DNA of 58,421 nucleotides from a virus (Duplodnaviria; Caudoviricetes), in IMG/VR virus record IMGVR_UViG_3300017963_000308, positions 1 to 58,421 of that record; one strand, written 5' to 3'. The notes beneath the pieces are model-generated. The model saw only the letters and a program-made list of their open reading frames with translations. It searched no databases and was not told where the DNA came from. This document shows, one piece after another, positions 1-58,421 of this stretch. The position numbers were made by a program, and so were the translations under genes. How positions within the stretch are numbered: position 1 is the stretch's first letter; each line of letters begins with the position of its first letter.

Positions 1-3
1 AGA

Positions 4-95
4 TTCTCCTATAGCTAACAATTTGAATAGATTAATTGCTTAACAATCTTCACAAGGCAGGATTATATCTTGTGAAGACTATAAGGAATCAATCC
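4..95 (-). repeat. Family-B intergenic hairpin repeat plus start-associated sequence, copy 1
   Basis: 92 bp identical to 686-777; core inverted repeat TCTTCACAAG-N12-CTTGTGAAGA; ends in TAGCTATAGGAGAA on the minus strand. Confidence 0.95.
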
Positions 96-301
96 AGGAA
101 ACTCGATACAATAATGCTATTGTCTTCTCTATCCCAAAGATAGGTATAATTAAAACGGAATCTCCACGGAGAATATTCCATGGTTTGTCTAATTGCCGCG
201 ATTCTGTTTGGCGGCGAATTATTAAACCCAAACTCCATCGATCTTATTACATCAGCCCACATGGGACATGGGTATAATAATCCCTTATGATAAAAAGCCA
301 T
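89..301 (-). CDS. Small hypothetical protein (array cargo)
   Basis: 70-aa ORF, RBS AGGAG; stop codon lies in the family-B repeat arm. Confidence 0.8.
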   Translation of the reverse strand: MAFYHKGLLYPCPMWADVIRSMEFGFNNSPPNRIAAIRQTMEYSPWRFRFNYTYLWDREDNSIIVSSFLD

Positions 302-332
302 TTTATTTTCTCCTATAACTAACCTGCTTTTA

Positions 333-389
333 ATTAATCGCTCAATAAGATAGACAATGGATCCATTGTCTACCCTATGAAAGATTAAT
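333..389 (-). repeat. Family-A 57-bp hairpin repeat, copy 1
   Basis: ATTAATCGCTCAATAAGA-TAGACAATGGATCCATTGTCTA-CCCTATGAAAGATTAAT; perfect 22-bp palindrome at 351-372. Confidence 0.97.
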
Positions 390-678
390 CGCGCTTAACG
401 GTTTCCCATGCCAGCGTAAACTTCTCGCGCCATGTTTCTGGCACCACTTCAAGATTAAACCTCACGTTTTGACGGTGCTTATTTTTCAATCCTTGCACCA
501 CTGCCACAATAGCCGCATCGAGGCTGAATCCGCTAGCCATTAGCATGCCAACTACCGCGACCACCACGCCGCGCTGATAATCAGCATTCGCTCCGGAATC
601 TGTTTCCAATAATTCGAGAGTATCATGAAAAATATTTTTGTTTTTAATACTCTGATACTTCTTATTTTTCAATTCCAT
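385..678 (-). CDS. Small hypothetical protein (array cargo)
   Basis: 97 aa, AGGAG RBS; stop TAA inside the repeat arm. Confidence 0.85.
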   Translation of the reverse strand: MELKNKKYQSIKNKNIFHDTLELLETDSGANADYQRGVVVAVVGMLMASGFSLDAAIVAVVQGLKNKHRQNVRFNLEVVPETWREKFTLAWETVKRD

Positions 679-685
679 TTTATTT

Positions 686-777
686 TTCTCCTATAGCTAA
701 CAATTTGAATAGATTAATTGCTTAACAATCTTCACAAGGCAGGATTATATCTTGTGAAGACTATAAGGAATCAATCC
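686..777 (-). repeat. Family-B hairpin repeat plus start-associated sequence, copy 2
   Basis: Identical to 4-95. Confidence 0.95.
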
Positions 778-993
778 TTAATAAGTGACTACAATGTTAA
801 GTTCTTTGCCCAAAATAATCATATTCGATATATTTTGAGCTAAGAAAACATGGGGTGATTCATTGCCCACAGAAAACAAACCATTGTCTAATTCTGCAAG
901 AATCCCATAATCGATTCTACTTGTTCTATGCAAGGTAACATTTTCACCCGCATGCTTTTTTAATTCGTTAATAATAATAATATTTTGGTTCAT
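778..993 (-). CDS. Small hypothetical protein (71 aa, MNQNIII...)
   Basis: Start moved to ATG 993 with GGAG RBS, coupled to the stop of 995-1252. Confidence 0.75.
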   Translation of the reverse strand: MNQNIIIINELKKHAGENVTLHRTSRIDYGILAELDNGLFSVGNESPHVFLAQNISNMIILGKELNIVVTY

Positions 994-994
994 T

Positions 995-1252
995 TTATGC
1001 TCCATATAAAGCCAAGATCTTAGCGCATGCGATTCTTTTATCTGTGTCTTCTCTTGTATCCCAATTCCTAAAAGCGGTATAATATCCATTGTCATAGAAA
1101 ACAGAGCAAACCTTGATTCCGTCAATAGTTGCGCAAACATCACCGTAAATAATATAGTCTTCATTGTTTATAGTGAACGAATCCTTACCAGATAAGACAA
1201 CACTCATGGTGTCATCAGCCCAGTTTTCCGGATTGATAGTAACAGTTTGCAT
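995..1252 (-). CDS. Small hypothetical protein (array cargo)
   Basis: 85 aa, acidic, CTATAGGAGAA RBS. Confidence 0.85.
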   Translation of the reverse strand: MQTVTINPENWADDTMSVVLSGKDSFTINNEDYIIYGDVCATIDGIKVCSVFYDNGYYTAFRNWDTREDTDKRIACAKILALYGA

Positions 1253-1283
1253 GGTATTCTCCTATAGTCTAATGGGTTAAAAT

Positions 1284-1330
1284 CTTAATAAATTACTCAA
1301 GATTTTATGGTTTCTTGAGTAATCTATAAA
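1284..1330 (-). repeat. Family-C hairpin (single divergent copy)
   Basis: ATTACTCAAGA-N10-TCTTGAGTAAT with the same TTATAG / TTATTAAG basal motif as families A and B. Confidence 0.8.
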
Positions 1331-1333
1331 ATG

Positions 1334-1627
1334 TCAACCGTAATACCATCCAACTACAACGAAATCATTGTCATCTGTAAAATGCACCAGAATTCCAGAA
1401 AAGAAGGAATCTGACGCATAACCATGCCAGTAGTCGGGAAACATGCCGCTAGGGAATCTCGTAAACTCTCCCAAAGAATAGATATTACCTTTGTACCTAA
1501 AGAATGACATCTCCTCTATTTCTTCGGGAGTCGCCCAGTCAAATTTTTCCTTTTCTTCTTCAGTCAACTCGAAACCGCAGACCACTTCACGCTCATGGTA
1601 ATTGCTAGTGATTTTTAACTCACTCAT
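1334..1627 (-). CDS. Acidic, aromatic-rich phage hypothetical protein
   Basis: 97 aa; FFRYKG..Y and WHGYASDSFFSGILV resemble a family I recall from phage early regions. Confidence 0.85.
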   Translation of the reverse strand: MSELKITSNYHEREVVCGFELTEEEKEKFDWATPEEIEEMSFFRYKGNIYSLGEFTRFPSGMFPDYWHGYASDSFFSGILVHFTDDNDFVVVGWYYG

Positions 1628-1660
1628 TTTAGATTCTCCTATAGCTAATAACTTTTTAAC

Positions 1661-1717
1661 ATTAATCGCTCAATAAGATAGACAATGGATCCATTGTCTA
1701 CCCTATGAAAGATTAAT
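1661..1717 (-). repeat. Family-A hairpin repeat, copy 2
   Basis: Identical to copy 1; 1622-1717 is identical to 2521-2616 (96 bp). Confidence 0.97.
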
Positions 1718-1994
1718 CAGAGCAATAGCCTACTATGCCACGATAATATTCCCATGGGTCAATCTTGTTTTTAACGACATGCCAGCCATGCTCCAAATCG
1801 CGAATATCGCGGCGAGTCAATCGCAAAACATAAACATTGTTTTCGAGGTTGTAGTCTTCAATATAGTGTTCATGTCGTACCATCGCTCCTATGTCCTGAT
1901 ATTTTGCAAGGTGATTCTCTATTTCTTTTTGCATCTTTTTGGACGTGGGTTTAACAGTATATCCACAAAAAACCGGTTCAATAATTACTTGCAT
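1713..1994 (-). CDS. Small hypothetical protein (93 aa, MQVIIEP...)
   Basis: True start at ATG 1994 after TAGCTATAGGAGAA; the longer track ORF reads through a repeat. Confidence 0.85.
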   Translation of the reverse strand: MQVIIEPVFCGYTVKPTSKKMQKEIENHLAKYQDIGAMVRHEHYIEDYNLENNVYVLRLTRRDIRDLEHGWHVVKNKIDPWEYYRGIVGYCSD

Positions 1995-2025
1995 TTTATT
2001 TTCTCCTATAGCTAATCTGCTTTTA

Positions 2026-2082
2026 ATTAATCGCTCAATAAGATAGACAATGGATCCATTGTCTACCCTATGAAAGATTAAT
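2026..2082 (-). repeat. Family-A hairpin repeat, copy 3
   Basis: Identical 57-mer. Confidence 0.97.
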
Positions 2083-2085
2083 TTT

Positions 2086-2526
2086 TTATTCCCAAAGATC
2101 AGAATCCTCAAACGGCCAAAATCCATAGTCTGCCCCATCTCCAGGATGACTCCCGAAGTAACAATCTTCTGGGGCAATTTCATTTAGCATATCGAAGCAC
2201 TCATCTAGTAGCCACGTAGAATCCTCTTCAGAAACATCATGGTAGTACCAAAAATCCCCATGCTCTTCCGGCGACATATCGCGATACAATTTGGTGCCGA
2301 ATACTTGGGTCAACCAATTTTGAGCAAATGGACGAGTCTGCACCACCAGATAATTATGTTCTGTTTGCATCTTAGCGACTCGTTCCGCGTCTTCTCCATC
2401 GATATAACCCAATTCCGCGGCCGCGGTCAGCGCGTCCAAAAAGGATGGTAATAAGTCTTCAGTTTTCATAGTGGCAGTGGATAAACTCGAGCAAACATCA
2501 CTTTGGGGTAATTGCTTAAAACTCAT
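2086..2526 (-). CDS. Acidic phage hypothetical protein
   Basis: 146 aa, D/E-rich; C-terminal YFGSHPGDGADYGFW motif recalled from phage early proteins. Confidence 0.9.
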   Translation of the reverse strand: MSFKQLPQSDVCSSLSTATMKTEDLLPSFLDALTAAAELGYIDGEDAERVAKMQTEHNYLVVQTRPFAQNWLTQVFGTKLYRDMSPEEHGDFWYYHDVSEEDSTWLLDECFDMLNEIAPEDCYFGSHPGDGADYGFWPFEDSDLWE

Positions 2527-2559
2527 TTTAGATTCTCCTATAGCTAATAACTTTTTAAC

Positions 2560-2616
2560 ATTAATCGCTCAATAAGATAGACAATGGATCCATTGTCTAC
2601 CCTATGAAAGATTAAT
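2560..2616 (-). repeat. Family-A hairpin repeat, copy 4
   Basis: Identical 57-mer. Confidence 0.97.
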
Positions 2617-2719
2617 TACCATGCCACCCAAAAATTGCCCATTTGGTTTGTTTCCAGAGGCAATATAGAGAAACAAGAAGCCCGATAGTACCTAATAATT
2701 CTGTATAATTGATATCCAC
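2612..2719 (-). CDS. 35-aa putative membrane peptide (not in ORF track)
   Basis: GGAG RBS, GTG start, MDINYTELLGTIGLLVSLYCLWKQTKWAIFGWHGN; stop in the repeat arm like other cargo. Confidence 0.6.
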   Translation of the reverse strand: MDINYTELLGTIGLLVSLYCLWKQTKWAIFGWHGN

Positions 2720-2722
2720 TTT

Positions 2723-2938
2723 TTATACTCCTATGCTTTGCACCAGATTAATTCTTTTCCTTAAGCTGTTTGGAATTGATAACAAACTATGGTCAATAGT
2801 TAACAAATCGTTGTCATAATCGAATACCAACGCGTTATTAACCTTTTTAAGCAACGTTTCCGCACCTTTTTGTAATCCCTTAATATCATAAGCGATTGGA
2901 CCAAAGATTTCGTTATTCTCAGCATATATCTTAATCAT
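2723..2938 (-). CDS. Small hypothetical protein (array cargo)
   Basis: 71 aa, AAGGA RBS directly after a repeat. Confidence 0.8.
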   Translation of the reverse strand: MIKIYAENNEIFGPIAYDIKGLQKGAETLLKKVNNALVFDYDNDLLTIDHSLLSIPNSLRKRINLVQSIGV

Positions 2939-2958
2939 GGTTTAATTCCTTTTGCTTA

Positions 2959-3015
2959 ATTAATCGCTCAATAAGATAGACAATGGATCCATTGTCTACC
3001 CTATGAAAAATTAAT
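2959..3015 (-). repeat. Family-A hairpin repeat, copy 5
   Basis: 57-mer with one substitution (AAAAATTAAT end). Confidence 0.97.
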
Positions 3016-3233
3016 TAGCGTCGGGTAATATCTGTGACCCCAACATTAATCGAATTCGTGTTATAATCCCAACTTAAAATACTGTTTTGACTGAATTCGA
3101 ATCCAAACGTATCAGAATTGATATACAAATTTTCGTTTTCTAGTACCTTAAGTTTGCCCACGCAATAACCAAATGGGTGATAAATTATAACAGTATACAA
3201 TTCTAAAAAAGCTTGTAGGGTTTCTTGGTTCAT
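3015..3233 (-). CDS. Small hypothetical protein (array cargo)
   Basis: 72 aa, TAGCTATAGGAGA RBS. Confidence 0.8.
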   Translation of the reverse strand: MNQETLQAFLELYTVIIYHPFGYCVGKLKVLENENLYINSDTFGFEFSQNSILSWDYNTNSINVGVTDITRR

Positions 3234-3266
3234 TTTATAATCTCCTATAGCTAATAACTTTTTAAC

Positions 3267-3323
3267 ATTAATCGCTCAATAAGATAGACAATGGATCCAT
3301 TGTCTACCCTATGAAAAATTAAT
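3267..3323 (-). repeat. Family-A hairpin repeat, copy 6
   Basis: Same variant as copy 5. Confidence 0.97.
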
Positions 3324-3339
3324 TACTTGTGCTTCTTTA

Positions 3340-3453
3340 CTACATCCCTAAAAGCGAGAAAACAATAGCAGCATAAGAATCAGCCCAGTTAATTCCAATA
3401 ACCAAAATACCCAATAGGGCAGCAGAAATGCCAAATTTGATTAAGCTTAACAT
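3340..3453 (-). CDS. 37-aa putative membrane peptide, first gene of the array (not in ORF track)
   Basis: ATAGGAGAAA RBS, MLSLIKFGISAALLGILVIGINWADSYAAIVFSLLGM. Confidence 0.65.
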   Translation of the reverse strand: MLSLIKFGISAALLGILVIGINWADSYAAIVFSLLGM

Positions 3454-3488
3454 TTTAGTTTCTCCTATGGTTAATAATTGCGTTTTAT

Positions 3489-3614
3489 TTTTTATGCTCT
3501 ATTGCGCGCGATTACTTGCTTGGGTTTAGGCAAGCTTATATATTAATCCGATTAAGGTATATATTTTTGATGTTTAATCAGCCCATTAATATCGCGCGCA
3601 ACAGAGCACAAAAA
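3489..3614 (-). repeat. 24-bp inverted repeat in the array leader
   Basis: Arms 3489-3512 and 3591-3614; both mismatches become G-U pairs on the minus strand. Confidence 0.8.
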
Positions 3615-4027
3615 TTGTGTCTGTTGTGTTTAGTATTTTATTCCCCAGGGGTCAAACGATTGTTTTCAATCGTGGCTGTTTCACCAGCCGTGAAAAACCT
3701 TCCGTCTAGGATTACTAACAATTCCCAAAAATTCGACTAAAATTTTGGCGGTACCGATTGCCGCGTTCGTGTGAGCAAGGTTACCTATGAGATTTGGGGA
3801 CAAGTCACCCGACCGTTAATGCATTGCCGATTGTCATCACACGTTACAAAAAATCAGCGTAAAATCCAGAAGATTGTTACAAAGGCGGAAGCACAATTGC
3901 CTGGAGTTTTCTGCGAATTAAGGGCAGCTATTGCTGTTTGGATTTCACCCGGCCGGTCAGCCCCGCTTTGTCAGTTTGCCCTACTTGCAAACTCATATTC
4001 AATTCGATGTTACGGTGTTACGTGTAT

Positions 4028-4056
4028 AGAGTATCATATAGTCAAGATGTAGTCAA
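4028..4056 (-). promoter_or_regulatory. Putative leftward sigma70-type promoter for the array
   Basis: TTGACT-17 bp-TACTCT with extended -10 TG on the minus strand. Confidence 0.5.
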
Positions 4057-4477
4057 TACCTTTGTACGAATTAGATAAAATCTCGCTAAAAATAGGCCAA
4101 AATAGGCTATTTTGGAAAGTATTCCGTACAATTATGCAAGTCCAAAATTGCGATTTGACTATTTCGAGTGTTAAGATTGACCTAAAATTGTACCGTAAAT
4201 TGGCCCAAATTAACCCAAAAGCCACCCAAATTACCAAAATTCCGCCCAAAATACGACTAAAAAATAGTCAATACTGGGATAAAATCCAAAAAATCGGTAC
4301 AAATTTAGCCGAATTCACAATAAATTGTGAAATATTAAGCTTGTTTTACTACGCATAATGTATTTTTAGCGAAGTAAAATTTTTAGTCTAGGCTAAATTA
4401 CCAATATATGGGATCGTTGCCAGTAGAATGTCAGTATAAATAAGACATCCCTATGTAGGGTGCCGTACAATTACCCA

Positions 4478-4774
4478 TAGGACGCACTACAATGCGATAT
4501 AAGCGGATTATATGGCAGATAGGGACCATATGTCCTATGGCATATGTCAGCCCGTATAAGCTATTGTGTGGCATATAATGAAGGAACACAGAAAAGCGAG
4601 AAGAAAAGCAGCAGAAATAGAATGAAGATAGATTAAGTGTAAGATAACACGTGGCATAATCTGCCAACATAATCCGGCGGATTGCATCACATTGCAATGA
4701 TGATAACAGACTGGTATTAATCGGTACTTAGGACGCGCTAGGATGTAATCTAAGCGGATTGTATGATAGATAGG
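4478..4774 (+). repeat. Degenerate 46-bp direct repeat pair (4478-4523, 4729-4774)
   Basis: 37/46 identical by manual alignment, core TAAGCGGATT. Confidence 0.7.
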
Positions 4775-4978
4775 TATGATTACATCTGTTTGTTATAATC
4801 TGGCCTACAATGAAGCAGGTAAGATAAAGCGTATAATTCGGTAGACTGTAGGCCAGAAGAAAAGCGGATTAATTAGTATGCTCCATTGTAGGGTACCTAT
4901 GCTATGGATCCATATGATTAACAGTGTGAGGCAGTGTAGTGGATAGAATAGAAATAGAATGAAGATAGATTAAGTGTA
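4613..4978 (+). repeat. Perfect 29-bp direct repeat pair (4613-4641, 4950-4978)
   Basis: AGAAATAGAATGAAGATAGATTAAGTGTA twice. Confidence 0.9.
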
Positions 4979-5303
4979 GTGTAGTGTAGTGCAACATAGT
5001 CAGTATATAGTCAGGTTATAATCGAGTAGTGTATAAATGTATAAGTGAGAATAAAAAGAGTAGTCGAAAAAAAAAGGGGGGGGATCGAAAAAATCGGGCG
5101 GTACTTTGCGTACAGGCTCAACCCCCGCTCTCGTTTCCGCGCCACGCGCATGCGGAGCCGTCCGATCTCCCTGGGGGTCACAAGGAAAAGCAAAGCCCCC
5201 TGCCCTGGGTCGTGGGGGTGAAACGAAGTAGGGGCGTGGGGTCAGCAGCAGTAAGCAGCAGTGGTTTAATGTGGGTGTTTGTGTATATATGTTTGGGTTA
5301 GGG

Positions 5304-5332
5304 TTGACGCTTGTAAAGGTTTATGGTATAGT
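5304..5332 (+). promoter_or_regulatory. Rightward sigma70-type promoter
   Basis: TTGACG-17 bp-TATAGT with extended TG; followed by GC hairpins at 5339-5359 and 5372-5398. Confidence 0.7.
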
Positions 5333-5527
5333 GTTTAAGCGGGTGTTGAGTACGCCTGCGGATAGGGAGCAGGGGGGCGGCTTGGGAAACCGCCCCCCGA
5401 GAAATTACAGGGAGAATTGATTGGTATGATTTGTGGGTAGGGGCATATATTGATACGAAAATGCGAAAGATATATATTTGCCCGTTGCCCACTTTGGTTA
5501 TAGAGATTCGGCTTTAGGGGAAGAGAA

Positions 5528-5752
5528 ATGAGGAAACAACCAGATCCGCAGCTAGTGGAATTTCTTAAAGAGTTTGTTGAAAGGACCGGGGGAAGTTCTT
5601 TCACGCTAATTACTCCCCGCGTTTGTGATCGGTGTGGGGATGACAGTAGGGAAGCTTTTCCCTCATTGTGGGGATTTGAGGGTGACTGGGAAGATCTGTG
5701 CAATGATTGTTTTGAAAAGTTAATGCTGATTGAGGAGTCTGAAGGTGGATGA
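5528..5752 (+). CDS. Small Zn-finger protein
   Basis: CDRC...CNDC motifs. Confidence 0.75.
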   Translation: MRKQPDPQLVEFLKEFVERTGGSSFTLITPRVCDRCGDDSREAFPSLWGFEGDWEDLCNDCFEKLMLIEESEGG

Positions 5753-6230
5753 TTCTGTAAGGCAGGCTATTTATAAATATGAGGCCGAATACTGGCGCGC
5801 TAACGGCAAGATAGCCCGGTTGCGGTATAACCGGGGCTGGTATTGGCTAATACATCCCAATGGGCAGGAAGAAGATCGGGCTTGGCGGTATGGTGAGGTT
5901 AGAACTAGAACAGAAACATTAAAAAATCGTCCTTCATTTGTACTTGGGCGTGGCGTGGATGACAAGGAAGCCCGGGAGATTTACCACAAGCTGCTTGATG
6001 GTACTTATTGGGAAGGAAGGGAACGGGGAGATACGGAGAGGGCTTTTATCAGGGATCTTGAGCAAGTATTGAATCGAATGCCTTCGCAATTATGGCTATT
6101 TGCTACTGGCAACTTGCATGTGATGCGGAAGGATGAAAAGGGGCAAAGGGCTATTACCCAAGAGGGCGGCATGGATCCTGAATACATAGTTGATTCCCTT
6201 ATTGCCGATTGTGATGGGGGTGATTGGTGA
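5745..6230 (+). CDS. Hypothetical protein
   Basis: GAGGAG RBS, GTG start, coupled to neighbours. Confidence 0.75.
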   Translation: MDDSVRQAIYKYEAEYWRANGKIARLRYNRGWYWLIHPNGQEEDRAWRYGEVRTRTETLKNRPSFVLGRGVDDKEAREIYHKLLDGTYWEGRERGDTERAFIRDLEQVLNRMPSQLWLFATGNLHVMRKDEKGQRAITQEGGMDPEYIVDSLIADCDGGDW

Positions 6231-6577
6231 TGACTGATCTGAGAATTATCGATCAGATGCGTTGGGTTATGGCCGAAACTAAGGCTGACGATGTTGATTT
6301 CAAGATGGGTATCGATGGGGTGATAGTTGTAGGGGTTGGTTGGTGTTTTGGTAGTAAAATAGCCAGCTTCCAACGGGCATATACTTTAGAGGCGATTTTG
6401 CGTAATGGGACAGATGATTTTTGGGGGCATTTCGTGAATTTAGCCAAGGAACAACGGAAAATTCTGGTAAATCGGTATTGCTTGAAATGTGGTGAGGAAT
6501 TTAGCGAGATGGGATGGTGCCATTATTGCGACAATCACAGTACCAAACAAAATAAGATGGAAGAGGGGATAGAATGA
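6227..6577 (+). CDS. Hypothetical protein with C-terminal Zn ribbon
   Basis: CLKC...CHYC; GTGA overlap. Confidence 0.75.
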   Translation: MMTDLRIIDQMRWVMAETKADDVDFKMGIDGVIVVGVGWCFGSKIASFQRAYTLEAILRNGTDDFWGHFVNLAKEQRKILVNRYCLKCGEEFSEMGWCHYCDNHSTKQNKMEEGIE

Positions 6578-6816
6578 GCTACGATTTTGATACTTTGGAG
6601 TATAAAGTTTCTGAGATTTCTAAGCATTTTGATAAACTGGAAAAATTGTTGAAGCGCAAAAATACCTACATCAAGGCGTTAAAAGCCAATGCCAGATACT
6701 TCGACGCGATACTGGCAGAGGTAAATCATGGCTACATAGCTGAATTATGTCGGGATGCCTTGAAAGAATTGGCGATGTTGAAACAAGAGTATGAAAAGGA
6801 TGATAATAATGTTTGA
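6574..6816 (+). CDS. Hypothetical coiled-coil protein
   Basis: ATGA overlap, GAGGGG RBS. Confidence 0.75.
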   Translation: MSYDFDTLEYKVSEISKHFDKLEKLLKRKNTYIKALKANARYFDAILAEVNHGYIAELCRDALKELAMLKQEYEKDDNNV

Positions 6817-7408
6817 TCACTATCAGTATCAACAACAGTTTGTAGAAAATCATAAGGAGGGGAATCCCCCCATAAATGACGCGATTGAGTATGGAGTAGC
6901 GATTGAGCCATGTCGTCCGGAAGAGGGCGAGTTCTATTGGAAGATCATTGGGCTTCACCATCTAACACCCGAAGAGAATGTTGGCAAACATAACCTGTTT
7001 ATGGATGTATTGGACGCGGCCGGGGGTCGAGTTGAGCCATTCTTTGAGGTTGATTGGACCTGGGAAGGGCGGCGGCCAGATGAGGCGGCTCCGCCTGTAA
7101 GATTGGACAAACCTCAAAATGAGCCGGGGGGCAATTTGTCTGTCTGGATTAATCAAACTGTTTCGGCTTGGGTTACAGACGACAATGAATGTAGTGATAC
7201 TATTGGCAATGTCCATACTCGCCATGCCGATGAATCTGGGGGGAATACCGTGGGCCACCATAGCTTTTATGTGGTGTGGATGCTGGCAGAAGCGGGTGAA
7301 GAGCCTGATCCCCCATTGCCGCCACTCCCCGAACCATCGGATGATTGTGAAAAGGTGCTGCTCCAGATCAAGGAACTGATTGATGGTTATTTCGAAAACC
7401 AAACTTGA
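6809..7408 (+). CDS. His-rich conserved domain protein, possibly cell-envelope associated
   Basis: YWKIIGLHHLTPEEN..HN, DKP.NEPG.N and H.DE..GNT..HHSFYVVW motifs recalled from Chloroflexota proteins; Pro-rich linker. Confidence 0.6.
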   Translation: MFDHYQYQQQFVENHKEGNPPINDAIEYGVAIEPCRPEEGEFYWKIIGLHHLTPEENVGKHNLFMDVLDAAGGRVEPFFEVDWTWEGRRPDEAAPPVRLDKPQNEPGGNLSVWINQTVSAWVTDDNECSDTIGNVHTRHADESGGNTVGHHSFYVVWMLAEAGEEPDPPLPPLPEPSDDCEKVLLQIKELIDGYFENQT

Positions 7409-7446
7409 CACTCGTTAGGGTTATGATATAATGAGAACGTGTGTTC
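7405..7446 (+). promoter_or_regulatory. Sigma70-type promoter with LexA-type SOS box
   Basis: TTGACA-16 bp-TATAAT (extended TG); GAAC-GTGT-GTTC at 7435-7446 over the predicted start site. Confidence 0.75.
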
Positions 7447-7468
7447 GGTTTTTGCCGAAGGGAGAACC

Positions 7469-7804
7469 ATGGACAAAAAGAAGTTTGTTCCAACTCCAAT
7501 GGAAAAGGGGAGAGCCAGGGTAAACGATTGGGAAGAGCAGTTGTTTTTATATATGTGTGAACAAGAGGACGCTTCCCAGTCTGAAATGGTGAGAAACGCT
7601 ATCCGGCATTATGCCTTAACTTTAGGCTATTTGCCGGATTTGCTTAATGAAAACAGGCGGCTTAGGGAAAATCTTGAAGACGTGCATTGTCGGATAATAG
7701 ATTTGAAGAAAGCGTCGATTAAAGTTGGGCTGTACCAACAATCAAACAGGCTTGCGGAATTAGAGAATATTGTACTGGGTTATTTGAAATATGAGGATGG
7801 GTGA
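7469..7804 (+). CDS. Putative ribbon-helix-helix regulator with coiled coil
   Basis: SQSEMVRNAI helix pattern; GGGAG RBS. Confidence 0.55.
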   Translation: MDKKKFVPTPMEKGRARVNDWEEQLFLYMCEQEDASQSEMVRNAIRHYALTLGYLPDLLNENRRLRENLEDVHCRIIDLKKASIKVGLYQQSNRLAELENIVLGYLKYEDG

Positions 7805-7841
7805 GGATGGAAGGGTGCCCGATAATTAAGGAGAATTTGAG

Positions 7842-8333
7842 ATGATAACCACGAAAGAAGTAGAAAAGTTGGTTACCGAAAAGTGGCGAACCTTCGATAC
7901 CCAAACTCCGCTTTTTTATGAAATTGTTGATTTTGCTCTTGAGATGTACAACCGGGGTCACGAAGATAATCCCCATACCAGGGGCGCGCTTGACTTAACT
8001 TCCCCGGCCAAAAAGGTTGTTTGGCAGCAATCCCAACATCCCATGAATAATCTGGAAGAGGCTGCTTTCTTGGCAATCGCCAAGGTTTTTGGTGATTTGC
8101 TTATGGAAAAGCAGGCGGAGTTTACCCGGCGAACTGCTAACCGCTCCGCAGATGAAATGAGTCTTACCGAAGTTGCCGAACAGCAGGAAAAGGTGATCGA
8201 AACCCTGATGGACTATATTGAAGAGGCTTATCAATTATTGAAAACAATTAAAATCATGGATGACCAATGGCATACATCGGAAAAAGTTTGGATGAGTCGG
8301 GCCGAGTCGTTGCTTTTTGGCGGAGATGAATAG
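7842..8333 (+). CDS. Hypothetical protein
   Basis: AAGGAG RBS, 163 aa. Confidence 0.8.
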   Translation: MITTKEVEKLVTEKWRTFDTQTPLFYEIVDFALEMYNRGHEDNPHTRGALDLTSPAKKVVWQQSQHPMNNLEEAAFLAIAKVFGDLLMEKQAEFTRRTANRSADEMSLTEVAEQQEKVIETLMDYIEEAYQLLKTIKIMDDQWHTSEKVWMSRAESLLFGGDE

Positions 8334-8345
8334 GGGCGATTGGTG

Positions 8346-9326
8346 ATGAAAACAAATTATTATAGTGTAATAATTAGTTCGATCTTGTTTTTTGTTTCGC
8401 TGGCCTTGCTTTTCTTTACAACCGGGTGCGCGGTACCAGAGGGCGATTTTTCTTTCTCAGAGGCACCCACGGCTACGGTAGTGCCTACTCCGATGCCATC
8501 ACGTGAGATAAGCATGCCAGATAGCCAATTGGCGAATCTGTTAAAAGTTGTTGGGTTAGTAGTGGTGGGGTTGATTGCGATGGGGCTAATAGCGGCGGGG
8601 CTGATCGCCGGAGCAAAGTGGATTGCCAAATGGATTGATGGATTATTCGAGAAGCCAGATCTACCGCCAGGAATGGAGCCTAACGCAAAGAAAGTAGAGA
8701 GAGCCACGAAAAGCATTGATCGGGAGTTAAAGCGGGTAGATGCTAATTTAAGAGATATCGAGCGGGAATCGGCGGTATTGTTGGATGGCATTTACGCTTT
8801 ACTTAGCTTCGCGGCCGGGTTGCGGGCATTGTATGACCTGTATGAGCGGGCACTTGAAATAATTTCCGCAGATCCAATTGATGCTCTCGAATTGGCAAAG
8901 ATTCGCGGTCAGTTAAAGCCAAGGGATCCCATCGCGGCGGGCTATTTGGATAGTCCTCACTTGTGGACAAACACATATCGCATTCAAATAGCGGAAAATA
9001 TGGCTGAATTGCTTGGGCAAGCGGTTGAGTGGTCTAGGCAGTATGTGGAACATGCCGCCAAGTTGCAAAGAGTTTTGCACGGCTACAAAACAAGCGCGGA
9101 AAGCCTTCGGTTTAGCAAGAATTACGGAGCCAACGCCAAGCCTGTTTTGGCGATAGGGCAAAAGATAAGCGATGCGTTGACCGCAGTTATGGTGATCCGG
9201 GGATTATTCCCCATTGAGCATCGAAGCGAGCGGCGGTTAGCTGATTTGTTTAGCCGCGAACCGGCTAGACTCGCTCCGGTTTCTAAGGCAACCAGGGAAA
9301 ATATGGAAGTGATATTGGGAGAATAA
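8346..9326 (+). CDS. Membrane/lipoprotein with coiled coil
   Basis: Signal peptide ending in TTGC, PTATVVPTP linker, second TM segment, helical C-terminus. Confidence 0.75.
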   Translation: MKTNYYSVIISSILFFVSLALLFFTTGCAVPEGDFSFSEAPTATVVPTPMPSREISMPDSQLANLLKVVGLVVVGLIAMGLIAAGLIAGAKWIAKWIDGLFEKPDLPPGMEPNAKKVERATKSIDRELKRVDANLRDIERESAVLLDGIYALLSFAAGLRALYDLYERALEIISADPIDALELAKIRGQLKPRDPIAAGYLDSPHLWTNTYRIQIAENMAELLGQAVEWSRQYVEHAAKLQRVLHGYKTSAESLRFSKNYGANAKPVLAIGQKISDALTAVMVIRGLFPIEHRSERRLADLFSREPARLAPVSKATRENMEVILGE

Positions 9327-9327
9327 G

Positions 9328-9546
9328 ATGAAATTTGGGCTAAATTTTTTTGTGATATCTCTGATTTTTATCGTGCTTGCGGTCTTCTTCGAAATTTTAG
9401 CCGCGAAGAGCAATGATGAAAAAATGGAAGCGGCTGAATTGTGGTGTTTCCAGCATGGCTACCCATATGTCAAGGAGACTCAAGATCAGTATTTTTGCTT
9501 TACTCCGGTCGATGTAACGCCGGTACCTGGAGAGATAATACCATGA
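9328..9546 (+). CDS. Small membrane protein
   Basis: N-terminal TM segment and a two-Cys C-terminal motif. Confidence 0.75.
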   Translation: MKFGLNFFVISLIFIVLAVFFEILAAKSNDEKMEAAELWCFQHGYPYVKETQDQYFCFTPVDVTPVPGEIIP

Positions 9547-9770
9547 CCTATGATCAAACATTTAAGTGGATGTCGGTTGGTTTTTGGGCGTTTATCGTGC
9601 TTTTGGCCCTGATTGGTGTTTTTATCCAGTTCAATTATTCCTTTCAGCATTGGCCGCAACTTCAGTCGGCGGAAGAGCAATGCCAGAGGATGAATGAAGC
9701 ATATCATGCTAAGTGGGTCGATGGAGAACTTTATTGTTTGGTGCCTGTAGTATCTCACAAAGGAGAATGA
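9543..9770 (+). CDS. Small membrane protein
   Basis: ATGA overlap; TM plus two Cys, same architecture as the upstream gene. Confidence 0.7.
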   Translation: MTYDQTFKWMSVGFWAFIVLLALIGVFIQFNYSFQHWPQLQSAEEQCQRMNEAYHAKWVDGELYCLVPVVSHKGE

Positions 9771-10147
9771 CTATGTTGATCAATGGTAAAGAGTATGAGG
9801 TTAAGTTTTATCGGGAATTTGTTTACCAGGGGAGAGAAAATAGAAATGGTGATCTCGAATCAACACCCCAAACCGAATGCCAGATATTTACGGATCCCGA
9901 AGGAGCGATTGGTTATGGGGTGACTGTTAAAAATCCCGATGATCCGATTGATGACCGGGATTACGGGCGGCGAGTCGCCTTTAAGCGCGCTCTTGAACAT
10001 GCCGAGTTTGACAGACAAGAGCGCACTCAAGCTTGGGCGTGGTATAACCGGAATTACGAAACTCTTAAGCAGCGTATTAAGCGGCGGGCGTTGATGAGAA
10101 ATTTGCGATCAAGCATATTTTCCACGTATTTCCAGGTGCCCCGATAA
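9767..10147 (+). CDS. Small phage protein
   Basis: G.T..NP.D...GRR.A..RAL motif common in small phage proteins. Confidence 0.75.
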   Translation: MTMLINGKEYEVKFYREFVYQGRENRNGDLESTPQTECQIFTDPEGAIGYGVTVKNPDDPIDDRDYGRRVAFKRALEHAEFDRQERTQAWAWYNRNYETLKQRIKRRALMRNLRSSIFSTYFQVPR

Positions 10148-10186
10148 AATTGTGAAATTAGATAGCAGAACATTACGCGTTGACAG

Positions 10187-11143
10187 ATGGCTAAAGATGC
10201 AAGGGTGGTTTGCCCACATTGTAACCGAATAATTATTTTGGGGATTGAGGTTAGAAAGCCCCGGAGTGGGTTTTTTCGGCAAAAAGGTTCGCCGTCCAAG
10301 CCTAAAATGGGAATCATGCAGATGACCAAGAAAAACATTTTTTCCGATGCGGCGGCCGCGCCACCAATGACGGCCAGAACGCCTACTTATGGAATGTCAT
10401 CGACCGGGCCGACTACCGAAGAGGTTAACGAGAATATACGACAGTTGCCGACTAATTTTAGCGCGTATAGAAGTTCCCTGGATTTGGAACCTACAGTAGC
10501 GAATCAGGTTGGACTTCCCCTGGTTGAAGCGATTGTTTATGGCGGATTTTTCTTTATTGGGGGAGTTGTCGTGGCATGGTTATTCGATATTTTTACGCCA
10601 AGTTACAAAATCTATGTTCTTGAAAAAGTTTCTTTTGGGTTTGTGGTCGGATTTGTGGCGGCCTTTTTTCGGTATATTGGTAACGGGGAGTTCTACAGGG
10701 ATGTTATTCAAAAGGTAGAAGAGGTTACCAAGCGTGATATCAATCAAGATGGGTACGTGGGGCCGCCCCCTCAACCAACCGTTAATGTAACCATTCCGCA
10801 ACCGGGGCCAGGGGTTAGCAGGCAATTGGCCGACTTGCCGGGTGACCTGGATTCGCTTAGGGAATTTAGTCGATATGTTGTCATGGGTGAAATCACCTTT
10901 TCTGAGCAGGGCGCACTTGCTTCTGGCTACGGCCAAAAGAATTTCATGAAACTGCGAAAGATTTTTTTGGATAGGGGTTGGGCCAGATGGAAGAATGAAG
11001 AAGCGCACACAGAGGGAGTCCAATTGCTAAAGGCTGGTAGTTTGATCATCAGGGAGTTATCAAGGTTAAACGATGAGCAAGTAGAATCGGATCCGCCCGA
11101 AGAGGATACTCAATATGGGCGATTTGCTCATATCGATTATTAG
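10187..11143 (+). CDS. Two-TM membrane protein with probable C-terminal winged helix
   Basis: Two hydrophobic segments, DINQDGYVG loop; start uncertain. Confidence 0.7.
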   Translation: MAKDARVVCPHCNRIIILGIEVRKPRSGFFRQKGSPSKPKMGIMQMTKKNIFSDAAAAPPMTARTPTYGMSSTGPTTEEVNENIRQLPTNFSAYRSSLDLEPTVANQVGLPLVEAIVYGGFFFIGGVVVAWLFDIFTPSYKIYVLEKVSFGFVVGFVAAFFRYIGNGEFYRDVIQKVEEVTKRDINQDGYVGPPPQPTVNVTIPQPGPGVSRQLADLPGDLDSLREFSRYVVMGEITFSEQGALASGYGQKNFMKLRKIFLDRGWARWKNEEAHTEGVQLLKAGSLIIRELSRLNDEQVESDPPEEDTQYGRFAHIDY

Positions 11144-11591
11144 GGCTTGTAATGGGGGAAACTTGTTATCAACAATTAAAACTTTCTTTCGTTTTATGTC
11201 TGGCGAAAACCCATATGACGAATTAGTTAAATGGGAATCTGAGCGAAGATTCTGGGATGTAGCTAAATATCAAATTCCCGGATTGATTCCCCAACGTAAG
11301 ATCCGCCCTTATATTGCGGACTTCTCTGTTTGGGCTGACAAGATGCCCCTTGGCCTAATCATTGAGATTCAGGGAAAAAAATACCACGGCGGCGATATGT
11401 CAGAAGAGATTGCCGAAAATTGGTATAAGATTGTAGATGACTGGGAGAGGGCCAGGGAGATCTTGATTAAGGCCGGTTGGGTAGTGGTGTTCTTTCCGGC
11501 CGCGGATTGCTTTTCGCGGCCGCAGTATATGGTTAATCAGGTTAAACAAATGATTAAATCTATGGAAAAGAAAAGGAGAATTCCAAAATGA
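11115..11591 (+). CDS. DUF559/Vsr-like PD-(D/E)xK endonuclease
   Basis: Q..I.PYIADF...LIIEIQG..YH...D..R......GW.V..F. Confidence 0.8.
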   Translation: MGDLLISIIRACNGGNLLSTIKTFFRFMSGENPYDELVKWESERRFWDVAKYQIPGLIPQRKIRPYIADFSVWADKMPLGLIIEIQGKKYHGGDMSEEIAENWYKIVDDWERAREILIKAGWVVVFFPAADCFSRPQYMVNQVKQMIKSMEKKRRIPK

Positions 11592-12706
11592 AATTAATTA
11601 TCAATACTGGCGACTTGAAAGCGGGGCTTGACGTAGTTGGGGCAGCCGTGGCCGGTGCCACTACTATTCCTGTTTTGTCCGGGGTATTGCTGGAAGTTTC
11701 CGAAAATGTATTGAGACTTTCGGCAAGTGATCTGGAAAAAGACATTACTACGCTGCTAAAATGCCAGGGTGAGGATGGGGCGATAGTTTTACCCTATAAG
11801 CTACTTAGTGGTCTGATAGGTGGGCTTAATGGGGCGATTGAAATGAATCTCAATCCATCTAATCTTACCATGAAATGGGAAAGCGGGGAACAGAATGGGT
11901 CTATCAAGGGGCTAGATCCTGGGTTATTTCCGGATGTGACATATGGAGATAGTGACTATGACATCACTTTTGAGGGAGAACAATTAGCCGAAGCGATTGC
12001 TCGGGTCGTTGTATCGAGTGGCGACGATTCTGGACGAGAGTGGCTTGCTTCAGTCAATATGCGATTGAATGATGAGACTGAGGGGAAATTGTTTTTGCAG
12101 GGGGCTAATGGGTTTAAGGCTTCAATTCAGACTATGGCGGCTCCGGGTATGTCGTCGTGTGAAGCAGTAATCCCTGTTCAAAGCATTAGTCGAATTACTC
12201 AACTTGCCTCAAAAAGCAAAAATGTTGGGATCAGGTTTGTCGGCAAAGATGTCATTTTTGTTTTCGATCAGGTTGTTTGGTTGCGTAGTTCAACCCTGGA
12301 AGCAAAGTACCCCGATTTAACTGTTTTTATCCCGGAATCGAGTCTCACATCGATTAGGGTTGATAAGGTAGAATTGCTCCGCAAGCTGAATACGGCTAGA
12401 TTGTTTTGCTCTGAAACCAGTATGGTTGAGGTAAAGGTCGGGGAAGATACGCTATTAATTCAAACGCGATCTGCGGAATTGGGCGACTATTCCGGCGACG
12501 TGCAATGTTCCCTTAAGGGCGATCCAATTTTCTTTGGAGCAAATATCAACTATTTTATTCAGGGGGTAGCCGTTATCCCGGGTGATGAGGTCCTTGTCGA
12601 AGCGAAAGACGCCGATAGCATTATTGCTATGAGGCCGGGAGAAGATGTTGGGTTTATTTTTTGCATGACTCCAATGCATGTTGTGGGGAGTAACCAAAAT
12701 GACTGA
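11588..12706 (+). CDS. dnaN: DNA polymerase III beta subunit (sliding clamp)
   Basis: 372 aa; TIPVLSGVLL, LSASDLE, FPD, YPD and C-terminal MTPM match the beta clamp. Confidence 0.93.
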   Translation: MKLIINTGDLKAGLDVVGAAVAGATTIPVLSGVLLEVSENVLRLSASDLEKDITTLLKCQGEDGAIVLPYKLLSGLIGGLNGAIEMNLNPSNLTMKWESGEQNGSIKGLDPGLFPDVTYGDSDYDITFEGEQLAEAIARVVVSSGDDSGREWLASVNMRLNDETEGKLFLQGANGFKASIQTMAAPGMSSCEAVIPVQSISRITQLASKSKNVGIRFVGKDVIFVFDQVVWLRSSTLEAKYPDLTVFIPESSLTSIRVDKVELLRKLNTARLFCSETSMVEVKVGEDTLLIQTRSAELGDYSGDVQCSLKGDPIFFGANINYFIQGVAVIPGDEVLVEAKDADSIIAMRPGEDVGFIFCMTPMHVVGSNQND

Positions 12707-13118
12707 GCCAGAACATCACGAAATTTGGAAAATGGTAGAAGATGGCTATGAGGGGATATTAAACGAGCTACATCAATTTCGATTTGACATTCCCATTGAA
12801 TGGGTGTCCAGGGATGTACCGATAACGGATGGAGTATCGCTAAATATAGAGGACATTGCGGATCCGGTGAAATTTGCTTCGATTATATTGTCGATTACAA
12901 GCATCCTGCACCATCAGCAAGTATTGATTTTCAGTTTTGACCTTGCTCTTGAGCATAGGCCAGATCCAGTATCCGATGACCCTCTTCGGAGAAAAAGAGT
13001 ATTGAATATAGGGCTTGGGTGTATCGGGTCTTGGAATAAAATAACCGTGACATCGTATCTGGGGATGAACAGAAGCCGAATGTCACTAGACGATCCGGGA
13101 GAGTTAGGCGATGAATGA
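12699..13118 (+). CDS. Hypothetical protein
   Basis: GGGGAG RBS, overlaps dnaN stop. Confidence 0.7.
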   Translation: MTEPEHHEIWKMVEDGYEGILNELHQFRFDIPIEWVSRDVPITDGVSLNIEDIADPVKFASIILSITSILHHQQVLIFSFDLALEHRPDPVSDDPLRRKRVLNIGLGCIGSWNKITVTSYLGMNRSRMSLDDPGELGDE

Positions 13119-13323
13119 CGATGAGTTGAGGCGTAGATTGAAAGAGAATGATGCCAAACTAAAACGGGAGAGGGCTATGTCTGGAGTACAATTTGCGGTT
13201 ATCTTTTTTATCCTGATGCTTATTGCCCAAATTGGTATGGAGTCTCTGACTCCCGTGGGTTGTGTTTTCGGGATTGGGTTTTTTTGGTCTTTGGGCTATG
13301 CTTTGATAGAGTTTTTTACATAA
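13111..13323 (+). CDS. Small two-TM membrane protein
   Basis: Two hydrophobic segments. Confidence 0.7.
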   Translation: MNDDELRRRLKENDAKLKRERAMSGVQFAVIFFILMLIAQIGMESLTPVGCVFGIGFFWSLGYALIEFFT

Positions 13324-13356
13324 GCAATTTGGGATAGTCAATAGTCATCTTGCCGC

Positions 13357-13381
13357 AAGCCCCCATTTGGGGGCTTTTTTT
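13357..13381 (+). terminator. Rho-independent terminator
   Basis: AAGCCCCC-ATTT-GGGGGCTT followed by a T run. Confidence 0.9.
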
Positions 13382-13401
13382 ATTACACTATAATATCAGG
13401 C

Positions 13402-13430
13402 TTGATTTAGCTACATAAGTATGATACTAT
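13402..13430 (+). promoter_or_regulatory. Promoter for the packaging genes
   Basis: TTGATT-17 bp-TACTAT, extended TG; ATG 13437 sits 7 nt downstream. Confidence 0.6.
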
Positions 13431-13436
13431 AGCTAT

Positions 13437-14000
13437 ATGGATAACAGGCTTAATGGTAAACGACTCCCGGGTAGTATAGATGAAGTAGACCCTAGCGCGC
13501 TCAATCTACTTGTCGATCATCAATTTGGTTTTGTGGCCGGGTTGATGGAATCTCAGGCCAGTGAAGTAGAAGAGTTGATGCGGTCAGAGGTTGGGGCAAA
13601 TGCGGTTAAGGCAGCATTGGCGGAATATATGGCTACGGCCAGGATCCGGTTAATGTTGTTGTCGACTCAGGCTATGACTACCCTGGATGAAGTGATGCAA
13701 GATGAAAAAGAAGACAGCAAAACGGCTACGGCTCGCGTTCGGGCCGCGGAAGCCATTTTAGACAGAGCGGGATTCCCCAAAGCCTTGCAGCAATTTCGGG
13801 TGAATGCCGATTTGCAAGAAAGCGATAGGATTTTGCCGTCAATGGAGGATGTGTTAAAAAATGTTCCGCCTGAAGACGTTCCAAGTGTTATGGCAAAATT
13901 TCGAGAAGCTTCCGTGATGATCGATGAGCTAAGGGCCGGGGGAATGATTGTAGATGGTGAAAAAATGGACTCTGACAGCGAAAAAGGATCGCCCCAGTAA
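13437..14000 (+). CDS. terS: Probable terminase small subunit
   Basis: Helical, ARVRAAEAILDRAG motif, upstream of TerL. Confidence 0.65.
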   Translation: MDNRLNGKRLPGSIDEVDPSALNLLVDHQFGFVAGLMESQASEVEELMRSEVGANAVKAALAEYMATARIRLMLLSTQAMTTLDEVMQDEKEDSKTATARVRAAEAILDRAGFPKALQQFRVNADLQESDRILPSMEDVLKNVPPEDVPSVMAKFREASVMIDELRAGGMIVDGEKMDSDSEKGSPQ

Positions 14001-14385
14001 GGTACTTGCCACTCATCGCGGCAAGGTGGTTTCTACTTATACCCTGGATAGGACATATGTCCACACTTATGAACTTACCGGCGACTACTGGCAAACCAGG
14101 AAAGTCCAGCCTTTGGGGTCAATAGTCGCCCTGGATCCGACTACTCAAAAAGTTGTTCCTAACTATACGGCATATAATTTTGGTCCTTTGGGGGTTATTT
14201 TGCATGATGTAGATGCAACCGAAGCTGATCAAGAGGTTGGCGTATTGGTCAAGGGCTATGCGATTGAGGACCGGTGTTGGGATAACGGTGATTACGGCTC
14301 CATTACGGCCGCGACAAAACAAGCTTTGTATCCCCGCATAATCTTTGTCAAGGTTGGCGGCCAGGGGCTTAAAACAATCAAATGA
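13954..14385 (+). CDS. Head decoration protein paralogue
   Basis: Shares KVVPNYTAY.F and DNG.YG.I.AATK.AL..R..F with 38476-38883. Confidence 0.8.
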   Translation: MVKKWTLTAKKDRPSKVLATHRGKVVSTYTLDRTYVHTYELTGDYWQTRKVQPLGSIVALDPTTQKVVPNYTAYNFGPLGVILHDVDATEADQEVGVLVKGYAIEDRCWDNGDYGSITAATKQALYPRIIFVKVGGQGLKTIK

Positions 14386-16214
14386 CCACATTGGTTGAGG
14401 ATGTCCAATTACTTCCCATTGACGAGAAAATTTTAACCGTCGATGAAGAGAAATGGTATCAAGAAAAGGCTGAAGCGGTAAAAGCCCTTTATGACGCTGG
14501 ACTTGAATACCCGGCTTGGTCTGATGAACGGGCCAAGTTTCATTTTGAATCTATCACCTATTTTGTTGACGAATTTATAAAACCCGATTTAGATCGCCCC
14601 CCATTTCATGATGATTGGTATTGGTGGATGGTGAGGGAATCGGCTTATCTTAATTTAAGCCCCCGTGATCATGCCAAAACAACGTTGCATAGTATCATTA
14701 AGCCGGTGTGGGAAATATGTTGTGATCGCAATGTGACTTATTTTATCGTTTTTGCCACTACCGATGTAGCCAAGCTAATTCTTTCCCAGATCAAATCACA
14801 ATTGACCGTCAACCCCCGCATTTTGGCGGGGTTTGGCACTTTTAATCCAATGGATCTGCCCGCAGAAGAAAGATTGGTCGACCAGGATTGGAGTCAATAT
14901 TCGATTACGGTCAATCGCACAAATTTTTCCATCAAAGATCCTACTGTGGCTGTAGCTGGATCGTTGACCAACGTCCTCTCTCGCCGTGTGTCGCGGTTGG
15001 TAGTGGATGACTTGCTTAATGACAAGATAGCCTCTTCGGTAGCAGAATCAGAACGTTTGGAAAGTTGGTATGTTAATGACGTGCAACCGATTCTGTTAGC
15101 CGATGGGCAAGAAATTATCACTGGCACCCGATACCGGTCGGGTGATTTTTATGCCAAGATCATTGAATTATCCAAAGAAGAAGGATTGTACAAGGTCTTT
15201 ATTGGTGATGCGATAATTAATGAGGTTTCTCAGGAAGTTTTGTGGCCGGAACGCTGGTCATGGAATGGCCTGATGCGCCAACGGGCCAAGATGGGTAAAA
15301 CCAAATTCAATAGAAACTATCGAAATATGATTATTTCTGATGAAGATTCGGTATTCCCCATGCTTTGGTTCAAAGGTGGAGTAGATGAAAAAACAGGTCT
15401 ATATTATCCAGGGTGTTTTGATCCAAGTTTAGTTCTGGGGATGGGACCGAAAATCGACAAGCGTCGTTGGTTGCGATATATAACTATAGGGGTTGATCCA
15501 GCCATAGGGGAAACGGCTGAAAGCAAATATTTTGGATTAGTTGTTCTGGGATTGGATATGAAGGGGCGATTGATTATCGCTGATATAGTCAGAGGGAAAT
15601 TCAGTTTTCCTAATCAGAAACGAATAGTGCTCCAGAAAAGTCAGTTTTGGAATCCGAATTTTGTGGTAGTAGAAACCAACTCATATCAAAAAGCACTTCT
15701 GGAAGGGTTAGGGGAAGAGTCCAAGTTTATCCCTGCGGTACCATGGCTAACTACCGGGGGCGTAAGATCTAAACCGGATATTGGGGTACCGGCAATGGAT
15801 GTTCATTTTGAGCAAGGCCGGTTTAGGGTGCCGCGGGGTAACAGAGATTCGGAAAAGCTAACAGATATATTGGTAGAAGAGTTGCATTTTTGGGGTAAGC
15901 ATGATACCTCAGACTTAACCATGGCCTTATGGTTCTCTTATGAGCGGATTCGTCCTGAGCTAGAGCGGTTGGGAGTATTGCCGCCTCTTGAGGATATGGT
16001 ATTTTTGGATCGACAGCAAAGGGAACATGCCGCCATGATTGGGATTAGTAATAAAATGCTACCAAGATCTACCGTTACACATATTAGAAATAGGGTGATG
16101 GGTGCTCCTTTGGCGCATCTATCTATTATGAAGAGGCTATCGAAAAATGATCACAAACAAAGAGCTAAGAAGATTAGACGTGTCGGGCCATATGGCAGAA
16201 ATGACGATGCCTAA
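14382..16214 (+). CDS. terL: Terminase large subunit
   Basis: Walker A PRDHAKTT, Walker B LVVDD, GTRY coupling motif, nuclease GVDPA, ETNSYQ, HDTSD. Confidence 0.96.
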   Translation: MTTLVEDVQLLPIDEKILTVDEEKWYQEKAEAVKALYDAGLEYPAWSDERAKFHFESITYFVDEFIKPDLDRPPFHDDWYWWMVRESAYLNLSPRDHAKTTLHSIIKPVWEICCDRNVTYFIVFATTDVAKLILSQIKSQLTVNPRILAGFGTFNPMDLPAEERLVDQDWSQYSITVNRTNFSIKDPTVAVAGSLTNVLSRRVSRLVVDDLLNDKIASSVAESERLESWYVNDVQPILLADGQEIITGTRYRSGDFYAKIIELSKEEGLYKVFIGDAIINEVSQEVLWPERWSWNGLMRQRAKMGKTKFNRNYRNMIISDEDSVFPMLWFKGGVDEKTGLYYPGCFDPSLVLGMGPKIDKRRWLRYITIGVDPAIGETAESKYFGLVVLGLDMKGRLIIADIVRGKFSFPNQKRIVLQKSQFWNPNFVVVETNSYQKALLEGLGEESKFIPAVPWLTTGGVRSKPDIGVPAMDVHFEQGRFRVPRGNRDSEKLTDILVEELHFWGKHDTSDLTMALWFSYERIRPELERLGVLPPLEDMVFLDRQQREHAAMIGISNKMLPRSTVTHIRNRVMGAPLAHLSIMKRLSKNDHKQRAKKIRRVGPYGRNDDA

Positions 16215-17634
16215 GAGGTATAGAAAGAAGCCCAAACTAAATTTCTTGCAAAGGGCGATATCGCTTGCGCGCCCCGGTCCTAAGCCGGTTGGTAAGCAGA
16301 TCACCTATCGGATTCAGGGTAGCAATTTTCAGGCCGCCGTGATGCGAATGGGTGAGATGCGTAAGGGGCGCATTAGCTTTGATGATATGGAGCTAATGAG
16401 ACATCATCCCATCGTAAAACTGGGATTGATTGTCAGGGCGGCTCCGGTGTTGGCCGCGCTCAAGCAAGCCCGGGTTGAGTGTGAGGATCGTAACATTGCC
16501 GAATTCGTTAAAGCGGTTTTTGTCAAAGAATGGCTCCATAAGGTAGGCAACACATCAATTGTGCCAAGCTATATCTATGGCGTGGCACCCCACGAAAAGG
16601 TATGGGAAACCAAGCCGGTAAAGGTGAATTATACTGATGAAGAGGGGATTGAAAAAACCGCTTACAATGGCGATGCTTCGGTTTACAAGAAGATCAAGTT
16701 TGTTCATCCGAAAACAGTCGAAAAAATGCACATTGACGAAGAGGATGATTTTGCCGGATTTGAACAGTTTAAGCGTCCAGGGGATAAACAAGATCGACTT
16801 GTCGAGCCGTGGAAAGCGTTTATGCTGGTCAATAAATATTTATATTCCGGATTATGGGGAGAGCCGGAAACAGATGATATTTACGCATACTGGTATTACT
16901 CCGAGTTGTTAGAGGCTCTTCGGGTCGACTATCTACGTTTCCGTACTATCCCTCCCATCGTGGGCCATGCCCCGGTTGGGGTGACCGAAAACACGGATGG
17001 CGAAGAGGTTGATCAGGTTACTTATGCTGGCGAAATCCTGAAATCTGCTCTCGAAAATTTGATCGTTGTTTTCCCATATGAGGTTGATGAACGCGGTAAC
17101 CAAAAATGGGGCTTCCGGGAAATGGAGTTTGGCAATCGGGGCCAAGAGATTTTCACTCGCGCAATTGAAGAGTTGCACGTTATGATCCTAAGAGGGCTAA
17201 TTGTGCCTGAGCGCACCGTCACTCAGAACATGGCCGCCGTGGGATCCTACAATCAGGCGGAAATTCACGCGGAAATGATGCTCGAATTCGCGAAAGGTGA
17301 ATTGGATCGTTTTATCGATGCCTGTAACACGTGGTTGGTACCTCAGTTGGTTGAAGACAATTTTGGGGCCAATGCCCCGCCCTGTAAGATCAAGGTATCG
17401 GCATTTCCGGAAGCTTTGATGGAAAAAATGTATAACATTGTCATCACCCTACTGCAAAATGACAAGACCGGGGTACTCAATACCAGAGTTGCGTTTACTG
17501 AATTGCTGGATATTCTTGATATTCCGTGGCAAGAGGGAATCGCTTTCCCAGAACCAGGGGGAGAGATAGGTGGCGACGGCCAGGATGATAGCGATAATGA
17601 TGATAACGGCGGGGATGACGACGAAGAAGATTAA
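16201..17634 (+). CDS. Portal protein (Mu gp29/DUF935-like)
   Basis: Follows TerL; YG....EKVW, RF..P..VG, GSYNQAE.H, LV..NFG. Confidence 0.9.
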   Translation: MTMPKRYRKKPKLNFLQRAISLARPGPKPVGKQITYRIQGSNFQAAVMRMGEMRKGRISFDDMELMRHHPIVKLGLIVRAAPVLAALKQARVECEDRNIAEFVKAVFVKEWLHKVGNTSIVPSYIYGVAPHEKVWETKPVKVNYTDEEGIEKTAYNGDASVYKKIKFVHPKTVEKMHIDEEDDFAGFEQFKRPGDKQDRLVEPWKAFMLVNKYLYSGLWGEPETDDIYAYWYYSELLEALRVDYLRFRTIPPIVGHAPVGVTENTDGEEVDQVTYAGEILKSALENLIVVFPYEVDERGNQKWGFREMEFGNRGQEIFTRAIEELHVMILRGLIVPERTVTQNMAAVGSYNQAEIHAEMMLEFAKGELDRFIDACNTWLVPQLVEDNFGANAPPCKIKVSAFPEALMEKMYNIVITLLQNDKTGVLNTRVAFTELLDILDIPWQEGIAFPEPGGEIGGDGQDDSDNDDNGGDDDEED

Positions 17635-17645
17635 GAGTGTTAAGG

Positions 17646-17674
17646 TTGACACGTGTAAAGGTTTCTGTTATAAT
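17646..17674 (+). promoter_or_regulatory. Consensus sigma70 promoter at the start of the inserted block
   Basis: TTGACA-17 bp-TATAAT with extended TG. Confidence 0.85.
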
Positions 17675-17694
17675 CCTTGTTATGGAAAGAACAA

Positions 17695-17952
17695 ATGAGC
17701 TATAATTGGGATGGGCCATTCGATCCTGTTGGAGATCTGCAAAAAATGCAACAAGAAGTTGCGGAAGATAAAATGGTTGATTGGGGTTATTTACCCGTTT
17801 TTTACGAAACCATTAGAGCGATGTGCTTAATAAATGTACCTATGCCTGTTATAATTAGCGAAGCCAAGGGAATTAGTTACCAGATTGCTAAGACTCATGC
17901 TGAAATTACCAGAAAACAGATTGAGGATTATTTGAATGGTCTGGATTTGTAA
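17695..17952 (+). CDS. Hypothetical protein
   Basis: First in-frame ATG after the promoter. Confidence 0.65.
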   Translation: MSYNWDGPFDPVGDLQKMQQEVAEDKMVDWGYLPVFYETIRAMCLINVPMPVIISEAKGISYQIAKTHAEITRKQIEDYLNGLDL

Positions 17953-18184
17953 ATCCTGCGGGCACGAAAACAACCGACCTGGGAATATGTACAATGTTCG
18001 TTGCGATGAGTGCAACAGATATTGGGAAGGTAACGCAACTTGGGTACAGGGGGCCGTAGCGAGTGATGGGAGTGAGATGATTCCTATTGCCACTGGCAAA
18101 CCGCTAGAACATCCTAAGCCGGATTTGTGGAAGATGACTAAAGAGGCGATTGGGGCATTAATTGACCGAACAAACTTTACATGA
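17936..18184 (+). CDS. Zn-ribbon protein
   Basis: WICKSCG..N...RCDEC. Confidence 0.7.
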   Translation: MVWICKSCGHENNRPGNMYNVRCDECNRYWEGNATWVQGAVASDGSEMIPIATGKPLEHPKPDLWKMTKEAIGALIDRTNFT

Positions 18185-18662
18185 GAACTTTGCGGAATAT
18201 TTGATAGCTCAATACCCCCGGGCGGTATTTCGGTCGGATCTGGGGGGCTATACCAAACGACAAACCGCAGTTCAAAAATCTCCTGGGTATCCAGATGTGA
18301 CCATATTGGTACCGGTACCCCCTTATCATGCATGCCTCATAGAATTAAAAGACGGCTTAGGTAAATTATTCAATCAGGATGGAAGCGTAGCCAAAAAACG
18401 ACGACAAGCCCATACTCAGCAGGCAGCCACGTTATGGTATTTATTCCGGCATAATTATTTTTGTGATTTCGCAACATCTTTCGAAGAGGCCAGAAGGATA
18501 GCTGATTCATATTTAGATCCAGAAGCGGTAAACTGGCGGCCAAGTTACGCCACTAAGCTTCTGGATTATATGTTTACTGAGCTAACACATGAGTTGTTTG
18601 ACCATATAAAACATCCTTATGTATACGCTTATTGGGAGTTTAGGCATGGCCGTCCTTTTTAG
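18162..18662 (+). CDS. VRR-NUC-like PD-(D/E)xK nuclease
   Basis: E..LH, GYPD and LIELK motifs, downstream Q. Confidence 0.8.
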   Translation: MTEQTLHENFAEYLIAQYPRAVFRSDLGGYTKRQTAVQKSPGYPDVTILVPVPPYHACLIELKDGLGKLFNQDGSVAKKRRQAHTQQAATLWYLFRHNYFCDFATSFEEARRIADSYLDPEAVNWRPSYATKLLDYMFTELTHELFDHIKHPYVYAYWEFRHGRPF

Positions 18663-18900
18663 AAAAATGATAGTTCCCCTGGAAGAAGGGGATGAAGCAT
18701 TACAGGATAACGATGGGCGTATATTGTTATTTATCAAAGAGGCTGATTTTGTAGCAACTGCGGCTTTCTTGGGCTACCCAAAGGCAAATCAAGAATATGC
18801 TTGGTTCCCGTTTGATGATGTAGAGAATGGGCCACAGATTAATCAAGTGCAGACCTATGTAGAGAAAGCGAAAAAGGATGAAAAAGTTACAAGCGAATAG
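18646..18900 (+). CDS. Hypothetical protein
   Basis: GGGAG RBS, overlapping neighbours. Confidence 0.7.
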   Translation: MAVLFRKMIVPLEEGDEALQDNDGRILLFIKEADFVATAAFLGYPKANQEYAWFPFDDVENGPQINQVQTYVEKAKKDEKVTSE

Positions 18901-19150
18901 GCGTGGGGGAAGATTAACCTATGTTGATTACGAAAAACGTTATAATTGGTTGGTAGAATTTTTCCAGGAAAATGAAGGGCGCGCTCCATCATATGATGAG
19001 GTTAGCGAAGGATGGGGTGTGTCTAAAACTTCAGTTGCAGCTACATTAAAGCGATTTGAAATGAAGGGATGGATTACTTTAGCCCGGAATGACAACGGCC
19101 ATGTTATCCCCGGTTCGATGAGATTAAAGAAAGGTGTTGTTGATGGTTAG
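18878..19150 (+). CDS. LexA-like winged-helix DNA-binding protein (no protease domain)
   Basis: FF.ENEG.APSY.EV...WGVSK.SV...L...E.KGWI. Confidence 0.8.
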   Translation: MKKLQANRRGGRLTYVDYEKRYNWLVEFFQENEGRAPSYDEVSEGWGVSKTSVAATLKRFEMKGWITLARNDNGHVIPGSMRLKKGVVDG

Positions 19151-19427
19151 CATTCTTGATATCTATGACGAATTACCGGAAGACGAAAAGGAGATTATAA
19201 CGGAACATGTTTTATTTCTTATTAGGGAAAACAAGGAATCCAAAACGGCTATAAAAAGTATTCCAGAGGGTTTTAGGAAGTATTTTAGCCTTGAATTTGG
19301 GTTGGGGATTGGTAATAAAGAGGGTCAATTTATCGGCCTTGCTTGCAAATCTTGTAATGCTTTTCACCCAAGACATAGCGAAGATTGTCCAACACAGGAG
19401 TTGATGAATGCAATACCCCAAAGTTAG
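19143..19427 (+). CDS. Hypothetical protein with C-terminal Cys/His motif
   Basis: CKSC...H..DCP. Confidence 0.7.
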   Translation: MVSILDIYDELPEDEKEIITEHVLFLIRENKESKTAIKSIPEGFRKYFSLEFGLGIGNKEGQFIGLACKSCNAFHPRHSEDCPTQELMNAIPQS

Positions 19428-20145
19428 CGTAGTTGTCACCACGTACAATCGTCCCAAGTCCTTGCAAGCTATGTTGGAGCATCTTAGAGCGCAACAGCAT
19501 ATCAACTGGGATGATTTGGAAGTCATCATTATGGATGACGGAAGCGTAACAGATCCCATTAAATTTCATTCCCCCGAATTATGGCCGTTTGAAATTGTTT
19601 ACGAATATCATCAGCGCGGCGAAGGGCCACAGCTTTATAGTCTCAAAAACCGGGCTGTTGACATAGCGAAAAACCCTGTTATTTGGATGTTGGATGACGA
19701 TCTGATCTTTGATCGGCATACATTGATTATTCTTAGAACTATTCACGCGTTACTTGAAGACATTCGTCCTGTAGTACTTCCGCATTATAGCGATGCGGCG
19801 GAGCCTCATCATTTCCAAAATCCTTTTCCCCTGGACGTTAGCCCGGAAGAAAAAACCCATTGGGTATCTTTTGCCGGATTGTCGTTGTGGAAAAAGGATT
19901 TTTTGAAAGTCGGCGGCATTGACGAAAATTACGATGGGGCAATGGGGTTTGCCGATTTGGATTTGGGGATCCGGCTTCACAAGGATGGATGTTGTAATAT
20001 CATGGTTGATGGGGTGACCTGTCATATTGACGATGCTGAAACCGGCTCTTGGCGTCATCAGTTTTTGGAAAACCACCAAAACGGCAAGTATTTTCTGAAT
20101 AAGTGGGGATTGGAAGAGGCGGCCAAGTACGACATAACTCCATGA
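19408..20145 (+). CDS. Glycosyltransferase family 2
   Basis: VSVVVTTYNR, DDGS.D, LDDD, VGG.DE, D.DL..R. Confidence 0.93.
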   Translation: MQYPKVSVVVTTYNRPKSLQAMLEHLRAQQHINWDDLEVIIMDDGSVTDPIKFHSPELWPFEIVYEYHQRGEGPQLYSLKNRAVDIAKNPVIWMLDDDLIFDRHTLIILRTIHALLEDIRPVVLPHYSDAAEPHHFQNPFPLDVSPEEKTHWVSFAGLSLWKKDFLKVGGIDENYDGAMGFADLDLGIRLHKDGCCNIMVDGVTCHIDDAETGSWRHQFLENHQNGKYFLNKWGLEEAAKYDITP

Positions 20146-20783
20146 TCGTAGTTTGTCACGTTCCTAAATCGGCTGGAAATAGCTTTAAGAGGGCGTTGCG
20201 GAAAATTATGGGTGATAAGGTATTATCGATTTCCGCCGCCGCTTATGCCATGATAGATCCGGCGACTAAGGCTCTCGAAGATAGGCATTTAAGAAATTAT
20301 GAAGTTATTTTCGGCCATCTTCTCCCCGCTCCATATCTCCCGTTAAAAGGAAAGTACAATATTACTTTCATAACGTGGATGCGGGATCCGGTTGACCGGG
20401 TTATTTCGCATTACAACTTTCTGGGATTAGTGTACAATAACTCAGGCTCGCTACAACAACAGGTGGTAGATGAAGAGTGGAGTTTGATGGAGTTCGCTTT
20501 GCATCCCAGAATTCGCAATCTATATAGCCGGTATTACGAAGGGTTTGGGCTGGAAAGGTTTGATTTTGTTGGAATCTTGGAGCACTATCGGGAAGATCTT
20601 GATTGGCTTTCCAAGAACTTCTTTAATGGCGAATTGGGTTATGGGGGGAATTTGGAGCACTATCATACCCTAAAAAACCCAAGCGACTCTATCGGTACCG
20701 TTGAGCGAAGTAAGATTCGTGACTATCATAGTAGGGATATGCGATTATATGAAAAGGCATTAAGGTTGAGAGATGGTCGGTAA
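20142..20783 (+). CDS. Sulfotransferase (Sulfotransfer_2-like)
   Basis: HVPKSAGNS (5'-PSB) and RDPVDRVISHY (3'-PB) motifs. Confidence 0.9.
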   Translation: MIVVCHVPKSAGNSFKRALRKIMGDKVLSISAAAYAMIDPATKALEDRHLRNYEVIFGHLLPAPYLPLKGKYNITFITWMRDPVDRVISHYNFLGLVYNNSGSLQQQVVDEEWSLMEFALHPRIRNLYSRYYEGFGLERFDFVGILEHYREDLDWLSKNFFNGELGYGGNLEHYHTLKNPSDSIGTVERSKIRDYHSRDMRLYEKALRLRDGR

Positions 20784-21054
20784 ATCTTACTTTCTTAGTC
20801 GGGGCTTGCTTAACTTGGCTATAAAGACAACATTTTCTTTTGTCAATCTCATTATTGCTATCGAAGTTTGCATAGCAGTTAAACAACATGGGCTAATCGG
20901 GATCTTAGGGATGATAGATTGGGTTTTGGTTATGCTTGTGCTTGGTACTGCGGCCGCGTGGTTTCACGTAAGGCAAGTTGAATTAGATAAGGCGCATCAA
21001 TTAATGGGGAGTCCATTGGGGCATGCCAAAAATACCAGAAATGCTAGAAAATGA
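20773..21054 (+). CDS. Small membrane protein
   Basis: Two hydrophobic segments. Confidence 0.65.
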   Translation: MVGKSYFLSRGLLNLAIKTTFSFVNLIIAIEVCIAVKQHGLIGILGMIDWVLVMLVLGTAAAWFHVRQVELDKAHQLMGSPLGHAKNTRNARK

Positions 21055-21433
21055 GTGGCCGGAGTATCCGGGCGATTCTGAAATCAAAATACCGCCCTAT
21101 GTAAGCCAAATTGAAAGAATTCTGGGTTTAACTTCATACGATATTTACCAGACAGCTTACGAAAAAGGATGGTGGGATGAGCCGCGCTCGTTTGGTGATA
21201 TTATCGCCTTAATTCATTCTGAATTATCAGAAGCATTAGAGGCTTTCAGGAAACATAATCCCCCTAGCGAGAAGATTCCTGGTTTTACTCAAATTGAAGA
21301 AGAATTGGCTGATGCTGTTATCAGGATTTTGGATGCTAGTGCAAAGCATGGGTGGGGGGTACCGGGGGCAATTGTAGCTAAAATGGAATACAACAAAACT
21401 CGCCCGCATAGGCATGGGGGTAAGGCATTATAA
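21023..21433 (+). CDS. MazG-like NTP pyrophosphohydrolase
   Basis: LIHSELSEALEA, EEELAD..IR..D, KM.YN..R...HG. Confidence 0.9.
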   Translation: MPKIPEMLENEWPEYPGDSEIKIPPYVSQIERILGLTSYDIYQTAYEKGWWDEPRSFGDIIALIHSELSEALEAFRKHNPPSEKIPGFTQIEEELADAVIRILDASAKHGWGVPGAIVAKMEYNKTRPHRHGGKAL

Positions 21434-22203
21434 TGACAGGAAAAGTTGTTGCGGTTGTGGCCGACTGGGGAGATGGTTTTGCTCAATTACATGCCTCAAA
21501 AATATCGGATTTTTGCGGCATAGAAGCGATTGCCGTTCGCGGATATGATCATGAGCCTGTTGTCCTCAACAGGATGATTGAAGAGGCCGATGGGGATTAT
21601 GTATGGTTTACGGATATAGATGATACAATCATCTACCCTGATACGGCGCATGTGTTGGCTACATTTTTGGACAGATACCCTCAAGTTGGTATAGCCTGCC
21701 CCCATCGCTCAAGTGAACCGCGGGGAGCTAACCAACCTTACGTGTGGTACCTGGAAGACAATACCTGTGCAATGTATCGCAAATCAGTCGGGGCTAAGTT
21801 TGATCCCGACTTTATTTTTACCGGTTGGAATGATCTGGATTTCGGAGAAGAGGTTAAGCATCTGGGTTTTCAGGTGGTGAAGTACGGGTTAATCAGTGTC
21901 CAGAAGAGCCATACGCCTTATGGCGATTGGAGTAATTTTAGATCGGCCTACAATGCCCGGAATCGATTGCTACTTGAAGCAAAATGGTATTGGGTTGGTC
22001 GCGCCAAGTGGCAAGGTGTTGATCATTATAACGAGTTGCAGGCAGAGCATGGTAAGGAAATTCCAACCATGTTTGAATTAGCATGGTGGTCGGAAGACAA
22101 ACTTAATCGGTTTGCAGCCAGTATTGATATGGAACACCCTCAGATTTACGAATTGGCCGATAAAGGGCCGGGGAATGAAGAATGGAGCATCAACAATATT
22201 TAG
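21433..22203 (+). CDS. Glycosyltransferase family 2-like
   Basis: N..I....GDYV.F.D.D, P.VG..CP, D.DF, RNR. Confidence 0.75.
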   Translation: MTGKVVAVVADWGDGFAQLHASKISDFCGIEAIAVRGYDHEPVVLNRMIEEADGDYVWFTDIDDTIIYPDTAHVLATFLDRYPQVGIACPHRSSEPRGANQPYVWYLEDNTCAMYRKSVGAKFDPDFIFTGWNDLDFGEEVKHLGFQVVKYGLISVQKSHTPYGDWSNFRSAYNARNRLLLEAKWYWVGRAKWQGVDHYNELQAEHGKEIPTMFELAWWSEDKLNRFAASIDMEHPQIYELADKGPGNEEWSINNI

Positions 22204-22781
22204 TCAATTGGGCGATTGAGGTTCAAAGAACAGAATCTTCATTTGTAAAGAACAGTCTGGGTTGGCTGATTTATGGCTACGTAAGAGCCTACAAGCCTCA
22301 ACGTTGTGTGGAGTTCGGGGTACTTCATGGCTATTCTACCTTGTTTATTGGCGGAGCACTCAGAGATAACGACCTGCCTGCAATGCTAGAATCTTTTGAT
22401 CGATGGCCGGGGCATTTGCCGGGTTTGAGGGATCAGGTTGCGGCCAGGATTGAAGCGTGTGGTATGAATGATCTGATTACGCTTACCACATTGGATGTAC
22501 TTATCAACCCCCCAGATTTGGATGATATTGATTTTTTAATGGTTGACCTAAATAATACGGCGGAAACCCTTGAATGGATCATGAATAGATTTGCTCCAAA
22601 AATGAGCGAAAAGGGATTTATGATTTTCGAAGGGGGATCGGAAGAGCGGGATCATGAGGTTTGGATTGAGCAAAACCGGCTTACTCCCATCAAAGAAGCA
22701 TTTCAAAACTGGGTTTGGGATAATTGGCAATTTCATGTAATAGAGCCGTGGCCTAGTATGACCGTGATAACCAGGAGATAA
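22182..22781 (+). CDS. Class I SAM methyltransferase (Methyltransf_24-like)
   Basis: VEFGV.HGYST, IDF..VD. Confidence 0.85.
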   Translation: MEHQQYLVNWAIEVQRTESSFVKNSLGWLIYGYVRAYKPQRCVEFGVLHGYSTLFIGGALRDNDLPAMLESFDRWPGHLPGLRDQVAARIEACGMNDLITLTTLDVLINPPDLDDIDFLMVDLNNTAETLEWIMNRFAPKMSEKGFMIFEGGSEERDHEVWIEQNRLTPIKEAFQNWVWDNWQFHVIEPWPSMTVITRR

Positions 22782-22786
22782 AAGAC

Positions 22787-23911
22787 ATGATCAAGTCGCG
22801 GCAAGTTCCGCTATTTAAGCCATATGTCAATCAAAAGGCGATAGCCAATGCTATAAAAGTGCTTCAATCGGGCTGGATTGGGGAAGGGCCAGTTTCAGAA
22901 GAGTTTGAAAGGAAAGTTGGAGATGTGTTAGGGGTCAGTTACCCGGTTTTAACAAACTCCGGTACCGCGGCCTTGCATTTGGCATTAATCTTGGCTGGAG
23001 TACATCCCGGCGATGAAGTGATTACTACGGCGATGACATGTACCGCAACCAATCACCCCATTTTGATGTGTGGGGCTACTCCGATTTTCGCAGATATCGA
23101 TTATCAAACCGGCAATGTGGATCCGGCTGATATCGAGAGGCGAATAACTGAGCAAACCAAAGCTATTCTGGTTACCCATTGGGGCGGATATCCCTGTGAT
23201 ATGGAATCCATAAATCAAATTGGACCTAAACTGGACAAACATATTGCGATTATCCAGGATGGGGCGCATGCTCAGGGAGCTTATCTTAATGGCTATCCTA
23301 TAGCTAGATGGTCTGATTTTTTTATGACCAGTTTTCAGGCCATTAAAACTGTCACTATGGTTGACGGCGGTTTGCTTGGTTGCAGGTTTCCGGGTGATGC
23401 GGAAGAGGCCAAGCGGTTGCGTTGGTTTGCCATTGATCGCCAGCATCGGGAGCTTGCCCCAGATGGATACTACAATCATCGTGATATAGACAGGGTTGGA
23501 TACAAATACCAACCTAACGATGTGGCGGCCGCGATTGGTTTGGGGAACTTGGAAGATTTTGTAGAACTTGTAAAACAACGCCAACGAATCGCCAAGATGT
23601 ATGAAAACAAGTTAAGAGGCGTGTCGGGGGTAACCCCGTTTAAGAATGATCCCGGTTACGATAGTGCATATTGGTTGTTTTCCATCCACGTAGAAAACAG
23701 AGATGATTTTATTGCCGCCATGAAAGATCGTGGGGTAGGGGCGGGGGTTGTCCATCGTCGCAATGATGTCTATGGGGTTTTTGGTGGTCGCCGTAGTGAC
23801 TTGCCGAATTTAGACCGTTATGAAAAAACTTATGTTAGTATCCCTATCCATAATATGATGACCTATGAAGATGCCGGATACGTTATCGAGTGCATCAAAA
23901 GAGGTTGGTAA
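22787..23911 (+). CDS. DegT/DnrJ/EryC1/StrS PLP-dependent sugar aminotransferase
   Basis: NSGTAALHLAL, GDEVIT, D.AHA.G, SF...K....DGG. Confidence 0.96.
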   Translation: MIKSRQVPLFKPYVNQKAIANAIKVLQSGWIGEGPVSEEFERKVGDVLGVSYPVLTNSGTAALHLALILAGVHPGDEVITTAMTCTATNHPILMCGATPIFADIDYQTGNVDPADIERRITEQTKAILVTHWGGYPCDMESINQIGPKLDKHIAIIQDGAHAQGAYLNGYPIARWSDFFMTSFQAIKTVTMVDGGLLGCRFPGDAEEAKRLRWFAIDRQHRELAPDGYYNHRDIDRVGYKYQPNDVAAAIGLGNLEDFVELVKQRQRIAKMYENKLRGVSGVTPFKNDPGYDSAYWLFSIHVENRDDFIAAMKDRGVGAGVVHRRNDVYGVFGGRRSDLPNLDRYEKTYVSIPIHNMMTYEDAGYVIECIKRGW

Positions 23912-24678
23912 TGAGTCAAAACTTAGTTAACCATTATCTTAACTTGGTTATGGCTTGTTTGTGTGATTACGTCTATCCCGATCCAGATGAGATGCAAATT
24001 AGAACAGAACAGGATAAATGGTTTGGGAGATATCACCCTCGCAAAGCGCATGCCATGACTGGCATGGCAAGGTTGCATAACGTAGTAAAACTATCCCAAC
24101 GAATTTTTGATGCCGATGTTCCCGGTGATTTTATGGAGTGTGGAGTTTGGCGGGGCGGAGCATCTATACTTATGAAAGCCTGTTTGGTGGCCGCCGATTG
24201 CAGGAATAGAAACTTGTGGGTAGCTGATTCTTTTGATGGTTTGCCGGAGCCGAATTTGGAAAAGTGGCCTAAAGATCGCTTCAAAATCAAAATCTGGGAA
24301 GACCCTAAGCTTTCTGTTTCTTTATCAGAGGTACAAGAAAATTTCAAGAAATATGGGCTATTAGATTCGTCGGTTAAATTTCTTGAGGGTTGGTTTGAAG
24401 ATACTATCCCCTCGGCTCCGGTAGAGCAGCTTGCCTTGTTACGGCTAGATGGGGATATGTACGGCTCTACCTGGGTTTGTTTAGAGCATTTATATCCCAA
24501 ATTGGCCGTGGGGGGGTATATCATAATTGATGATTATTATGCTTTACGACAAGCAACACAGGCAACCGATGATTATCGCAAAAAGCATAAAATCGAAACA
24601 GGGTTAACGTCCTGTGAAGAAAATGCCCCAGATGGAAAAGGTTGGGGTGTTTTTTGGAGAAAAGAAGATGACGTTTAA
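23911..24678 (+). CDS. TylF/MycF/NovP sugar O-methyltransferase
   Basis: GDFMECGVWRGG, ADSF.GLP, GWF.DT, LRLDGDMY.ST, IIDDY. Confidence 0.95.
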   Translation: MSQNLVNHYLNLVMACLCDYVYPDPDEMQIRTEQDKWFGRYHPRKAHAMTGMARLHNVVKLSQRIFDADVPGDFMECGVWRGGASILMKACLVAADCRNRNLWVADSFDGLPEPNLEKWPKDRFKIKIWEDPKLSVSLSEVQENFKKYGLLDSSVKFLEGWFEDTIPSAPVEQLALLRLDGDMYGSTWVCLEHLYPKLAVGGYIIIDDYYALRQATQATDDYRKKHKIETGLTSCEENAPDGKGWGVFWRKEDDV

Positions 24679-24925
24679 AACAAGCAAGTTAATTAACGAA
24701 TCCGTATCCTCTGATCACGCAGGGATGCCATTGTGTCCAGGACAAGGTTTGGAGCATGATTGGGTTGATATGGAGATAACCAATTCCACAGATGCCCCCT
24801 TTGGATCCGGATATAAATTTCGCACATGGACAAGAGAAGTTTGTCGGAATTGTAAAGCCATCAGGCGACAGGTTTGGGATAATGATGGTTATGGGGGTCA
24901 GGGTATCCCCACGGTGCAATTGTGA
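24668..24925 (+). CDS. Small Cys/His protein
   Basis: C...H.W...CRNC. Confidence 0.6.
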   Translation: MTFKTSKLINESVSSDHAGMPLCPGQGLEHDWVDMEITNSTDAPFGSGYKFRTWTREVCRNCKAIRRQVWDNDGYGGQGIPTVQL

Positions 24926-25866
24926 GAAACAAGTTTTTCCCGTTTGCCTATGATACAGTTGTGGCGGTAGTTTCCGATTTGCACGCCGGGGGAACAACTG
25001 CTCTATGCCCGCCCGCGGTAACGATGAATGAGGGCGGTACTTATCGACAAAGCAAGTTGCAAGGTTGGCTATGGGTTAATTATCTTGCTTACTGGGACAT
25101 GATAGACGAATTGTTAGCTGCTCCAGAAACGCAACCGCGATTTATTATGGTGCTGTTGGGTGATCTGATTGAAGGGTTGCATCACAAGCGGACTCAGCTA
25201 TGGACTACTAATCTTAACACTCAGGGAAAAGCGGCGGAAGAGGCGTTGCAAGAAGGATACAAGAGGAATCCAGATCACATGTTTTTCGTGAGAGGGACGG
25301 CGACTCACGTGGGGGATGAAGGATTAATGGAAGAGGCTATCGCCCAAAATTTCGGGGCCGTGGGGCCAAGGGAAGGAGTGTATTCGTGGTACCACTTGCA
25401 GTTAGATATTAACAGCATAATATCTGATTATTTGCATCACGGGAGTGGATCTGGGAGAGAATGGACCAAAGCGAATCCGGTTAACAACCAAGCTGCGGAT
25501 CTGGGGTTGAATTACTTCGAGAGGGGAGAAAAGCCGCCAGATGTCGCTTTTCGCGCTCATGTGCATCAAAAAGGCGATAGCTACGATAACTTCAAAATAC
25601 GCGTTATATCATTACCATCTTGGCAATTAAGTACGGAATTCGGCCACAAGATAGGCCGGGGTAAGCAGTTGCCAATTGGCAGCGTTGCGTTATTAATAGG
25701 CGATAGCATCTATGACGTAGAATCGTATTACAGATGGTCGCCGGGAGTCGAACCTTGGAAGATAGAGTCGAAAGATACGAGCGGCAACATGGGATTGATG
25801 GTCAAGAAATTCTCCGGCTTCTGGAAGAAGCAAAGAGAGAATCCCCCGAATCGCCAGGGGGAATGA
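24922..25866 (+). CDS. Calcineurin-like metallophosphoesterase
   Basis: SDLH.G, GD..EG, RGT..H, HHG, AHVH. Confidence 0.85.
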   Translation: MRNKFFPFAYDTVVAVVSDLHAGGTTALCPPAVTMNEGGTYRQSKLQGWLWVNYLAYWDMIDELLAAPETQPRFIMVLLGDLIEGLHHKRTQLWTTNLNTQGKAAEEALQEGYKRNPDHMFFVRGTATHVGDEGLMEEAIAQNFGAVGPREGVYSWYHLQLDINSIISDYLHHGSGSGREWTKANPVNNQAADLGLNYFERGEKPPDVAFRAHVHQKGDSYDNFKIRVISLPSWQLSTEFGHKIGRGKQLPIGSVALLIGDSIYDVESYYRWSPGVEPWKIESKDTSGNMGLMVKKFSGFWKKQRENPPNRQGE

Positions 25867-26102
25867 CTACTAGCCAAATGCTCAGGGCATTGGGTTGGAA
25901 AAGAAATAGTCACAGGTTTGGAAAATTACGCGAATGGATCAGGGAATTAATAGATGACGGATTAATTGAGCCATGTTCGGTAAGAATAACAACGGTAGGG
26001 GGGGATGAAATGACTACAAGGGGATATCGGCCAACGGGAAAGGGGTTGAATCTTTTAGATGATATCGAAATTGGAGAGGACGGCCAGGGCGATAGTCGGT
26101 GA
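25734..26102 (+). CDS. Putative winged-helix protein
   Basis: MTT..M...LG...LR..IREL...GLIE; start uncertain. Confidence 0.6.
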   Translation: MVAGSRTLEDRVERYERQHGIDGQEILRLLEEAKRESPESPGGMTTSQMLRALGWKRNSHRFGKLREWIRELIDDGLIEPCSVRITTVGGDEMTTRGYRPTGKGLNLLDDIEIGEDGQGDSR

Positions 26103-26244
26103 ACATACTGGTCGCGATACGTCTGCTTGGTCGGTTGCCCGCACAACCGGCCAACCTAAAAAGACTACCCGAATCGAATGCGGCGAGTGGATTTTATATG
26201 TTAACCTAGAAAACGAAAGTATCTATATCGCGAAAAGCCCATGA
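26059..26244 (+). CDS. Hypothetical protein
   Basis: Fills the gap, ATGA coupling to the next gene. Confidence 0.5.
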   Translation: MISKLERTARAIVGEHTGRDTSAWSVARTTGQPKKTTRIECGEWILYVNLENESIYIAKSP

Positions 26245-26777
26245 AAGAACTTGTACATCGATCAAGATCGCAGGCAATGAGAAAAAGAAAAGATTTTATT
26301 GATCTGCCAGAAGCCTATGAAAAATACTACAAATTTCTATACTTTTTGGTTAAGAATTTCAACCCTATTCATATATTAGAGTTGGGTGTATATAAGGGTA
26401 TTTCATTGCATCATATGTGTTTGGCGGCGCATCCCGCCACTAAAATTGTGGGGGTAGATATCGATTTAACGCAAATTCACCCCAGAGCGAATCTTGGTGA
26501 TGTCAGACTGGTTAATTCCGATAGCATTAAATATCTGGCAACACTCCCAACCGGAAGTATGGATGCGGCCATAGTGCATCTTGACACAGTACATGAGTTT
26601 GAGCACGTGCGAGTTGAACTTGCGGAAGTAGAAAGGGTATGTTGTTCACCGTCAATAGTTTGTATTGATGATATCGATATATCGTCAGATATGTCTCGAT
26701 GGTGGGGTAGCCTGCAAAGAAAAAAAGTTTATATGCCCGAATTGCATGTAACGGGTTACGGGTGCGTGCTCATATGA
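26241..26777 (+). CDS. Class I SAM methyltransferase (Methyltransf_24-like)
   Basis: LELGVYKG.S, GVDID, HLD..H, IDDI. Confidence 0.88.
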   Translation: MKELVHRSRSQAMRKRKDFIDLPEAYEKYYKFLYFLVKNFNPIHILELGVYKGISLHHMCLAAHPATKIVGVDIDLTQIHPRANLGDVRLVNSDSIKYLATLPTGSMDAAIVHLDTVHEFEHVRVELAEVERVCCSPSIVCIDDIDISSDMSRWWGSLQRKKVYMPELHVTGYGCVLI

Positions 26778-27313
26778 TGGATTTGGAATATTGGAGAGGT
26801 CATATAAATGGAGTAATTCTTACCCAGTACAGGCAGTACATTCAGGGACGTGTATCCGATTGGGGTTGTGGGGCCGGTTATATAACCAGAATTATAGCCG
26901 AATCTCCAAAGGTGGATAGTGTTTTGGGAATAGATATAGATGATAGCAAATTCCCCGAAAAAACAAGCAAGATGTCTTTTTCAAAAGAAGATATTTGCCA
27001 TCTAAATTATGTTAAGGCTTTTGATACAATTGTTTCCTTCCACACGTTGGAACACGTTATCGCCCCCCTGTCTGCTATTCGCAATATGTTTAGGGCTATG
27101 GATACGGGTTTTGTGATAATTAGCGTTCCTTATGGCCGGGCCTATTTTAACCCCGACCATCGCCACTTTTTTACCGTACAAGACATTGTTTCTTTGTTAA
27201 CCAAGGTAGGGTTTATAGAGATAGAATGCTACCATGATCGAAGGGTAGATGTCCATGGCGATCAGCATGATTGCGTAACCGGATTATTCCTAAAACGAAA
27301 GGCGTCGGAATGA
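26774..27313 (+). CDS. Class I SAM methyltransferase
   Basis: DWGCGAG, GIDID, FD...SFH.LEH, SVP. Confidence 0.9.
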   Translation: MMDLEYWRGHINGVILTQYRQYIQGRVSDWGCGAGYITRIIAESPKVDSVLGIDIDDSKFPEKTSKMSFSKEDICHLNYVKAFDTIVSFHTLEHVIAPLSAIRNMFRAMDTGFVIISVPYGRAYFNPDHRHFFTVQDIVSLLTKVGFIEIECYHDRRVDVHGDQHDCVTGLFLKRKASE

Positions 27314-27933
27314 CTTGTATACTTGTCCTTGGTCACCCCAGAAGCGGAGCATCGTTAGTTGCTTCTTTGCTTCATAATCTTGGAGTCTACATGAATCCCA
27401 CGGCGGGGGATGAAATAGGAAATTCTTTTGAAGACAAGGAATTTAGCGATCTCCATAAAGAAATGTTGGGGGGATCTTGGCTTTATCCTACTCCATATGA
27501 TTTTTCCGAATATCATGATCGCTATGAAGTATTAATCAAAGGGCGGGCTAAACGTGATTCATGGGGTTACAAAAATATCGGAACTTCATTTGTTTTTCAG
27601 GATATTATACCTCTAATCAGGAAGTATGATGGTGATATACGGATAATAGTTGTGAGGCGGGCGGCGGAAGAATCTGTTGCCAGTTTAACAAGAAGACTAA
27701 GGCTATTGCCGTTTGAGTCAACGGAAACGGTAACCAAGTACATAGCTGCGGTTGACCGGGCCGCCAATAAATTCAATGGTCCTATCCTTACCGTGTCTTA
27801 CAGGCAGATATTGAAAACTCCGCCGCACCACATTATGCGATTGGCCGAATTTGCTGGAGTTTCCAATGATCCCGGTGTATGCGATATAGTTAAGCCAGCG
27901 TTGTGTCATTTTAAGTGGGAGTATTTGCAATGA
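27310..27933 (+). CDS. Sulfotransferase (P-loop type)
   Basis: VLGHPRSG.SL...L..LGV.M, FED, WG.K, R.....VASL. Confidence 0.85.
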   Translation: MTCILVLGHPRSGASLVASLLHNLGVYMNPTAGDEIGNSFEDKEFSDLHKEMLGGSWLYPTPYDFSEYHDRYEVLIKGRAKRDSWGYKNIGTSFVFQDIIPLIRKYDGDIRIIVVRRAAEESVASLTRRLRLLPFESTETVTKYIAAVDRAANKFNGPILTVSYRQILKTPPHHIMRLAEFAGVSNDPGVCDIVKPALCHFKWEYLQ

Positions 27934-28127
27934 CCGCGATTGAAGCGATGAATCTTACCAAGGAATTATCGATAAAACAGCAAAAGTTAAAATACTTGTA
28001 TTGGATTAATGGTGATTTTAAGATATTTTCAGTTTTCCGGGAAAATTGGTTGTTTTTGGCTTATCCAAATGGTGTATCGACAATAAGCAAAAAGGGGAAA
28101 GAAATTTTGGCAGGAGAATTGAGCTAG
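27930..28127 (+). CDS. Hypothetical protein
   Basis: Coupled overlaps at both ends. Confidence 0.6.
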   Translation: MTAIEAMNLTKELSIKQQKLKYLYWINGDFKIFSVFRENWLFLAYPNGVSTISKKGKEILAGELS

Positions 28128-29119
28128 TGAAAATATTACTTGTTAGTACGGCCGCGATAAGAACACCCCCAGAAGGTTACGGGGGGATGGAAAGGGAAGT
28201 TGATTGGCTCAGGCGTGGGATCTTGGAAATGCAAGAGGGGCTAACGTCAGACTGGTCGATTCAGGTTGATTTGGTTGCCGCCCCTGGATCCCCAGAAGCA
28301 AAATTTACTGCTGATGACGAAGCGGCATTCCCCAAGTTGGTAGAAGACTCGATTGACGATTATGACATCGTTATCGACTTCTCTCATGATAAGCAGATTG
28401 GCCGCCGTTGGCCCGAGTTGCCTCAGATCAATGTTTATCAGGTTATGACGGTTGGCTGGCCGGTTAACCCTGTTTACATCTCTAAGGCTCAAAGAGACTA
28501 TATCGGAATCGATGGACCTGTGATATACTACGGCATAGATCGCGATGCCTATCCGCCGAATTTGAGCGATGTTAGAAAAAATTACATGCTTTACATAGGC
28601 AGCTTAATTCAAGAAAAGCGTGTTCACTGGGTAGCGGAAGCTGCTCAGATTCTACGGCAAGGGGGTGATAATGTTCGGGTCATTATCGCCGGTCCACGTT
28701 GGCAGGCGGAATATTGGCCCACATTAGACGTATTGGCAGGGTTGGATTTCGTTACGATGATTAACGAAGTCGCCGGAGAGCAAAAGCTAAAAGTAATTCA
28801 AAATGCGGGCGCGTTGGTACATCCCGTGGGCGGAGCCGGATGGATTGAAGCAGGTGCGATTATTGCCCTGGAAGCATTAACATGCGGTATCCCGGTTATC
28901 GCTACTCCCAACGGGTGTTTACCGGAGTATATCAGGCCAAATATCAATGGGTTTTTGGTTGATTCGCCCCAAGCGATTGCTATGGCATACAAACAAATAA
29001 ATGGGATTAGACCGCGTGATTGTCACGCGTCTACGGCCAACTACGATTATCGTAGGATGGCAGAAGAATATCTTGAATTGGCCGGACAGGTGATGACCGG
29101 CAAGAGATGGGGAGAATAG
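28127..29119 (+). CDS. Glycosyltransferase family 4 (GT-B)
   Basis: PP.GYGG.E, EK.......A, E......EA..CG.PVI, NGFL. Confidence 0.92.
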   Translation: MKILLVSTAAIRTPPEGYGGMEREVDWLRRGILEMQEGLTSDWSIQVDLVAAPGSPEAKFTADDEAAFPKLVEDSIDDYDIVIDFSHDKQIGRRWPELPQINVYQVMTVGWPVNPVYISKAQRDYIGIDGPVIYYGIDRDAYPPNLSDVRKNYMLYIGSLIQEKRVHWVAEAAQILRQGGDNVRVIIAGPRWQAEYWPTLDVLAGLDFVTMINEVAGEQKLKVIQNAGALVHPVGGAGWIEAGAIIALEALTCGIPVIATPNGCLPEYIRPNINGFLVDSPQAIAMAYKQINGIRPRDCHASTANYDYRRMAEEYLELAGQVMTGKRWGE

Positions 29120-29128
29120 GAGTAAACA

Positions 29129-29584
29129 ATGAAACTCAAGATCTTTCTTATGTTAGGGTTACTTATATTGGCGTTTGGTTTAATGACCGGAGTCGCTTTT
29201 GCTCAGGATGTACCCCCGGAAGCCCCGCCTACGGCGGTTGAGGGAGTCCAGTGGTTGGCGATATTCCTTACTGCGGTAGTGGGACTTTTCGCCAACCGGG
29301 TTGTGGAGTTTATTTCCGGGTTGGGTTTTCTGAGTGGGGATGATAAAGAAAAGCTTCGCCAACCGGTACTTGATCTTATCGCCGCGGCGGGAGCAATTGG
29401 TTTGGGTTATGTGGTTGCTTTCCTTACCCCGGTCGCGGAGATGTTTGATGAACGTGGCTTGTGGGCTATCGTGATCGCCGCATGGCCGGTTGTATATGCA
29501 TGGTATCTAGCTCAGAAAGCTACGGGGCCGAAACGAGTTGTGGAAACAATTCTCGAACTTTTGCCAGAAACGGCGGATAAGTAA
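29129..29584 (+). CDS. Membrane protein with signal peptide and about 3 TM segments (holin-like, uncertain)
   Basis: AFA-Q cleavage motif, hydrophobic segments, AGGAG RBS. Confidence 0.65.
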   Translation: MKLKIFLMLGLLILAFGLMTGVAFAQDVPPEAPPTAVEGVQWLAIFLTAVVGLFANRVVEFISGLGFLSGDDKEKLRQPVLDLIAAAGAIGLGYVVAFLTPVAEMFDERGLWAIVIAAWPVVYAWYLAQKATGPKRVVETILELLPETADK

Positions 29585-30267
29585 TGATTGGCCTAGTTGT
29601 TCCAAGTTACAATGATAGGCGATTTTTGGAACAACTTTTCACGGGCCTAGTAACCACTTGGGCGGGGTATTCGTACTCCGCCCTTGTGGTTGACGATCTA
29701 TCTACGGACGGCACCAGAGAATGGCTTATCGATTCTGGTATAGACACGTTGGCCCTGGAAAGTAAAGGATATTTTACCGGTGCATGTAATGCCGGGATCG
29801 ACTATTGGATGAAAAATAGTCAAAATCTCGAATTAATTCTTTTGCTTAATTCGGATACTATTCCGATTCACAGGTGGGCAATCGAATTAATTTCTACCGT
29901 TAAAAAGATGGATGCCGGTATAACGGGATGCACTTTGCTTAACCCAGATGGCACGCTGCAGCATGCCGGGGGATATGATGCCGGTTATCACTTTGACATT
30001 AATAAGCCATGGATGCGATTTCATCAAGATCGCTATGTGCCATGGGTAACCGGGGCGGCAATGGCGATCAGGCCGGATGTTATACGAAAGATTGGCCTAC
30101 TGCCATCCAAGCGGGGGGAACAATATGATGCGTCTGATAGAAATTATTGCGCCAAAGTTTGGTTGGGTGGATTCCAGATCGCGGTAAGCGCGCTCAGTAA
30201 TTTTTATCATCATACTCATGAGGCCAGGGCGATCAGGTTGCCTAGAGGGGATTACGTGTTACGGTGA
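29584..30267 (+). CDS. Glycosyltransferase family 2
   Basis: VPSYN, VDD.STDGT, LLNSD, LQHAG, VTGA. Confidence 0.92.
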   Translation: MIGLVVPSYNDRRFLEQLFTGLVTTWAGYSYSALVVDDLSTDGTREWLIDSGIDTLALESKGYFTGACNAGIDYWMKNSQNLELILLLNSDTIPIHRWAIELISTVKKMDAGITGCTLLNPDGTLQHAGGYDAGYHFDINKPWMRFHQDRYVPWVTGAAMAIRPDVIRKIGLLPSKRGEQYDASDRNYCAKVWLGGFQIAVSALSNFYHHTHEARAIRLPRGDYVLR

Positions 30268-30806
30268 AATACTATGATTTGGGTGATGATTTACGAAAAC
30301 AATATCAAGATGCCCTGCAAAAGCATATAAAATCGGTCCAAGAGGCCGGGAAAGAATTAGGTGTTTCTCCCCATTTGTTAATGATACATGACCTGAGTAA
30401 GTGGTCAGAAGAGGAATTTGTTCCATATGCCTTGCACTTTTTCGGGGGTGGCGCGCCTAATTTGTTTGCTCCGGCATGGTTACATCACATTCACTACAAC
30501 CCCCATCACTGGCAACATTGGGTTTTCCCAGACAACTTTGAACTAAAGGGGGCAAATACTTTTCAGGGAACAGTTATGATGCCAGAAGAGTACGCTTTGG
30601 AAATGATTGCTGATTGGATTGGGGCAAGCAGGGTGTATAGCAATACCGATGATATGTCAAAGTGGCTTAGAAAAAGTGTTCCGAAGATCAAGTTGCACCC
30701 CGCAACACGTGAATATGTAACCAAAATTCTTAAAGACATAGGGTACAAGTCTTTATTCGAAGAAATTCAATTCTCGGATTTAAGGGAAGGTAATGGCGAT
30801 GACTAA
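30264..30806 (+). CDS. HD-domain phosphohydrolase (DUF5662-like)
   Basis: HDLSKW...EF, AWLHH...NPHHW, EM.ADW. Confidence 0.85.
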   Translation: MKYYDLGDDLRKQYQDALQKHIKSVQEAGKELGVSPHLLMIHDLSKWSEEEFVPYALHFFGGGAPNLFAPAWLHHIHYNPHHWQHWVFPDNFELKGANTFQGTVMMPEEYALEMIADWIGASRVYSNTDDMSKWLRKSVPKIKLHPATREYVTKILKDIGYKSLFEEIQFSDLREGNGDD

Positions 30807-31827
30807 ATTGGCCTTAGTTCGCGATAAGCATCTTAACTTACATGATATCGGCAATTACTATGGGCTGACCAAACTGGGAGTAGACCTGCTTTTGTGTGGT
30901 ACGCGCAAAGCCCCATGGGATCAAATAATGGAAATGTACCCGTTAGCTACACCGGTTTGTTACTCTGAGTTGTATGAAGTATTTCACCATGATCCTGATG
31001 TCATCGATGTCCCTGATGCCTTTTATGATTTTAGCAGATATTTTGTTGATCGGTTTGAAAAAACCGTTGTGGTAACCTGGGAGAATCTACCGGGGAAAGT
31101 TAGTCTAAATCCTGTTGCACTTGAGACATTGCGTAAAGCGTGGAAGGTAACGGCTAGAAGTGGATTGGCCTTGTATACTGATATTCGTATGCATGAAATA
31201 GATTTCAATAAAATCTTTTATATTCCGGGGGCGGTTGATACGGACTTTTTTCAGCCCCCCCCAACTCCGCCAAAAAACAACGTTGTTTTATTTGTGGGTC
31301 GATTGACCCAAGAAAAAGGCATTTTAGATTTAATTTGGGCGGCCAGCGTAACCGATGATATACACGTTAATGTTATTGGTGAGGGGGATCCGATTTACGA
31401 ATCGTTGGCAAATCACTATGCGCCCGGAAAATTTAATTTTCTTGGTCATGTTGACCGAAAATATTTACCCCAATGGTACCAACAGGCCAGTGTATTTTGC
31501 TTACCAACTCTTCCTTTGCTTAATGATCATGATCCTTTTGGGCAATGGGTTGAACAGTTTGGGCAGGTTTATATAGAAGCCATGGCCTGCGGTTTGCCTA
31601 TTATTACGTATTCAAGTCCAGTTGTGCAAACCATTATTCCCCGAGACACTCCCATGATAGCTCCGCGTGATTGGGGGGGATTGGCTTATATGCTTGCTAC
31701 CTATTCAGATCCAAATAATATTACATATGATTGGAAAGCCAATTCTGAGGCAAGTCGCAAGCGTGCTCTTGAAAAATTTTCGCAAATAGAAGTTGCCAAG
31801 CGAATCAAGGATTGGTATGAATTATGA
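30793..31827 (+). CDS. Glycosyltransferase family 4
   Basis: VD...F.P, FVGRL..EKG, EQFG...IEAMACGLP. Confidence 0.93.
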   Translation: MAMTKLALVRDKHLNLHDIGNYYGLTKLGVDLLLCGTRKAPWDQIMEMYPLATPVCYSELYEVFHHDPDVIDVPDAFYDFSRYFVDRFEKTVVVTWENLPGKVSLNPVALETLRKAWKVTARSGLALYTDIRMHEIDFNKIFYIPGAVDTDFFQPPPTPPKNNVVLFVGRLTQEKGILDLIWAASVTDDIHVNVIGEGDPIYESLANHYAPGKFNFLGHVDRKYLPQWYQQASVFCLPTLPLLNDHDPFGQWVEQFGQVYIEAMACGLPIITYSSPVVQTIIPRDTPMIAPRDWGGLAYMLATYSDPNNITYDWKANSEASRKRALEKFSQIEVAKRIKDWYEL

Positions 31828-32549
31828 ATATAGCCGTATGTATGATCGTGTTAAATGACGAAGATAATATCGGCCGCGCTCTACATAGTATTTATTGGGC
31901 AGACAGGTTGATTATTGTTGATGGCGGATCGGTCGATGGTACGGTAGACATTATTCAGAATCATTGTCCAATCCCGTATACGCTGATAAGGCAGGAGTGG
32001 GATAACCATTTCTCTAAACAACGTCAGTTTGCTAATAATGAGATGGCTAATTTAGAGAACTTATCACAAAATGTTTTTGTCGATGAAGGAGATTGGTGGT
32101 GGGTTAGGCTCGATTCCGATGAGCGATTTCCCAGAGAATGGGAGCAAATAACCCAACTTATCCCAACATTTCCCAAAGAGGTTGTTTGTGTCCGGGTCAG
32201 GCAGGTTAATTTATATCCAGATGTAGACACTTACTCAGCACGCCATGGGGGATGGGAAACGCACCCCAGACTATTTAAGAATATATTGCTTCCGAATGGG
32301 GGATCAGCTTGGAGATGGCAGGGGCAGGTACATGAATACCCTGAATTGATGACAACCCGGGGATTGCATTATCCCGATGGGGGAGAAATTATTGATGTTA
32401 GCTTGCCGGTTGATCATTATGGTTGGCTAGATCCTGAACGCAGGGCGGATCGAGAGTCGTTATACCTAGAAATGCCGGGATCTAATTTTCAGGCAGGTCA
32501 AATCACAAACAGAAAGCACGTAGTTAGAAAGGTTCCCAAATGCGAGTAG
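31824..32549 (+). CDS. Glycosyltransferase family 2 (beta-1,4-glucosyltransferase-like)
   Basis: VDGGS.DGT, FS.QR, LDSDE, VHE, HYG. Confidence 0.92.
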   Translation: MNIAVCMIVLNDEDNIGRALHSIYWADRLIIVDGGSVDGTVDIIQNHCPIPYTLIRQEWDNHFSKQRQFANNEMANLENLSQNVFVDEGDWWWVRLDSDERFPREWEQITQLIPTFPKEVVCVRVRQVNLYPDVDTYSARHGGWETHPRLFKNILLPNGGSAWRWQGQVHEYPELMTTRGLHYPDGGEIIDVSLPVDHYGWLDPERRADRESLYLEMPGSNFQAGQITNRKHVVRKVPKCE

Positions 32550-34963
32550 CGGTATATTGCGATCACGTTGGTAGTTCCGGGATTGCCCCAAACGACCAGT
32601 ATGGCGGCGGAGAATTTTTAACATTGGGGTATCTACACATCCTAAGTCAGCACTATGATGTAATCCCAATTGTCAATAATTATATATATCCCAATTTCGA
32701 CCATCCCGGTCGTTATGGATTGCCGGAAGCAAACTATAAGTGGAAGCCAATTGGCACCGATATGGGTTGGATCCGTAATTTTGATGTTTTTATCAATATC
32801 AGCCATGGTCGCATCTTGCCCCCGATTTGTCGCCGGAATATTCTGGTAGTGATGTTCCCCCAACACAAGGATTGGGACGTGTCCGGCTACGATACAATCA
32901 TCTCTATTAGCGAATATACTGCTAAATGGGTAAAGCGATACTGGGGTCGGGATAGTGATGTTGTGTATCCCCCATTGCCGGTACAGGCCATGACCACTAC
33001 AGAAGTCCAGAAATACCCTCAAATTATATCGGTTGGCAGATTCTTCCGGGTACCAGGGGGGAACAACAAAGGCCATGAAGTGCTTATCAAGTCTTTTCAA
33101 AACCTGTTTTTAGAAGACTGGAAATTAAAATTGGTTGGCAGTATTCAGGACAGAGCTTATTACAATGAAATGAGAGCCTTGGCCGGAGATGATCAGCGAA
33201 TAGAATTTGTCCATGATTTGTCAAGAGAGCAATACATGGATGAAATGCGAAGATCTCAGTTTTTGTGGGCGGCTACAGGATATCAATCGCTCGCTCCGTC
33301 CAGCAAAGAGCACTTTGGCATTATTGCGGTTGAAGCTATGGCTTCTGGTACTGTGCCCATTGTTAACAATTCTGGGGGCACTCCCGAAACCGGTGCGCTT
33401 ACTTGGGACAAACCAGTCGATCTAACCGAAATGACCCGGAAACTAATTGAAGATCGTGACAGGTGGATGGATGTTATTAAGGGTCAGATGCAAGGGGTAA
33501 TGAAGTTTGATTTGTCTAATAACAAACCCCTGTTGGATGTAATGGAAAAAGTGGTTGTGATTCAAAATGATCCAAGCAAGGGGCGAATCTATTCCGATTA
33601 CTCAACCCCGGACAAAGTTAAGATTGGGATATTATCAGATAGCCCTAATAGCACATTGGGGTTTGGTGTGGTGACCAGATCTTTGATCAGGGAATGGCAA
33701 AAAATGGGTTTTAGGATTGCTGCTTTTGGTCGCCATGATCCCCCCTCGCCTCATCCAAAACTTCCCCCAGAAGATATAATGGCTATGTTTAATCAAGTAA
33801 TTAACGATGATAGATTGGTTACCGGTCCTCAACAAATGGCCGTGCTTCGGGAGAAGTTAGCAGACAGGGGGGAGATTTGTACAATTTGGCGGGATCCTCG
33901 AGATGGATGGGATGGTGTTATCGATTTCATCAAACACGAAAAACCCGACGTGCTCTATATGAACTATGACATAGGAAACATAAGGTCTATTATAGACACA
34001 ATAAGGGCGGCCAGTATGACAATGCCGCCTTTTGTGGCTTATTTTCCGGTAGAGGGATTTCCCCTGCTTCATCAATACAATGAAACAATTCGCCTTATTC
34101 GATTACTTAATGGTGTTCCGGTAACCTATACCAAATTTGGGGCTATGGCTATCGCTCAGTCTGGTGGGCCACAAGTGGATTACGTGTGGCACGGGGCCGA
34201 TCATGCCAACTTCAGGAGATTAGATGAGCAGACTCGTAATGAATTGCGCTTTAGTGTAGGTGTTCATGATAAGTTTGTTTGTATGTTTGTGGGGCGAAAT
34301 AAGCGCACTAAAGGCATTCTTGGTTTAATCGAAGCGATCAAGGTGTTGAAAAATATGGGTAGGCATGATATAGTGTTTTATATCCATACATGGCCTAATG
34401 ATCGCATGCCCAATTCTTCGGCTCCGCTTGAAGAAATCGTGCGAATTGAGGGTATCGAAGACATGGTTATTTTTCCGGATGAAGATTTTAATCAAGTGTC
34501 TGGGGTACCCTTTGACAAAGAAATAATTATTCATGCTCAGGACACAAATGATCTAAAAGAAGTTCAAAGAATTAATTTGAAGTCCATGAACATGGTTGAG
34601 CGTTATAATTTGGCAGATTTGTATGTGAACTGTAGCGAGATTGGTGGATTTGAGTTGCCGTTGGTAGAAGCAATGGGTTGCGGTCTACCGATTTTAAGTG
34701 TAGACGACAAGGCCGCCCAAAGAGAAGTTTTGGGAGATACGGCCATGTATGTCGACGTGGCGCATTGGGACAGGTTCCATACATGGGCAAAGCTGGCGCA
34801 ATTTAACCCGGAACAAATGGCACAGGCCATACATGAAATATCCATGGATCCTAAAACACTGGCCGAATTTAGGTTGAAATCATCGAATCGATGGCAGCAG
34901 TTCAAATGGAAAGATACGGCCAAGGTATTAGCAGATGAGATATTGGAGCAACATTTATTATGA
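32540..34963 (+). CDS. Tandem double GT4 glycosyltransferase
   Basis: Two GT-B catalytic motifs, EHFGI..VEAMASG and GFELPLVEAMGCGLP. Confidence 0.93.
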   Translation: MRVAVYCDHVGSSGIAPNDQYGGGEFLTLGYLHILSQHYDVIPIVNNYIYPNFDHPGRYGLPEANYKWKPIGTDMGWIRNFDVFINISHGRILPPICRRNILVVMFPQHKDWDVSGYDTIISISEYTAKWVKRYWGRDSDVVYPPLPVQAMTTTEVQKYPQIISVGRFFRVPGGNNKGHEVLIKSFQNLFLEDWKLKLVGSIQDRAYYNEMRALAGDDQRIEFVHDLSREQYMDEMRRSQFLWAATGYQSLAPSSKEHFGIIAVEAMASGTVPIVNNSGGTPETGALTWDKPVDLTEMTRKLIEDRDRWMDVIKGQMQGVMKFDLSNNKPLLDVMEKVVVIQNDPSKGRIYSDYSTPDKVKIGILSDSPNSTLGFGVVTRSLIREWQKMGFRIAAFGRHDPPSPHPKLPPEDIMAMFNQVINDDRLVTGPQQMAVLREKLADRGEICTIWRDPRDGWDGVIDFIKHEKPDVLYMNYDIGNIRSIIDTIRAASMTMPPFVAYFPVEGFPLLHQYNETIRLIRLLNGVPVTYTKFGAMAIAQSGGPQVDYVWHGADHANFRRLDEQTRNELRFSVGVHDKFVCMFVGRNKRTKGILGLIEAIKVLKNMGRHDIVFYIHTWPNDRMPNSSAPLEEIVRIEGIEDMVIFPDEDFNQVSGVPFDKEIIIHAQDTNDLKEVQRINLKSMNMVERYNLADLYVNCSEIGGFELPLVEAMGCGLPILSVDDKAAQREVLGDTAMYVDVAHWDRFHTWAKLAQFNPEQMAQAIHEISMDPKTLAEFRLKSSNRWQQFKWKDTAKVLADEILEQHLL

Positions 34964-35373
34964 GGGATTTTACGCCTCCAATTAAAAAAACGAGATACAT
35001 TAAGCCGGAAATGAATCCTGAGCCACCCCCGGAAGGTACCCAATTTAGGTGCAATGGATGCAACAGAGAATTGTTTGGGGTGTTTGATGGAGTGGGAAGG
35101 CTTGTCATCAGATACGGGAATCGAGTAACCACTATTACCGGGATAGTTAATTGCGAGTGTCGCAAATGTGGAGTAGTAAACAGCATCGATACCAGAAAAG
35201 TGTCATACAAGATCGATGTTACCTATGGCACCATGTTAGCGGAACCACTTGCAACACAGGCAGCTATCCAATATGCGGAAAAGCATAACATCGATTTGAG
35301 GGAAATCCCGGCAAATGGCAAAGTCACCATCTCAGAAGTTAGACAGTTCCACGAAAGAGAGTCAGGAAGTTAG
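34960..35373 (+). CDS. Com-like Zn ribbon fused to an E3-binding (PSBD)-like domain
   Basis: RCNGCNR.L...CRKCG.VN plus ATQAA..YAEKHNIDL..I...GKVT..EV. Confidence 0.65.
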   Translation: MRDFTPPIKKTRYIKPEMNPEPPPEGTQFRCNGCNRELFGVFDGVGRLVIRYGNRVTTITGIVNCECRKCGVVNSIDTRKVSYKIDVTYGTMLAEPLATQAAIQYAEKHNIDLREIPANGKVTISEVRQFHERESGS

Positions 35374-35800
35374 GGCTATTCAAGCCTTAGTAGAAATCCT
35401 GAGTGAAAAGCTACAAGAAATTCATGTCATCACTAATCAATTAGCTGGCGTTGATGACGTTTTACGAGAAACATCTGAATATCTTGTTGAAAACTTTGCA
35501 AGAATAGATGAATCGTTGTTATTGATTCTTAGAAAATTAAACGGTGACGGAAAATTAACCAAAGCCCAACGTGACGATATCAAGAGAGATACTAAGGAAC
35601 TGGAAGCACAGGCGATCAAAAGTCGTATTCGCTCTTTAAGAATTCAGATATTACAACATCAAGAAAATCTCAACCGGCTAGAAGAAAAACAGTCTAGGGA
35701 AGGCGATGACTTTGCGACTACAAATGAAATTATCAGACAGCAAAGATTTATTAACGAGAAGCAGGAAAAAATTCTCGAATTGGAACGGGATCTCAAATGA
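35315..35800 (+). CDS. Coiled-coil hypothetical protein
   Basis: Heptad-rich, 161 aa. Confidence 0.7.
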   Translation: MAKSPSQKLDSSTKESQEVRAIQALVEILSEKLQEIHVITNQLAGVDDVLRETSEYLVENFARIDESLLLILRKLNGDGKLTKAQRDDIKRDTKELEAQAIKSRIRSLRIQILQHQENLNRLEEKQSREGDDFATTNEIIRQQRFINEKQEKILELERDLK

Positions 35801-36135
35801 TTTTTTTGTACATCTTCTTTAGCATTTTAGCCCTTGGCGGTAAACTGACGTTTTTCGGATGGCTTTTGTATGAGAAGTTGAGGGGTGCTAATTCGGTTAC
35901 GTTATTACTTATGGCCTTTTTCGCTCTGTTGTCAATAGAGCATCTTCTTATTTTAAGCACGCTGCTTACACATATTGGGATGCCCAATTTGTTAGTTAGA
36001 CATTTCGAGCTTCCCATTGTAGCGTTATATGCCATGGGAATTCTAAACTCGATTTTCTTGGTTTTTGTTATGATCGGAATTATCGTTGTTTTGTTGGAAG
36101 CACAGGAAAACAGGAGTGCAGTAAATGTTGACTAA
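35797..36135 (+). CDS. Three-TM membrane protein
   Basis: Hydrophobic segments, ATGA overlap. Confidence 0.75.
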   Translation: MIFLYIFFSILALGGKLTFFGWLLYEKLRGANSVTLLLMAFFALLSIEHLLILSTLLTHIGMPNLLVRHFELPIVALYAMGILNSIFLVFVMIGIIVVLLEAQENRSAVNVD

Positions 36136-36547
36136 AGCTTTTGTGAGAGCGGTTCGCGGCCGGGTAGAAGATGGAATTCAAGATCATGATGTAAGACAAC
36201 GGCTTGTAAAACGCCTGAAAACAATGGAAAGGCAAGTAGACAATTCCGCTCGATTGTTAGGGGAAGTGATAAGTATTTTGCAAGAGGGCCATGACTTCAC
36301 CAAAGATATTCGGGATGAAATTGCGGAATTGATTACTGACCAACAACACATGGACCAAAAAGAACTTGCCCGGATGCACCAAATTGGGTTGATGCTGGAT
36401 TTGGGGATGAATGATGTTTTGGTGCCATTTACCGAAGATGAGTGGACCAAGATGTTTATGCTTGTTAGTCCGGAAGTGTTTACTTCTGCCTTTAACGCAC
36501 TCCCCGTAGATAAGCGGGCCGCATTGATGGAGAACGTATTAATTTGA
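36125..36547 (+). CDS. Hypothetical protein
   Basis: AGGAG RBS, 140 aa. Confidence 0.75.
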   Translation: MLTKAFVRAVRGRVEDGIQDHDVRQRLVKRLKTMERQVDNSARLLGEVISILQEGHDFTKDIRDEIAELITDQQHMDQKELARMHQIGLMLDLGMNDVLVPFTEDEWTKMFMLVSPEVFTSAFNALPVDKRAALMENVLI

Positions 36548-36645
36548 CAACAGTCAGGGGACGAGCTAGAATACAAGTACATTTTGGTTTTTCCTTTGCT
36601 AGAGAGCTACCGCTTTGGGCCACAGGGCGGTAGCTCTCACTTTTT
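36544..36645 (+). ncRNA. Candidate sRNA unit 1 (promoter, anti-RBS segment, hairpin/terminator)
   Basis: TTGACA-17-TAGAAT; CATTTTGGTTTTTCCTTT; 12-bp stem 36602-36638 with GGCCAC; T run. Confidence 0.55.
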
Positions 36646-36750
36646 GACATCTATAAGTAGCATGGTATAATTTTCTTAGTTTTCAGCATAGGGTTTCCCT
36701 CCAAGTCCAAGAAGTCGCCTCTAGGCCACGGGGCGACTTCTGCCTTTTCT
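36644..36750 (+). ncRNA. Candidate sRNA unit 2
   Basis: TTGACA-16-TATAAT; CAGCATAGGGTTTCCCTCC; 10-bp stem 36710-36741 with GGCCAC loop. Confidence 0.55.
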
Positions 36751-36751
36751 C

Positions 36752-36895
36752 TTGACAGCAAAGAACAAGTGTGCTATTATTACAATGTAATATCTGTTGA
36801 TCAGCAAACAAGCCAAGGTATTTTTATAGCGCATAACTAAAAAAAATATCATAGTAAGACAGAGCGCACGGACGCCACTAGCAGCCGTGCGCTCT
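36752..36895 (+). promoter_or_regulatory. Promoter and hairpin leader of the head/tail operon
   Basis: TTGACA-17-TATTAT containing GAAC-AAGT-GTGC; 11-bp stem 36861-36895 with GCCAC loop just before the RBS. Confidence 0.7.
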
Positions 36896-36914
36896 TTGTA
36901 TTTTGGGAGAATTT

Positions 36915-38447
36915 ATGACGGTTTACACCGCTACAACTGTAAACTTGGATCGGGCAGACGACATGCGGGCGCAAGAGGACCGGTCGCGCCGGTATCGGAT
37001 TCAAATTAGGGAAGATGGCAATTTGGTTAAGCCCTCAGATTGGGCAGATTTGACCGACTCTCAGTGGGGAGATCCGGTCAATTATTTTTTCCCTGTGCCT
37101 GATAGGGAATATGCTGAAAGAGCCAAGATTGAGTTTACCGGTAGCCTGGAAGAATATGATGAAGAAAGCAGGCGCGTTATCGTTTCCAGGATTAATCGAT
37201 TGGCCCGGAAGTATAGCGTTGACCCAATTAGAAATACGGCCAATGAGTTGAGGTTTGATACTTCGGATGAGGGGCACAATATACGTGCTTCCATTACCGG
37301 TGAAGTAGTTATGACTGAAGATCCTGTGTCTAACGAAAGTGGTCCGGTAATGCAAATCGCCGCCGCCCGAAGAGCCGTATTGTATCATCCCTGGTTTGGT
37401 AAGATGATCCTGGATGATGACTTCTTTGAAAGCATGATTGACAACTGGGAAAGCCGCTTGCTTGGGGTTGACGTTGCTATTGATGCGGAACATCGCAATG
37501 GACCGACCGGGGGGATGGCCTTGGCTTGGGTAACCGGAGTTCATATGGAGCGCGATAAATTCATGTTGTCGGTTAAGCCGACGCAAACAGGCGCACCGCT
37601 TCTGGGTAATGAGTACCGGTATACCAGTATTGAATTTTTTACCAATTATTTTGAGCGAGAAATCATGGCCTATTACGGTCCTGCTTTGGTCGCATGCGCC
37701 GCGACTAATCTCCCCTTTGTGCATCGCAATGATCCTATCCAACCACGATTTCAGGTTTCCCAGTCTGATGTAGGGTTGCCGGTTGCATCTGTAATTGTGA
37801 GCGGTAATGGGTATACAACAACGGGTAGCACAACTAACGTGACTATTCAAGACAATAGTCAGGTCGCCGCTAGAGAGGCGGAAGATACTGGCGAGTCAAT
37901 AGAACCGGGCGAAACTGCCCAAGAAGGAGTTGAACAAATGACTGACCAAGCAACCGAAGTTATGCCGGAAGTTATTCACGCTGAAACCCTGGTCGTCGGT
38001 GATCGCGAATTTTCGGCTGATGATGTAAATGCGCTATTGCAGCAGCAAGCGGAATTGGAAAGGCAACGCGAGAAAGATGTCCTGGCATTACTGCAAGCTG
38101 AAGTTGATGCCGTGAGAGCCGCCGCTAATGACCGCGGTGTTCCGCCCGTGGCGATCCGCTATGCCTGTTCTTTGATGGCCGCGTTGGGCCGGGAACAAAC
38201 CGCCACTATCGTTATGGAAGATGGTAGCGAAAAAGAAATGACGACTTTTGAAGCTTTGAAAGCTTTGCTTGAAGCAATCCCGGGCAAAGCTGGAGAAGTA
38301 ACGCCGCGTGTAATTGAGGGTGAACGCCCCGATGACACCCATAACGGCGAAGAAAATATGACCTTGGAACAAGCTGAAGCCGCCGCCAAAGAAGCCCGCC
38401 GGAAATATAAGATCGGCAATTTAGGCGATCAGCAAGTGTCCCTATAA
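36915..38447 (+). CDS. Prohead protease/scaffold (Mu gpI-like) with N-terminal DUF6582-like domain
   Basis: ID.EH, A.AWV, YRY.S.EF, GPAL...A.TN.PF; acidic helical C-terminus. Confidence 0.88.
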   Translation: MTVYTATTVNLDRADDMRAQEDRSRRYRIQIREDGNLVKPSDWADLTDSQWGDPVNYFFPVPDREYAERAKIEFTGSLEEYDEESRRVIVSRINRLARKYSVDPIRNTANELRFDTSDEGHNIRASITGEVVMTEDPVSNESGPVMQIAAARRAVLYHPWFGKMILDDDFFESMIDNWESRLLGVDVAIDAEHRNGPTGGMALAWVTGVHMERDKFMLSVKPTQTGAPLLGNEYRYTSIEFFTNYFEREIMAYYGPALVACAATNLPFVHRNDPIQPRFQVSQSDVGLPVASVIVSGNGYTTTGSTTNVTIQDNSQVAAREAEDTGESIEPGETAQEGVEQMTDQATEVMPEVIHAETLVVGDREFSADDVNALLQQQAELERQREKDVLALLQAEVDAVRAAANDRGVPPVAIRYACSLMAALGREQTATIVMEDGSEKEMTTFEALKALLEAIPGKAGEVTPRVIEGERPDDTHNGEENMTLEQAEAAAKEARRKYKIGNLGDQQVSL

Positions 38448-38475
38448 GTAGCATAGGCTATAAAGGAGTAATAAT

Positions 38476-38883
38476 ATGCCTCTGTCACCAAGTATTACTA
38501 GCTACGAATTTACTAGGGATGACTTTGTATTAAACCCCCATGATGCCATTGTTGCAACGTATACCGCGGATTCGAACTACGTGGCGACTGAAACATTGGT
38601 AGATGGATCGACTCCGAAGCTGCTCCGGCAAGGAACGGTTTTGGCGATGAATCCGGCGAACTACAAAGTTGTTCCCAATTATACCGCTTACGGCTTTGCG
38701 GCCATCGGTATTTTGTATCAGGACTACAACGCGGACGACGGCGATGATGTTGTGCCGGTTGTGTTGGCCGCAGAAGTCCAAGAAGATGTGCTAGTCGATA
38801 ATGGCGTTTACGGTACCATTCTGGCCGCGACAAAAACCGCGTTGGCCGGTCGGGTGACCTTCCACGCCAGTAACCGGTTATAA
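38476..38883 (+). CDS. Head decoration protein
   Basis: Between protease and capsid; L..GTVLA...GIL..D pattern. Confidence 0.8.
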   Translation: MPLSPSITSYEFTRDDFVLNPHDAIVATYTADSNYVATETLVDGSTPKLLRQGTVLAMNPANYKVVPNYTAYGFAAIGILYQDYNADDGDDVVPVVLAAEVQEDVLVDNGVYGTILAATKTALAGRVTFHASNRL

Positions 38884-38906
38884 GGCCGGATAGGAGTTTA
38901 TAGAAA

Positions 38907-39980
38907 ATGGCTAAATACACCATCCCTGCCTTTCTGCGAAATCCGCAAATTTCCGGCATTGTGCGTACCACGGAACTACCTACCACGTATCTGTTTGACA
39001 GGTGGTTTCCTTATGACCCGGTTACCGCGGACGAGTTTGAAAGTCTGATTGTTCTCGATCAGGTAGATCTCGCCCCGTTTGTGGCGGTTGACGCCGCTAC
39101 GCCAACGATGCATGGCGATCTGATGTCCCAATTCAAATGGGAAGTCGCCTATATCCGATACAAGAAAGCCTTTAAGGAGAGTGATTTTCGGGGCTTCTTT
39201 GAACCGGGTGTTGGCGATCCTGGTACGCTGGCCTATGCTAATGCACAGGCCGCAGAAGCTAAAATTCGCCGCTATATCGATGCGTTGTCTTTGTCGGTTG
39301 ATGCCCGGAAAGAGTGGATCTTTACCAATGCGATTGCCGGGGCTATTTCGTACGACGATGATAACGTCCAGTTTGACCTGACTTTTGACGGTGCCTATAT
39401 GGGTGCTTCGCGGCGCAAAACCCCCTCGACTCTTTGGTCCGCCGCTTCGCCTACCATCGTAGCCGACCTGTCCAACTGGGTTGAAGAGATTTCCGACGAA
39501 ACCGGCATTGACGATTGGACCATGATGACCACTCCCAAGGTAATTGGCCTGATGGCCCGTGATTCCGGCATTCAACGCTTGTGGCAGAATACCAGTCGTA
39601 TTCCGGCTCCCCAAGATCCCGGCTCCCTGGATCCGGTAATGGGCACTCAACTACCCGGGGCTTTGTCGTTGCTTAACATCAACGGCTTGATCAAATACAC
39701 GGCGAAGTATTCTACCCTGAGCCAAACTGCTCTTGGGGCCGCTTCCAGAACTAAGACCCGTTTTATCAACGATAACGATGTTTTCTTGCTCCCGACCAAT
39801 GAGCCGCTTGGCCGATTCGCTTCGGCTCCGGCGCAACCCAACGAATGGCAACCCGGAAAGTTTGGGTGGACCAAAGAGCAAGTGGATCCGTGGGTCATAG
39901 AAGTTGGAGCGGGCGAATATACGTGGATTGATTTTCCGCCGCCCAATCATAATAAGGTTTTGCAAGCGCGAGTGGCCTAA
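38907..39980 (+). CDS. Major capsid protein (lambda gpE-like, HK97 fold)
   Basis: 357 aa; LFDRWFP, APFV..DA, R.EW....A..G, terminal DP. Confidence 0.92.
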   Translation: MAKYTIPAFLRNPQISGIVRTTELPTTYLFDRWFPYDPVTADEFESLIVLDQVDLAPFVAVDAATPTMHGDLMSQFKWEVAYIRYKKAFKESDFRGFFEPGVGDPGTLAYANAQAAEAKIRRYIDALSLSVDARKEWIFTNAIAGAISYDDDNVQFDLTFDGAYMGASRRKTPSTLWSAASPTIVADLSNWVEEISDETGIDDWTMMTTPKVIGLMARDSGIQRLWQNTSRIPAPQDPGSLDPVMGTQLPGALSLLNINGLIKYTAKYSTLSQTALGAASRTKTRFINDNDVFLLPTNEPLGRFASAPAQPNEWQPGKFGWTKEQVDPWVIEVGAGEYTWIDFPPPNHNKVLQARVA

Positions 39981-40510
39981 TGGCTAACAACGGGGATATC
40001 ACCCATACTGATATCGAATCGTTTCTTAAGATCGGTTCAGCGTTTCCGACCACATCTAACACAACGCTAACCGAAGATGATGTTGATGCGTTATGTACAT
40101 CCATAAATAGCGAAGTTAACCTAATCTTAACCGACCTTGGATTTTCGCTTCCGATTACCGCAACCGACTCTATCCAATGGCTTAAGATGGTTAAGCAGCA
40201 CGGGGCCGGATCGCTAGTCCTGGATGGGTTAGCCTCACAAGCAACAGAGGAAAACAATACCAGAGCACAACGTCTATGGGATCGTTACAGAAGTTGGCTA
40301 GACCAACTTATCGAGTCAGGGGGTGATATCCTCGATGCGCCAAAACAAACAGATCCGGTACCAAGTACCCTGCCTGTAGTTTTCGGTCAATATGATGAAG
40401 CACATCGCAAGCGATATCTCAGATTTCCGCAACGGGCCAGGGTAGATCACCTGGACAACGAAGAAGAGATAGCAGATAGTGACTTTGCCGGTCAGGTAAG
40501 GGGCTTTTAG
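39980..40510 (+). CDS. Head-tail adaptor protein
   Basis: Position after capsid; helical, I..EVN..L...GF.LP. Confidence 0.7.
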   Translation: MANNGDITHTDIESFLKIGSAFPTTSNTTLTEDDVDALCTSINSEVNLILTDLGFSLPITATDSIQWLKMVKQHGAGSLVLDGLASQATEENNTRAQRLWDRYRSWLDQLIESGGDILDAPKQTDPVPSTLPVVFGQYDEAHRKRYLRFPQRARVDHLDNEEEIADSDFAGQVRGF

Positions 40511-41022
40511 TGGCGTTTAATAACCCAGAAAGTGTAGCCAGAAATGTCCTTACTATTCATGAAAGCGATTATCCGGCAATCTTGGCAAGTGTGGTTTCTG
40601 AATGGGCCGCAACAGAGGATGTCGATCTCGAAGATTTTCATACACGCGTTCTCACGTCGCGGCCGAATGTTTTAGAGGAACATTGGATTTTACCGGCAAT
40701 GACGGTTGCGGTAATGGATCTAAAACCAACCGCTTCCGAACAGGCGTTTCAACAATACAAGAATTACTATGATCTGGAAATTGCAATAACTTACTTTTTC
40801 TCGCATGTGGATGCAAGAACGCTATCATTAATTATTTTAAGACACATGCAAGCAACCTTGCAATTTCTTGGCGAGAATCCAGGTGTTGGTTTAGCCGGTA
40901 GGGATGGAGTCCAAATCGAAACGGTGAGGATGACTCCGAGTTATACTGCCACATCTGGTAATGTGTACCGAAAAGGGTTGATGACCCTCTTCGATTTTAG
41001 AATGCTACAATATGGGCCTTAA
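40510..41022 (+). CDS. Neck/tail terminator-like protein
   Basis: Position and size; P...V pattern. Confidence 0.55.
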   Translation: MAFNNPESVARNVLTIHESDYPAILASVVSEWAATEDVDLEDFHTRVLTSRPNVLEEHWILPAMTVAVMDLKPTASEQAFQQYKNYYDLEIAITYFFSHVDARTLSLIILRHMQATLQFLGENPGVGLAGRDGVQIETVRMTPSYTATSGNVYRKGLMTLFDFRMLQYGP

Positions 41023-41509
41023 CGTAGAGTACAATGTAGAAGATGCTGATGTCAAACATCTTTTGCAATTCTTAAAGGGCCAATGGCTTCTAATTATACA
41101 CAACGAAATGCATGATTGGGGCCAGGAATTACAAGCACTTGCCCAAAAATTAAGTCCAGAAGATAAGCTTCGTGGGATAGATTCCCGCCGCAGGCCGACA
41201 AAGGATAGGTTGGCTTTTTCGTGGGGATTTGATGTGGATACCGGGGGCGGAGCGTCGCGGCTAGAGATATTTTCGTCGGATGAACGCGCTCATTTGATCC
41301 TGTTTCCTACATCGGCTAAAGATGACGTGACGCCCCGGGGTGATGATCCGATGTTTTTCTATTTTGAGGATGGCAGGGCTGCTCAAGCTTGGTCGATTAA
41401 CAAACCTGCTACGCCGGGGCAACCTGTACACTTGTGGGCAATTGAAGAATTTGGGATCGATGCCCACGTTATGACATTGGCTAGGAAATTAGCCAAAGGA
41501 GTATTGTAA
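41012..41509 (+). CDS. Tail completion/neck protein (HK97 gp10-like)
   Basis: A..LSP....L..S; fibre-like I.P...M.F....P.TPGQP. Confidence 0.6.
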   Translation: MGLNVEYNVEDADVKHLLQFLKGQWLLIIHNEMHDWGQELQALAQKLSPEDKLRGIDSRRRPTKDRLAFSWGFDVDTGGGASRLEIFSSDERAHLILFPTSAKDDVTPRGDDPMFFYFEDGRAAQAWSINKPATPGQPVHLWAIEEFGIDAHVMTLARKLAKGVL

Positions 41510-41510
41510 G

Positions 41511-42125
41511 ATGCCTACTACCGCAGAATTTTGGAACCAAGGTACCGAAGAGGCTAACATCGTTGGTGGGCCAGCACGTATATTGGTTGCGGCCAGGGCT
41601 ACACAAGCCTATCCTGAGTTAATCAGCGATGTGATTAACCTGAGCACTTATGCGGCGCAATCCGGCTGGACAGACTTGGGACATAGTTCCACACCATTCG
41701 CCCAAACTTCGGGTTTTGATACCACGGAATGGGAGTCCCAACAGGCCGGTATCATTAACATCCAGGTTGGAAATTGGAATCGCACCATCACTGTTTCTCT
41801 GATGGAAAGCCGAAATGACAAGGTTATGGAAGTTGTTCATGAGGCGGGCGGCCAAACTGCCAACGCGGACGGTGATGATGTCAAATATATGTGGGACAAG
41901 AGTGACATTACCGAATGGCGTGTTGTGGCGATCAATTTGGAAGAGGCCGGTACAGCAGGATCCAATATCATTATGGATGTATTTCCGTTCTGTAAACGAT
42001 CCGGAGCCGATGCCGAAACCGCTTGGGATCGTGGTAATCCGCAGGTGCATTCGCTCGAATTACGTCCGTTCCCAGATTCCGGTGTGCCCAATCAGGCCAA
42101 TTGGTACCGAATCTCACAACAATAG
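41511..42125 (+). CDS. Major tail tube protein
   Basis: G.ARI.VA, WTDLG, beta-rich, upstream of chaperones. Confidence 0.85.
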   Translation: MPTTAEFWNQGTEEANIVGGPARILVAARATQAYPELISDVINLSTYAAQSGWTDLGHSSTPFAQTSGFDTTEWESQQAGIINIQVGNWNRTITVSLMESRNDKVMEVVHEAGGQTANADGDDVKYMWDKSDITEWRVVAINLEEAGTAGSNIIMDVFPFCKRSGADAETAWDRGNPQVHSLELRPFPDSGVPNQANWYRISQQ

Positions 42126-42140
42126 TAGAAAGGGAGAGTA

Positions 42141-42704
42141 ATGCCTAAACCCAGAGCGGTCAAAAAGGTCTTTGAGCCGGAGCGATATGAAGTAGAATTT
42201 GGCGACAAGACGCTTGTGGTAGAACCGCAACCAATGGAAGTTGTTATCGCCTTTTACGAAGCGGTTGAAGAAGAAATCGGATCGTTTAACTCTGCTCTTG
42301 AAGTTGATTGGTATGTAGAGGTTGACGGTGAGCGGATAGCCGGTCCATTCGAAGAAGAGGTTGATGCCGTAGACGCGGCGGGCGATCATAAAGATGGAAT
42401 CGTTGTAAGCGATGTGTCGTTTAAGACGGTGATTGAAAAATTGCTTGCCGCTCCTTACAAGCCATTGGTTGCGGTCATACCCGGGCTAGAAGAAGATGAC
42501 ATCAGACATATGACTTTCCCCCATTTGATGTTTGTGCTGGATCTGGTAATTGAGGTTAATGGCCTTAAGTTCTTCAAGTCATTTGTAAAAAAAACGTGGG
42601 GCGATCTGGGGCCGAAGATCATAAGTACATGGATTTCCTCAATCGTCGCGGATTTGAACAGTTTTACCGTGACACAGACGGCAACGAGTGGGGATCAGAC
42701 ATAG
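42141..42704 (+). CDS. Tail assembly chaperone (gpG-like)
   Basis: Between tube and tape measure; carries an A8 slippery site. Confidence 0.8.
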   Translation: MPKPRAVKKVFEPERYEVEFGDKTLVVEPQPMEVVIAFYEAVEEEIGSFNSALEVDWYVEVDGERIAGPFEEEVDAVDAAGDHKDGIVVSDVSFKTVIEKLLAAPYKPLVAVIPGLEEDDIRHMTFPHLMFVLDLVIEVNGLKFFKSFVKKTWGDLGPKIISTWISSIVADLNSFTVTQTATSGDQT

Positions 42705-43045
42705 ATGTAATCATTCGAGAGTTAGTTGGGCCGCCGTATTACCTTCCAATCGAAAAAATACTTACCGAAATGACTTTGCCTCAAGTGCTTTATATGCTAT
42801 TGGGCAAAAAGGAGCATGAAGCAGCCGATGCGCGCCAATTCTTCACCCTCACTATGGCGGCCATCGGCTCTTGTTTTGGTAAGGATGGTGAAAGATTGGC
42901 AAATAAGATACTCGATTCGCTTGATGGGCCGCCTGTTCCGATAGATGAGCTTATCAGAGATATGCCGCGCGAACAAGCGTTGATTATGTTTGGGGCAGCA
43001 AGGTTGGCGGAACTGGAAAATGGACAAGAAACGAATTCTGATTGA
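42587..43045 (+). CDS. Tail assembly chaperone C-terminal part (gpGT via -1 frameshift)
   Basis: A-AAA-AAA heptamer 42587-42593; -1 frame open from 42569 to 43045. Confidence 0.75.
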   Translation, partial: KKNVGRSGAEDHKYMDFLNRRGFEQFYRDTDGNEWGSDIDVIIRELVGPPYYLPIEKILTEMTLPQVLYMLLGKKEHEAADARQFFTLTMAAIGSCFGKDGERLANKILDSLDGPPVPIDELIRDMPREQALIMFGAARLAELENGQETNSD

Positions 43046-46000
43046 GATCCTAACCAAATTTACTGACAGTGGAGTCAGGGCCGCCCGTGCTTCAGTTGAA
43101 ACACTGAATGCCGAAATGAAAGCTATGCAAAAGCAGCTTAATGCGGCGGTTAGGGCTGAAACCAACATCCCCAAAGTTCAACAAAGGCTAGATAAAGCTG
43201 TTACCCAAGAATTAAAGCAGCAAATTTCCGACCGCAGACGGTTGATTAGTCTTAGCAATCAACTTACCAAAGCGTTATCCAGAGAAGCCGCGGCCGCAAC
43301 CAAAGCAAGCCTATCATTCAAGAGTTTTCGGGGTGCGCTTAGGGGTACCGGCCAACAGCTAAAAGGCCTTCTGGGGAAATTGGGCGGGGTTACTTCTGCT
43401 TTTCGAGCACTCACTCTACAAAACACCCTGGTTGGTAGGGTTACGTTTGGTTTTCTGACTGTCCAATTTTGGCGTGCTATTGGTGATGCTATAGGGTTTG
43501 CTACTAACGCTATTGTCAAAGGCAACGCGGCCATGCAATCGGCCATTGGGACATTTACCGCCCTTAGTGGTGGCAATCGGGCTTCTGCGGATAAATTTAT
43601 AGCCATTCTAAAAAATCTGTCTGTAGAAACCGGTGTAGCTTTTGATACATTACTGGAAAATGCTAGACGTTTGCCGTCAAAGGTTGGGCAAAACTTTCAG
43701 GATTTTACCAAGCTAACCAAAGCCGCAATTGCTATCGGCATGATCGATCCGGCTCAGGGGGCTGAAGGTGCCTTCTTTGCTCTCACGAATGCCTTGGAAG
43801 GTGGAGCACAAGGGCTTAGATCCCTGATTCAAAGGTTTGAAATTGGGACGGTCAAGGATTTTAATGAGGAATTAGACAAAACCGGCAATGTGGTAGATGC
43901 CCTTTTGGGGTTGTTGGCTAGATCGAATATCGAAGTAGATGCTTTTATTAAAGCGCAACGCAACACATGGCCTGTAGTCGTAATGGGTCTGCAAACGATG
44001 CTCAAAGAGTTTTTGCGAGTATCTACATCCCCATTTTTCAATCGAATGACCGAAGATTTGGCTCGCTTGAGAGATTGGTTACAGGATAACGCGGCCGCGG
44101 TAGAGGCGTTGGCGCAAGTAATAGGCGACAAGCTAATGGTTGCCTATGAACTTTTCTTGTCATTTATCCGGGAACTAACAGGGGGAAAGGAAATAACCGC
44201 GGCTTCATTGTTTAATGGCGTTGTCAATGCGATTAATGGCTTCGTAGACTTTTTGCATAACGCTTTTGTAGCTATTGCTAACCTGATAGCCAACATTGCA
44301 AATCTAATTAGCATGTTGTTTGGTGGGCCACGGGTAGTAGAACAAGTCAAACAAGATGCAAGGACGGTGACTGATGAAGTTACGGCCGCGGCCAAAGAAA
44401 CCAGTAAAGCGGTCGAAGAAACGGTTGAATCCGCCGCCGAAGCAGCCCAAGAAATCCCGGAAAAAATAGTCAAACCTCTTGGGAGTGTGGTTTCTAGCCT
44501 TAAGGCTATTGGCGATATCGGCAAGCGCACAACAGAACAGATGGTAGCAGGGATTATAGAGGGGCTAAATACCGAAACCTTGGAAGCTGCTACCCAAGCT
44601 ATTTTGAGTAACGTAATTAATCTGGAAGCACAGGAGAAACGGCAAGAGGAATCCATTGATAAGTTGGAAGACTGGGTAAATGAAGCCGCGGCCGAAGTGG
44701 ACGCTGCTAAAGATCGATTAAAGCTGTTCGATCTGGCAACTGAGGACATCCCAGAGCGATTCACCCGGGCGCGTCGTCGCCAACTTGAATTAGAGATATT
44801 AAGGGCAGAGCAGGAAGAAAAGCGGCGCAAGGCCGCCTTAGATGCGGCAAAAGAGCAACTTAAAATCACAAAAGAACAACTGGCCGCCCAAGAAAAAGTA
44901 TTAGCTTTACTCGAACAGGCTCTAAAAGAGCAGGAAAAGGCCGGTCAGGGGGTGTTTACCGGTTTTAAGGATACGGACATCGATACAACCGGCTTTGCAG
45001 AAGAGGTTGATCGATTAAAAGATATTTTCTCAGACAGACTCCAGCCTACGTTTGATAATATTCGAGACTTATTCCGGGATATGGCCGATTTCGTGAGAGG
45101 TTTTGTTGGGGCCGATCCTGCGGGGCAAATTGAAGGAATGTGGGCCGCGGGCAAGAAACTACGTGAAGCAATTGCCGGGATCGCGGGTGGCTTGGGAGAT
45201 CTGATTAATAAGGTTGATTCCATTTTCGCCGGGTTTAGTGATGGATGGGCTAATCTTGATCCCAGTATGCGAAAATTCCTGCTTGTCCTTTTGGGGATTG
45301 GGGCACTTAAGAACGCCGGATTGATTACTGCGGCCATCAGACTTGTTTGGTCATTTGGGGGATTATTGGCTAATTCCGCGACGGTCGGGCTTAAGCTATT
45401 GGCCGCTCTTACCGGAGTAAGCGCGCTAACATTGGGCGCGCTAGCCGTTTCTATAGTGGTATTGGCAACTCTTATTTGGAAGGGTCGAGAGGAATTATCC
45501 AAGTGGATTACCGGCCAACGCCCGTTAGAACTACAAGTTGTGCTCATTACCAAAGGGATCGAAGCGATTAACAAATTGCTTGATTTTGTTGGGTCTGACA
45601 AGCAACTTGATGTTGGGGCAATAACTAAGCCATTTGCCGATCAAATTCAACAGATCAAGGATGAGGTTGCCCAAGATGAAGGGATCGTCCCATCACTTTT
45701 GAAGTGGTTAAGCGGGGTTAGGTTGGCGCAATTGGCCGGTAAGTTCTACTCCGCAATGCGCGACAATATGAAAAAACCCATCGTTGACGTGGCTCAGGAA
45801 ACAAGCGATGAAGTTGTTGGGAATTCGATTATCCCGGACATGCTATCAATGGTAGCTCAGGCTATCATCGATTCTACCCCCAGAATCAAGGGGGCTATGA
45901 TCGCCATGAGAGTTTCGATCATGATGGAAATGAACGCCTTCCGAGATGAATGGCTTTCCGATTGGGATGAAATGGCCGCGGCCGTCCGCAATACTATGGA

Positions 46001-46205
46001 TATGACTGATGAAGCCAGGGAAGAGAGCGGGCGAAGAACATCTAGCGCGGTACCCAAATCGGTTACGGAACGATTCAGGGAAGCCGCCCGGGAAAGCGAC
46101 TCCAGTGTCAATATCAGAATGGACGCTAACGAAACTCGCCGGTTTATGGAAGAGGGTTTTTACGAAAGATTAGCCGAATTTGGTCGGACGACTAGGGGGC
46201 GATAA
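43020..46205 (+). CDS. Tape measure protein
   Basis: About 1060 aa, Ala/Gly-rich helical, hydrophobic segment, C-terminal VGNSIIPDM motif. Confidence 0.93.
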   Translation: MDKKRILIEILTKFTDSGVRAARASVETLNAEMKAMQKQLNAAVRAETNIPKVQQRLDKAVTQELKQQISDRRRLISLSNQLTKALSREAAAATKASLSFKSFRGALRGTGQQLKGLLGKLGGVTSAFRALTLQNTLVGRVTFGFLTVQFWRAIGDAIGFATNAIVKGNAAMQSAIGTFTALSGGNRASADKFIAILKNLSVETGVAFDTLLENARRLPSKVGQNFQDFTKLTKAAIAIGMIDPAQGAEGAFFALTNALEGGAQGLRSLIQRFEIGTVKDFNEELDKTGNVVDALLGLLARSNIEVDAFIKAQRNTWPVVVMGLQTMLKEFLRVSTSPFFNRMTEDLARLRDWLQDNAAAVEALAQVIGDKLMVAYELFLSFIRELTGGKEITAASLFNGVVNAINGFVDFLHNAFVAIANLIANIANLISMLFGGPRVVEQVKQDARTVTDEVTAAAKETSKAVEETVESAAEAAQEIPEKIVKPLGSVVSSLKAIGDIGKRTTEQMVAGIIEGLNTETLEAATQAILSNVINLEAQEKRQEESIDKLEDWVNEAAAEVDAAKDRLKLFDLATEDIPERFTRARRRQLELEILRAEQEEKRRKAALDAAKEQLKITKEQLAAQEKVLALLEQALKEQEKAGQGVFTGFKDTDIDTTGFAEEVDRLKDIFSDRLQPTFDNIRDLFRDMADFVRGFVGADPAGQIEGMWAAGKKLREAIAGIAGGLGDLINKVDSIFAGFSDGWANLDPSMRKFLLVLLGIGALKNAGLITAAIRLVWSFGGLLANSATVGLKLLAALTGVSALTLGALAVSIVVLATLIWKGREELSKWITGQRPLELQVVLITKGIEAINKLLDFVGSDKQLDVGAITKPFADQIQQIKDEVAQDEGIVPSLLKWLSGVRLAQLAGKFYSAMRDNMKKPIVDVAQETSDEVVGNSIIPDMLSMVAQAIIDSTPRIKGAMIAMRVSIMMEMNAFRDEWLSDWDEMAAAVRNTMDMTDEAREESGRRTSSAVPKSVTERFREAARESDSSVNIRMDANETRRFMEEGFYERLAEFGRTTRGR

Positions 46206-46207
46206 AA

Positions 46208-46615
46208 ATGCCTGATGATCTTGGGTATGATTGGGGCTTAAAGATCGGTACTACAAAATTCAATATGTTGCCCTTCAGGGTCACCCCCCATGTAGAGTTT
46301 CGGCCAGGGACAGAGCGGAAAAGAGATGCATGCGGGGGCAGCGTATGGACAGGACCGGCCAAGTGTGTTTTGACGTGGCCGGAGATGGAATTGGAAGGGG
46401 AACAGTTTTATCAGCTTCAAAGCATAGTTGGTAATAATCCCAGTGCGCGGGTATATATGGATATTCCTACGCAAACATTGAACACAACTACCTACCAACC
46501 AATTGTGTCTGCCTATACTGGCATACTTCAATGGCCGGATGAAGGGGTGATGATGACCCATTTCTATCGTTGGGAAATGCCGGAAGTTGAAGTAACGAAT
46601 CTGAGTCCAATCTAA
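46208..46615 (+). CDS. Distal tail protein-like
   Basis: Immediately after the tape measure gene; small, beta-rich. Confidence 0.6.
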   Translation: MPDDLGYDWGLKIGTTKFNMLPFRVTPHVEFRPGTERKRDACGGSVWTGPAKCVLTWPEMELEGEQFYQLQSIVGNNPSARVYMDIPTQTLNTTTYQPIVSAYTGILQWPDEGVMMTHFYRWEMPEVEVTNLSPI

Positions 46616-47901
46616 TGACAAGATACAATCCGCACAACGATTTGGTTTATGACGCGGCAAGTGGCGATGGTACCTATCTTAAACCACTTGTTCCAAAAGT
46701 TGGGGTTAATAATTTGCCTCTTGACGCGTTTCAAAGAGTGAGAATTTCTAATTCTATTAATCGCTTTGATGCTCAATTTACATATAACTTGCAACCGCTT
46801 CTATATCAGCCGATCACCGCGGAAAGCGGTGCAACCATTACCCATGATGCAACCAATCGTTGCGCCCTGATGACATTTAGTAGCACTCCCACGGGCGGCC
46901 AAGCTTATATGCAAAGCTATCGCTGGACACATTACCAACCGGGTAACAGTCACTTGATTTTCGCAACCTTTAATTTTAGAGAACACGTGACCGGGGTAAC
47001 CAAGTTTGTTGGTTATGGCGATCTGAGTAACAACGGAGTTCATTTCATTAGTGACGGCGAAGGGTTTGCATGGCGAATTTTGAGCAATACCGACAACGGA
47101 GATCAAACAATTGAGCAAGCTAATTGGAATATAGATCCCCTGGATGGTACCGGAAGAAGCGGGTTTAGCCTAAATATTCAAGCAACCCATATTGCCGTTA
47201 TTGATTTTCAAGCCCTTTATGTTGGTCGGGTAAGAGTTGGTTTTGATATAGATGGTGAAGTCGTATGGTGCCACGAATTCGACCATGCGAATCGGGCTAA
47301 TTATCCCTATATCCAAACCGCTACATTACCTGTTATCTGTGGCATGACCTGTACGTCAACAGTCAGCACAACAATGCTGTTTATTTGCTCTACGGTTAGA
47401 TCAGAAGGATCGTCACTGGAAGAAGAAGGGTTTGGGTTTTCGGTTGAGGGAACGGCTACGGCGGCAAGCGGGGCGCGTACTCATGTTTTAAGCATTAGGC
47501 CAAAAACAACTTTCAATAGTATTGCTAATCGCTCTTTATTTATTTTGCAAGAGATAGATGTATTGGTAATTGGCAACAATCCGGTATTATGGGAATTGTG
47601 TATAGGGCAGGCGATTAGCGGTACCACTACCTATAACAACGTTAATGCAACTTACTCTGCTTTTGAATACAACACCGCGGGAACTATTAGCGGTTCTCCT
47701 TCTGTCGTGTTATCCAATGGGTATACGGCGGCCACCAATCAATCAAAGGGGGTAGCCAATGCGCAAATTTCAAATCAATATCCCATTACTTTAGACGCGG
47801 CCGGGGCGGTAAGATCCTTGGGTACCCTGAGTTTGATAGCAACCGGTATTGGGGCGGATTCAGTCATGAGAGCATCATTAAGCTGGAGAGAAATTAGATA
47901 A
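46615..47901 (+). CDS. Virion structural protein, beta-sandwich-like
   Basis: YQPG.S, WNID.LDG.G.SG, IDFQ.L.VGRVR.GF and CHEF motifs typical of phage tail-region proteins. Confidence 0.7.
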   Translation: MTRYNPHNDLVYDAASGDGTYLKPLVPKVGVNNLPLDAFQRVRISNSINRFDAQFTYNLQPLLYQPITAESGATITHDATNRCALMTFSSTPTGGQAYMQSYRWTHYQPGNSHLIFATFNFREHVTGVTKFVGYGDLSNNGVHFISDGEGFAWRILSNTDNGDQTIEQANWNIDPLDGTGRSGFSLNIQATHIAVIDFQALYVGRVRVGFDIDGEVVWCHEFDHANRANYPYIQTATLPVICGMTCTSTVSTTMLFICSTVRSEGSSLEEEGFGFSVEGTATAASGARTHVLSIRPKTTFNSIANRSLFILQEIDVLVIGNNPVLWELCIGQAISGTTTYNNVNATYSAFEYNTAGTISGSPSVVLSNGYTAATNQSKGVANAQISNQYPITLDAAGAVRSLGTLSLIATGIGADSVMRASLSWREIR

Positions 47902-50600
47902 TGCCAGTAGTATCAGCCGGTGACCTAACAACTATACGTAGCAAGCGGCAATGGGGTAAACTTGGCTTGCTTGTTTTTCGTCCTGAAATTATTGCTACCG
48001 GCCAATCCGCCGTTGCTACCGGTTCGCGTAGCTTTTCTTTGGGTAGTTATTCGGCCACGGAAACACCCCAACAATATTACACTGTAATAGCCGGATCGTC
48101 AGCCGGGAATGATGATGGCGGTAAAACCCGGCTCAAGTCGATTACTGGCGGCGGAGCCATGGAAGTTGCTCCCAACAATATTGACTGGACTACCTATCCA
48201 TATGTAAGCATTCTCAGGGAAATTTTACCGTGGTCGATTTTACCGGATCTGGGTAACGATCTGATGGATTGGGACATCCCCTACAACGGCAACCAAACAA
48301 GCTTCCCCCCTATTGCCAGGATTGGGCCGCCCCCTTTTGCGATGGTAGGAGAAACGGTTAAGTTTTTCTCAGATAGTGAGGCAATCACCGGTTCAATTAG
48401 CTCTCATAGCTGGACATTTCCAGGGGGATCCCCATCTAGTTCATCAAGTGCTGGCACAGAAGGAAGCCCCATAGAAGTGACTTTTGCCACGGCCACGGGC
48501 CATGTTCCAAAGTATGTAAAGTACACGGTTACGGCCAGCAATGGTAAAAGCCACACTCGTTATAATCCAATTTGGATTTTAGATGAGTTTGATGATGCCT
48601 ATTGCCAGCTTGAGATAGATAGTTGTAGTGGGTCAGAAAGCGGGGGCGGTTGGGATGCCAAGTTTACCGTTCATGGCGATGCAACCACATCTGAGTTTCC
48701 TCAAGATTGCATGGTGATGGTAATTGCGGAAGACTATTACGACGACAACAAAACATCGGTTGGGGGCAATTGGGCCTACCGCGAAAATGTGGTTTATATC
48801 GGCTGGATTACCAATGGAACGGTTTTCAAAAACGCCGATACAGGCAGCGTGTCATTTGAAACAAAAGGGCCAATACCCATAGCGAAGGATCTGCTTTCAT
48901 GGCCTGCCAATCTTGAATATAAATCAAGTCCCAGTCAGTGGAATCACATTGCCGGGATGACTTGTGATCGAGCCGCTTTACACATTGTTAAAGAGCGATC
49001 AACGCTTGATCATATCGTTGACATCAATCTGACCGGCAATACCAAGCTTTTGCGTTATGTAGACATCCCGGAAACTGACTTGTCTACCCAGTTAGATGAC
49101 TATTGTCTATCTGCTATTGGGGCCAGGGCCATAAGTGATCGCCAGGGCCAAATATATTTTAGCCGGGATCCCAATAAGCGGCCTCTTGGAGAGCGATCCA
49201 GTATTCCAACAACGATGGATATCGAGTTAGCCGATATTAGGAGTGACCCGGGGGCCAACTATGAAGAAGAGATTCAATATCCAAGGGTGGCACAGGTTGA
49301 TTTTATTGGCTTCAATTATGATGGCAATGATGCTTCTCCCCTGTATTCGTTGGCTCCACAGTACCAGTTTGAGCATGGTAAAGTAGAAAAGGTGGATGGG
49401 GTATTATGTGATGACCAGACAGAAGCTAATGTTTTGTCTGGTATGTACTTGGCCGATTTCAATAACTTATGGACAAACATCAAATTCCCGATGTGGAACA
49501 TGCGGGTTTTTGATATCGTGCCCGAAGAGTATGCTACTCATTCGTTGGTAGCAACGGATACTAAGCGGGGGATAGTCTGGGATAGTCAAAAGCTGATTTG
49601 CCGGGAAGCATCGGTTGAATATGACCCGGAAACTTATGAACTATATTACAATGTCACCTTCGAGAAGGATTCGTTTGGGCCGCCAGGGGTTGGGGGCGGA
49701 TATTACACCCCATCTGCGGTGCCGAGTTCGGTGCCGGATCCGCCAGGGGAAGCATTAGCAGCTTGGGGAAGTTGGTATATACGCAAGAAAGGCGACAACG
49801 CATGGACCGACCGCTCAACTCAAGATGACGACTCGTTTATACACGGTTGCGTAGATCCATGGTGGTTTGTGCCAACCAAAGCTAACAGTCTCAACCCGGA
49901 TAAGTCATGGATTTACGGTGTGGGGGCTGGTGGAATATTCAAGCGATCACTCAACGGGGGTCAAAGTTGGTCAGATGTTACGGTAGATGCTCCGCCCAAT
50001 ACATGGAGTGACGCTACTGCACCCACGGCTACGAATATTGATTTAGTTTGGGTTATTGGTGACATCTACCAGATTAATCGTTTTTATGTGTTGGGGAGAT
50101 ACCAGGGTGACGGTGACGCTTACCGGGGTTGGGTTGGGATAACCGATGATAATTTCAACAATACAACGTGGTATGCCCTGTATGATGGGGTGACGTTAGT
50201 TGACGAAGTTAGACCTTTGGGCGCGGCCGTCAATGAGACAAATCTGCTCATTACTACCTGGGAAGATGATGGCGTAAATACCGAAATTCGCATGCAAGTC
50301 TGGAGTCCTTCGGAAAAAACCTATCAGGGTGATTGGGTATTGGGGGCGGCGAGTACCGGCGACATTCCGGCCACATTGACAGCATACCCATTTACGGTAA
50401 TCGACGCTAATGAGACTTGGTATGTTTACGGTAGAATGAGTAGCCCGACAACATTATCGGGAACACAACACGTAATTAAATACGCTGATGGTACCTGGAC
50501 ATCGGTAGAATCGACCTGGGGGAGTAGCGTTTGTAATACTTTTCATGCATCCAAAGCAGATGATCAAGGAAGGCGGAATCTTTATGCGGTTAGATCGTAG
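47901..50600 (+). CDS. Tail hub/central tip protein with PKD-like domain
   Basis: HSWTFPGGSPSSS PKD motif, DRQGQIYF hub motif, S.NGG.SW BNR-like motif. Confidence 0.75.
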   Translation: MPVVSAGDLTTIRSKRQWGKLGLLVFRPEIIATGQSAVATGSRSFSLGSYSATETPQQYYTVIAGSSAGNDDGGKTRLKSITGGGAMEVAPNNIDWTTYPYVSILREILPWSILPDLGNDLMDWDIPYNGNQTSFPPIARIGPPPFAMVGETVKFFSDSEAITGSISSHSWTFPGGSPSSSSSAGTEGSPIEVTFATATGHVPKYVKYTVTASNGKSHTRYNPIWILDEFDDAYCQLEIDSCSGSESGGGWDAKFTVHGDATTSEFPQDCMVMVIAEDYYDDNKTSVGGNWAYRENVVYIGWITNGTVFKNADTGSVSFETKGPIPIAKDLLSWPANLEYKSSPSQWNHIAGMTCDRAALHIVKERSTLDHIVDINLTGNTKLLRYVDIPETDLSTQLDDYCLSAIGARAISDRQGQIYFSRDPNKRPLGERSSIPTTMDIELADIRSDPGANYEEEIQYPRVAQVDFIGFNYDGNDASPLYSLAPQYQFEHGKVEKVDGVLCDDQTEANVLSGMYLADFNNLWTNIKFPMWNMRVFDIVPEEYATHSLVATDTKRGIVWDSQKLICREASVEYDPETYELYYNVTFEKDSFGPPGVGGGYYTPSAVPSSVPDPPGEALAAWGSWYIRKKGDNAWTDRSTQDDDSFIHGCVDPWWFVPTKANSLNPDKSWIYGVGAGGIFKRSLNGGQSWSDVTVDAPPNTWSDATAPTATNIDLVWVIGDIYQINRFYVLGRYQGDGDAYRGWVGITDDNFNNTTWYALYDGVTLVDEVRPLGAAVNETNLLITTWEDDGVNTEIRMQVWSPSEKTYQGDWVLGAASTGDIPATLTAYPFTVIDANETWYVYGRMSSPTTLSGTQHVIKYADGTWTSVESTWGSSVCNTFHASKADDQGRRNLYAVRS

Positions 50601-51282
50601 GGGTCAAAGCATGGTAGAGATGGCAATCCTATCACCCTTGCTTATTTTTATGTTGATTGGCTTGTTTGAGGTTGGTTACTACATCAGACATTGGATTACT
50701 TTGGAGAACTATACCAGGGAAATAGCCAGATATGCTACCAGATCTGATGTACTGGATTTCTATGGGGCTACGGTTGAACAAATTGGCTATGATCGAGTGA
50801 TCGAACATGCCGAAGGGATCGGTCATCAACTACCCAGTGATGTCGGGATTGTTATTTCGCTATATGATATCCCCGGCCAATACTCTTGTGATCCGGCTGA
50901 AAGGGAAGAACCGGAAGAGGGGAGTACCGATTTGTGGCCGAATTGTAATTGCACTTTGGCGATACTCAATCCATACACGGTTTCCCTATCCAGGTCGCCG
51001 GAGTTGGAGCCATGGCTTAGATATCGGACAGATCCAGAATTAGTATCGGCTATAGATGATCTGGTAATGGTACAAAAACTTACTTTGCAAAACCGTAAAT
51101 TTAATTGTGAGTTAGGAAAACAGAATCCGTACATTGGCACAAGTGATAATCGAGTTGTGGCGGTTGAGGTTTTTGCCAATCATAATCAACTATTTGGTTT
51201 TCCGTTTATCGCCAATCCGTATACAGATCCGTTGCCGATTCGTGCTCAGGCAATCATGCGGCAAACAAGGAATAGGGAATAA
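50584..51282 (+). CDS. tadE: TadE-like pseudopilin
   Basis: RGQSMVEMAILSPLLIFMLIGLFEVG...REIARYA; class III signal peptide and TadE signature. Confidence 0.85.
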   Translation: MRLDRRGQSMVEMAILSPLLIFMLIGLFEVGYYIRHWITLENYTREIARYATRSDVLDFYGATVEQIGYDRVIEHAEGIGHQLPSDVGIVISLYDIPGQYSCDPAEREEPEEGSTDLWPNCNCTLAILNPYTVSLSRSPELEPWLRYRTDPELVSAIDDLVMVQKLTLQNRKFNCELGKQNPYIGTSDNRVVAVEVFANHNQLFGFPFIANPYTDPLPIRAQAIMRQTRNRE

Positions 51283-52574
51283 TGGCTACTTGGTCATTAA
51301 AACAAACAGGGCTTAACGATTCGTCTACTACCGGCAAAACGATTTCGATTTTGGAAACCGGGGGCGTAAAAAAAGCCTACATTTATAACAATAATGGGCA
51401 TGTATTGGAATACAACGCCGCAACAGATTCTTTGGTTGCCATTTCTGATGCAACAAGTTGGGGCGGAGATACCATGCCTACCGCAATCGCAAACAGGCCG
51501 GGGCCGGTTGTTTTTGGTGGTGAGGTTTACGCATATGTTCACGATGCGGGGGCGGTTAATGATGGGGTTTGGAAATGGGATGGAACGGACGTAAGTGGAT
51601 GGACAAGGGTTTTTGATGCCGCGGGTACTGTTTACACATTCTTTTCACGAAGCGAAAATCATTTATTGCTTGCTGTTTACCCCGACGCTGGTAGCACTCA
51701 AAAGTATAGCACAGATGGATCAAGTTGGTCAGATGCGAATACTAGCGATGATTCTCCGGCCGCGTTGGGATTCAGCTATACCGCCGCTTCTTTTTATTCC
51801 GGCGATCATTCTCTTGGAGCATTCTTGAAAGATCGCTCAACTGATGGGGGGGCACCTGCGGGGTCGATTATAGTCAGATTGTTCAAATGGAGTGAAGCTA
51901 ACCTTAAGTGGGAGATCATAAATTCCGGAGATGATGCAACCGGGGTGAAAACCGGTGATTACTGGGTAGCCGATATTTATACAATAGGTACTTATTATTG
52001 GAGAAAAATCGCACTTGAGTATGAATTTTCTTCTAATTTGTCTTCCTGGACAACCCCTACTACTTTGCCGGAAGATGTTGATCCAGCCGATTGTAGCGGG
52101 TTGAGTGCGGTTACTGTTTCTGCGGGGGGATATGATGACTTAGTTGACGACAATTCGCTCTATTTGCTTGAAGATGGTGTTGATTGGAGCACTCCGGAAG
52201 AATTAGTATCAGTTGGCGCAAATCATTTGGTAAAATCGGTATTTATGTTTTCTGGGGATGGTACCGCTTTTGCTATTATTAGATCTGATGATGGAGTAGA
52301 GATATGGGGGCGTAGCGCGGCTTTTGTCGTCACGGTTGCTGCTACATTCTACCATGGCATAGACGAATTGATTTCGAAAGCAACGCTGGCCGTAACCGAA
52401 CCGGGGCCGCATGGCATGGCCGTCAACACTCAAGGGGAAGTTGTAATTGGCTCCGGCGAAGCCGGGGCTACGATGTCAGAGAAACTTACTAATGCTGATG
52501 ACTATGCCACAACGGAAGATTACACAAACGGACTCGATATAACCGAAGGGCTTAACGTGGTAAGGTACATCTAA
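51282..52574 (+). CDS. Putative beta-propeller tail protein
   Basis: WKWDG...W, YSTDGSSW repeats. Confidence 0.65.
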   Translation: MATWSLKQTGLNDSSTTGKTISILETGGVKKAYIYNNNGHVLEYNAATDSLVAISDATSWGGDTMPTAIANRPGPVVFGGEVYAYVHDAGAVNDGVWKWDGTDVSGWTRVFDAAGTVYTFFSRSENHLLLAVYPDAGSTQKYSTDGSSWSDANTSDDSPAALGFSYTAASFYSGDHSLGAFLKDRSTDGGAPAGSIIVRLFKWSEANLKWEIINSGDDATGVKTGDYWVADIYTIGTYYWRKIALEYEFSSNLSSWTTPTTLPEDVDPADCSGLSAVTVSAGGYDDLVDDNSLYLLEDGVDWSTPEELVSVGANHLVKSVFMFSGDGTAFAIIRSDDGVEIWGRSAAFVVTVAATFYHGIDELISKATLAVTEPGPHGMAVNTQGEVVIGSGEAGATMSEKLTNADDYATTEDYTNGLDITEGLNVVRYI

Positions 52575-55567
52575 TGGGCGCAAGAGAAGATGCCGCCAGA
52601 GCATGGCGAGAAATTTGGGATAACTTACAAGAGAAGATTGAAATAAAGCGGGGTATCCTGGGTAATGGGGCCGGTGTAGTTAGGGTGCCAAATCGCCCGG
52701 ACTTGTGCTATATGCGCCTTAATGCCAAATCTCAGGTGGTTTGGCAGGTCATTAATGACGAAGTTGCTGACGTTGATGGCCTGATGGTGCTGGCAGAAAA
52801 GAGGCCAGATTCGAAGTATTGGCAGATCGTAGACATCGACAAAGATGCCTATATTTCGATGGGTACCGGCTTTTCCGGAGTCAAATATAAGCCAACTCAC
52901 CATGAAGAACACGAATGGCCGGACTATACCCCCGGGCCTGATGCGGTAAATGTCTACAAGCGCGCTTTGGTCGACCTGAGAACGGATTATACCACCCCTT
53001 ATGGTTTAAACGTAATGGTCAGGCCAACTATCTACACTTACGACAATCAGGAGAAGCGGTATTTGGGTACAAGCTATTTGCCGTTGTCTTCATATGTACC
53101 AGGGTCGGGGAAACGACTGGTACTAACCTACCTGGATACAAGAGACAACTTGGTTTATGCCCTTCCAGGTCCAGTAACAGCATACAACATATTGTCGACT
53201 CCCGAAACCCCCTTCATCCCCCCATACTCAAAAGTTAGCGCGGTAGTGGAGTTACACGAAGGACAATCCGAAATTAAAGAAGCAGATATAGAGGATGTCC
53301 GGGATTGGTTTAACACAACTCCTATCAGGACTCAAACCAGGGCGCAACGATCCCCCTTAGTTACAGATGACAGAGATTTCGGATATGAGGCGGGAGCGGT
53401 TTGGGTTTATTATCCAGGAGCTAATGCTTACATATCGGTAGATGATACGCCGGGGGCGGCGGTTTGGAAAGACATAGTTTCTGGGAGCGGATCTGGGGGT
53501 TGGCCTTATACTGTTCTTAATGAGAGTACGGGAACAACTTACGATACTTTAACTTCGGCTGAAGCAGCAGCTAGTACCGGCGAAGTGCTTCGATTGGGGG
53601 ATGTCTCGTTAGCAGAAGCGGTGACGGTAGACGCCGACATAACTATAAAAGGTATCTCAGATGAAGCGTCAATTATTACCCGGAAATTAACCGTTACAAA
53701 CGGCGGTAATTTAGCCGATTTGAGAATTGACAATACTACCGATACTGAAGCATTGGAGTTTAATACGATTGATGATAGCGTCAATCGAAACTGCTATTTC
53801 TCAACGGTCGGTGTAGCTGATGGGGTTGGCGTTTATATTAATGGCACGTTTAGCGTTTTCTTTTATGATTGCCAGATGTTAGCTACTACCGGTTCGGGCA
53901 ATCGGTATGGGTTAAGATTAAATGGTGGTAGCGCGGCCGTATTTGGCGGGCGAATGAGCGGGGCTAGTGCTGACCTTAGAGTAGAAAATAGTGCAATTGT
54001 TCGATTATACAACATGCCGATTTTGGCAAATAATAATCTATCTATCGTTAGCGGAACAGTAAAAGGATTCTTTCAAAGCGGATTGGGAGATACTTATTAT
54101 ATTGACACAGACATAAGCACGACTCCTTTCAAGTTTGAAAGTGCTGCTTTTCCGGCTGATGGTTTTGCAATGATTGGTAGTGAGGTATATGCCACTATCG
54201 CCGCGGCAATTACCGCAGCAAGTACCGGCGATATTATCAAATTGGGGGCAGGTACATTTACAGAAGCCATAGATATTGATGAAAGCGTAACAATTGTCGG
54301 CTTAGGGCCGGACAGGACGAAGATTACTTCTAGCGGGGCTGACCACACTGTAGCCGTGTTAGCAAATGATGTTACGATTGAGGGAGTCGAAATTGAGAAT
54401 ACCGGAACAACATCTAACGTAGCTGCTTTAACTCTTGGCGGCTCTTCATCGACCGGAGCAACAATTAGAAATTGTCGGATAACCAGAAGTGGGGCAGCTA
54501 CAACATCTTGGGGAATGTATGTTGGTTATACTGGTCACGTTGTTGAGTATACCGAAATAGCTGCTTCGGGGGGAACAACGACTCATGCCGTAAGAAATGA
54601 TACGGCGGCCTGCAGCATTACTTTTAGGAACTGTACGATAGATGGTACAGATAGAGATGTGATAGGGGCTATAGACGCTTCTACCATTACCTTGCGAGAT
54701 ACGGAATGTGGAACAGGGGGAGTTGAGGTACTTGGTAATTCATCGATTTTAAACATAAATGGTGGTAGGGTTGCTGGCGGAGTTACGGTTACTTCTGGAA
54801 GCCCGACGATAAATCTAAGAGAAATTCCAACCTTGACCGGAACTATTTCAACTACGGCAACGGGGTTTTACCGGGATAGTTCTGGAAATATTCAGGGTTA
54901 TGGTGATGTAGACATCCTGCCATATGGGGATGCTTATGGTCTATGGTTTAGAAAAGTTGATTTCGGCCTTTCGTCAATTGATGAGCATTGGCACCAGGGT
55001 AGTGACGAATTAACATGGACAGGTTGGGCGGCTTATACCGGATACAACACCCCATCTACGGTTAGCCAAGCAAATTCAAAGCTAATTGCGGGTCATAGTA
55101 GCTCGTCACGGTTTTTCTATTATCGCTCCTATGCCAACGCTGATACAACTCTTGTTTGTTCTGCACTCACGTCATTGGCGAGTGAATGTGGGTTGATGGT
55201 TGACGATGGAGTAAATGCAGGAGATGGAGAAGGTGCTAATAACTTTATAAGGTTTTATGTTATCTGGTCTAGCGCAACCAGTAATGCCACGCTTGCCAGT
55301 GATTATAGGACCGGGGGTGGTGGCGTGACGAATGCGACTTATCTTTCGTTTCCCCCACAAGATTTTATTAGTTTTGCCTTAAGATATGGCAATGGTACAC
55401 GCTGGTCAAATTGGGGGGCTGTACTACGAATTGCAGGAGATGGGGGGGTAGTGAATAGTATTGTTATCCCGGTATCTGGTTTAAGCTGGACTCCTGCCCG
55501 ACACGGGCTTTATGGAAGGAATACTGTAGGTGGTCGCTTGGTGGCATGGGATTGGTTTATAGAATAA
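52574..55567 (+). CDS. Tail fibre/tailspike with pectin-lyase-like beta-helices
   Basis: YATIAAAITAASTGDIIKLGAGTF.E cap motif, a second degenerate cap, TDD..GY..G..W motif. Confidence 0.8.
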   Translation: MGAREDAARAWREIWDNLQEKIEIKRGILGNGAGVVRVPNRPDLCYMRLNAKSQVVWQVINDEVADVDGLMVLAEKRPDSKYWQIVDIDKDAYISMGTGFSGVKYKPTHHEEHEWPDYTPGPDAVNVYKRALVDLRTDYTTPYGLNVMVRPTIYTYDNQEKRYLGTSYLPLSSYVPGSGKRLVLTYLDTRDNLVYALPGPVTAYNILSTPETPFIPPYSKVSAVVELHEGQSEIKEADIEDVRDWFNTTPIRTQTRAQRSPLVTDDRDFGYEAGAVWVYYPGANAYISVDDTPGAAVWKDIVSGSGSGGWPYTVLNESTGTTYDTLTSAEAAASTGEVLRLGDVSLAEAVTVDADITIKGISDEASIITRKLTVTNGGNLADLRIDNTTDTEALEFNTIDDSVNRNCYFSTVGVADGVGVYINGTFSVFFYDCQMLATTGSGNRYGLRLNGGSAAVFGGRMSGASADLRVENSAIVRLYNMPILANNNLSIVSGTVKGFFQSGLGDTYYIDTDISTTPFKFESAAFPADGFAMIGSEVYATIAAAITAASTGDIIKLGAGTFTEAIDIDESVTIVGLGPDRTKITSSGADHTVAVLANDVTIEGVEIENTGTTSNVAALTLGGSSSTGATIRNCRITRSGAATTSWGMYVGYTGHVVEYTEIAASGGTTTHAVRNDTAACSITFRNCTIDGTDRDVIGAIDASTITLRDTECGTGGVEVLGNSSILNINGGRVAGGVTVTSGSPTINLREIPTLTGTISTTATGFYRDSSGNIQGYGDVDILPYGDAYGLWFRKVDFGLSSIDEHWHQGSDELTWTGWAAYTGYNTPSTVSQANSKLIAGHSSSSRFFYYRSYANADTTLVCSALTSLASECGLMVDDGVNAGDGEGANNFIRFYVIWSSATSNATLASDYRTGGGGVTNATYLSFPPQDFISFALRYGNGTRWSNWGAVLRIAGDGGVVNSIVIPVSGLSWTPARHGLYGRNTVGGRLVAWDWFIE

Positions 55568-55908
55568 TGACAGACTTTAGATATAAAAACATAACTATTA
55601 GAAACGCTGCTAATACCGAAGAAGCATACGAAAAAGCAGCAACCGCTTTTCTCCGTATAGAATTGGGCCAAGAGCCGACTCAGCAAGAAGTCGATACTTT
55701 GGTAGCCGATATATCAGATACCGAAACTAAGATGAGTCAGTTTTCTACTTTCGTTAACCAAGCTGATACCGAAGTTGCTTGGTTAGAAACAAACATCCCT
55801 AACATTGATACAATGGATGCTACTCAAGTTAGGGCGGTTGTTAAAAGATTGGCTCAAGAAAATTTAGAGATTATTAAAGCTTTAAGGTACATTGCTAAAC
55901 GTGTTTAA
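55567..55908 (+). CDS. Hypothetical protein (possible fibre chaperone)
   Basis: TAATG coupling to the fibre gene. Confidence 0.65.
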   Translation: MTDFRYKNITIRNAANTEEAYEKAATAFLRIELGQEPTQQEVDTLVADISDTETKMSQFSTFVNQADTEVAWLETNIPNIDTMDATQVRAVVKRLAQENLEIIKALRYIAKRV

Positions 55909-56296
55909 GATATTTTATCCGGACGGAAAAGAATACGATAGCCAAATCGATGAAGGACCGCCCCCGGCCAGGGGAGTACAGATAATTTTGCAGACACACC
56001 CCCAAATTGGCCCTTATATGCAACATCGGGGAGATTACTATATTTTCGATAACGGGTATTGGAGAGGGTGTGATATTTCCGGACTTAAGGATTTTTTGTT
56101 CGACAATGGTATCGTTAAGTTCGGGGATGTTTTTCATGAAATCCTGGTAAACAACACATGGCATAGGTGTGATATTTTTGGATTATTGGAGCGAATTCTT
56201 CAGACAGGATTGGTCCTGTTTGGGTTAACTATATCCAATGAAGAGTACCAATCTATCTATCAAAAAGCCAAGATCGAGCGGGATAGCTGGAAATGA
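55901..56296 (+). CDS. Hypothetical protein with internal W..CD..GL repeat
   Basis: WRGCDISGL and WHRCDIFGL. Confidence 0.7.
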   Translation: MFKIFYPDGKEYDSQIDEGPPPARGVQIILQTHPQIGPYMQHRGDYYIFDNGYWRGCDISGLKDFLFDNGIVKFGDVFHEILVNNTWHRCDIFGLLERILQTGLVLFGLTISNEEYQSIYQKAKIERDSWK

Positions 56297-58421
56297 CAAA
56301 TCCAGTATACGACCAAGACAGATTTGCCAGAGTTTTTGATGATGGTGATTTAACAGGCTCAACATTGGGTACGGTCAATGCTGACTGGTCACAAGATGTT
56401 GACACAATATTTAGAATCCGGTTTCTAGTCCAGGAATCTAATAATAAAGCGACTAATAATGCCGATTTTCGATTGCGTTTTAATCATGGGGGAGCAGGAT
56501 ATATTGAAGTTGGATCTGCTACCGCGGTACAATATGCCTCAAGTGCGGAAACATCCTGGACATTAACCGATGGCGATGCTATTTCTACTGCTAGGCTTGG
56601 CGGCGGATCCATAAGTGGCGGCGAGTATGACGAAAATAACTCGTTTACTAATTTGGATTTTGGCGGTAATGATCAGGTTGAAATTGAATTCTGTCTTACC
56701 ATTGATAGTGCTTCGGTTAGCAACAATGATACGATTCTTTTCCAGGTTTATGAAGATGCGACAAATCCCCTCGATACATACACAAACACACCTACCGTCA
56801 CAGTAGTAGTCGCCGCCCCGGACGCGCTTACCGCCAGTGAAATAACGTTAGGTACCCCGAACTTTGAAACCCCAACGTTGACTCATATTCATGATTTAAC
56901 TGCGGTTGAGCTAACGTCGGGTGCGCCTGAGTTTGAAACCCCAACCATCGGGCAGAAGCATGCCCTTACCGCGACTGAAATAACATTAGGGGCACCTGAA
57001 TTTGCAATCCCTACTGTAGCAGAAGCTACCCCGGGCGACGTAAAAGTTAGAGTTGTGCAGGCAGCAGCAAATACAGGCGGCGGTGACCAAAGCTTTACAG
57101 ATTCCGGATTTGGGACTCCTAAAGCGGCCTTACTTTTCGTTAGTAAAGGTACAACTAATGGTACCGCGGCGGATCATGCTATTTTATCAGTAGGGGCTAC
57201 CGATGGCACAAATCAAATTGTAGTGGGGGCTAGATCCGCTCACGGGGTTAGCACGTCAGACGCGGATAGGCGGGGCGCAACTGACGAAGTTATAATGATG
57301 CTCGACAACACGGCTACTACTGTTGAGTGTGAAGCAAACTTCAAGCAGTGGGTGACGGATGGTATTCAAATTACTTGGGGGTCAAATCCCGATTCTGCCT
57401 ACTTGGTTACGGTTGTTCTTATCGGGGGCAGCGATGTCACCGCTAAGGTTGGTACATTAACGGCTAGCGGGGATGGAGTAGGAAATGATATAAATATTAG
57501 CGATACTCCAAACGTATTGTTCTACCTGGGTAATGGTACTGCCCTAAACGATACTACTGGGACATCTGCTCCATTCAATTATGGTTTTGCCTCAGACGTT
57601 ATTGCAAACCGGGCCGCTTCAATGGTTACCTCAAATGGGGAAACTGGTACAACTCAGACCGAAGCGATTATGTATGATACCCGGTCTTCCTTAAACCAGA
57701 CATCCTCTAATGGGGCATTAAATAGAGGTTTTGAAACAACCAATTTCTACACCAATCCCCCGGATTCGATTGATGGAATTGAAGTAACCTTAAGGGCTGG
57801 TGCTGGTTCGGCTGATTTAATTTCCGGTTATCTGTCCTTAAGTTTCAACGGCAATGCCAATTATGCGATTGGGACATACCAAACCCCAAGCTCTACCGGA
57901 AGTGATTCGTACAATGGCTTGAGTTTTACTCCGCAGTTTGTGATGTTTATTGCCAATCCGATTACTACGGCGTCTGTAAATTCCAATGACAGCAATCAAC
58001 CTGGGGCGATTGGTTTTGTCTTTGTTGATGCTGATGATAATGTTTTTTCAGTAGGTGTGGCAGATGAGGATGGAGTTAGTTTAGGAACAACTAATACCCA
58101 ATCCAGAACCGATAATGCAATTAGTTTTGCCGAAGATGACGGAACAATCAGCCATGATGCTACGCTAACCTCATTAGATAATGACGGCTGGACGTTTAGT
58201 TATTCTACCGCCAGCACGGTTTTCAATTGGCCGTTTTTGGCGATTGAATCGGTGGCCGGGGGTGGAACTGACGCCTTAACCTCCGTTGAGCTAACGTCCG
58301 GCGCGCCTGAGTTTGAAAACCCAACGTTAACCCATATCCACAATTTAACTGCGGTTGAACTGACATCCGGTGCTCCGGAGTTTGAAACCCCAACCATCGG
58401 GCAAGAACATGCGCTCACCGC
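56293..58421 (+). CDS. Large virion fibre-like protein, truncated by the window end (not in ORF track)
   Basis: ATGA overlap, MTNPVYDQDRFARVFDDG...; same frame at the start and in both repeat blocks; 23-aa Thr-rich repeats and GF..P domains. Confidence 0.85.
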   Translation, partial: MTNPVYDQDRFARVFDDGDLTGSTLGTVNADWSQDVDTIFRIRFLVQESNNKATNNADFRLRFNHGGAGYIEVGSATAVQYASSAETSWTLTDGDAISTARLGGGSISGGEYDENNSFTNLDFGGNDQVEIEFCLTIDSASVSNNDTILFQVYEDATNPLDTYTNTPTVTVVVAAPDALTASEITLGTPNFETPTLTHIHDLTAVELTSGAPEFETPTIGQKHALTATEITLGAPEFAIPTVAEATPGDVKVRVVQAAANTGGGDQSFTDSGFGTPKAALLFVSKGTTNGTAADHAILSVGATDGTNQIVVGARSAHGVSTSDADRRGATDEVIMMLDNTATTVECEANFKQWVTDGIQITWGSNPDSAYLVTVVLIGGSDVTAKVGTLTASGDGVGNDINISDTPNVLFYLGNGTALNDTTGTSAPFNYGFASDVIANRAASMVTSNGETGTTQTEAIMYDTRSSLNQTSSNGALNRGFETTNFYTNPPDSIDGIEVTLRAGAGSADLISGYLSLSFNGNANYAIGTYQTPSSTGSDSYNGLSFTPQFVMFIANPITTASVNSNDSNQPGAIGFVFVDADDNVFSVGVADEDGVSLGTTNTQSRTDNAISFAEDDGTISHDATLTSLDNDGWTFSYSTASTVFNWPFLAIESVAGGGTDALTSVELTSGAPEFENPTLTHIHNLTAVELTSGAPEFETPTIGQEHALT

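Follow-up and report, generated by a model that had tools for sequence, protein, structure and literature searches.

The DNA analysed here, referred to as the window, is a 58,421-nt stretch from an uncultivated tailed phage (record IMGVR_UViG_3300017963_000308) that carries a tape-measure gene and is unrelated to the phages in GenBank. At its left end (positions 1-3453) small genes are separated by near-identical palindromic repeats. The question this locus raises is whether the repeats act as DNA, marking the borders of exchangeable gene cassettes, or as RNA in the transcript that runs across them. The original prediction had proposed a cassette platform in which the repeats control expression and let genes be gained, lost or shuffled. 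Eleven small ORFs were found in this region, with nine elements between them (six of type A, two of type B and one of type C) and a twelfth ORF beyond the edge. The array does run off the left edge, since a ribosome-binding site (RBS) lies at 5-18 with no start codon ahead of the edge. BLASTP among the 11 ORFs returned no mutual similarity at E ≤ 0.01, in agreement with the claim that they are unrelated. In a correction to the earlier reading, genes and elements were placed on the minus strand. The features are listed below in the direction of transcription; G001 is a complete 83 kb relative whose TerL is 58% identical to that of the window phage, and L166 is the third of the related phages.

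3454..3650, minus strand: leader of the array, preceding g1, in which inverted repeat I17 (24 nt, 92% complementary) gives a long-range stem with arms 3489-3512 and 3591-3614
3340..3453, minus strand: g1, ORF for a hydrophobic peptide of 37 aa, 65% identical to k1 of L166; no match in Pfam or PHROG
3234..3339, minus strand: A element copy 1, with hairpin 3267-3323, linker type 1 and RBS box; 83.3 bits on the sense strand
3015..3233, minus strand: g2, 72 aa, no homologue in the relatives
2939..3014, minus strand: A element copy 2, hairpin 2959-3015; -29.5 kcal/mol, z -6.99
2723..2938, minus strand: g3, 71 aa, conserved array gene, 45% identical to h1 of G001 and 67% to k2 of L166
2612..2719, minus strand: g4, 35 aa, GTG start, directly after g3 with no intervening element
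2527..2611, minus strand: A element copy 3, hairpin 2560-2616; 84.7 bits
2086..2526, minus strand: g5, 146 aa, acidic, conserved array gene, 38% identical to h5 of G001 and 47% to k4 of L166; matches PHROG 29605 (function unknown)
1995..2085, minus strand: A element copy 4, hairpin 2026-2082, linker type 2; -29.6 kcal/mol, 87.6 bits
1713..1994, minus strand: g6, 93 aa, no homologue in the relatives
1628..1712, minus strand: A element copy 5, hairpin 1661-1717, linker type 1; -28.7 kcal/mol sense versus -17.7 antisense
1334..1627, minus strand: g7, 97 aa, matches PHROG 1845 (function unknown, E 2.6e-6)
1253..1333, minus strand: C element, hairpin 1275-1339 and RBS box; inverted repeat I20, -25.4 versus -19.0 kcal/mol, 67.3 bits
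995..1252, minus strand: g8, ORF of 85 aa
778..993, minus strand: g9, 71 aa, start at 993 inferred from the GGAG spacing; no element between g8 and g9
679..777, minus strand: B element copy 2, hairpin 711-777 and RBS box; D3 repeat, -27.0 versus -19.7 kcal/mol, 73 bits
385..678, minus strand: g10, ORF of 97 aa
302..384, minus strand: A element copy 6, hairpin 333-389, linker type 2; 84.2 bits
89..301, minus strand: g11, ORF of 70 aa
1..88, minus strand: B element copy 1, hairpin 29-95, RBS box at 5-18; D3 repeat, 71.4 bits, next gene beyond the left edge

The number and position of the repeats were as first described. The 22-bp palindrome occurred six times (at 351, 1679, 2044, 2578, 2977 and 3285) and was never recovered from shuffled sequence. 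A 57-nt core was common to six 96-nt copies; the segments 1622-1717 and 2521-2616 (D1 repeat) proved 100% identical over 96 bp, the maximum that had been claimed, and the two 92-nt B copies (4-95 and 686-777) were also 100% identical. The six A cores varied at one position only and had ATTAAT at both ends (ATTAATC...GATTAAT); the conserved box of the A copies is TTATTGAGC. The stop codons at 89, 385, 1713 and 2612 lay inside elements, as had been noted, and the linkers between hairpin and RBS were mosaics of types 1 and 2, which agrees with their description as interchangeable. The RBS box TATAGGAGA was present in eight of the nine elements, the predicted single exception being the copy between g2 and g3, where g3's own RBS comes next. 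Searched on the plus strand as TCTCCTATAGCTAA with up to two mismatches, the box appeared nine times in the window, where 0.31 occurrences would be expected, and eight of these lay inside the array. Two parts of the earlier description had to be changed: the palindrome is real, but it is merely the tip of an imperfect hairpin of 57-67 nt; and A, B and C, taken to be separate families, are homologous, diverged variants of one structured element. A covariance model of this element run over the 58 kb window found the nine array copies and nothing else.

The sense-strand RNA of A, B and C folded with the same topology. From the base upward, the hairpin has a lower stem of 6-9 bp, a 1×1 mismatch, a middle stem of 4-6 bp, a bulged U in the 3′ arm, an upper stem of 13-14 bp and, at the tip, a loop that varies, which amounts to 25-29 imperfectly paired bp with conserved G·U pairs. 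The stop codon of the upstream gene usually falls within the lower stem, and downstream a short linker separates the hairpin from a standard Shine-Dalgarno box. Folding energies were -25.4 to -29.6 kcal/mol (z -3.5 to -7.0), compared to -17.7 to -19.7 kcal/mol for the antisense RNA. Among the nine window copies 95.7% of the cells were paired, with changes on both sides in 11 of 26 pairs (slid controls, 25-49%). In a set of 17 copies from four phages the value was 94.2% (slid controls, 26-52%) and compensatory changes were seen in 14 of the 26 pairs (72 such cells), a score that none of 500 shuffles reached. Certain sequence blocks were conserved as well, namely YUYAUAG/UURU-URAG, with an almost invariant G·U pair (columns 20/53, in 15 of the 17 copies), the bulged U, and CAAG/CUUG below the loop (CAA/UUG in 15-17 of the 17). 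No Rfam family was matched at its gathering threshold (the best, RF03084, scored 22.9 bits where 41.2 is required, E 0.81), and a search of the relatives returned generic hairpin matches only. The hairpin is a well-supported structured RNA motif without an Rfam family.

The two strands were not equivalent in this respect. In the 17-copy set 407 of 432 cells were paired in the sense orientation (67 of them G·U) and 343 of 432 in the antisense; sense pairing was the better in all 17 copies, and the covariance model scored the sense strand at 67-88 bits and the antisense at 30-53. With DNA parameters the strands folded alike (-9.6 to -11.8 versus -8.1 to -12.4 kcal/mol), and the minimum-energy fold of the B element differed from the full helix. 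Since the conserved pairing is sense-specific and G·U-dependent, it points to RNA. This bears on the proposal that the elements serve as DNA sites for structure-specific recombination (attC-like or HUH-type), which would make the array a true site-specific cassette platform on which a recombinase of the host, or one that escaped recognition, acts. Like an integron attC array, the locus has promoterless units in a single orientation, an imperfect hairpin at the 3′ end of ORFs and a changing gene content. The hairpin contains a mismatch, an extrahelical base and stop codons, cargo turns over at its boundaries, and contigs from public sequencing runs part from the window sequence at element edges. 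The copies are moreover homogenised within each genome, as are the attC sites of chromosomal integrons. Sense RNA is nevertheless the favoured fold, and each unit carries its own RBS box, unlike integron cassettes. No tyrosine recombinase (PF00589; controls matched in 14 of 14 genomes), serine recombinase (Resolvase) or Y1 transposase (Y1_Tnp, HUH-type) was found in the window, for which none had been predicted, or in the complete G001, nor was any present among the 25 listed of the 49 Pfam families in G001. attC sites have conserved inverse-core and core motifs at their two ends; these motifs were missing from all six A copies, and a GTTRRRY-like word was seen only in some B and G001 copies, within the middle stem. 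A DNA-site function is therefore very doubtful. As a candidate class, the integron attC array is not supported, with no IntI-type integrase, no core motifs in the A copies and RNA-type pairing on the sense strand.

The covariance model also recovered the element in the relatives. In G001 it found eight sense copies at E ≤ 0.15 and a weaker one (E 2.4), all in a homologous minus-strand array, and in L166 three of four hairpin copies were near-identical. Copies are homogenised within a genome and differ between genomes, with compensatory changes. The same motif was present in two AT-rich phage records (G002 and G003, both 55% complete) that show no homologue of g3 or g5. Near-identity of the copies in each genome, each with its own homogeneous version, and the ATTAAT flanking both ends of the A core would fit a small selfish palindromic element of the MITE, REP or Correia kind that spread through the intergenic spaces of the array and whose effects on RNA, if any, are secondary. 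We regard this as very unlikely: all 24 copies were sense-oriented (nine in the window, eight in G001, five in L166/L223 and two in G002/G003), compensatory change has preserved the structure across phages with 58% TerL identity, there were no copies elsewhere in the 58 kb or the 83 kb, and no transposase was found.

A scan for σ70 consensus promoters flagged none of the nine window elements, and no promoter for the array was found within the window; in L166, none of the four elements had a σ70-like promoter on the sense strand. Near-consensus promoters were located ∼0.5 kb upstream of the arrays of G001 and L166. Because there are no internal promoter matches in the array elements and the relatives have promoters upstream, a single transcript is inferred. 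The window elements did not match an intrinsic terminator (a GC-rich stem followed by a run of U): none of the nine was flagged by the terminator scan, and their G+C content is 24-34%.

The elements might still stop transcription in part, as leaky intrinsic terminators or attenuators, and so grade expression from gene to gene, in the role of the PeSL stem-loop minus its promoter. The PeSLs of T4-type phages combine a strong σ70 promoter with a GC-rich terminator stem-loop (Arbiol et al. 2010; Comeau et al. 2014). Like the elements described here, they are repeated modules that fill the intergenic space between the stop codon of one gene and the Shine-Dalgarno sequence of the next. Both kinds of module cluster in hyperplastic regions ahead of ORFans and mark the limits of indels that separate relatives, and for both recombination between copies has been proposed. 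Attenuation would agree with the position immediately after stop codons, with the U-rich 3′ flank of the upper stem (UUAUUGAG or UUGUUAAG) and with the termination demonstrated for PeSL stem-loops. Two of the eight G001 copies were flagged as terminator-like and one copy had a near-consensus promoter after it, so that some copies may act as attenuators, like PeSLs. As the general role of the element this seems quite unlikely, however. The window elements match neither half of the PeSL, their 25-29 bp stems are AU-rich without a U run, and covariation extends into the lower stem, beyond the U-rich stretch; nine serial terminators without intervening promoters would also silence the distal genes.

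We favour, at a probability of about 0.55 and on sequence grounds, the reading that the elements are intercistronic RNA processing or stabiliser sites of the RNase III type in a polycistronic early operon, with cassette turnover by homologous recombination between the repeats as a side effect, as for PeSLs. The array would be the promoter-proximal portion of a leftward, probably early, operon with one structured RNA module after most genes. Within the transcript the hairpin would act as a site of double-strand-specific processing, with host RNase III as the simplest candidate enzyme, and/or as a 3′-end stabiliser and translational insulator, so providing each gene with a uniform expression context, as in the early mRNAs of T7 and SP82. 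A host enzyme must be assumed, because neither the window nor G001 encodes RNase III. A review of RNase III gives 22 bp as the ideal helix, associates loops and bulges with single-strand cleavage, and states that 3′ hairpins stabilise RNA. The hairpins of A, B and C sit between cistrons, and all have the 25-29 bp helix, the 1×1 mismatch and the bulged U, in keeping with this description. The T7 and SP82 signals, too, are imperfect hairpins placed between cistrons: they comprise two or more helical turns interrupted by a loop or bulge, recur among the small early genes and are mutually similar within a genome, and the 3′ hairpin left after the cut would likewise stabilise the upstream mRNA. Of the three analogues originally offered, the T7 RNase III sites fit best. 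There are differences: the elements have no sequence or Rfam relation to the T7/SP82 signals, they number at least nine in 3.4 kb (the review gives five signals in the ∼7 kb T7 early precursor), they are near-identical to one another and continue into a standard RBS box, cleavage is predicted here, and the window phage, tape-measure-bearing and tailed, has no T7-type RNA polymerase (nor does G001). The element would then be a known kind of punctuation in a new form.

The conserved sequence blocks exceed what RNase III is usually said to need, and a dedicated protein could account for them. The hairpin would then be bound or cut by a protein of the phage's own, either an RNA-binding protein or an endoribonuclease (with Csy4-like or RegB-like logic, or a translational repressor), instead of being a substrate of the host enzyme. 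The 20/53 G·U pair, the bulged U and CAA/UUG are kept beyond the needs of pairing, and two array genes, g3 and g5, are conserved throughout the three related phages. We nonetheless consider this unlikely. Domain searches of g1-g11 (Pfam and PHROG) revealed no RNA-binding or nuclease domain, and the hairpin is missing from all of the 79 other phage loci that were scanned and encode g5-like proteins. That G002 and G003 bear the motif without g3 or g5 is weak evidence in the same direction, these records being 55% complete.

With regard to gene content, G001 has homologues of just two of the 11 array genes, g3 and g5. In L166 the order g1-g3-g5 is kept, with other genes in between, each bounded by a hairpin, so that a backbone g1-g3-g5(-h7) is retained among relatives and the genes between hairpins differ. 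G001 is a distant relative, and different cargo in its array is therefore not special by itself; in another early region of the window (5029-13323) just two of 16 ORFs have G001 homologues. Since identical cargo and order in all relatives were not seen, gain and loss are real as a pattern. What stands of the cassette platform is a hypervariable array with repeats at its gene boundaries and turnover of cargo; an integron-like mechanism driven by a recombinase is not supported. Under the preferred processing-site reading, the repeat copies would double as substrates for homologous recombination, a role for which their near-identity within a genome suits them, and recombination among them, the simplest mechanism for the turnover, would account for genes being gained, lost and replaced between copies. 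It is very unlikely that hairpin and RBS instead form a dedicated plug-and-play cassette interface, in which accessory genes are actively captured and exchanged by structure-specific means without an integron integrase and the hairpin also punctuates the mRNA. The agent would in that case be a host factor or an unrecognised phage factor, for instance the product of the conserved g3 or g5.

The motif is new to Rfam and occurs in a group of uncultivated tailed phages and as a single copy in an unrelated AT-rich phage. It indicates that one phage lineage supplies its accessory genes with a uniform 5′ and 3′ context. Synthetic biologists place insulators between cistrons; if the processing or stabiliser reading is true, these hairpins are natural inter-cistron insulators and could be reused as such. 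By marking points of gene entry and exit, the repeats provide a concrete and testable connection of regulatory punctuation with modular evolution in phages other than the T4 group. Were the cassette interface real, it would be a phage counterpart of the integron built around a site with a dual use in RNA and DNA.

The last of the original analogues, the start-associated sequence (SAS) of cluster K mycobacteriophages, is a 13-bp box (GGGATAGGAGCCC) 3-7 bp ahead of start codons, and departures in the arms of its extended form (ESAS) lend no support to an RNA hairpin (Pope et al. 2011). As in the array, a conserved asymmetric box with a Shine-Dalgarno sequence lies a few bases before the starts of non-structural genes, often preceded by an inverted repeat, and the downstream genes are unrelated. 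The box of the window phage (TAGCTATAGGAGA, 5-8 nt before ATG) differs in sequence and host group, and covariation in its hairpin is strong. This box is shared with G001 and L166 only in its GGAG core. The array leader, too, is conserved in both relatives, where the sequences of its stem differ yet stay complementary.

The hairpins lying between the small genes of the leftward array had been assigned to three families (A, six copies; B, two; C, one). All the counts of the original prediction were borne out when palindromes, repeats and boxes were recomputed: the 22-bp palindrome is present in six exact copies (shuffled sequences had none), the 96-nt repeats number six, with 1622-1717 and 2521-2616 identical, B consists of two identical 92-nt copies and C of one hairpin, and the ribosome-binding box is found eight times within the array. 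In the direction of reading, the order of genes (g1 to g11) and hairpins is as follows.

Order of the array (window 1-3453, minus strand)
leader, g1, A, g2, A, g3·g4, A, g5, A, g6, A, g7, C, g8·g9, B, g10, A, g11, B, edge

The division into separate families did not hold. An end-to-end alignment of A, B and C has 27 invariant columns, and the three adopt the same fold as sense RNA; they form a single element. The lower stem has 6-9 bp and usually contains the stop codon of the upstream gene; above it come a 1 × 1 mismatch, a middle stem of 4-6 bp, a bulge of one U on the 3′ side, an upper stem of 13-14 bp and a loop of 4-12 nt. The sense strand had computed fold energies of -25.4 to -29.6 kcal/mol, the antisense -17.7 to -19.7 kcal/mol. 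Among the nine window copies, 95.7% of the cells are paired and both sides have changed in 11 of the 26 pairs, while sliding the partner by 1-3 columns brought pairing down to 25-49%. A covariance model built from these copies hit just these nine places in the window, scoring 67-88 bits in the sense and 30-53 bits in the antisense orientation. With 17 copies from four phages, 94.2% of the cells were paired and 14 of the 26 pairs were compensatory (72 cells); none of 500 shuffles reached as high a value, and slid partners gave 26-52%. Rfam returned nothing at threshold for either the window element or its relatives, and word searches of the literature, which are blind to sequence, found no published account of the hairpin.

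Several properties bear on whether the hairpin acts as RNA or as DNA. G·U pairs occupy 67 of the 432 cells in the 17 copies; since these become A·C mismatches on the opposite strand, pairing there drops to 343 of 432, and the sense strand pairs better than the antisense in all 17 copies. One G·U pair is conserved in 15 of them. Under DNA energy parameters the two strands were about equal, and the full helix was not the best fold for B. Finally, each of the 24 copies seen is sense-oriented. This G·U-dependent strand bias, its absence under DNA parameters and the sense-only orientation point to a function in the transcript.

Further copies were sought in IMG/VR with a structure-derived pattern made from the invariant columns, followed by confirmation with the model. 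The pattern matched 24 loci, of which four, from three records, were confirmed. The same pattern matched 102 stretches in GTDB genomes; the model scan of the 80 listed confirmed two, L166 and L223, which belong to one metagenome-assembled genome and carry five copies. As negative controls, 78 pattern matches were scanned and rejected by the model, and 79 phage loci (695 kb) with a g5-like gene were scanned as well. No hairpin appeared in these 79 new loci (80 were listed of 88 stretches, the remaining one being L135, a locus of G001 scanned earlier). The exact palindrome had no match in IMG/VR. A 14-mer covering the ribosome-binding site gave at least 115 IMG/VR stretches with a single match each, which were taken as chance, as was the one contig (L120) found in JGI metagenomes with a 20-mer of the palindrome, a single copy amid coding sequence unlike that of the window and with no flanking element.

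The most informative relative, G001, is 83,420 bp long, with terminal repeats and a completeness rating of 100%; it shares 58% terminase identity with the window, and the structural genes are syntenic. The model found eight sense copies in it at E ≤ 0.15 plus a weaker one (E 2.4), all within 4.4 kb of its own leftward array of small genes (locus L152), with none elsewhere. Two AT-rich, near-identical phage or provirus records, G002 and G003, hold one copy each (L146 and L147, about 1501-1566), starting where an 81-aa gene has its stop codon; neither contains a match to the window's terminase. L166 and L223 are phage-like contigs of 2.7 and 6.1 kb, binned in a genome labelled Candidatus Altiarchaeales, but given their small size, a promoter of bacterial type (TTGACA-17-TATGAT) and GGAG Shine-Dalgarno sites, this binning seems doubtful.

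That the array gains and loses cargo had been proposed from the window alone, and comparison with L166 and G001 agrees with it: backbone genes occur in a constant order, with different genes between these anchors.

Gene order in three arrays (H, hairpin element; k and h, genes of L166 and G001)
window: leader, g1, A, g2, A, g3·g4, A, g5, A, g6 ...
L166: leader, k1 (=g1)·k2 (=g3), H, k3 (new), H, k4 (=g5), H, k5 (=G001 h7), H, k6
G001: h1 (=g3), ..., h2, H, h3, H, h4, H, h5 (=g5), other hairpin, h6, H, h7, H, ...

Every variable gene in the three is accompanied by a hairpin. The homologues of g1 and g3 are direct neighbours in L166; in the window g2 has an A copy on both sides, the second of which lacks the standard ribosome-binding box and adjoins g3's own ribosome-binding site. 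Of the window's 11 array genes, just two (g3 and g5) have homologues in G001, a distant phage in which the window's other early region is equally poorly conserved (2 of 16 ORFs with homologues). Copies of the element are near-identical inside one genome and diverged between genomes, indicating that they spread or were converted within each genome.

Public sequencing runs X1 and X2 yielded contigs of the same lengths and nearly the same depths and letters, and were counted as one data set; X3 and X4 contained no window sequence, and no RNA run was among those listed for the stretch. The X1/X2 contigs end at repeats. Depth was ∼5-7 for the array contigs versus 12.3 for 3287-6878, i.e. about half, and the array contigs showed up to 10 differences in 497 bases (1-2% divergence), whereas 3287-6878 was identical. 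Among the pieces listed, four of the six loose contig ends (782, 1047, 2009, 2074, 2115 and 2953) fall inside an element or within 5 nt of one, and the joints were 777→1 and a weak 2096→2933, with 21 letters on one side. These data suggest, short of proof, variant junctions or further copies of the array, and are compatible with variant arrays in the population. The contrast in depth and divergence between the array and 3287-6878 may mean that one population contains two array variants. G001 and L166, assembled independently, both show this architecture, so that an assembly artefact is unlikely.

In their placement, their extent from stop codon to Shine-Dalgarno site and their role in insertions and deletions, the elements resemble the PeSL cassettes of T4-type phages. 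PeSLs, however, are defined by a sigma-70 promoter plus a terminator stem-loop, and scans for sigma-70 promoters and terminators called none of the nine window elements. The TTGAGC box was considered as a promoter and discarded, there being no -10-like word at constant spacing across the variants. Were the hairpins terminators, at least nine would stand in series without promoters between them and the distal genes would be silenced; our reading is therefore of a single operon in which the hairpins are signals between cistrons. In G001 and L166, the first array gene does have a near-consensus sigma-70 promoter (11 of 12 positions, with TG) ∼0.5 kb upstream, and a leader preceding that gene is conserved in three phages.

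Promoters and leaders upstream of the arrays
L152 12040-12011, minus strand: sigma-70 promoter, 11/12 positions
L166 330-358: sigma-70 promoter, 11/12 positions
window 3489-3614: leader with long-range stem
L152 11537-11720: leader with long-range stem
L166 700-875: leader with long-range stem

The window yielded no counterpart in the sigma-70 scan. About as far upstream of g1, the minus strand of 4021-4060 has TTGACT, then 12 nt, then TATGAT. The arms of the leader stem differ in sequence among the phages with complementarity kept, and contain G·U pairs on the sense strand; the stem may be another double-stranded RNA target. L152 6924-6952 and 6969-7037 comprise a decayed hairpin copy together with a near-consensus promoter directly after it, ahead of h12; this is the only PeSL-like junction of hairpin and promoter seen.

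The start-associated sequences of cluster K mycobacteriophages (SAS/ESAS) are similar in having a start-associated box and an upstream inverted repeat, but their authors found RNA pairing of that repeat to be without support, while support for pairing is strong here. An integron-like system is not supported: in the proposed search for a nearby recombinase or HUH nuclease, neither the window nor the complete G001 gave a tyrosine recombinase, serine recombinase or Y1 transposase (nor do such enzymes appear among the 25 Pfam families listed, out of 49, for the 110 ORFs of G001), the A copies lack the attC core motifs, and it is as sense RNA that the fold is favoured. The closest known systems in presumed working are the RNase III sites of phages T7 and SP82. 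In length, mismatch and bulge the hairpins match the substrates described in a review on RNase III, according to which single-strand cuts leave RNA-stabilizing 3′ hairpins and the T7 early precursor has five RNase III signals; SP82 early mRNA is a further cited case. Cleavage at the present hairpins is putative, and would need a host enzyme since neither the window nor G001 encodes RNase III. No T7-type polymerase was matched in either, the family profile being equally silent in control genomes. The element is real and well supported; the description that fits it best is that of a new structured RNA module between cistrons, with cassette-like behaviour in evolution as a side effect.

As originally stated, the 11 array proteins show no similarity among each other. 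None has a Pfam domain above threshold, and two match PHROGs of unknown function. One, g5 (2086-2526), is acidic, ends in YFG.HPG[DN]G.D.GFW and matches PHROG 29605 (function unknown). The back-translated pattern of this C-terminal motif was found in 88 IMG/VR stretches, and g5 appears to be a widespread phage protein; an alignment search for relatives with g5 returned only G001.

The window comprises an entire IMG/VR contig (58,421 bp, linear, completeness estimated at ∼70%) of a tailed phage, with genes for the large terminase (14382-16214), portal, major head protein (38907-39980), tape measure protein (42990-46205) and sliding clamp. Megablast of window 1-6000 against GenBank phages gave no matches, and tblastn with the terminase gave 40 records there, all below 60% identity and each with query coverage short of 80%; the terminase alone had no match in IMG/VR, and an alignment search with it returned just G001 and a single locus, the latter at 24% identity. 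From 5.7 kb on, every long gene reads rightward, and segment 1-3453 leftward; G+C is 36-38% in the latter versus 40-53% beyond 5 kb, and GC skew switches sign near 4 kb. Between the two lie ∼2.2 kb (3454-5700) with short ORFs only, a change of GC-skew sign and repeat families D5, D7, D10, D11, D14, D16 and D17, probably a divergent control region or origin. The glycan-modification gene set of the window phage and G001 is unusually rich, with a large glycosyltransferase gene in the window (32540-34963) and, in G001, matches to GT1 (three), GT2 (three), sulfotransferases and one TylF-type methyltransferase.

Follow-up and report, generated by a model that had tools for sequence, protein, structure and literature searches.

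The left end of a viral contig carries a run of small genes most of whose junctions are occupied by hairpin-forming repeats of three different sequences, and the question that this locus raises is what the repeats are, whether they act as DNA or as RNA and what might read them. We analysed the whole stretch of 58,421 nt (the window throughout), which is an incomplete siphovirus contig. Its leftward arm, positions 1-3453 on the minus strand, is low in GC (0.37, against 0.42-0.52 elsewhere in the window) and contains 11 small ORFs (35-146 aa), with a twelfth truncated at the contig end. None of the 11 matched a Pfam family, and no RNA-binding or nuclease families were found among the arm proteins. 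Hairpins of 57-65 nt lie at 9 of the 11 gene junctions: six of type A (TCATAG..TTATTGAG), two of type B (TTATAG..TTGTTAAG) and one of type C (TTATAG..TTATTAAG), all on the minus strand. The two hairpin-free junctions, g3/g4 and g8/g9, are both those of tightly coupled gene pairs. The features, from right to left, are as follows.

3797-3807, minus strand: the 11-mer TGACTTGTCCC, upstream of the arm; a complete relative (G001) has two copies of it upstream of its own arm
Within 1-3468, minus strand: leaders with the stereotyped ribosome-binding box YTATAGGAGA, 16-24 nt past the hairpin and 5-8 nt ahead of ATG
3467, 3247, 2540, 2008, 1641, 1264, 693, 315 and 11, minus strand: start positions of TAGGAGA
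3340-3453, minus strand: g1, the first ORF, 37 aa
3267-3323, minus strand: hairpin A1, g1/g2 junction, T variant of the outer arm; scores 78.1 bits on the minus and 43.1 on the plus strand
3015-3233, minus strand: g2
2959-3015, minus strand: hairpin A2, T variant of the outer arm; its first base overlaps the g2 stop codon
2723-2938, minus strand: g3
2612-2719, minus strand: g4
2560-2616, minus strand: hairpin A3; outer-arm bases 3-5 are the g4 stop codon TAA
2086-2526, minus strand: g5
2026-2082, minus strand: hairpin A4, g5/g6 junction
1713-1994, minus strand: g6
1661-1717, minus strand: hairpin A5, g6/g7 junction, stop codon TAA within the outer arm
1334-1627, minus strand: g7
1275-1339, minus strand: hairpin C, g7/g8 junction, stop codon TGA within the outer arm GGTTGAC
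995-1252, minus strand: g8
778-993, minus strand: g9
713-775, minus strand: hairpin B1, g9/g10 junction
385-678, minus strand: g10
333-389, minus strand: hairpin A6, g10/g11 junction, stop codon TAA within the outer arm
89-301, minus strand: g11
31-93, minus strand: hairpin B2, behind g11, stop codon TGA within the outer arm; its leader is truncated by the contig end

The pattern T[CT]ATAG.{20,40}TT[AG]TT[AG]AG, applied to both strands of the 58,421 nt, finds these nine sites only. All of the A, B and C strings quoted in an earlier note on this DNA are present on the minus strand, and four of the nine copies lie beyond position 1717, at which that note had ended the repeat region. Within this genome (G000) the copies are 100% identical over 57-96 nt. 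The placement of the hairpins between genes is regular: six of the nine copies have the stop codon of the preceding gene within or in contact with their 5' outer arm, the 5' arm has stop codons in two frames, and wherever the flanks are visible the hairpin is followed, on its own strand, by a Shine-Dalgarno sequence and ATG. The leader downstream of A2 is divergent and lacks the CTATAGGAGA box. TAGGAGA occurs ten times in the genome, nine of them in the leftward arm on the minus strand. A scan of positions 1-6000 for sigma-70-like promoters returned 16 promoter-like sites, below the shuffle mean of 19.2 and none inside a hairpin element, and of the seven terminator-like sites called by a terminator scan none is a hairpin element, no copy being followed by a U-tract. 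It is the absence of such promoter and terminator hits that suggests co-transcription of the arm, for which TGACTTGTCCC may be a candidate promoter or operator.

Folding by minimum free energy gives all nine copies a single architecture, with an unpaired U at a constant place, in agreement with the single shared fold that had been proposed for the three types. From the outside inwards this comprises an outer helix, a 1x1 mismatch, a helix of 4-6 bp, the bulged U and an upper stem of 13-14 bp, the total duplex being 24-26 bp with the bulged U and usually one 1x1 mismatch. That second irregularity lies below the bulge, by 4 bp in A and B and by 6 bp in C; its position is variable and it is absent from several members. 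The outer arms said to be common to A and B (ATTRATY/RATTAAT) are present, as ATTAATY/GATTAAT in A and ATTGATT/AATTAAT in B, while C has an outer helix of its own kind, GGTTGA/TTAACC. The further statement that the upper stems differ completely has to be withdrawn, for the gaps of the MAFFT alignment are confined to the loop, and 12 of 26 pairs are invariant, including a CAA/TTG core.

The fold has a clear strand preference. Sense-strand energies of the window copies run from -21.5 to -25.6 kcal/mol (z -6.6 to -7.8, with none of 200 shuffles as stable), against -14.3 to -17.1 (z -3.8 to -6.2) for the antisense strand; the sense strand folds better in 18 of 18 sequences, and model scores are 63-80 bits on the sense strand and 29-48 bits on the antisense. 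The non-Watson-Crick cells of the four distinct window sequences are, as the earlier note had it, mostly G.U on the sense strand (13, with one A.C and one other).

We built a model, R1, from the four distinct window sequences alone. In the complete relative, of 83,420 nt, with a TerL 58% identical and a syntenic arm, R1 makes five strong matches in the arm (34.7-62.3 bits), all five of which keep the bulged U, and lesser ones, two of them full-length (25.9 and 26.8 bits), one partial (21.5) and one marginal (19.4). Every one of these is on the minus strand and falls between small ORFs that the syntenic arm encodes on that strand; several junctions of this arm have other or degenerate hairpins. 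The only transposon-like gene seen, a TnpB-like ORF of this relative, lies far from its arm. Sequence patterns located the same fold also in a closer relative, known from contigs, and in prophages of Fusobacterium and Veillonella. Copy counts are nine in G000, at least seven in G001, five in G006, one each in G008, G009 and G010 and one or two in five further loci; there are at least 23 distinct sequences, from at least 11 contigs, and in each independent context seen, every copy is co-directional with the genes. The Fusobacterium and Veillonella, G006 and G010 members were retrieved with patterns that required the core, so that its conservation among them was built into the search, and convergence could account for these members.

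Covariation was measured in A5, a structure-blind MAFFT alignment of 16 distinct sequences. Of its 400 cells 96.0% pair; both sides have changed in 14 of 25 pairs, in 72 cells, where shuffled alignments give 19.0 +/- 3.8 (none of 500 reaches 72) and slid controls 7-12; alignments A4 and A6 agree. Wobble cells are 62 G.U to 10 A.C, six of the latter falling in two misaligned rows. All 16 rows of A5 keep the bulged U, as do 16 of the 18 rows of A4. This U lies in a core, YUYA-UAG / UUR-U-URAG, one pair of which is G.U in 15 of the 16 rows of A5 and which is common to the phages of Fusobacterium, of Veillonella and of sediment; the conserved outer columns read (A/T)TTRAY ... RNTTAA(T/A). The hairpin is thus a real structured RNA motif, its fold preserved by compensating mutations in relatives and in unrelated phages. 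The earlier note had called for folding of both strands, an Infernal model and covariation in homologues, all of which give a positive answer, and with the fold kept by compensatory changes and biased to the sense strand, its proposal of a structure-specific site on that strand stands.

Against Rfam 15, the window from 1 to 6000, the G001 arm and the G006, G009 and G010 loci gave only sub-threshold matches at chance level, among them miRNA precursors and DUF2815 RNA (22.9 bits, gathering score 41.2). Model R2, run with filters off on T7 400-8200 and SPO1 1-14000, reached 15.8 bits at best (E 0.29), so that no homology links the element to proven RNase III sites. The exact A stem has no match in IMG/VR or in JGI metagenomes, a pattern of base plus Shine-Dalgarno sequence gave ten matches and no hairpin, single matches to the 15-mer TTAGCTATAGGAGAA exceed 120 in number, a chance level, and BLAST of the hairpins against named phages and plasmids gave chance matches only. 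There were no DNA relatives among GenBank phages, TerL is at best 28% identical to that of any named phage, the major capsid protein has no relative in IMG/VR and a neighbouring protein of 328 aa finds only itself. The TerL relatives on metagenome contigs are short fragments without the arm, in which R2 matched nothing. Two DNA metagenomes contain the window stretch as contigs, and contigs of this lineage have been binned in Altiarchaeales and Thermococci MAGs. One contig, of 79.6 kb, encodes the same proteins as the window.

What the hairpins do must be read from where they lie and how they are built. We see about an even chance that they are intercistronic signals for mRNA processing or stability of the T7 RNase III type. 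They would be cis-acting RNA structures on a single long early message from the leftward arm, each spanning from the upstream stop codon, or a point adjoining it, to 16-24 nt ahead of the next ribosome-binding box. The imperfect duplex of about 25 bp, with a conserved bulged U beside an almost invariant G.U, would most likely be the recognition site of a double-strand-specific endoribonuclease, for which host RNase III is the prime candidate. Cuts at the hairpins would yield gene-sized pieces of message, the upstream piece retaining a protective 3' hairpin and the downstream piece beginning near a strong Shine-Dalgarno sequence. By geometry, RNase III-type processing is the best-fitting mechanism: 24-26 bp of duplex compares with the 20 bp or more (about two turns) of double-stranded RNA, often with a loop or bulge, that is the criterion for this enzyme. 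Transcription as a single message, the cleavage and the identity of the enzyme are points that we infer. Known bacterial RNase III substrates need far less sequence conservation than is found in this core, and for its conservation across the Fusobacterium, Veillonella and sediment phages a sequence-specific binding protein or a mobile element is at least as good an explanation as RNase III.

The first of these we think unlikely: the hairpin would be bound not by RNase III but by an RNA-binding protein, of phage or host, with sequence specificity. Such a protein might be a dedicated endoribonuclease, or a regulator of translation or stability that switches the early genes jointly, and would identify the hairpin by the bulged U and invariant G.U. 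Proteins classically recognise bulged bases in a fixed context, as in the MS2 and PP7 operators. The strong conservation of these two features in a stem that otherwise covaries freely speaks for it, as does the position of the element 5-24 nt ahead of a Shine-Dalgarno sequence. However, the core conservation is in part an artefact of pattern-based discovery, the arm proteins matched no RNA-binding or nuclease family, and the sediment phages and Fusobacterium prophages share no protein except a pentapeptide-repeat protein, so that there is no visible common phage-encoded partner.

The hairpins also bear on how the arm evolves. G000, G001 and G006 have homologues of g1, g3 and g5 in one and the same order, and the ORFs between these anchors are unrelated, vary in number and are mostly bounded by hairpins. 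G006 has three near-identical hairpin copies, and metagenome assemblies break at the repeats and then continue into other sequence. We suggest that, as a secondary effect at the level of DNA, the hairpin copies double as junctions for homologous recombination because they are near-identical within one genome, and that at these points relatives gain, lose or exchange cassettes of one or two small genes, like the PeSL cassettes of T4-type phages. The hairpins would then be the exact seams of small early gene exchange among these phages, which is useful for annotating and mining the accessory, likely anti-defence, genes of uncultured phages.

The same observations invite a reading in which the element acts as DNA, inserting or exchanging gene cassettes, with the RNA fold a by-product: either a mobile palindrome of the MITE or REP kind, or a recombination site in folded ssDNA comparable to attC or to the end hairpins of IS200/IS605 with their extrahelical T. 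The cassette-like layout with its hairpin-bounded gain and loss, the identical copies in one genome (six of A) and near-identical ones in another, the presence of the element in otherwise unrelated phages, the stop codons in two frames of the 5' arm and the metagenome contigs that run on into other sequence all agree with it, and ssDNA would likewise tolerate G.T pairs and a bulged T. We nevertheless judge it improbable. A freely inserting element should show both orientations, whereas all copies are co-oriented with the genes; no integrase, HUH transposase or recombinase was found adjoining the arms, the TnpB-like ORF being distant; the attC core is absent; and homologous recombination between repeats accounts for the shuffling without a dedicated enzyme.

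Bolder, and decidedly improbable in our estimate, is the idea that the core (UAG opposite UUR, the fixed G.U and a single bulged U) addresses the hairpin to a dedicated factor, a sequence-specific endoribonuclease or ssDNA recombinase, rather than to general RNase III. A recombinase would move units of hairpin, leader and small gene, making the arms integron-like arrays whose cassettes are early, probably anti-host, phage genes, found from marine sediment phages to gut Fusobacterium prophages.

That the hairpins are transcription terminators or attenuators, grading expression along the arm and read through with an antitermination factor, seems very unlikely indeed. They are stable (-21 to -32 kcal/mol) and placed after stop codons, and the stem-loops of PeSL elements in T4-type phages are described as effective terminators (PMC2839356). 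Against this, none of the copies has a U-tract, the scan called none of them, the conserved bulge and core are foreign to intrinsic terminators, and with no downstream restart promoter nine serial terminators would silence the distal genes. Three further candidates were rejected: a phage-polymerase promoter (CTATAGGAGA resembles the start of the T7 promoter, and N4-type promoters are hairpins), because the complete relative has no unexplained ORF of RNA polymerase size and it is the non-template strand that folds better, a phage RNA polymerase being absent also from the scanned G000 and G001 proteins; an archaeal host with bulge-helix-bulge motifs, given that the phage's DnaN clamp is of the three-domain bacterial type and that the bulges are not those of such motifs; and repressor operator palindromes, three sequences of which would need three repressors and leave the strand bias unexplained.

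Several known systems offer comparison. Integron attC sites are imperfect palindromes with a RYYYAAC/GTTRRRY core and two or three extrahelical bases on the bottom strand. Like them, the hairpins combine variable sequence with a conserved fold and an extrahelical base and stand directly 3' of each promoterless ORF in a co-oriented array; unlike them, they lack that core, have a single extrahelical base, which is in the top (sense) strand, and are accompanied by no integrase, IntI-like or other, among the proteins scanned in G000 and G001 (a subset of the ORFs). The analogy to attC drawn in the earlier note is therefore not supported, except that the resemblance to an array of cassettes holds as far as the hairpin-bounded gain and loss of genes between relatives and no further.

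The SAS of Cluster K mycobacteriophages is a sequence of 13 bp, GGGATAGGAGCCC, at the start codon, and the ESAS consists of 17-bp inverted repeats just upstream (PMC3203893). In both systems the start codon has a conserved box with the Shine-Dalgarno sequence, preceded by imperfect inverted repeats that flank a short spacer, and both serve non-structural genes only, in one orientation (PMC3203893). They differ in that the ESAS arms are 17 bp and abut the SAS, in the box (YTATAGGAGA here) and its spacing, and in their unrelated hosts and sequences, R2 giving 15-18 bits on TM4, with a maximum of 18.1.

The PeSL (promoter-early stem-loop) of T4-type phages couples a strong sigma-70-like promoter to a terminator stem-loop (PMC2839356, PMC4122927). 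It too is a short repeated intergenic module among small non-essential early ORFs, and is found where related phages differ by insertions, deletions or replacements (PMC2839356, PMC4122927), as the hairpins are in G000, G001 and G006. Relative to the element so described, no promoter or U-tract is detectable here, and the stem is longer and has a conserved bulge.

The motif itself is new, being undescribed and without an Rfam match, and would join a familiar class, the small set of phage early-message punctuation signals. Its core is unusually conserved and recurs in phages of different bacterial phyla, and, as some carriers are prophages of Fusobacterium that can be cultivated, it is open to experiment. 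It raises the question what reads a hairpin with a bulged U and G.U, and whether the burst of small host-takeover genes is under its control. The T7 early region and the early RNAs of SP82 and SPO1 have been described as processed into pieces in the manner proposed here. SP82 and SPO1 early RNAs reportedly contain Bs-RNase III sites with a downstream polypurine '5' stabiliser', work that is said to go back to Panganiban and Whiteley in 1983 and Hue et al. in 1995. These sites share with ours the repeated, sequence-conserved intercistronic hairpins in a host-takeover block and the strong Shine-Dalgarno sequence close behind, although R2 finds nothing in the terminal-redundancy block of SPO1, taken from a RefSeq record without site annotation.

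Another likeness is to T7, whose early RNase III sites, R0.3, R0.5, R1, R1.1 and R1.3, Dunn and Studier are said to have described in 1983. The two systems differ in the larger asymmetric internal loop of T7, where a single bulged U is found here, in the absence of any similarity by sequence or model, and in that cleavage, proven in T7, is a prediction here; the core here is, moreover, common to phages of different bacterial phyla. We folded four T7 early intercistronic regions, which we take to be those of the RNase III sites, and obtained long imperfect hairpins with the stop codons TGATAG in the 5' lower stem, sequence in common between sites and the next start codon about 18-40 nt past the hairpin. 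Long imperfect hairpins between early genes, sites repeated with a common sequence and fold, upstream stop codons in the 5' lower stem and a start codon within a few tens of nucleotides are thus features that T7 and the leftward arm have in common.

The small-gene arm of this phage carries a repeated hairpin that is a real feature and under selection. The phage is represented by a siphovirus-like contig, a whole virus record of 58,421 nt (the window), that encodes a large terminase, portal, major head protein and tape measure together with a bacterial, three-domain DnaN clamp; no close relative was found among GenBank phages. The contig is incomplete, starting within a repeat and ending within a tail-fibre-like ORF, and a 79.6-kb contig carries proteins identical to its own. 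Two features are needed in what follows:

Window 1-3453, minus strand: leftward arm, GC 0.37 as against 0.42-0.52 elsewhere in the window.
Window 3797-3807 and, in L203 (the arm stretch of the relative G001), 11845-11855 and 11881-11891, minus strand: the 11-mer TGACTTGTCCC, upstream of the small-gene arm in both phages.

The arm holds 11 ORFs of 35-146 aa (g1 to g11, numbered leftward), none of which has a Pfam family, and a twelfth truncated at the contig end. The 11-mer, present once upstream of the arm in the window and twice in G001, is a candidate early promoter or operator. Between the divergent arms, the mostly non-coding stretch 3460-5720, in which the GC skew switches sign, may be an origin or regulatory region; it contains runs of short TTTGG/ATTTTGG-like repeats (about 4060-4360), an exact 29-nt direct repeat (4613-4641 and 4950-4978) and C- and T-runs close to 5060-5090. 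Further along, the portal-to-capsid interval (19408-34963) is a sugar-modification module, unusually large for a siphovirus: this block of about 15 kb, conserved in part in G001, is rich in glycosyltransferases, SAM methyltransferases (a TylF-like O-methyltransferase among them) and sulfotransferases, and includes an aminotransferase and DUF5662. The last, open-ended tail-fibre-like ORF, truncated at the contig end, contains a 152-nt direct repeat (56821-56972 and 58270-58421, 78% identity).

The minus strand of the arm carries nine hairpins, which fall into three sequence types (six of A, two of B and one of C), and a generic stem-base regex applied to both strands of the 58 kb returned these nine sites only. 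Every A, B and C string quoted in the earlier note was found on the minus strand; the strings do occur within its interval of 31-1717, but the family runs on to 3323. RNA folding gives the three types a single architecture, as had been proposed: from base to tip, the outer helix (6-7 bp) gives way to a 1x1 mismatch at a variable distance from the bulge, and then come a second helix (4-6 bp), a single U left unpaired in the 3' arm, 13-14 bp of upper stem and a loop of 4-12 nt. The claim that the upper stems differ completely did not survive, since 12 of the 26 pairs are invariant, the CAA/TTG core among them. The sense strand folds at -21.5 to -25.6 kcal/mol (z -6.6 to -7.8, with none of 200 shuffles equally good) and the antisense strand at -14.3 to -17.1 kcal/mol (z -3.8 to -6.2).

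Nine of the 11 gene junctions in the arm contain a hairpin, and the two that lack one belong to tightly coupled gene pairs, g8/g9 (TAAAATG) and g3/g4 (3-nt gap). The upstream stop codon falls within, or at the edge of, the 5' outer arm (ATTRAY, GGTTGAC) in six copies and lies 2-17 nt upstream in the other three. A ribosome-binding box of stereotyped sequence, YTATAGGAGA, lies 16-24 nt past the hairpin, with the ATG 5-8 nt further; nine of the ten occurrences of TAGGAGA in the window are such leader boxes. Within the genome it is hairpin plus leader that is repeated: copies become identical exactly at the hairpin's 5' base and stay so up to the start codon or slightly past it, with two copies 100% identical across 96 nt. 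Consensus scans at all elements revealed neither a sigma-70-like promoter nor a U-tract terminator. The leaders of G001 place the Shine-Dalgarno sequence within a small local hairpin of its own before the ATG (for example TTATCC..GGATAA and CTATC..GATAG), a structure that is weak (TTAG..CTAA) in the window leaders.

An unbiased test of the fold is provided by G001, an IMG/VR genome of 83,420 nt with direct terminal repeats that was found by alignment of TerL homologues. These are 50-77% identical to the window protein (58% for G001), and the closest, at 77%, bears an Altiarchaeales label. A model (R1) trained on the four distinct window sequences and nothing else recovers the fold in G001, with five strong matches (34.7-62.3 bits), two weaker full-length ones (25.9 and 26.8 bits), one partial (21.5) and one marginal (19.4). 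Each of them sits on the minus strand in the syntenic arm at 69.9-74.3 kb, where the flanking ORFs are small and on that strand too; certain junctions there carry degenerate or other hairpins. The bulged U is present in all five strong matches, and the six-pair stretch over the conserved UAGG shows compensatory substitutions. Three G001 genes have no window homologue: a TnpB-like ORF (HTH_OrfB_IS605) in the structural region (29336-30721, minus strand), an actin-like ParM/ALP protein adjoining the arm (64240-65247) and a TGT plus DUF6884 (DpdA-like) protein (2084-3400).

Further members were found by pattern. The patterns required the core, so that its conservation in these members is by construction, and left free the complementary stems, the orientation and the position between an upstream stop codon and a downstream Shine-Dalgarno sequence. 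The first, derived from window and G001 sequences, found five copies in G006 (a MAG labelled Ca. Altiarchaeales), four of them within a 2.7-kb contig and the fifth within a contig of 6.1 kb, one on a 4-kb contig of G010 (a 'Thermococci' MAG) and one each in the IMG/VR records G008 and G009. The G006 contigs belong to a closer relative of the window phage, since homologues of G001 genes and of g1, g3 and g5 are found on them. Contigs of the lineage in archaeal-labelled MAGs are WJJK01000222.1 and WJJK01000009.1 (G006) and CAZFRW010000070.1 (G010); these labels are probably binning errors and not archaeal hosts, because the DnaN clamp of the phage is of bacterial type. On G006 contig C383, positions 922-976 (minus strand) of L337 match the type-P1 twister ribozyme below threshold, at 30.4 bits (gathering score 67.2; E 0.003). 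G009 is a Fusobacterium ulcerans prophage, whose copy lies in an early operon divergent from an HTH/ImmA pair, flanked by ORFs of 81 and 105 aa, with ERF and an exonuclease encoded downstream. The only protein that G008, G009 or G010 was found to have in common with the window or G001 is a pentapeptide-repeat protein, present in G009 and G001. A second pattern gave 43 stretches, 40 of them in records new to the analysis, and a later model (R2) found seven extra hairpins in five of these 40 and none in the other 35. In four of the five new loci the proteins bear the name of Fusobacterium varium or of F. ulcerans, or the locus is near-identical to one of that sort; the fifth has a terminase named Veillonella.

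Compensatory change across the aligned copies stands well above expectation. In A5, a structure-blind MAFFT alignment of 16 distinct sequences, 96.0% of 400 cells are standard pairs (78.4 +/- 1.3 in shuffles), and both sides have changed at 14 of 25 pairs, giving 72 cells (19.0 +/- 3.8 in shuffles) against 7-12 when the partner is slid by 1-3 columns; none of 500 shuffles reached any of the five measures. Alignments A4 (18 rows, two misaligned) and A6 (23 distinct rows, fitted to the model) agree. Every one of the 16 A5 rows has the bulged U, as do 16 of the 18 in A4, and 15 of 16 rows have G.U at one particular pair. The bias towards G-U on the sense strand is borne out (62 G.U cells to 10 A.C, six of the latter from the two misaligned rows), and when both strands are folded the sense strand is better in all 18 sequences, with model scores 15-35 bits above antisense. 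Covariation and strand bias together argue that the element is selected as a sense-strand fold, which points to action in the mRNA, the non-template DNA strand being less likely.

The best reading, given a duplex of about 25 bp, a geometry like that of T7, the lack of promoter and U-tract, and no phage RNA polymerase among the scanned proteins of the window and the complete G001, is a processed early message, which we hold at about even odds. The arm would be transcribed by the host as a single early message, which would be cleaved at the hairpins by a double-strand RNase (most simply RNase III), leaving upstream pieces capped by a 3' hairpin and downstream pieces that begin near a strong Shine-Dalgarno sequence. 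The core, unusually conserved and common to phages across phyla, would fit a sequence-specific reader about equally, though we regard such a reader as rather unlikely. Sediment phages and Fusobacterium prophages have this bulged-U/G.U core in common.

Cleavage of an early message may sit beside gene exchange at the DNA level. The window, G001 and G006 have the g1, g3 and g5 homologues in one and the same order, with different ORFs between them: the g1-g3 interval has one hairpin-flanked ORF in the window and none in G006, and the g3-g5 interval has one, one and three ORFs in the window, G006 and G001, all unrelated. Past g5, G006 continues with a homologue of the seventh arm gene of G001, G001 has one extra ORF before that gene and the window has an unrelated gene. 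Hairpins bound most of these differences, and their copies, near-identical within a genome, could supply homology for recombination. Metagenome contigs also break at the repeats and go on into other sequence, which the missing part of the genome could also explain. Such hairpin-bounded exchange matches the behaviour of the PeSL cassettes of T4-type phages (PMC2839356, PMC4122927). A dedicated recombination system, whether of the attC kind, to whose extrahelical bases the earlier note drew an analogy, or of the IS200/605 kind, is unsupported, the orientation being uniformly sense, with no attC core and no recombinase found near the arms.

Among known families, Rfam 15 gave nothing over noise for the window arm or the G001, G006, G009 and G010 loci, and R2 matched neither the T7 early region and SPO1 host-takeover block (best 15.8 bits) nor the phage TM4, which carries SAS/ESAS repeats (best 18.1 bits). 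A literature word search, which cannot exclude a prior description, returned PeSL and SAS/ESAS papers but none describing this motif. In geometry the hairpins resemble the early intercistronic regions of T7, which we folded for comparison and which hold the T7 RNase III sites, although the T7 record does not annotate them: these regions form long, imperfect hairpins whose 5' lower stem contains stop codons, share sequence between sites and have the next start a few tens of nucleotides behind. The window hairpins make up a new sequence family within a familiar kind of phage signal.

Follow-up and report, generated by a model that had tools for sequence, protein, structure and literature searches.

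What does a phage modify with a large set of glycan enzymes encoded between its portal and its protease genes? This question is raised by a viral DNA stretch of 58,421 nucleotides (the window, i.e., the whole stretch that was analysed), which derives from an uncultured marine-sediment phage and whose glycan cassette is known here from its genes alone. A first-pass annotation had proposed a glycan shield on the virion. The gene content of the cassette, its position and conservation, and its likeness to known systems are considered below in order to weigh this proposal against modification of the host envelope, of some other product, or of the phage DNA.

Gene Content and Layout of the Cassette

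The block at 19408-34963 (15.5 kb) contains about 26 ORFs, of which 14 are glycan-enzyme genes, a clustering far beyond chance (Table 1). According to Pfam, seven of them are glycosyltransferase (GT) genes with eight GT domains: four GT2 (one weak), two single GT4 and one double GT4. The tailoring set comprises a DegT aminotransferase, a TylF O-methyltransferase, three further SAM methyltransferases and two sulfotransferases. All these families had been listed by the first-pass annotation and were recovered by Pfam at the same positions, the GT2-like gene at 21433-22203 scoring below the cut-off. The description of the genes as mostly translationally coupled also holds, since spacing between 17677 and 36547 ranges from -133 to +9 bases, with overlaps at 31 of the 33 junctions. 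The G+C content is even across the block (0.42-0.47).

Table 1. Features of the cassette and its flanks (positions in the window; all on the strand given).
Feature	Position	Strand	Evidence
Portal protein (Mu-type), upstream flank	16147-17634	+	PF06074 1.2e-14; phrog_113 portal
Predicted sigma-70 promoter, TTGACA-17-TATAAT, extended TG	17646-17674	+	12/12 consensus match, gap after portal stop
Small winged-helix (MarR/LexA-like) protein, directly before cassette	18878-19150	+	MarR_2 4e-4, below cut-off
GT2 a	19408-20145	+	PF00535 3e-15; DDD motif
Sulfotransferase (Sulfotransfer_2)	20103-20783	+	PF03567 5.2e-6, 27.2 bits vs cut-off 22
Small 2-TM protein	20773-21054	+	Hydropathy; no family match
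MazG-like nucleotide pyrophosphatase	21023-21433	+	phrog_3301 pyrophosphatase 7.9e-30
GT2-like (GT-A) b	21433-22203	+	PF00535 E 0.0013, 19.1 bits vs cut-off 23.3
SAM methyltransferase (Methyltransf_24)	22182-22781	+	PF13578 1.9e-11
DegT-family PLP sugar aminotransferase	22787-23911	+	PF01041 5.6e-83
TylF-family sugar O-methyltransferase	23890-24678	+	PF05711 2e-78
Calcineurin-like phosphoesterase-like protein	24922-25866	+	PF00149 0.0073, below cut-off; DxH and GD motifs
SAM methyltransferase (Methyltransf_24)	26241-26777	+	PF13578 6.7e-9
SAM methyltransferase (Methyltransf_23)	26762-27313	+	PF13489 6.5e-11
Sulfotransferase (Sulfotransfer_3)	27271-27933	+	PF13469 2e-6, 28.6 bits vs cut-off 27, whole profile covered
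GT4 a, first gene of conserved core	28046-29119	+	PF00534 4.1e-22
Membrane protein, Sec-type signal peptide + 3 TM	29129-29584	+	Hydropathy; no GtrA match
GT2 c (core)	29584-30267	+	PF00535 9.6e-9
DUF5662 protein	30264-30806	+	PF18907 2.9e-31; phrog_20637
GT4 b (core)	30793-31827	+	PF00534 2.7e-20; orthologs 36-48%
GT2 d (core)	31824-32549	+	PF00535 6.9e-11
Double GT4, signature gene of core	32540-34963	+	PF00534 2.2e-28, two matched stretches
Zn-ribbon protein with C-terminal PSBD-like domain, conserved at cassette 3' end	34960-35373	+	Orthologs in G001, L032
Hairpin terminator, 16-bp stem + T-run, closes cassette unit	36602-36638	+	
Mu gpI-like protease/scaffold, downstream flank	36903-38447	+	Via L032 ortholog, PF10123 1.8e-6
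Lambda gpD-like head decoration protein, candidate acceptor	38476-38883	+	PF02924 6e-6, below cut-off; phrog_909
Major capsid protein, candidate acceptor	38907-39980	+	PF03864 9.6e-16; phrog_29 4.6e-30
Tail tube protein, candidate acceptor	41511-42125	+	PF25681 1.3e-5, slightly below cut-off; phrog_21417 2.5e-13

The weak assignment of GT2 b is upheld by its ESM Atlas feature matches (0.96-0.98, to clusters that are 92-100% viral and mostly named GT2-like), by TM scores of 0.67-0.72 between its model and bacterial GT2 clusters in the same atlas, and by a DxD-type motif; its orthologs are 53-58% identical. Orthologs of GT2 a (in L002, L003 and L005) show 50-51% identity and those of GT4 a (in L005, L006 and L007) 42-54%. 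The GT2 c model (pLDDT 63.5) has GT-A fold matches to PcManGT, TarS, TarP, GtrB and ArnC, and many giant-virus GT2 proteins are found among its BFVD fold matches. Its motif columns are invariant in four of four orthologs, as are D97 and D99 (DSD) of GT2 d in five of five, i.e., the DxD-type columns of both enzymes are unchanged across orthologs 42-51% identical. The double GT4 (807 aa) contains two GT-B modules; in a search of 1.84 billion representative proteins, eight homologs (P0161-P0168) among the 150 best matches listed cover both halves. Its ortholog in the complete relative G001 carries an intein (Cys start, His-Asn end, +1 Cys), and inteins mostly occupy genes that phages cannot lose.

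Among the tailoring enzymes, DegT probably aminates an NDP-4-keto sugar at C4: its closest solved structures are 4xau, 4zwv, CalS13 and ArnB, its top NCBIfam models are PseC and ArnB, and its SFQAIK motif, whose Lys is presumably the PLP-binding residue, lines up with SFQALK in 4xau. TylF matches NovP and MycF (4e-60 to 1e-52), enzymes that methylate sugars once these are attached, which fits the tailoring of an assembled glycan. The methyltransferase at 26241-26777 has a weak rhamnosyl O-methyltransferase/CmcI likeness (PF04989 7.5e-5, slightly below cut-off). The first sulfotransferase, whose real start is probably at residue 14, has TM scores of 0.76-0.88 to Sulfotransfer_2 clusters in the ESM Atlas and contains PKSAGNS and RDPVDRVIS loops, which we take to be PAPS-loop motifs; the Sulfotransfer_3 protein has a GHPRSGAS loop. 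The invariant DxD columns, the DegT alignment, the PAPS-loop motifs and the intein lead us to read the enzymes as functional.

By hydropathy, none of the GT and tailoring enzymes is a membrane protein, a single sub-threshold hydrophobic stretch being found in GT4 a. The earlier statement that no flippase, polymerase or GtrAB is visible stands at the level of family matches, but it overlooked two small membrane proteins in the block (20773-21054 and 29129-29584), neither of which matches GtrA or any flippase family. The second lies between GT4 a and GT2 c, where small TM proteins also occur in every relative inspected, as in G001 (20527-20859, 2 TM) and L006 (13469-13972, 3 TM, with a weak Phage_holin_4_1 match, 0.0074), and may leave room for a membrane-linked step. 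With respect to the other genes, the MazG-like protein is probably outside the glycan pathway. Homologs of the winged-helix protein precede the cassette in L002, L003, L005, L006 and L007, and in relatives it is fused in frame with the first GT2 as a single ORF (360 aa in G001, 349 aa in L003). At the other end, the G001 and L032 orthologs of the Zn-ribbon protein are 32-35% identical and match E3_binding at 3e-8 and 9e-8.

Position in the Head Module and Conservation

The proposed placement between portal and protease is borne out by the Mu-type portal upstream and the gpI-like protease/scaffold downstream; the latter has no Pfam match itself, and its L032 ortholog, with which it shares 36% identity over 520 aa, matches Mu-like_Pro. 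The promoter at 17646-17674 heads the transcription unit that contains the cassette, and the head genes sit behind promoter-hairpin units separate from it. Simple co-transcription of the block with the portal is ruled out by this promoter and the terminator at 36602-36638.

The synteny with head genes extends to relatives. All five relatives that share 43-57% portal identity and extend 3.5 kb or more beyond the portal have cassette genes there (L002, L003, L005, L006 and L007, the first two near-identical). Counted among the five is the complete G001 (83,420 bp), in which the cassette lies at 14236-28342. L032 keeps the order GT4 b, GT2 d, double GT4, Zn-ribbon protein, scaffold, decoration, capsid. 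The core GT4-GT2-GT4-GT2-doubleGT4 stays in the relatives while the tailoring genes vary, so related phages would differ in their glycan decorations. In five of five remote relatives (portal about 31% identical), a scaffold homolog is found about 1.3-1.5 kb past the portal, leaving no space for a cassette. Both this synteny and the assembly rule out a chimeric fusion to a host locus: contigs cover 17001-37000 completely and with even depth, and of the two that span the junctions, one of 12,990 bases bridges the portal side and one of about 4,050 bases covers the cassette end to 37000 and continues beyond.

Candidate Targets of the Cassette

We lean towards the view that the cassette glycosylates the virion proteins of the phage itself, and does so in the cytoplasm. 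This is the best-supported reading since the portal-to-protease slot is the same as that of the mycobacteriophage cluster O cassette, the TylF-type O-methyltransferase is homologous to that of cluster O, members of the clade keep the cassette in this slot, and machinery for lipid carriers or DNA hydroxymethylation was not found. The protective "shield" role was taken over from mycobacteriophages, and would hold here by analogy. Soluble GT-A and GT-B transferases would use host nucleotide sugars to begin and lengthen an oligosaccharide directly on proteins, the core GTs starting and extending it with the aid of the two upstream GT2 enzymes. DegT would aminate an NDP-4-keto sugar supplied by the host, giving a 4-amino sugar donor; O-methyl groups would be added to the glycan by TylF and the three other SAM methyltransferases, and sulfate groups by the two PAPS-type sulfotransferases. 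No nucleotide-sugar dehydratase or nucleotidyltransferase was detected by profile searches of the window, so the pathway would depend on the host. Candidate acceptors are the capsid, the decoration protein, the tail tube or fibres; the acceptor, the step order and the sugars are all inferred. Several points count against this reading: none of the capsid, decoration and tail tube proteins has a Ser/Thr-rich C-terminal tail (the capsid ends in VLQARVA, also conserved in G001), the window GTs have no BLAST-level similarity to those of the mycobacteriophages Schuy and Che8, and the cassette has a promoter and terminator of its own, so that its expression together with the head proteins would be a supposition. 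The small membrane protein between GT4 a and GT2 c, the winged-helix fusion in relatives and the dependence on the host also weigh against it.

Remodelling of the host envelope is an unlikely alternative, yet the one that survives best. Here, the soluble enzymes would act on lipid-linked intermediates, wall polymers or surface proteins (S-layer, pili, flagellin), masking receptors, blocking superinfection or keeping progeny off debris. The nearest families of the GT2 and GT4 enzymes are EpsD, EpsE, HpsE/O/N, TuaC/G, Agl16 and PglH/I/J, all far under family cut-offs; together with TarS, TarP, GtrB and ArnC among the fold matches of GT2 c and the membrane protein between GT4 a and GT2 c, they point in this direction. 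The cassette's consensus promoter could permit expression separate from the head genes, and being the cassette's own, it renders the argument from expression timing neutral. Against this, priming phosphoglycosyltransferases (Bac_transf and WecA-type) and GtrA were absent from the window, G001 and G002 in searches whose positive controls matched, and no flippase, polymerase or GT-C protein was found in the window or G001. Furthermore, the block belongs to the head module, with neither an integrase nor an attachment site next to it; the window and G001 showed no integrase catalytic domain, and only two loci, both on short MAG contigs, matched in a collection of 185,579 species genomes. Known seroconversion cassettes have one to three genes, as against 14 glycan-enzyme genes here.

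It is less probable still that the target is a different cytoplasmic protein, of the phage or of its host, or that the product is a free methylated, sulfated oligosaccharide or glycolipid. TylF, DegT and CalS13-like enzymes are typical for natural-product sugar tailoring, and metallophosphoesterase-like, DUF5662 and MazG-like accessory proteins are present in the block. However, no genes for building an aglycone (PKS, NRPS, lipid synthesis) were found in the window or G001; a fixed portal-protease position across the clade would also be hard to explain for genes unrelated to heads.

Finally, hypermodification of the DNA, in which the GTs would add sugars to modified phage bases and thereby evade restriction, is very improbable, given that no thymidylate-synthase-type hydroxymethylase was found in the window (as the first-pass annotation held) or in G001 while the positive control matched, that no 2OG-oxygenase family appears among the Pfam matches of the scanned ORFs (window; 99 of 125 called ORFs in G001), and that relatives of the TylF and DegT families work on sugars, not bases. 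The Tet_JBP search gave no match, while its positive control likewise gave no signal. In favour of a DNA target are the winged-helix fusion to the first GT2 in relatives and the DpdA-like TGT+DUF6884 protein, YhhQ-type transporter, Mom-like protein and N6/N4 methylase encoded by G001. Nonetheless, these G001 genes lie outside its cassette, and the window retains the cassette without the DpdA/YhhQ insert at the syntenic site. A DNA target is also favoured by a preprint that describes phage GT-A and GT-B enzymes placing diverse glycans on 5hmC (Pyle et al.), but the pathways there have one to three GTs adjoining 5mYOX or ThyS genes.

Comparison with Known Glycosylation Systems

The closest known system is the cluster O cassette (Corndog gp35-38; Schuy genes 34-37). 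In Schuy, the order is terminase, portal, O-methyltransferase, three GTs, capsid maturation protease and capsid; in the window, it is terminase, portal, cassette, gpI-like protease/scaffold, decoration and capsid. The claim that some mycobacteriophages encode glycosylation GTs beside the portal thus agrees with the common slot, and both cassettes have several tandem overlapping GT genes and homologous TylF-type O-methyltransferases (26% identity; E 4e-7 in the database search, 2e-12 pairwise). Among 50,697 records, TylF had 43 matches at E<=1e-5, 42 in mycobacteriophages and one in Mycobacterium avium (mtfB). Nevertheless, cluster O has four genes in 2.75 kb whereas the window adds GT4 enzymes, DegT, two sulfotransferases and three further methyltransferases. 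Its head genes are unrelated to those of cluster O (Mu-type portal, gpI-like protease, Phage_cap_E family capsid), and its host is probably marine, unlike that of cluster O. According to passages in papers citing Freeman 2023, the cluster O enzymes modify capsid and tail tube, and mycobacteriophage glycans are located at C-termini. The capsid and tail tube of Schuy both end in Ser, which those of the window do not. In Che8 (cluster F), three tandem GTs (gp108-110) lie at the right genome end, outside the head module; their sequence similarity to the window is limited to the C-terminal part of gp108, which aligns with TylF (5e-9).

More distant systems resemble the cassette in part. Phage DNA glycosylation (T4 alpha/beta-GT and the 5mYOX-/ThyS-associated GTs of Pyle et al.) also uses GT-A and GT-B enzymes, sometimes consecutive, while the window cassette lies away from replication genes, has no hydroxymethylase or dioxygenase partner that could be found, and carries sugar-specific tailoring families. 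Seroconversion modules (GtrABC, O-antigen-modifying GTs) likewise employ phage GT2 enzymes to alter a glycan; the window cassette, in contrast, is far larger, lies in the head module and not beside an integrase, and lacks GtrA, a membrane-anchored GtrB and GtrC. Among giant viruses, chlorovirus PBCV-1 (A064R and partners) and the mimivirus viosamine/bacillosamine cluster, which includes a DegT-type aminotransferase, glycosylate capsid or fibrils, their cytoplasmic GTs and sugar methyltransferase building methylated or amino-sugar virion glycans without host secretory machinery. To our knowledge, sulfation has not been reported for these glycans; hosts are eukaryotic, capsids are unrelated, and the GT resemblance to the window is that of the generic GT-A fold only. 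Taken as a virion glycosylation system, the cassette would be a much larger version of the kind known from a few mycobacteriophages.

Enzymes of the cassette

The cassette at 19408-34963 (to 35373 with its Zn-ribbon protein) lies between the portal and the protease/scaffold genes. Pfam assigns eight glycosyltransferase (GT) domains to seven GT genes: four GT2 (GT2a-d, starting at 19408, 21433, 29584 and 31824), two single GT4 (GT4a and GT4b, at 28046 and 30793) and one double GT4 (at 32540). They are accompanied by a tailoring set comprising a DegT aminotransferase (5.6e-83), a TylF O-methyltransferase (2e-78), three further SAM methyltransferases and two sulfotransferases. Every enzyme listed in the first-pass annotation was confirmed by Pfam in its place. 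The tight coupling and the interleaving that it described are also real: from 17677 to 36547 neighbouring genes either overlap or are separated by no more than 9 bases, and among the enzymes there are a MazG-like pyrophosphatase, a metallophosphoesterase-like protein, a DUF5662 protein, several small ORFs and two small membrane proteins.

The only GT under its cut-off is the GT2 at 21433; its ESM Atlas features lie at 0.96-0.98 to GT2-like clusters that are 92-100% viral, and its model compares with bacterial GT2 clusters at TM 0.67-0.72. TylF (PF05711) and DegT (PF01041) are full-length matches, with 263.7 bits (cut-off 23) and 279.6 bits, respectively. The nearest solved relatives of TylF, NovP (4.3e-60) and MycF (6e-54), both tailor sugars. 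Those of DegT are 4xau, 4zwv, CalS13 and ArnB, which we take to be C4 aminotransferases; its SFQAIK motif aligns with SFQALK of 4xau, and the lysine, by analogy with ArnB, is presumably the PLP-binding residue. Both sulfotransferases (PF03567 and PF13469) pass their cut-offs (27.2 bits vs 22; 28.6 vs 27), and the model of the first reaches TM 0.88 to Sulfotransfer_2 clusters of the Atlas. PDB sequence searches with both, and with the protease/scaffold, returned no match. DxD-type and PAPS-loop (5'-PSB, 3'-PB) motifs are visible in the GTs and sulfotransferases, and are assumed here to carry their usual meaning.

Some assignments were discarded. The GT4-conflict Pfam identity of the double GT4 (30.4 bits) is far under the 99 bits of generic GT4 and is not specific; the structure model of GT2d (pLDDT 51) was set aside; and a defence-system reading was dropped, PADLOC having found none but one weak generic methyltransferase match. 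The GT2c model (pLDDT 63.5) says nothing on the acceptor, because its matches in PDB and BFVD are only generic GT-A folds.

The phage and its relatives

The linear IMG/VR viral record has 58,421 bases and an estimated completeness of ~70%, and its proteins are found again on a contig of 79,580 bases. From ~5.7 kb on, nearly all genes lie on the + strand (see table). The left end (1-5000) holds small minus-strand ORFs without any family, with a G+C of 0.37 vs ~0.45 and a GC skew that flips sign near 3-4 kb; it is probably a divergent early region. The phage is without cultured relative, because the best cultured matches of its terminase and capsid are only 21-28% identical. The cassette had no megablast match in 50,697 phage records, and the double-GT4 protein alone found no locus among viral contigs. 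Two gpD-like head-decoration paralogs (13954-14385 and 38476-38883), 42% identical (E 3e-23), stand directly before the large terminase and the capsid gene, respectively, and both are kept in relatives (L002-L006 and L026; L028-L033). Among the tail genes, a 245-aa protein (50545-51282) has an N-terminal TadE-like pseudopilin domain (PF07811, 2e-11) and one TM segment, with no homolog in the complete relative genome G001.

Coordinates of features in the window and in its relatives
Feature	Source	Position	Detail
DnaN-type sliding clamp	window	11588-12706	
Large terminase	window	14382-16214	phrog_38, 3.9e-53
Mu-type portal	window	16147-17634	
gpD-like decoration protein	window	38476-38883	
Major capsid protein	window	38907-39980	
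Tail tube	window	41511-42125	
Tape measure	window	42990-46205	
Portal	G001	9508-10929	
Cassette	G001	14236-28342	
S49 protease-scaffold	G001	30807-32501	
Capsid gene	G001	32931-34001	
GT4a-GT2c membrane protein	window	29129-29584	
GT4a-GT2c membrane protein	G001	20527-20859	
GT4a-GT2c membrane protein	locus L006	13469-13972	
DNA-modification/insert genes	G001 (stretch L005)	2084-4004, 12167-12847 (-)	
DNA-modification/insert genes	G001 (stretch L022)	9336-10721 (-)	
DNA-modification/insert genes	G001 (stretch L025)	983-2539 (-)	

Four lines of evidence on the host gave none. No tRNA gene was found. A portal profile recovered only two MAG contigs in 185,579 species genomes, one of them binned as Altiarchaeales. 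The closest portal (72%) and DegT (63%) relatives sit on two short contigs of one MAG labelled Candidatus Altiarchaeales (L026 = WJJK01000131.1; P0002, P0042); since the phage has a bacterial beta-clamp and sigma-70 promoters, these Altiarchaeales-labelled contigs are probably mis-binned phage contigs. The nearest DegT homologs are metagenome proteins, and YhhQ from G001 matches proteins of Nitrospinota, Peptococcaceae and Chloroflexi alike at 59-61% identity.

The portal profile search found 15 viral loci, seven of them with portals 43-57% identical. Synteny with the head genes in relatives, which the first-pass annotation had named as a check, is present: all five of these seven that reach at least 3.5 kb past the portal carry cassette homologs there. 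They count as three or more lineages apart from the window, since L002 and L003 hardly differ from each other. Read from the capsid side, L032 has GT4b, GT2d, the double GT4, the Zn-ribbon protein, scaffold, decoration and capsid. G001 is a complete genome of 83,420 bases with terminal repeats. Five remote relatives (portal ~31%) are without the cassette, since their scaffold homolog lies only ~1.3-1.5 kb past the portal. This synteny, the even G+C over the block and its flanks, and spanning contigs dispose of the chimeric join with a host polysaccharide locus that had been named as a refuting outcome. Contigs from two public runs cover 17001-37000 fully at even depth, one of 12,990 bases bridging the portal junction and one of ~4,050 bases running over the cassette end to 37000 and past; the runs, near-identical and perhaps from one data set or source sample, were counted as a single assembly check. 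The synteny of the relatives is the stronger evidence against a chimera.

The core of the cassette has the order GT4a, small membrane protein, GT2c, GT4b, GT2d and double GT4; its GT genes are found in the window, G001, L006 and L007, and L032 shows the 3' part from GT4b on. Catalytic columns are invariant in orthologs that are 42-51% identical. The small membrane protein occurs between GT4a and GT2c in all three cases checked (window, G001 and L006), with no sequence similarity among the three; that of the window has a Sec-type signal peptide (AFA-QD), and that of L006 a weak match to Phage_holin_4_1 (E 0.0074). Among the best 150 matches listed for the double GT4, of 1.84 billion representative proteins, only eight (P0161-P0168) extend over both GT4 halves. 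The double GT4 of G001 (L022:4701-8342, i.e., G001 24701-28342) carries a 390-aa intein (CFSGDT start, VVHN end, +1 Cys) in the HG-x-DH motif of its second GT4 module; to our knowledge, inteins are unusual in glycosyltransferases. The upstream tailoring part varies between relatives: DegT and a Sulfotransfer_3 enzyme are found in the window; G001, without DegT, carries two genes of Sulfotransfer_2 type together with an additional TOD1/MUCI70-like GT; and L006 and L007 have the core alone. A winged-helix (LexA/MarR-like) protein precedes the cassette everywhere seen. It forms a single in-frame ORF with the first GT2 in G001 (L005:14236-15318, 360 aa) and in L003 (5234-6283, 349 aa); in the window the two are separate genes, and a 97-aa zinc-knuckle-like ORF (19134-19427) lies in between. 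The cassette ends with the gene of a Zn-ribbon protein that has a PSBD-like domain.

Genes for a DpdA-like TGT+DUF6884 protein and for a YhhQ-type preQ0 transporter in G001 suggest that its DNA has 7-deazaguanine modification; the window is without this insert at the syntenic place, between 10187-11143 and 11115-11591. The portal-to-protease slot of G001 further holds Mom-like and TnpB-like genes, and an N6/N4 DNA methylase is present in the genome. An actin-like ParM/ALP segregation protein at G001 64240-65247 (L024:4240-5247) is a possible hint of a plasmid-like carrier state.

Transcription signals

Perfect sigma-70 promoters (12 of 12 consensus positions, with extended -10) number only three in the 57 kb scanned, at 7405, 17646 and 36644, all in intergenic gaps of the + strand; the second starts 12 bases past the portal stop. 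Sites with 11 of 12 positions occur at 36544 and 36752, strong hairpin terminators at 13357, 36602 and 36710, and a further hairpin with T-run at 36860-36895. The cassette looks like a transcription unit of its own, because the promoter at 17646 and the terminator at 36602 bracket it. If so, its placement among the head genes is no proof that it is expressed together with the head proteins, and the timing evidence counts neither for nor against virion glycosylation.

Ahead of the protease/scaffold gene, the stretch 36544-36895 consists of three tandem units, each a near-perfect sigma-70 promoter followed ~30-80 nt on by a strong hairpin and T-run; GGCCAC is common to the loops of the first two hairpins. 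The array looks like a source of short terminated transcripts or a set of antitermination-controlled late promoters; the arrangement of head genes behind three such units recalls late operons under antitermination control.

Possible acceptors and known systems

Our preferred reading is that the cassette acts in the cytoplasm on virion proteins, which we consider somewhat probable; we infer the acceptor, the glycan and its role. A fuller version is more tentative: in the cytoplasm of the host, a clade of marine-sediment phages (~80 kb) may build a sulfated, O-methylated hetero-oligosaccharide with amino sugars directly on its own virion proteins. With one sugar per GT domain, the glycan would reach up to ~eight sugars, and related phages would differ in "glyco-serotype" through swappable tailoring modules (aminotransferase, methyltransferases, sulfotransferases). 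If true, no earlier sulfated glycoprotein coat would be known from a virus of prokaryotes.

Envelope remodelling by the same enzymes is unlikely. The conserved small membrane protein of the core and the nearest families, of envelope type, speak for it. Against it, searches of the window, G001 and the further genome G002 found no priming transferase, GtrA, flippase or polymerase (controls for PF02397, PF00953 and GtrA positive), in line with the absence of flippase, polymerase and GtrAB noted from the sequence. Moreover, no GT or tailoring enzyme resembles a membrane protein, GT4a alone having one weak hydrophobic stretch, and neither an integrase catalytic domain nor an integrated relative turned up. 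A free product or a target outside the virion is a still less probable outcome of the cassette. Glycosylation of DNA by the GTs is very improbable, because no ThyS-type hydroxymethylase (PF00303) is present in the window or the complete G001, with a positive control; in addition, the window keeps the cassette though it is without the DpdA/YhhQ insert that G001 has elsewhere, and the families of the tailoring enzymes are specific to sugars. The earlier statement on a missing base hydroxymethylase holds to this extent; for TET/JBP, PF12851 had no match, but its control was silent too.

Virion glycosylation of phages shown by experiment is, in the literature searched, credited only to mycobacteriophages, with regard to antibody recognition. 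The cassette would carry it to an unrelated environmental lineage, with ~five times the gene content, and no description of sulfation or of a 4-amino sugar on a phage particle was found in the literature searched. If real, it bears on how phage particles meet particles, mucus-like matrices, grazers and enzymes in sediments, on why the portal-to-protease slot is a hot spot of cargo genes, and on whether the cassette is a compact, soluble, lipid-carrier-independent toolkit for protein glycosylation.

The cassette differs from several known systems. From GtrABC seroconversion it differs in the lack of GtrA (PF04138, absent in the window, G001 and G002), of a membrane-anchored GtrB and of a GT-C GtrC; its GT2 proteins have no TM segments, and it holds no large polytopic protein. 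Unlike Wzx/Wzy or ABC polysaccharide loci, the window has no priming transferase, flippase/ABC exporter or polymerase, none of which occurs among the Pfam matches of window or G001 ORFs; and unlike phage DNA glycosylation systems it has no hydroxymethylated-base partner of ThyS type. For the mycobacteriophages Che8, Corndog and Myrna, papers citing Freeman et al. (2023) describe glycosylation of capsid and tail tube subunits and place the glycans at the C-termini. Schuy capsid and tail proteins end in Ser; the window capsid, tail tube and decoration proteins do not, nor do they have Ser/Thr-rich tails. The glycosylation genes of Che8 lie at the right genome end, unlike the head-module cassette. 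The window GTs are without BLAST similarity to GTs of the Corndog gp36-38/Che8 gp108-110 type, and in tblastn of all window proteins against the Schuy (cluster O) and Che8 (cluster F) loci none matched a GT gene at E below 0.1; the only significant match was TylF. This enzyme is homologous to the O-methyltransferase Corndog gp35/Schuy gp34 (26% over 163 aa, E 2e-12 pairwise, 4e-7 database) and to the C-terminal part of Che8 gp108, and its 43 matches at E<=1e-5 among 50,697 records are 42 mycobacteriophages and one Mycobacterium avium record (mtfB). In cluster O, as papers citing Freeman et al. (2023) describe it, an O-methyltransferase followed by three GTs modifies capsid and tail tube. The order in Schuy is terminase, portal, O-methyltransferase, three GTs, capsid maturation protease and capsid, and the window has its GTs in the same slot. 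The best reading of the cassette is as an analogue of the virion-glycosylation cassette of cluster O, much enlarged and with a richer chemistry; judging by sequence comparison, the two are partly homologous through the TylF methyltransferase.

Follow-up and report, generated by a model that had tools for sequence, protein, structure and literature searches.

Three promoter-terminator units are packed into 350 bp of a viral genome, between an ORF of no assigned function (36125-36547) and the operon of the protease/scaffold, decoration and capsid genes. The third unit supplies the 21-kb virion operon with its promoter, and units 1 and 2 are, judging from their sequences, most likely stand-alone genes of candidate small RNAs. 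We consider that the chances are even for a composite control region at the edge of the virion operon, in which two small-RNA genes, one of them presumably directed against the starts of early genes, would stand beside a late promoter gated by a terminator. A further proposal is held tentatively and is rather doubtful. A lineage of uncultured phages would encode a multi-target anti-start-site RNA whose seed co-evolves with the start site found before each gene of an early array of small genes. PR'-tR'-like modules stacked ahead of the capsid operon would produce this RNA, and the same DNA would both gate late transcription and silence early translation. On this computational basis, the region appears to vary known themes of phage small RNAs and of late terminators.

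The record consists of the 58.4-kb window (the whole stretch of DNA analysed here), with a completeness estimated at about 70%. The genes are directed rightward throughout, except in a block of low GC content with which the window opens on the left. The genes of the large terminase and of the Mu-like portal are followed by a consensus promoter and by an island of about 15 kb that encodes glycosyl-, methyl- and sulfotransferases and an aminotransferase. No cultured relatives of the window were detected with blastn, and the capsid protein matched in tblastn only Gordonia and Bacillus phages, with 21-24% identity. The DNA contigs of two runs are the same as the window over positions 34900-37600, with the sole difference C>A at position 35947. 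In the contigs of two more distant runs, positions 36265-36810 are outside the coverage and no variation is readable there. No RNA sequencing run was listed for positions 33000-41000. The features of the window are listed in Table 1.

Table 1. Coordinates of the genes and control elements considered in the 58.4-kb window.
Feature	Position	Strand	Description
Leftward array, about 9 small genes	89-3468	-	GC 37%; repeated start site TTAGCTATAGGAGAAnnTAAAATG; proposed targets of the unit 1 RNA
Large terminase gene	14382-16214		
Mu-like portal gene	16147-17634		
Consensus promoter	17646		
Gene of Zn-ribbon + E3-binding (PSBD)-like protein	34960-35373	+	Adjoins the promoter-terminator units in L006, G001 and L020
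ORF	36125-36547	+	140 aa, no assigned function; immediately 5' of the promoter-terminator units
P1	36544-36572	+	TTGACA-N17-TAGAAT, 11/12; -35 box shares bases with the TGA stop codon of ORF 36125-36547
Unit 1 seed (family A)	36580-36601	+	CATTTTGGTTTTTCCTTTGCTA; predicted single-stranded; reverse complement of SD-spacer-ATG
t1, intrinsic terminator	36602-36645	+	Hairpin 36602-36638, 16 pairs; tail ACTTTTT; U-tract 36641-36645
P2	36644-36671	+	TTGACA-N16-TATAAT, 12/12, TG-extended
Unit 2 seed region (family B)	36680-36709	+	Includes CATAGGGTTTCCCTCCAAG
t2, intrinsic terminator	36710-36751	+	Hairpin 36710-36741, 12 pairs; tail GCCTTTTCTC / GCCTTTTCTCTT
P3	36752-36780	+	TTGACA-N17-TATTAT, 11/12, TG; no further consensus promoter between it and the 21-kb virion operon
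Unit 3 leader	36787-36860	+	About 75 nt, A/U-rich, without anti-start motif
t3, terminator-like hairpin	36861-36905	+	Hairpin 36861-36895, 11-bp stem, 13-nt loop; tail TTGTATTTTG
SD (GGGAG) and protease/scaffold-like gene	36905-38447	+	ATG 36915; 510 aa; first gene of the head-tail operon
Lambda-D-like decoration gene	38476-38883	+	
E-type major capsid gene	38907-39980	+	

The promoters and terminators were called with the general bacterial (sigma-70-type) consensus, from which the signals of the host may differ. The motif TTGACA-N16-18-TANNAT is present five times in the window for 0.42 occurrences expected, and none of 100 shuffles reaches five. P1, P2 and P3 represent three of these five sites. 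A preliminary description of this DNA had noticed three TTGACA promoters, each followed by a GC stem with GCCAC in its loop; these elements were found as described, and such promoters are uncommon in this DNA. The U-tracts of t1 and t2 extend into the -35 boxes of P2 and P3, respectively, and the units are thus packed head to tail. Hexamers of the form TAnnnT, considered as candidates for the sigma-dependent pause element of a Q module, are present 6 to 11 nt past the -10 boxes of P1 (TACATT), P2 (TAGTTT) and P3 (TAATAT) and absent after the three early promoters, a weak signal in A/T-rich DNA.

The hairpins t1 (-29.2 kcal/mol) and t2 (-20.2 kcal/mol) are the two strongest hairpin-plus-T-tract sites of the window in a crude hairpin scan, and t1 also closes the long upstream operon. 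The hairpin t3 is passed over by the terminator-scanning tool because its loop is longer than 8 nt. This third hairpin ends 19 nt upstream of the protease/scaffold ATG, in agreement with its earlier placement just before the protease RBS. Folding of the whole RNAs gave z values of -6.6, -2.5 and -2.9 for units 1, 2 and 3, and the shuffles that fold as well number 0, 5 and 1 of 200, respectively. The seeds are predicted to be largely unpaired in both the MFE and the centroid folds, and the sense strand of units 1 and 2 contains no ORF. The rare strong promoters, the strongest terminators of the window and the lack of a sense ORF uphold the proposal that these units are short promoter-to-terminator RNA genes. 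At the gathering score, Rfam gave no match in the whole window. Below this threshold, five terminator-like matches were obtained at positions 36747-36942, four of them on t3 and all far below the cut-offs.

The 5' parts of units 1 and 2 had been described as inverted translation starts, and this was confirmed. Positions 36580-36597 of unit 1 are the exact reverse complement of the SD-spacer-ATG string AAAGGAAAAACCAAAATG, and positions 36680-36702 of unit 2 are that of the string GGAGGGAAACCCTATGCTGAAAA. The unit 1 seed belongs to a family A, characterized by the seed CAUUUU...UCCUUUG followed by a hairpin, whereas the unit 2 seed is a C-rich anti-SD sequence that belongs to a family B.

The conservation of these units was followed in relatives of the window. 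The capsid protein has 33 homologues in a large protein set, and the locus searches gave 8 viral loci, 14 metagenomic loci and one genomic locus, most of which are short or cut off. The region preceding the protease gene is present in six distinct relatives: L006 (one contig with L012, L040 and L092), G001 (complete, 83.4 kb, with terminal repeats and including L008), L007, L020, L010 and L009. The locus searches with single proteins gave no matches. Two loci from the protease search (L095 and L096) were set aside as distant and uninformative, the matching domain being included within larger proteins. A consensus promoter is found 30-650 nt upstream of the protease gene in all six relatives. 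A terminator hairpin with a U-tract stands directly before the protease RBS in five of them (L006, G001, L020, L007 and L010); in L009, the leader is structured and no clear U-tract is seen.

Family A is carried by three of the seven genomes (unit 1 of the window, unit 1 of L006 and position 28750 of G001). The capsid proteins of these three lineages share only 62-67% identity. The units of L006 and G001 are localized at the same place as unit 1 of the window. Their seeds, CTCATTTTATTCTCCTTTGG and CTCATTTTATCCTCCTTTGT, respectively, are identical at 18 of 20 positions and are flanked by a promoter and by hairpins without further resemblance. Apart from L006 and G001, a scan with the family A pattern recovered only three contigs, which are unrelated and in which the string is a real start site on the minus strand. 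Under the filters applied, the more distant relatives G002-G004 contain no unit of family A or B. A 17-mer common at phage start sites, detected in at least 118 stretches of the viral collection, is the complement of the L006 seed. The signal thus includes a contribution from strong start sites of a generic type in inverted form. These matches were generic start sites, and the scan did not pick out the presumed early array of L006 itself.

The unit 1 RNA is proposed to target the multiple genes of the leftward array, located about 33 kb from the seed and on the other strand. Their size, position and promoters suggest that they are presumably early genes. G001 contains a homologous array at 69-75 kb, with two protein pairs of 38% and 45% identity, just downstream of a consensus promoter (75460) and with the start site TAGGAGGATAA(n)AAAATG. 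The complement of the window seed is TAGCAAAGGAAAAACCAAAATG. That of the G001 seed is CAAAGGAGGATAAAATGAG, which matches the gene starts 62020, 71440 and 74959 without interruption over 16, 15 and 14 nt, respectively.

A target test was possible in these two family A genomes. The start sites came from a crude gene caller and were reduced by filtering from 105 to 65 in the window and from 151 to 96 in G001; the best target in the window is an ORF of 37 aa with its start at position 3453, which was added by hand after a genome-wide scan had found it. The mean duplex energy of the window seed is -17.1 on 8 array starts versus -11.5 on 57 others (Mann-Whitney p=3e-4), and that of the G001 seed is -21.5 on 13 array starts versus -15.4 on 83 others (p=5e-6), these p-values overstating independence since the array start sites repeat one another. 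The array supplies 6 of the top 10 sites in the window and 5 of the top 10 in G001. A plain anti-SD probe used as control displays no array bias (p=0.98 in the window and 0.19 in G001). The observed bias was reached by none of the pseudo-seeds taken from other start sites (0 of 57 in the window, 0 of 83 in G001) and by none of 300 shuffled seeds in either genome. The array of the window is not preferred by the G001 seed (p=0.25), which indicates that seed and start site differ together. The window seed still favours the array of G001 to some extent (p=0.002), and the specificity is thus partial.

The start of dnaN (processivity factor), which the preliminary description had singled out as a pairing partner of unit 1, gives -19.9 kcal/mol and ranks third among 65 start sites. 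It is no better than several other starts and has no counterpart in G001, and we did not retain it as a special target. The seeds pair weakly with the start sites of the protease, decoration and capsid genes, and a sequestration in cis of these starts was rejected on this account.

The stand-alone unit of G001 at position 79350 contains the sequence TTTCCCTCAAG, which is near-identical to that of unit 2. These two units define family B as UUUCCCUC(C)AAG followed by a hairpin with the loop GGCCA[C/A]. The G001 copy follows the last of a series of small rightward genes, and the next gene converges on it, so that no gene is left downstream to read into. Lying between converging genes, it cannot be a leader, and since it leads into nothing we argue that the units are genes themselves and not only leaders. 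A scan with a family B pattern extending one base beyond the G001 copy gave 49 matches, which is by estimate about the chance number. No exact or near-exact target of unit 2 was found in the window, and the duplex energies reveal no enrichment of array targets for the family B seeds (p about 0.99). The best duplexes of unit 2 are unremarkable or not at credible starts, and the site at position 35315 (-25.7 kcal/mol) was rejected, as it is inside the conserved coding stretch of the PSBD. The unit 2 guide had been viewed as a silencer, and the window offers no convincing target for it. Because the array is cut by the left border of the window, the targets of family B may be in the missing 30% of the genome or in the host.

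The unit 3 leader holds a weak second promoter-like site (36823-36852, 9/12). From 38.4 to 58.4 kb, the best promoter of the plus strand does not exceed 9/12 and no strong terminator is found. A Sigma70_r2 domain is absent from the window and from the complete G001. Since neither a later promoter nor a sigma-factor domain is present, the virion operon appears to depend on P1-P3, and every transcript crosses t3. Late transcription would thus have to read through t3. This core of the earlier decoy idea is supported by the layout and by the relatives. The antiterminator families PF06530, PF03589 (Q) and NusG are represented in neither of the two records searched (the window and the complete G001). 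The Zn-ribbon and PSBD-like protein encoded upstream of the units might speculatively be a read-through factor. Its AlphaFold model has a pLDDT of 67.5; Foldseek matched only PSBD, at the C-terminus, with nothing for the Zn ribbon, and the protein has no match in Atlas. If a read-through factor exists, it is likely of a new kind.

The composite reading would work as follows. P1 and P2, host-type consensus promoters, would initiate RNAs that t1 and t2 stop after about 65-75 nt, the 5' end remaining single-stranded. The family A RNA would pair with the messages of the array from the SD to the AUG, block the 30S subunit and so help to shut these genes off. P3 would drive the virion operon through t3, either by leak or by means of an antitermination factor, and read-through of the terminators would let P1 and P2 also feed this operon. 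A constitutive-looking promoter implies that the silencer is made alongside its targets, which leaves the timing logic of such a shut-off unexplained and speaks against it.

Four other explanations were weighed against the composite control region. The three units could also form a pure late-switch cassette, in which three modules of the PR'-tR' type would await an antiterminator and the short RNAs would be by-products without any action in trans. The terminator that immediately precedes the late genes, both in the window and in five of six relatives, agrees with such a cassette, as do the 20 kb downstream without another promoter or terminator and the small Zn-ribbon gene that adjoins the units in L006, G001 and L020, a position comparable to that of Q next to PR' in lambda. 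We nevertheless consider it unlikely. It leaves unaccounted for the fact that the seed, and not the rest of the leader, is kept in L006 and G001, and that this seed mirrors the starts of the phage's own array. Furthermore, one family B unit sits where nothing lies downstream, neither a Q-type nor a NusG-type protein was found in the window or in G001, and the Zn-ribbon protein resembles only PSBD, by its C-terminal fold. The region could instead be an insulator and booster: t1 would end the operon of 17.6-36.6 kb, the promoters would restart transcription for the capsid genes through leaky terminators, and the anti-start strings would be relics. A relic would not be expected to retain the complement of both the SD and the ATG at the same place in three lineages as divergent as those of family A, three stacked promoter-terminator pairs would be an odd design for a booster, and the pre-protease terminator of L006, with about 16 pairs and a tract of 7 U, makes a leak unlikely. 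This explanation thus seems quite unlikely, even though no strong terminator is present between the promoter at 17646 and t1, capsid genes require high expression and the start-site-like 17-mer is common among phages.

The preliminary description had favoured modular RNAs with variable guides and a common GCCAC loop bound by one protein, either a chaperone or a factor that opens the late operon, with the RNAs as possible decoys. GCCAC is indeed read from the sequence in the loops of t1 (36619-36623), t2 (36725-36729) and t3 (36874-36878), that is in all three hairpins of the window despite their differing stems, but in none of the hairpins examined in the relatives. We have also observed by eye a looser motif, CCA[A/C], which occupies the 3' part of the loop both in t3 and in the hairpins that follow the seeds of all five sRNA-type units, for a background of 109 of 1238 hairpins (9%); the motif was chosen after the data had been seen and 3 of the 13 scripted entries were mis-sliced, so its recurrence is reported as unexplained and not as a finding. 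It is absent from the pre-protease terminators of L006 (loop ATTA), G001 (TGGAAT) and L010 (TTGT). The apical parts of t1 and t2 resemble each other (CGC...GGCCAC.GGGCG) and may, from this likeness, be paralogous, so that shared descent accounts for part of the common GCCAC. No Hfq gene was found in the phage. We consider modular RNAs of this form very unlikely. The guide half of the earlier model is supported for unit 1, whose seed is kept in L006 and G001 and fits its own array in the window and in G001, while the conserved loop is not supported. Finally, the SD-ATG strings have a perfect spacing on the minus strand and could be the real starts of tiny genes. The frames opened by these antisense ATGs comprise only 132 and 12 aa in the window, 6 aa in L006 and 2 aa in G001. 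The longest is a serine-rich shadow ORF inside the plus-strand gene 36125-36547, and no conserved peptide was found among the window, L006 and G001. The promoters and U-tracts face the plus strand, as do all the neighbouring genes. We have rejected these minus-strand genes as hardly credible, owing to short or shadow frames without a conserved peptide. The 3' arm of t1 also contains GGCGGTAGC, which corresponds to the first 9 nt of the ops element of RfaH; it is present in one unit only and was attributed to chance.

To our knowledge, few small RNAs encoded by phages have been characterized. The 6S RNA of lambda is a similar short transcript of a late promoter, in the PR'-tR' layout. Compared with the Q module of lambda, the promoter-terminator layout without a later promoter was found here, and a gene of the Q family was not. 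In Stx phages, the StxS RNA is ended at tR' after PR' and is a working sRNA (PMC7547250). The units of the window resemble StxS by an always-on late promoter with an immediate intrinsic terminator before the late genes, and by a short terminated RNA acting as a base-pairing sRNA, which is here a candidate from sequence. Unlike the StxS system, the units display no likeness in sequence or in Rfam and no Q gene is present in the window or in G001, three units are stacked, and one family member is localized away from any late operon. The proposed targets also differ, being the starts of the phage's own early genes here and the host rpoS or the toxin mRNA for StxS.

The c4 RNA of P1/P7 and the sar RNA of P22 are small antisense RNAs of phages; they mask the RBS of a phage gene, which is then no longer translated (PMC12197685). 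The predicted pairing of the unit 1 seed with the RBS of phage genes is of the same kind. The target of c4 and sar is a single gene next to them (ant), within an immunity circuit, and both RNAs are encoded in cis or in the same operon (PMC12197685), whereas the seed of unit 1 is unlinked, about 33 kb away and on the other strand, and concerns 8-13 repeated starts. No match to the Rfam C4 family was found in the window. In the literature considered, each RBS-covering phage sRNA has one neighbouring gene as target. If the proposal is true, a seed that tracks the start site of a whole array would represent an early shut-off timed by an RNA, and not by a nuclease or a repressor protein, and this could be a widespread layer of phage timing. 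In T4, many early messages are inactivated by RegB, via GGAG, and by RegA, via A/U-rich AUG regions (PMC3014915). These two agents are proteins and the agent proposed here would be a base-pairing RNA, so that the likeness would be functional only; an RNA-based shut-off would replace the role of RegB and RegA.

Among bacterial sRNAs, RybB, OmrA/B and the staphylococcal Rsa RNAs with C-rich seeds combine an own promoter, a 5' seed, a Rho-independent terminator and a pairing with the SD/AUG. The units likewise have their own promoter, a 5' seed predicted to be unstructured and a terminator with a U tail; their seeds differ in that they span the whole SD-spacer-AUG and would be aimed at the phage's own genes. 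Of the features of trans-encoded sRNAs, an own promoter and terminator and a conserved accessible seed are thus present, and targets beyond chance are detected for family A and not for family B. The region would also represent a compact late-gene switch in a phage group without cultured relatives and without a recognisable antiterminator or sigma factor. One lambda sRNA is reported to act on the host dnaN (bioRxiv 10.1101/2024.10.31.621285), and on this basis host targets are possible for the RNAs of the units too.

In G001, a complete 83.4-kb relative, the first gene of the head-tail operon encodes a prohead protease of the S49/ClpP type fused to a C-terminal scaffold-like domain, and the latter is the same as in the window. 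The N-terminal domain, of unassigned type, found in the window and in three other relatives with DNA upstream of this gene (L006, L007 and L020) differs from the G001 protease. As the N-terminal domains differ while the C-terminal scaffold-like part is conserved, the protease module has therefore been swapped in front of the scaffold part. In G001, the family A unit (a candidate sRNA gene with an anti-start seed) and the protease promoter are also separated by an insertion. This insertion includes three direct repeats of 36 nt (period of 62 nt, spacers of 26 nt), adjoined on the minus strand by a gene whose 461-aa product has an HTH domain of the IS605 OrfB type (TnpB/Cas12-like), and is bordered on both sides by near-duplicate copies of the hairpin sequence CTCTGACTGTGGAA.C.GTCGGGG. 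It may represent a compact CRISPR-like or TnpB element carried within the phage.

Coordinates of the features (L008 is a locus within G001)
Feature	Genome or locus	Position	Remark
Protease/scaffold gene	window	36915-38447	
	L008	3985-5562	
Insertion	L008	2041-2200 and 2397-3782	G001 about 28.98-30.72 kb
Glycosylation island	window	19408-34963	~15 kb, between portal and capsid genes
Zn-ribbon/E3-binding protein	window	34960-35373	~137 aa, conserved
	L006	3434-3850	
	L008	1400-1807	
	L020	41-583	
Other consensus promoters	window	5304-5332, 7405-7432, 17646-17674	common spacer motif TGTAAAGGTTT
Promoters	G001	14025, 28750, 76332, 83066	common motif TTGACAAA(A)TT(T/A)CTAT
Small-gene array	window	89-3468	about 9 genes, minus strand

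The glycosylation island encodes GT1 and GT2 glycosyltransferases, a DegT-type aminotransferase, two sulfotransferases, and methyltransferases, one of which is of the TylF type; it is also present in G001 (44-54% identity). Its product is probably a modified sugar decorating the virion or the host surface. At the end of the island is found, every time, the gene of a protein that combines a four-cysteine Zn ribbon with a domain of the E3-binding (peripheral-subunit-binding) type, which is odd for a phage.

The spacer motifs of the window and G001 promoters may be operators, located between the -35 and -10 boxes, for a phage regulator. The window motif is absent from P1-P3, the three near-consensus promoters upstream of the capsid operon. 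The stretch ATGGTATAATTTTCTTAGTT (window 36666-36683), made up of the -10 box of P2 and the bases transcribed first, has an identical copy on the minus strand of G001 (about 57397), in an early promoter unrelated to P2; this recurrence hints that the initially transcribed bases are under selection. In t1, the terminator hairpin of P1, the 3' arm contains GGCGGTAGC (36626-36634), a string that is present in one unit only and coincides with the RfaH ops element over the nine bases at which that element begins; the match is probably due to chance.

The small-gene array, which continues past the left end of the record and is cut off by it, has a GC content of 37% (45% in the rest of the window). 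Only two of its genes match PHROG families, both of unknown function, and in front of most members lies a 25-nt unit, GTTATTAGCTATAGGAGAAnnTAAAATG, that is nearly identical from gene to gene.
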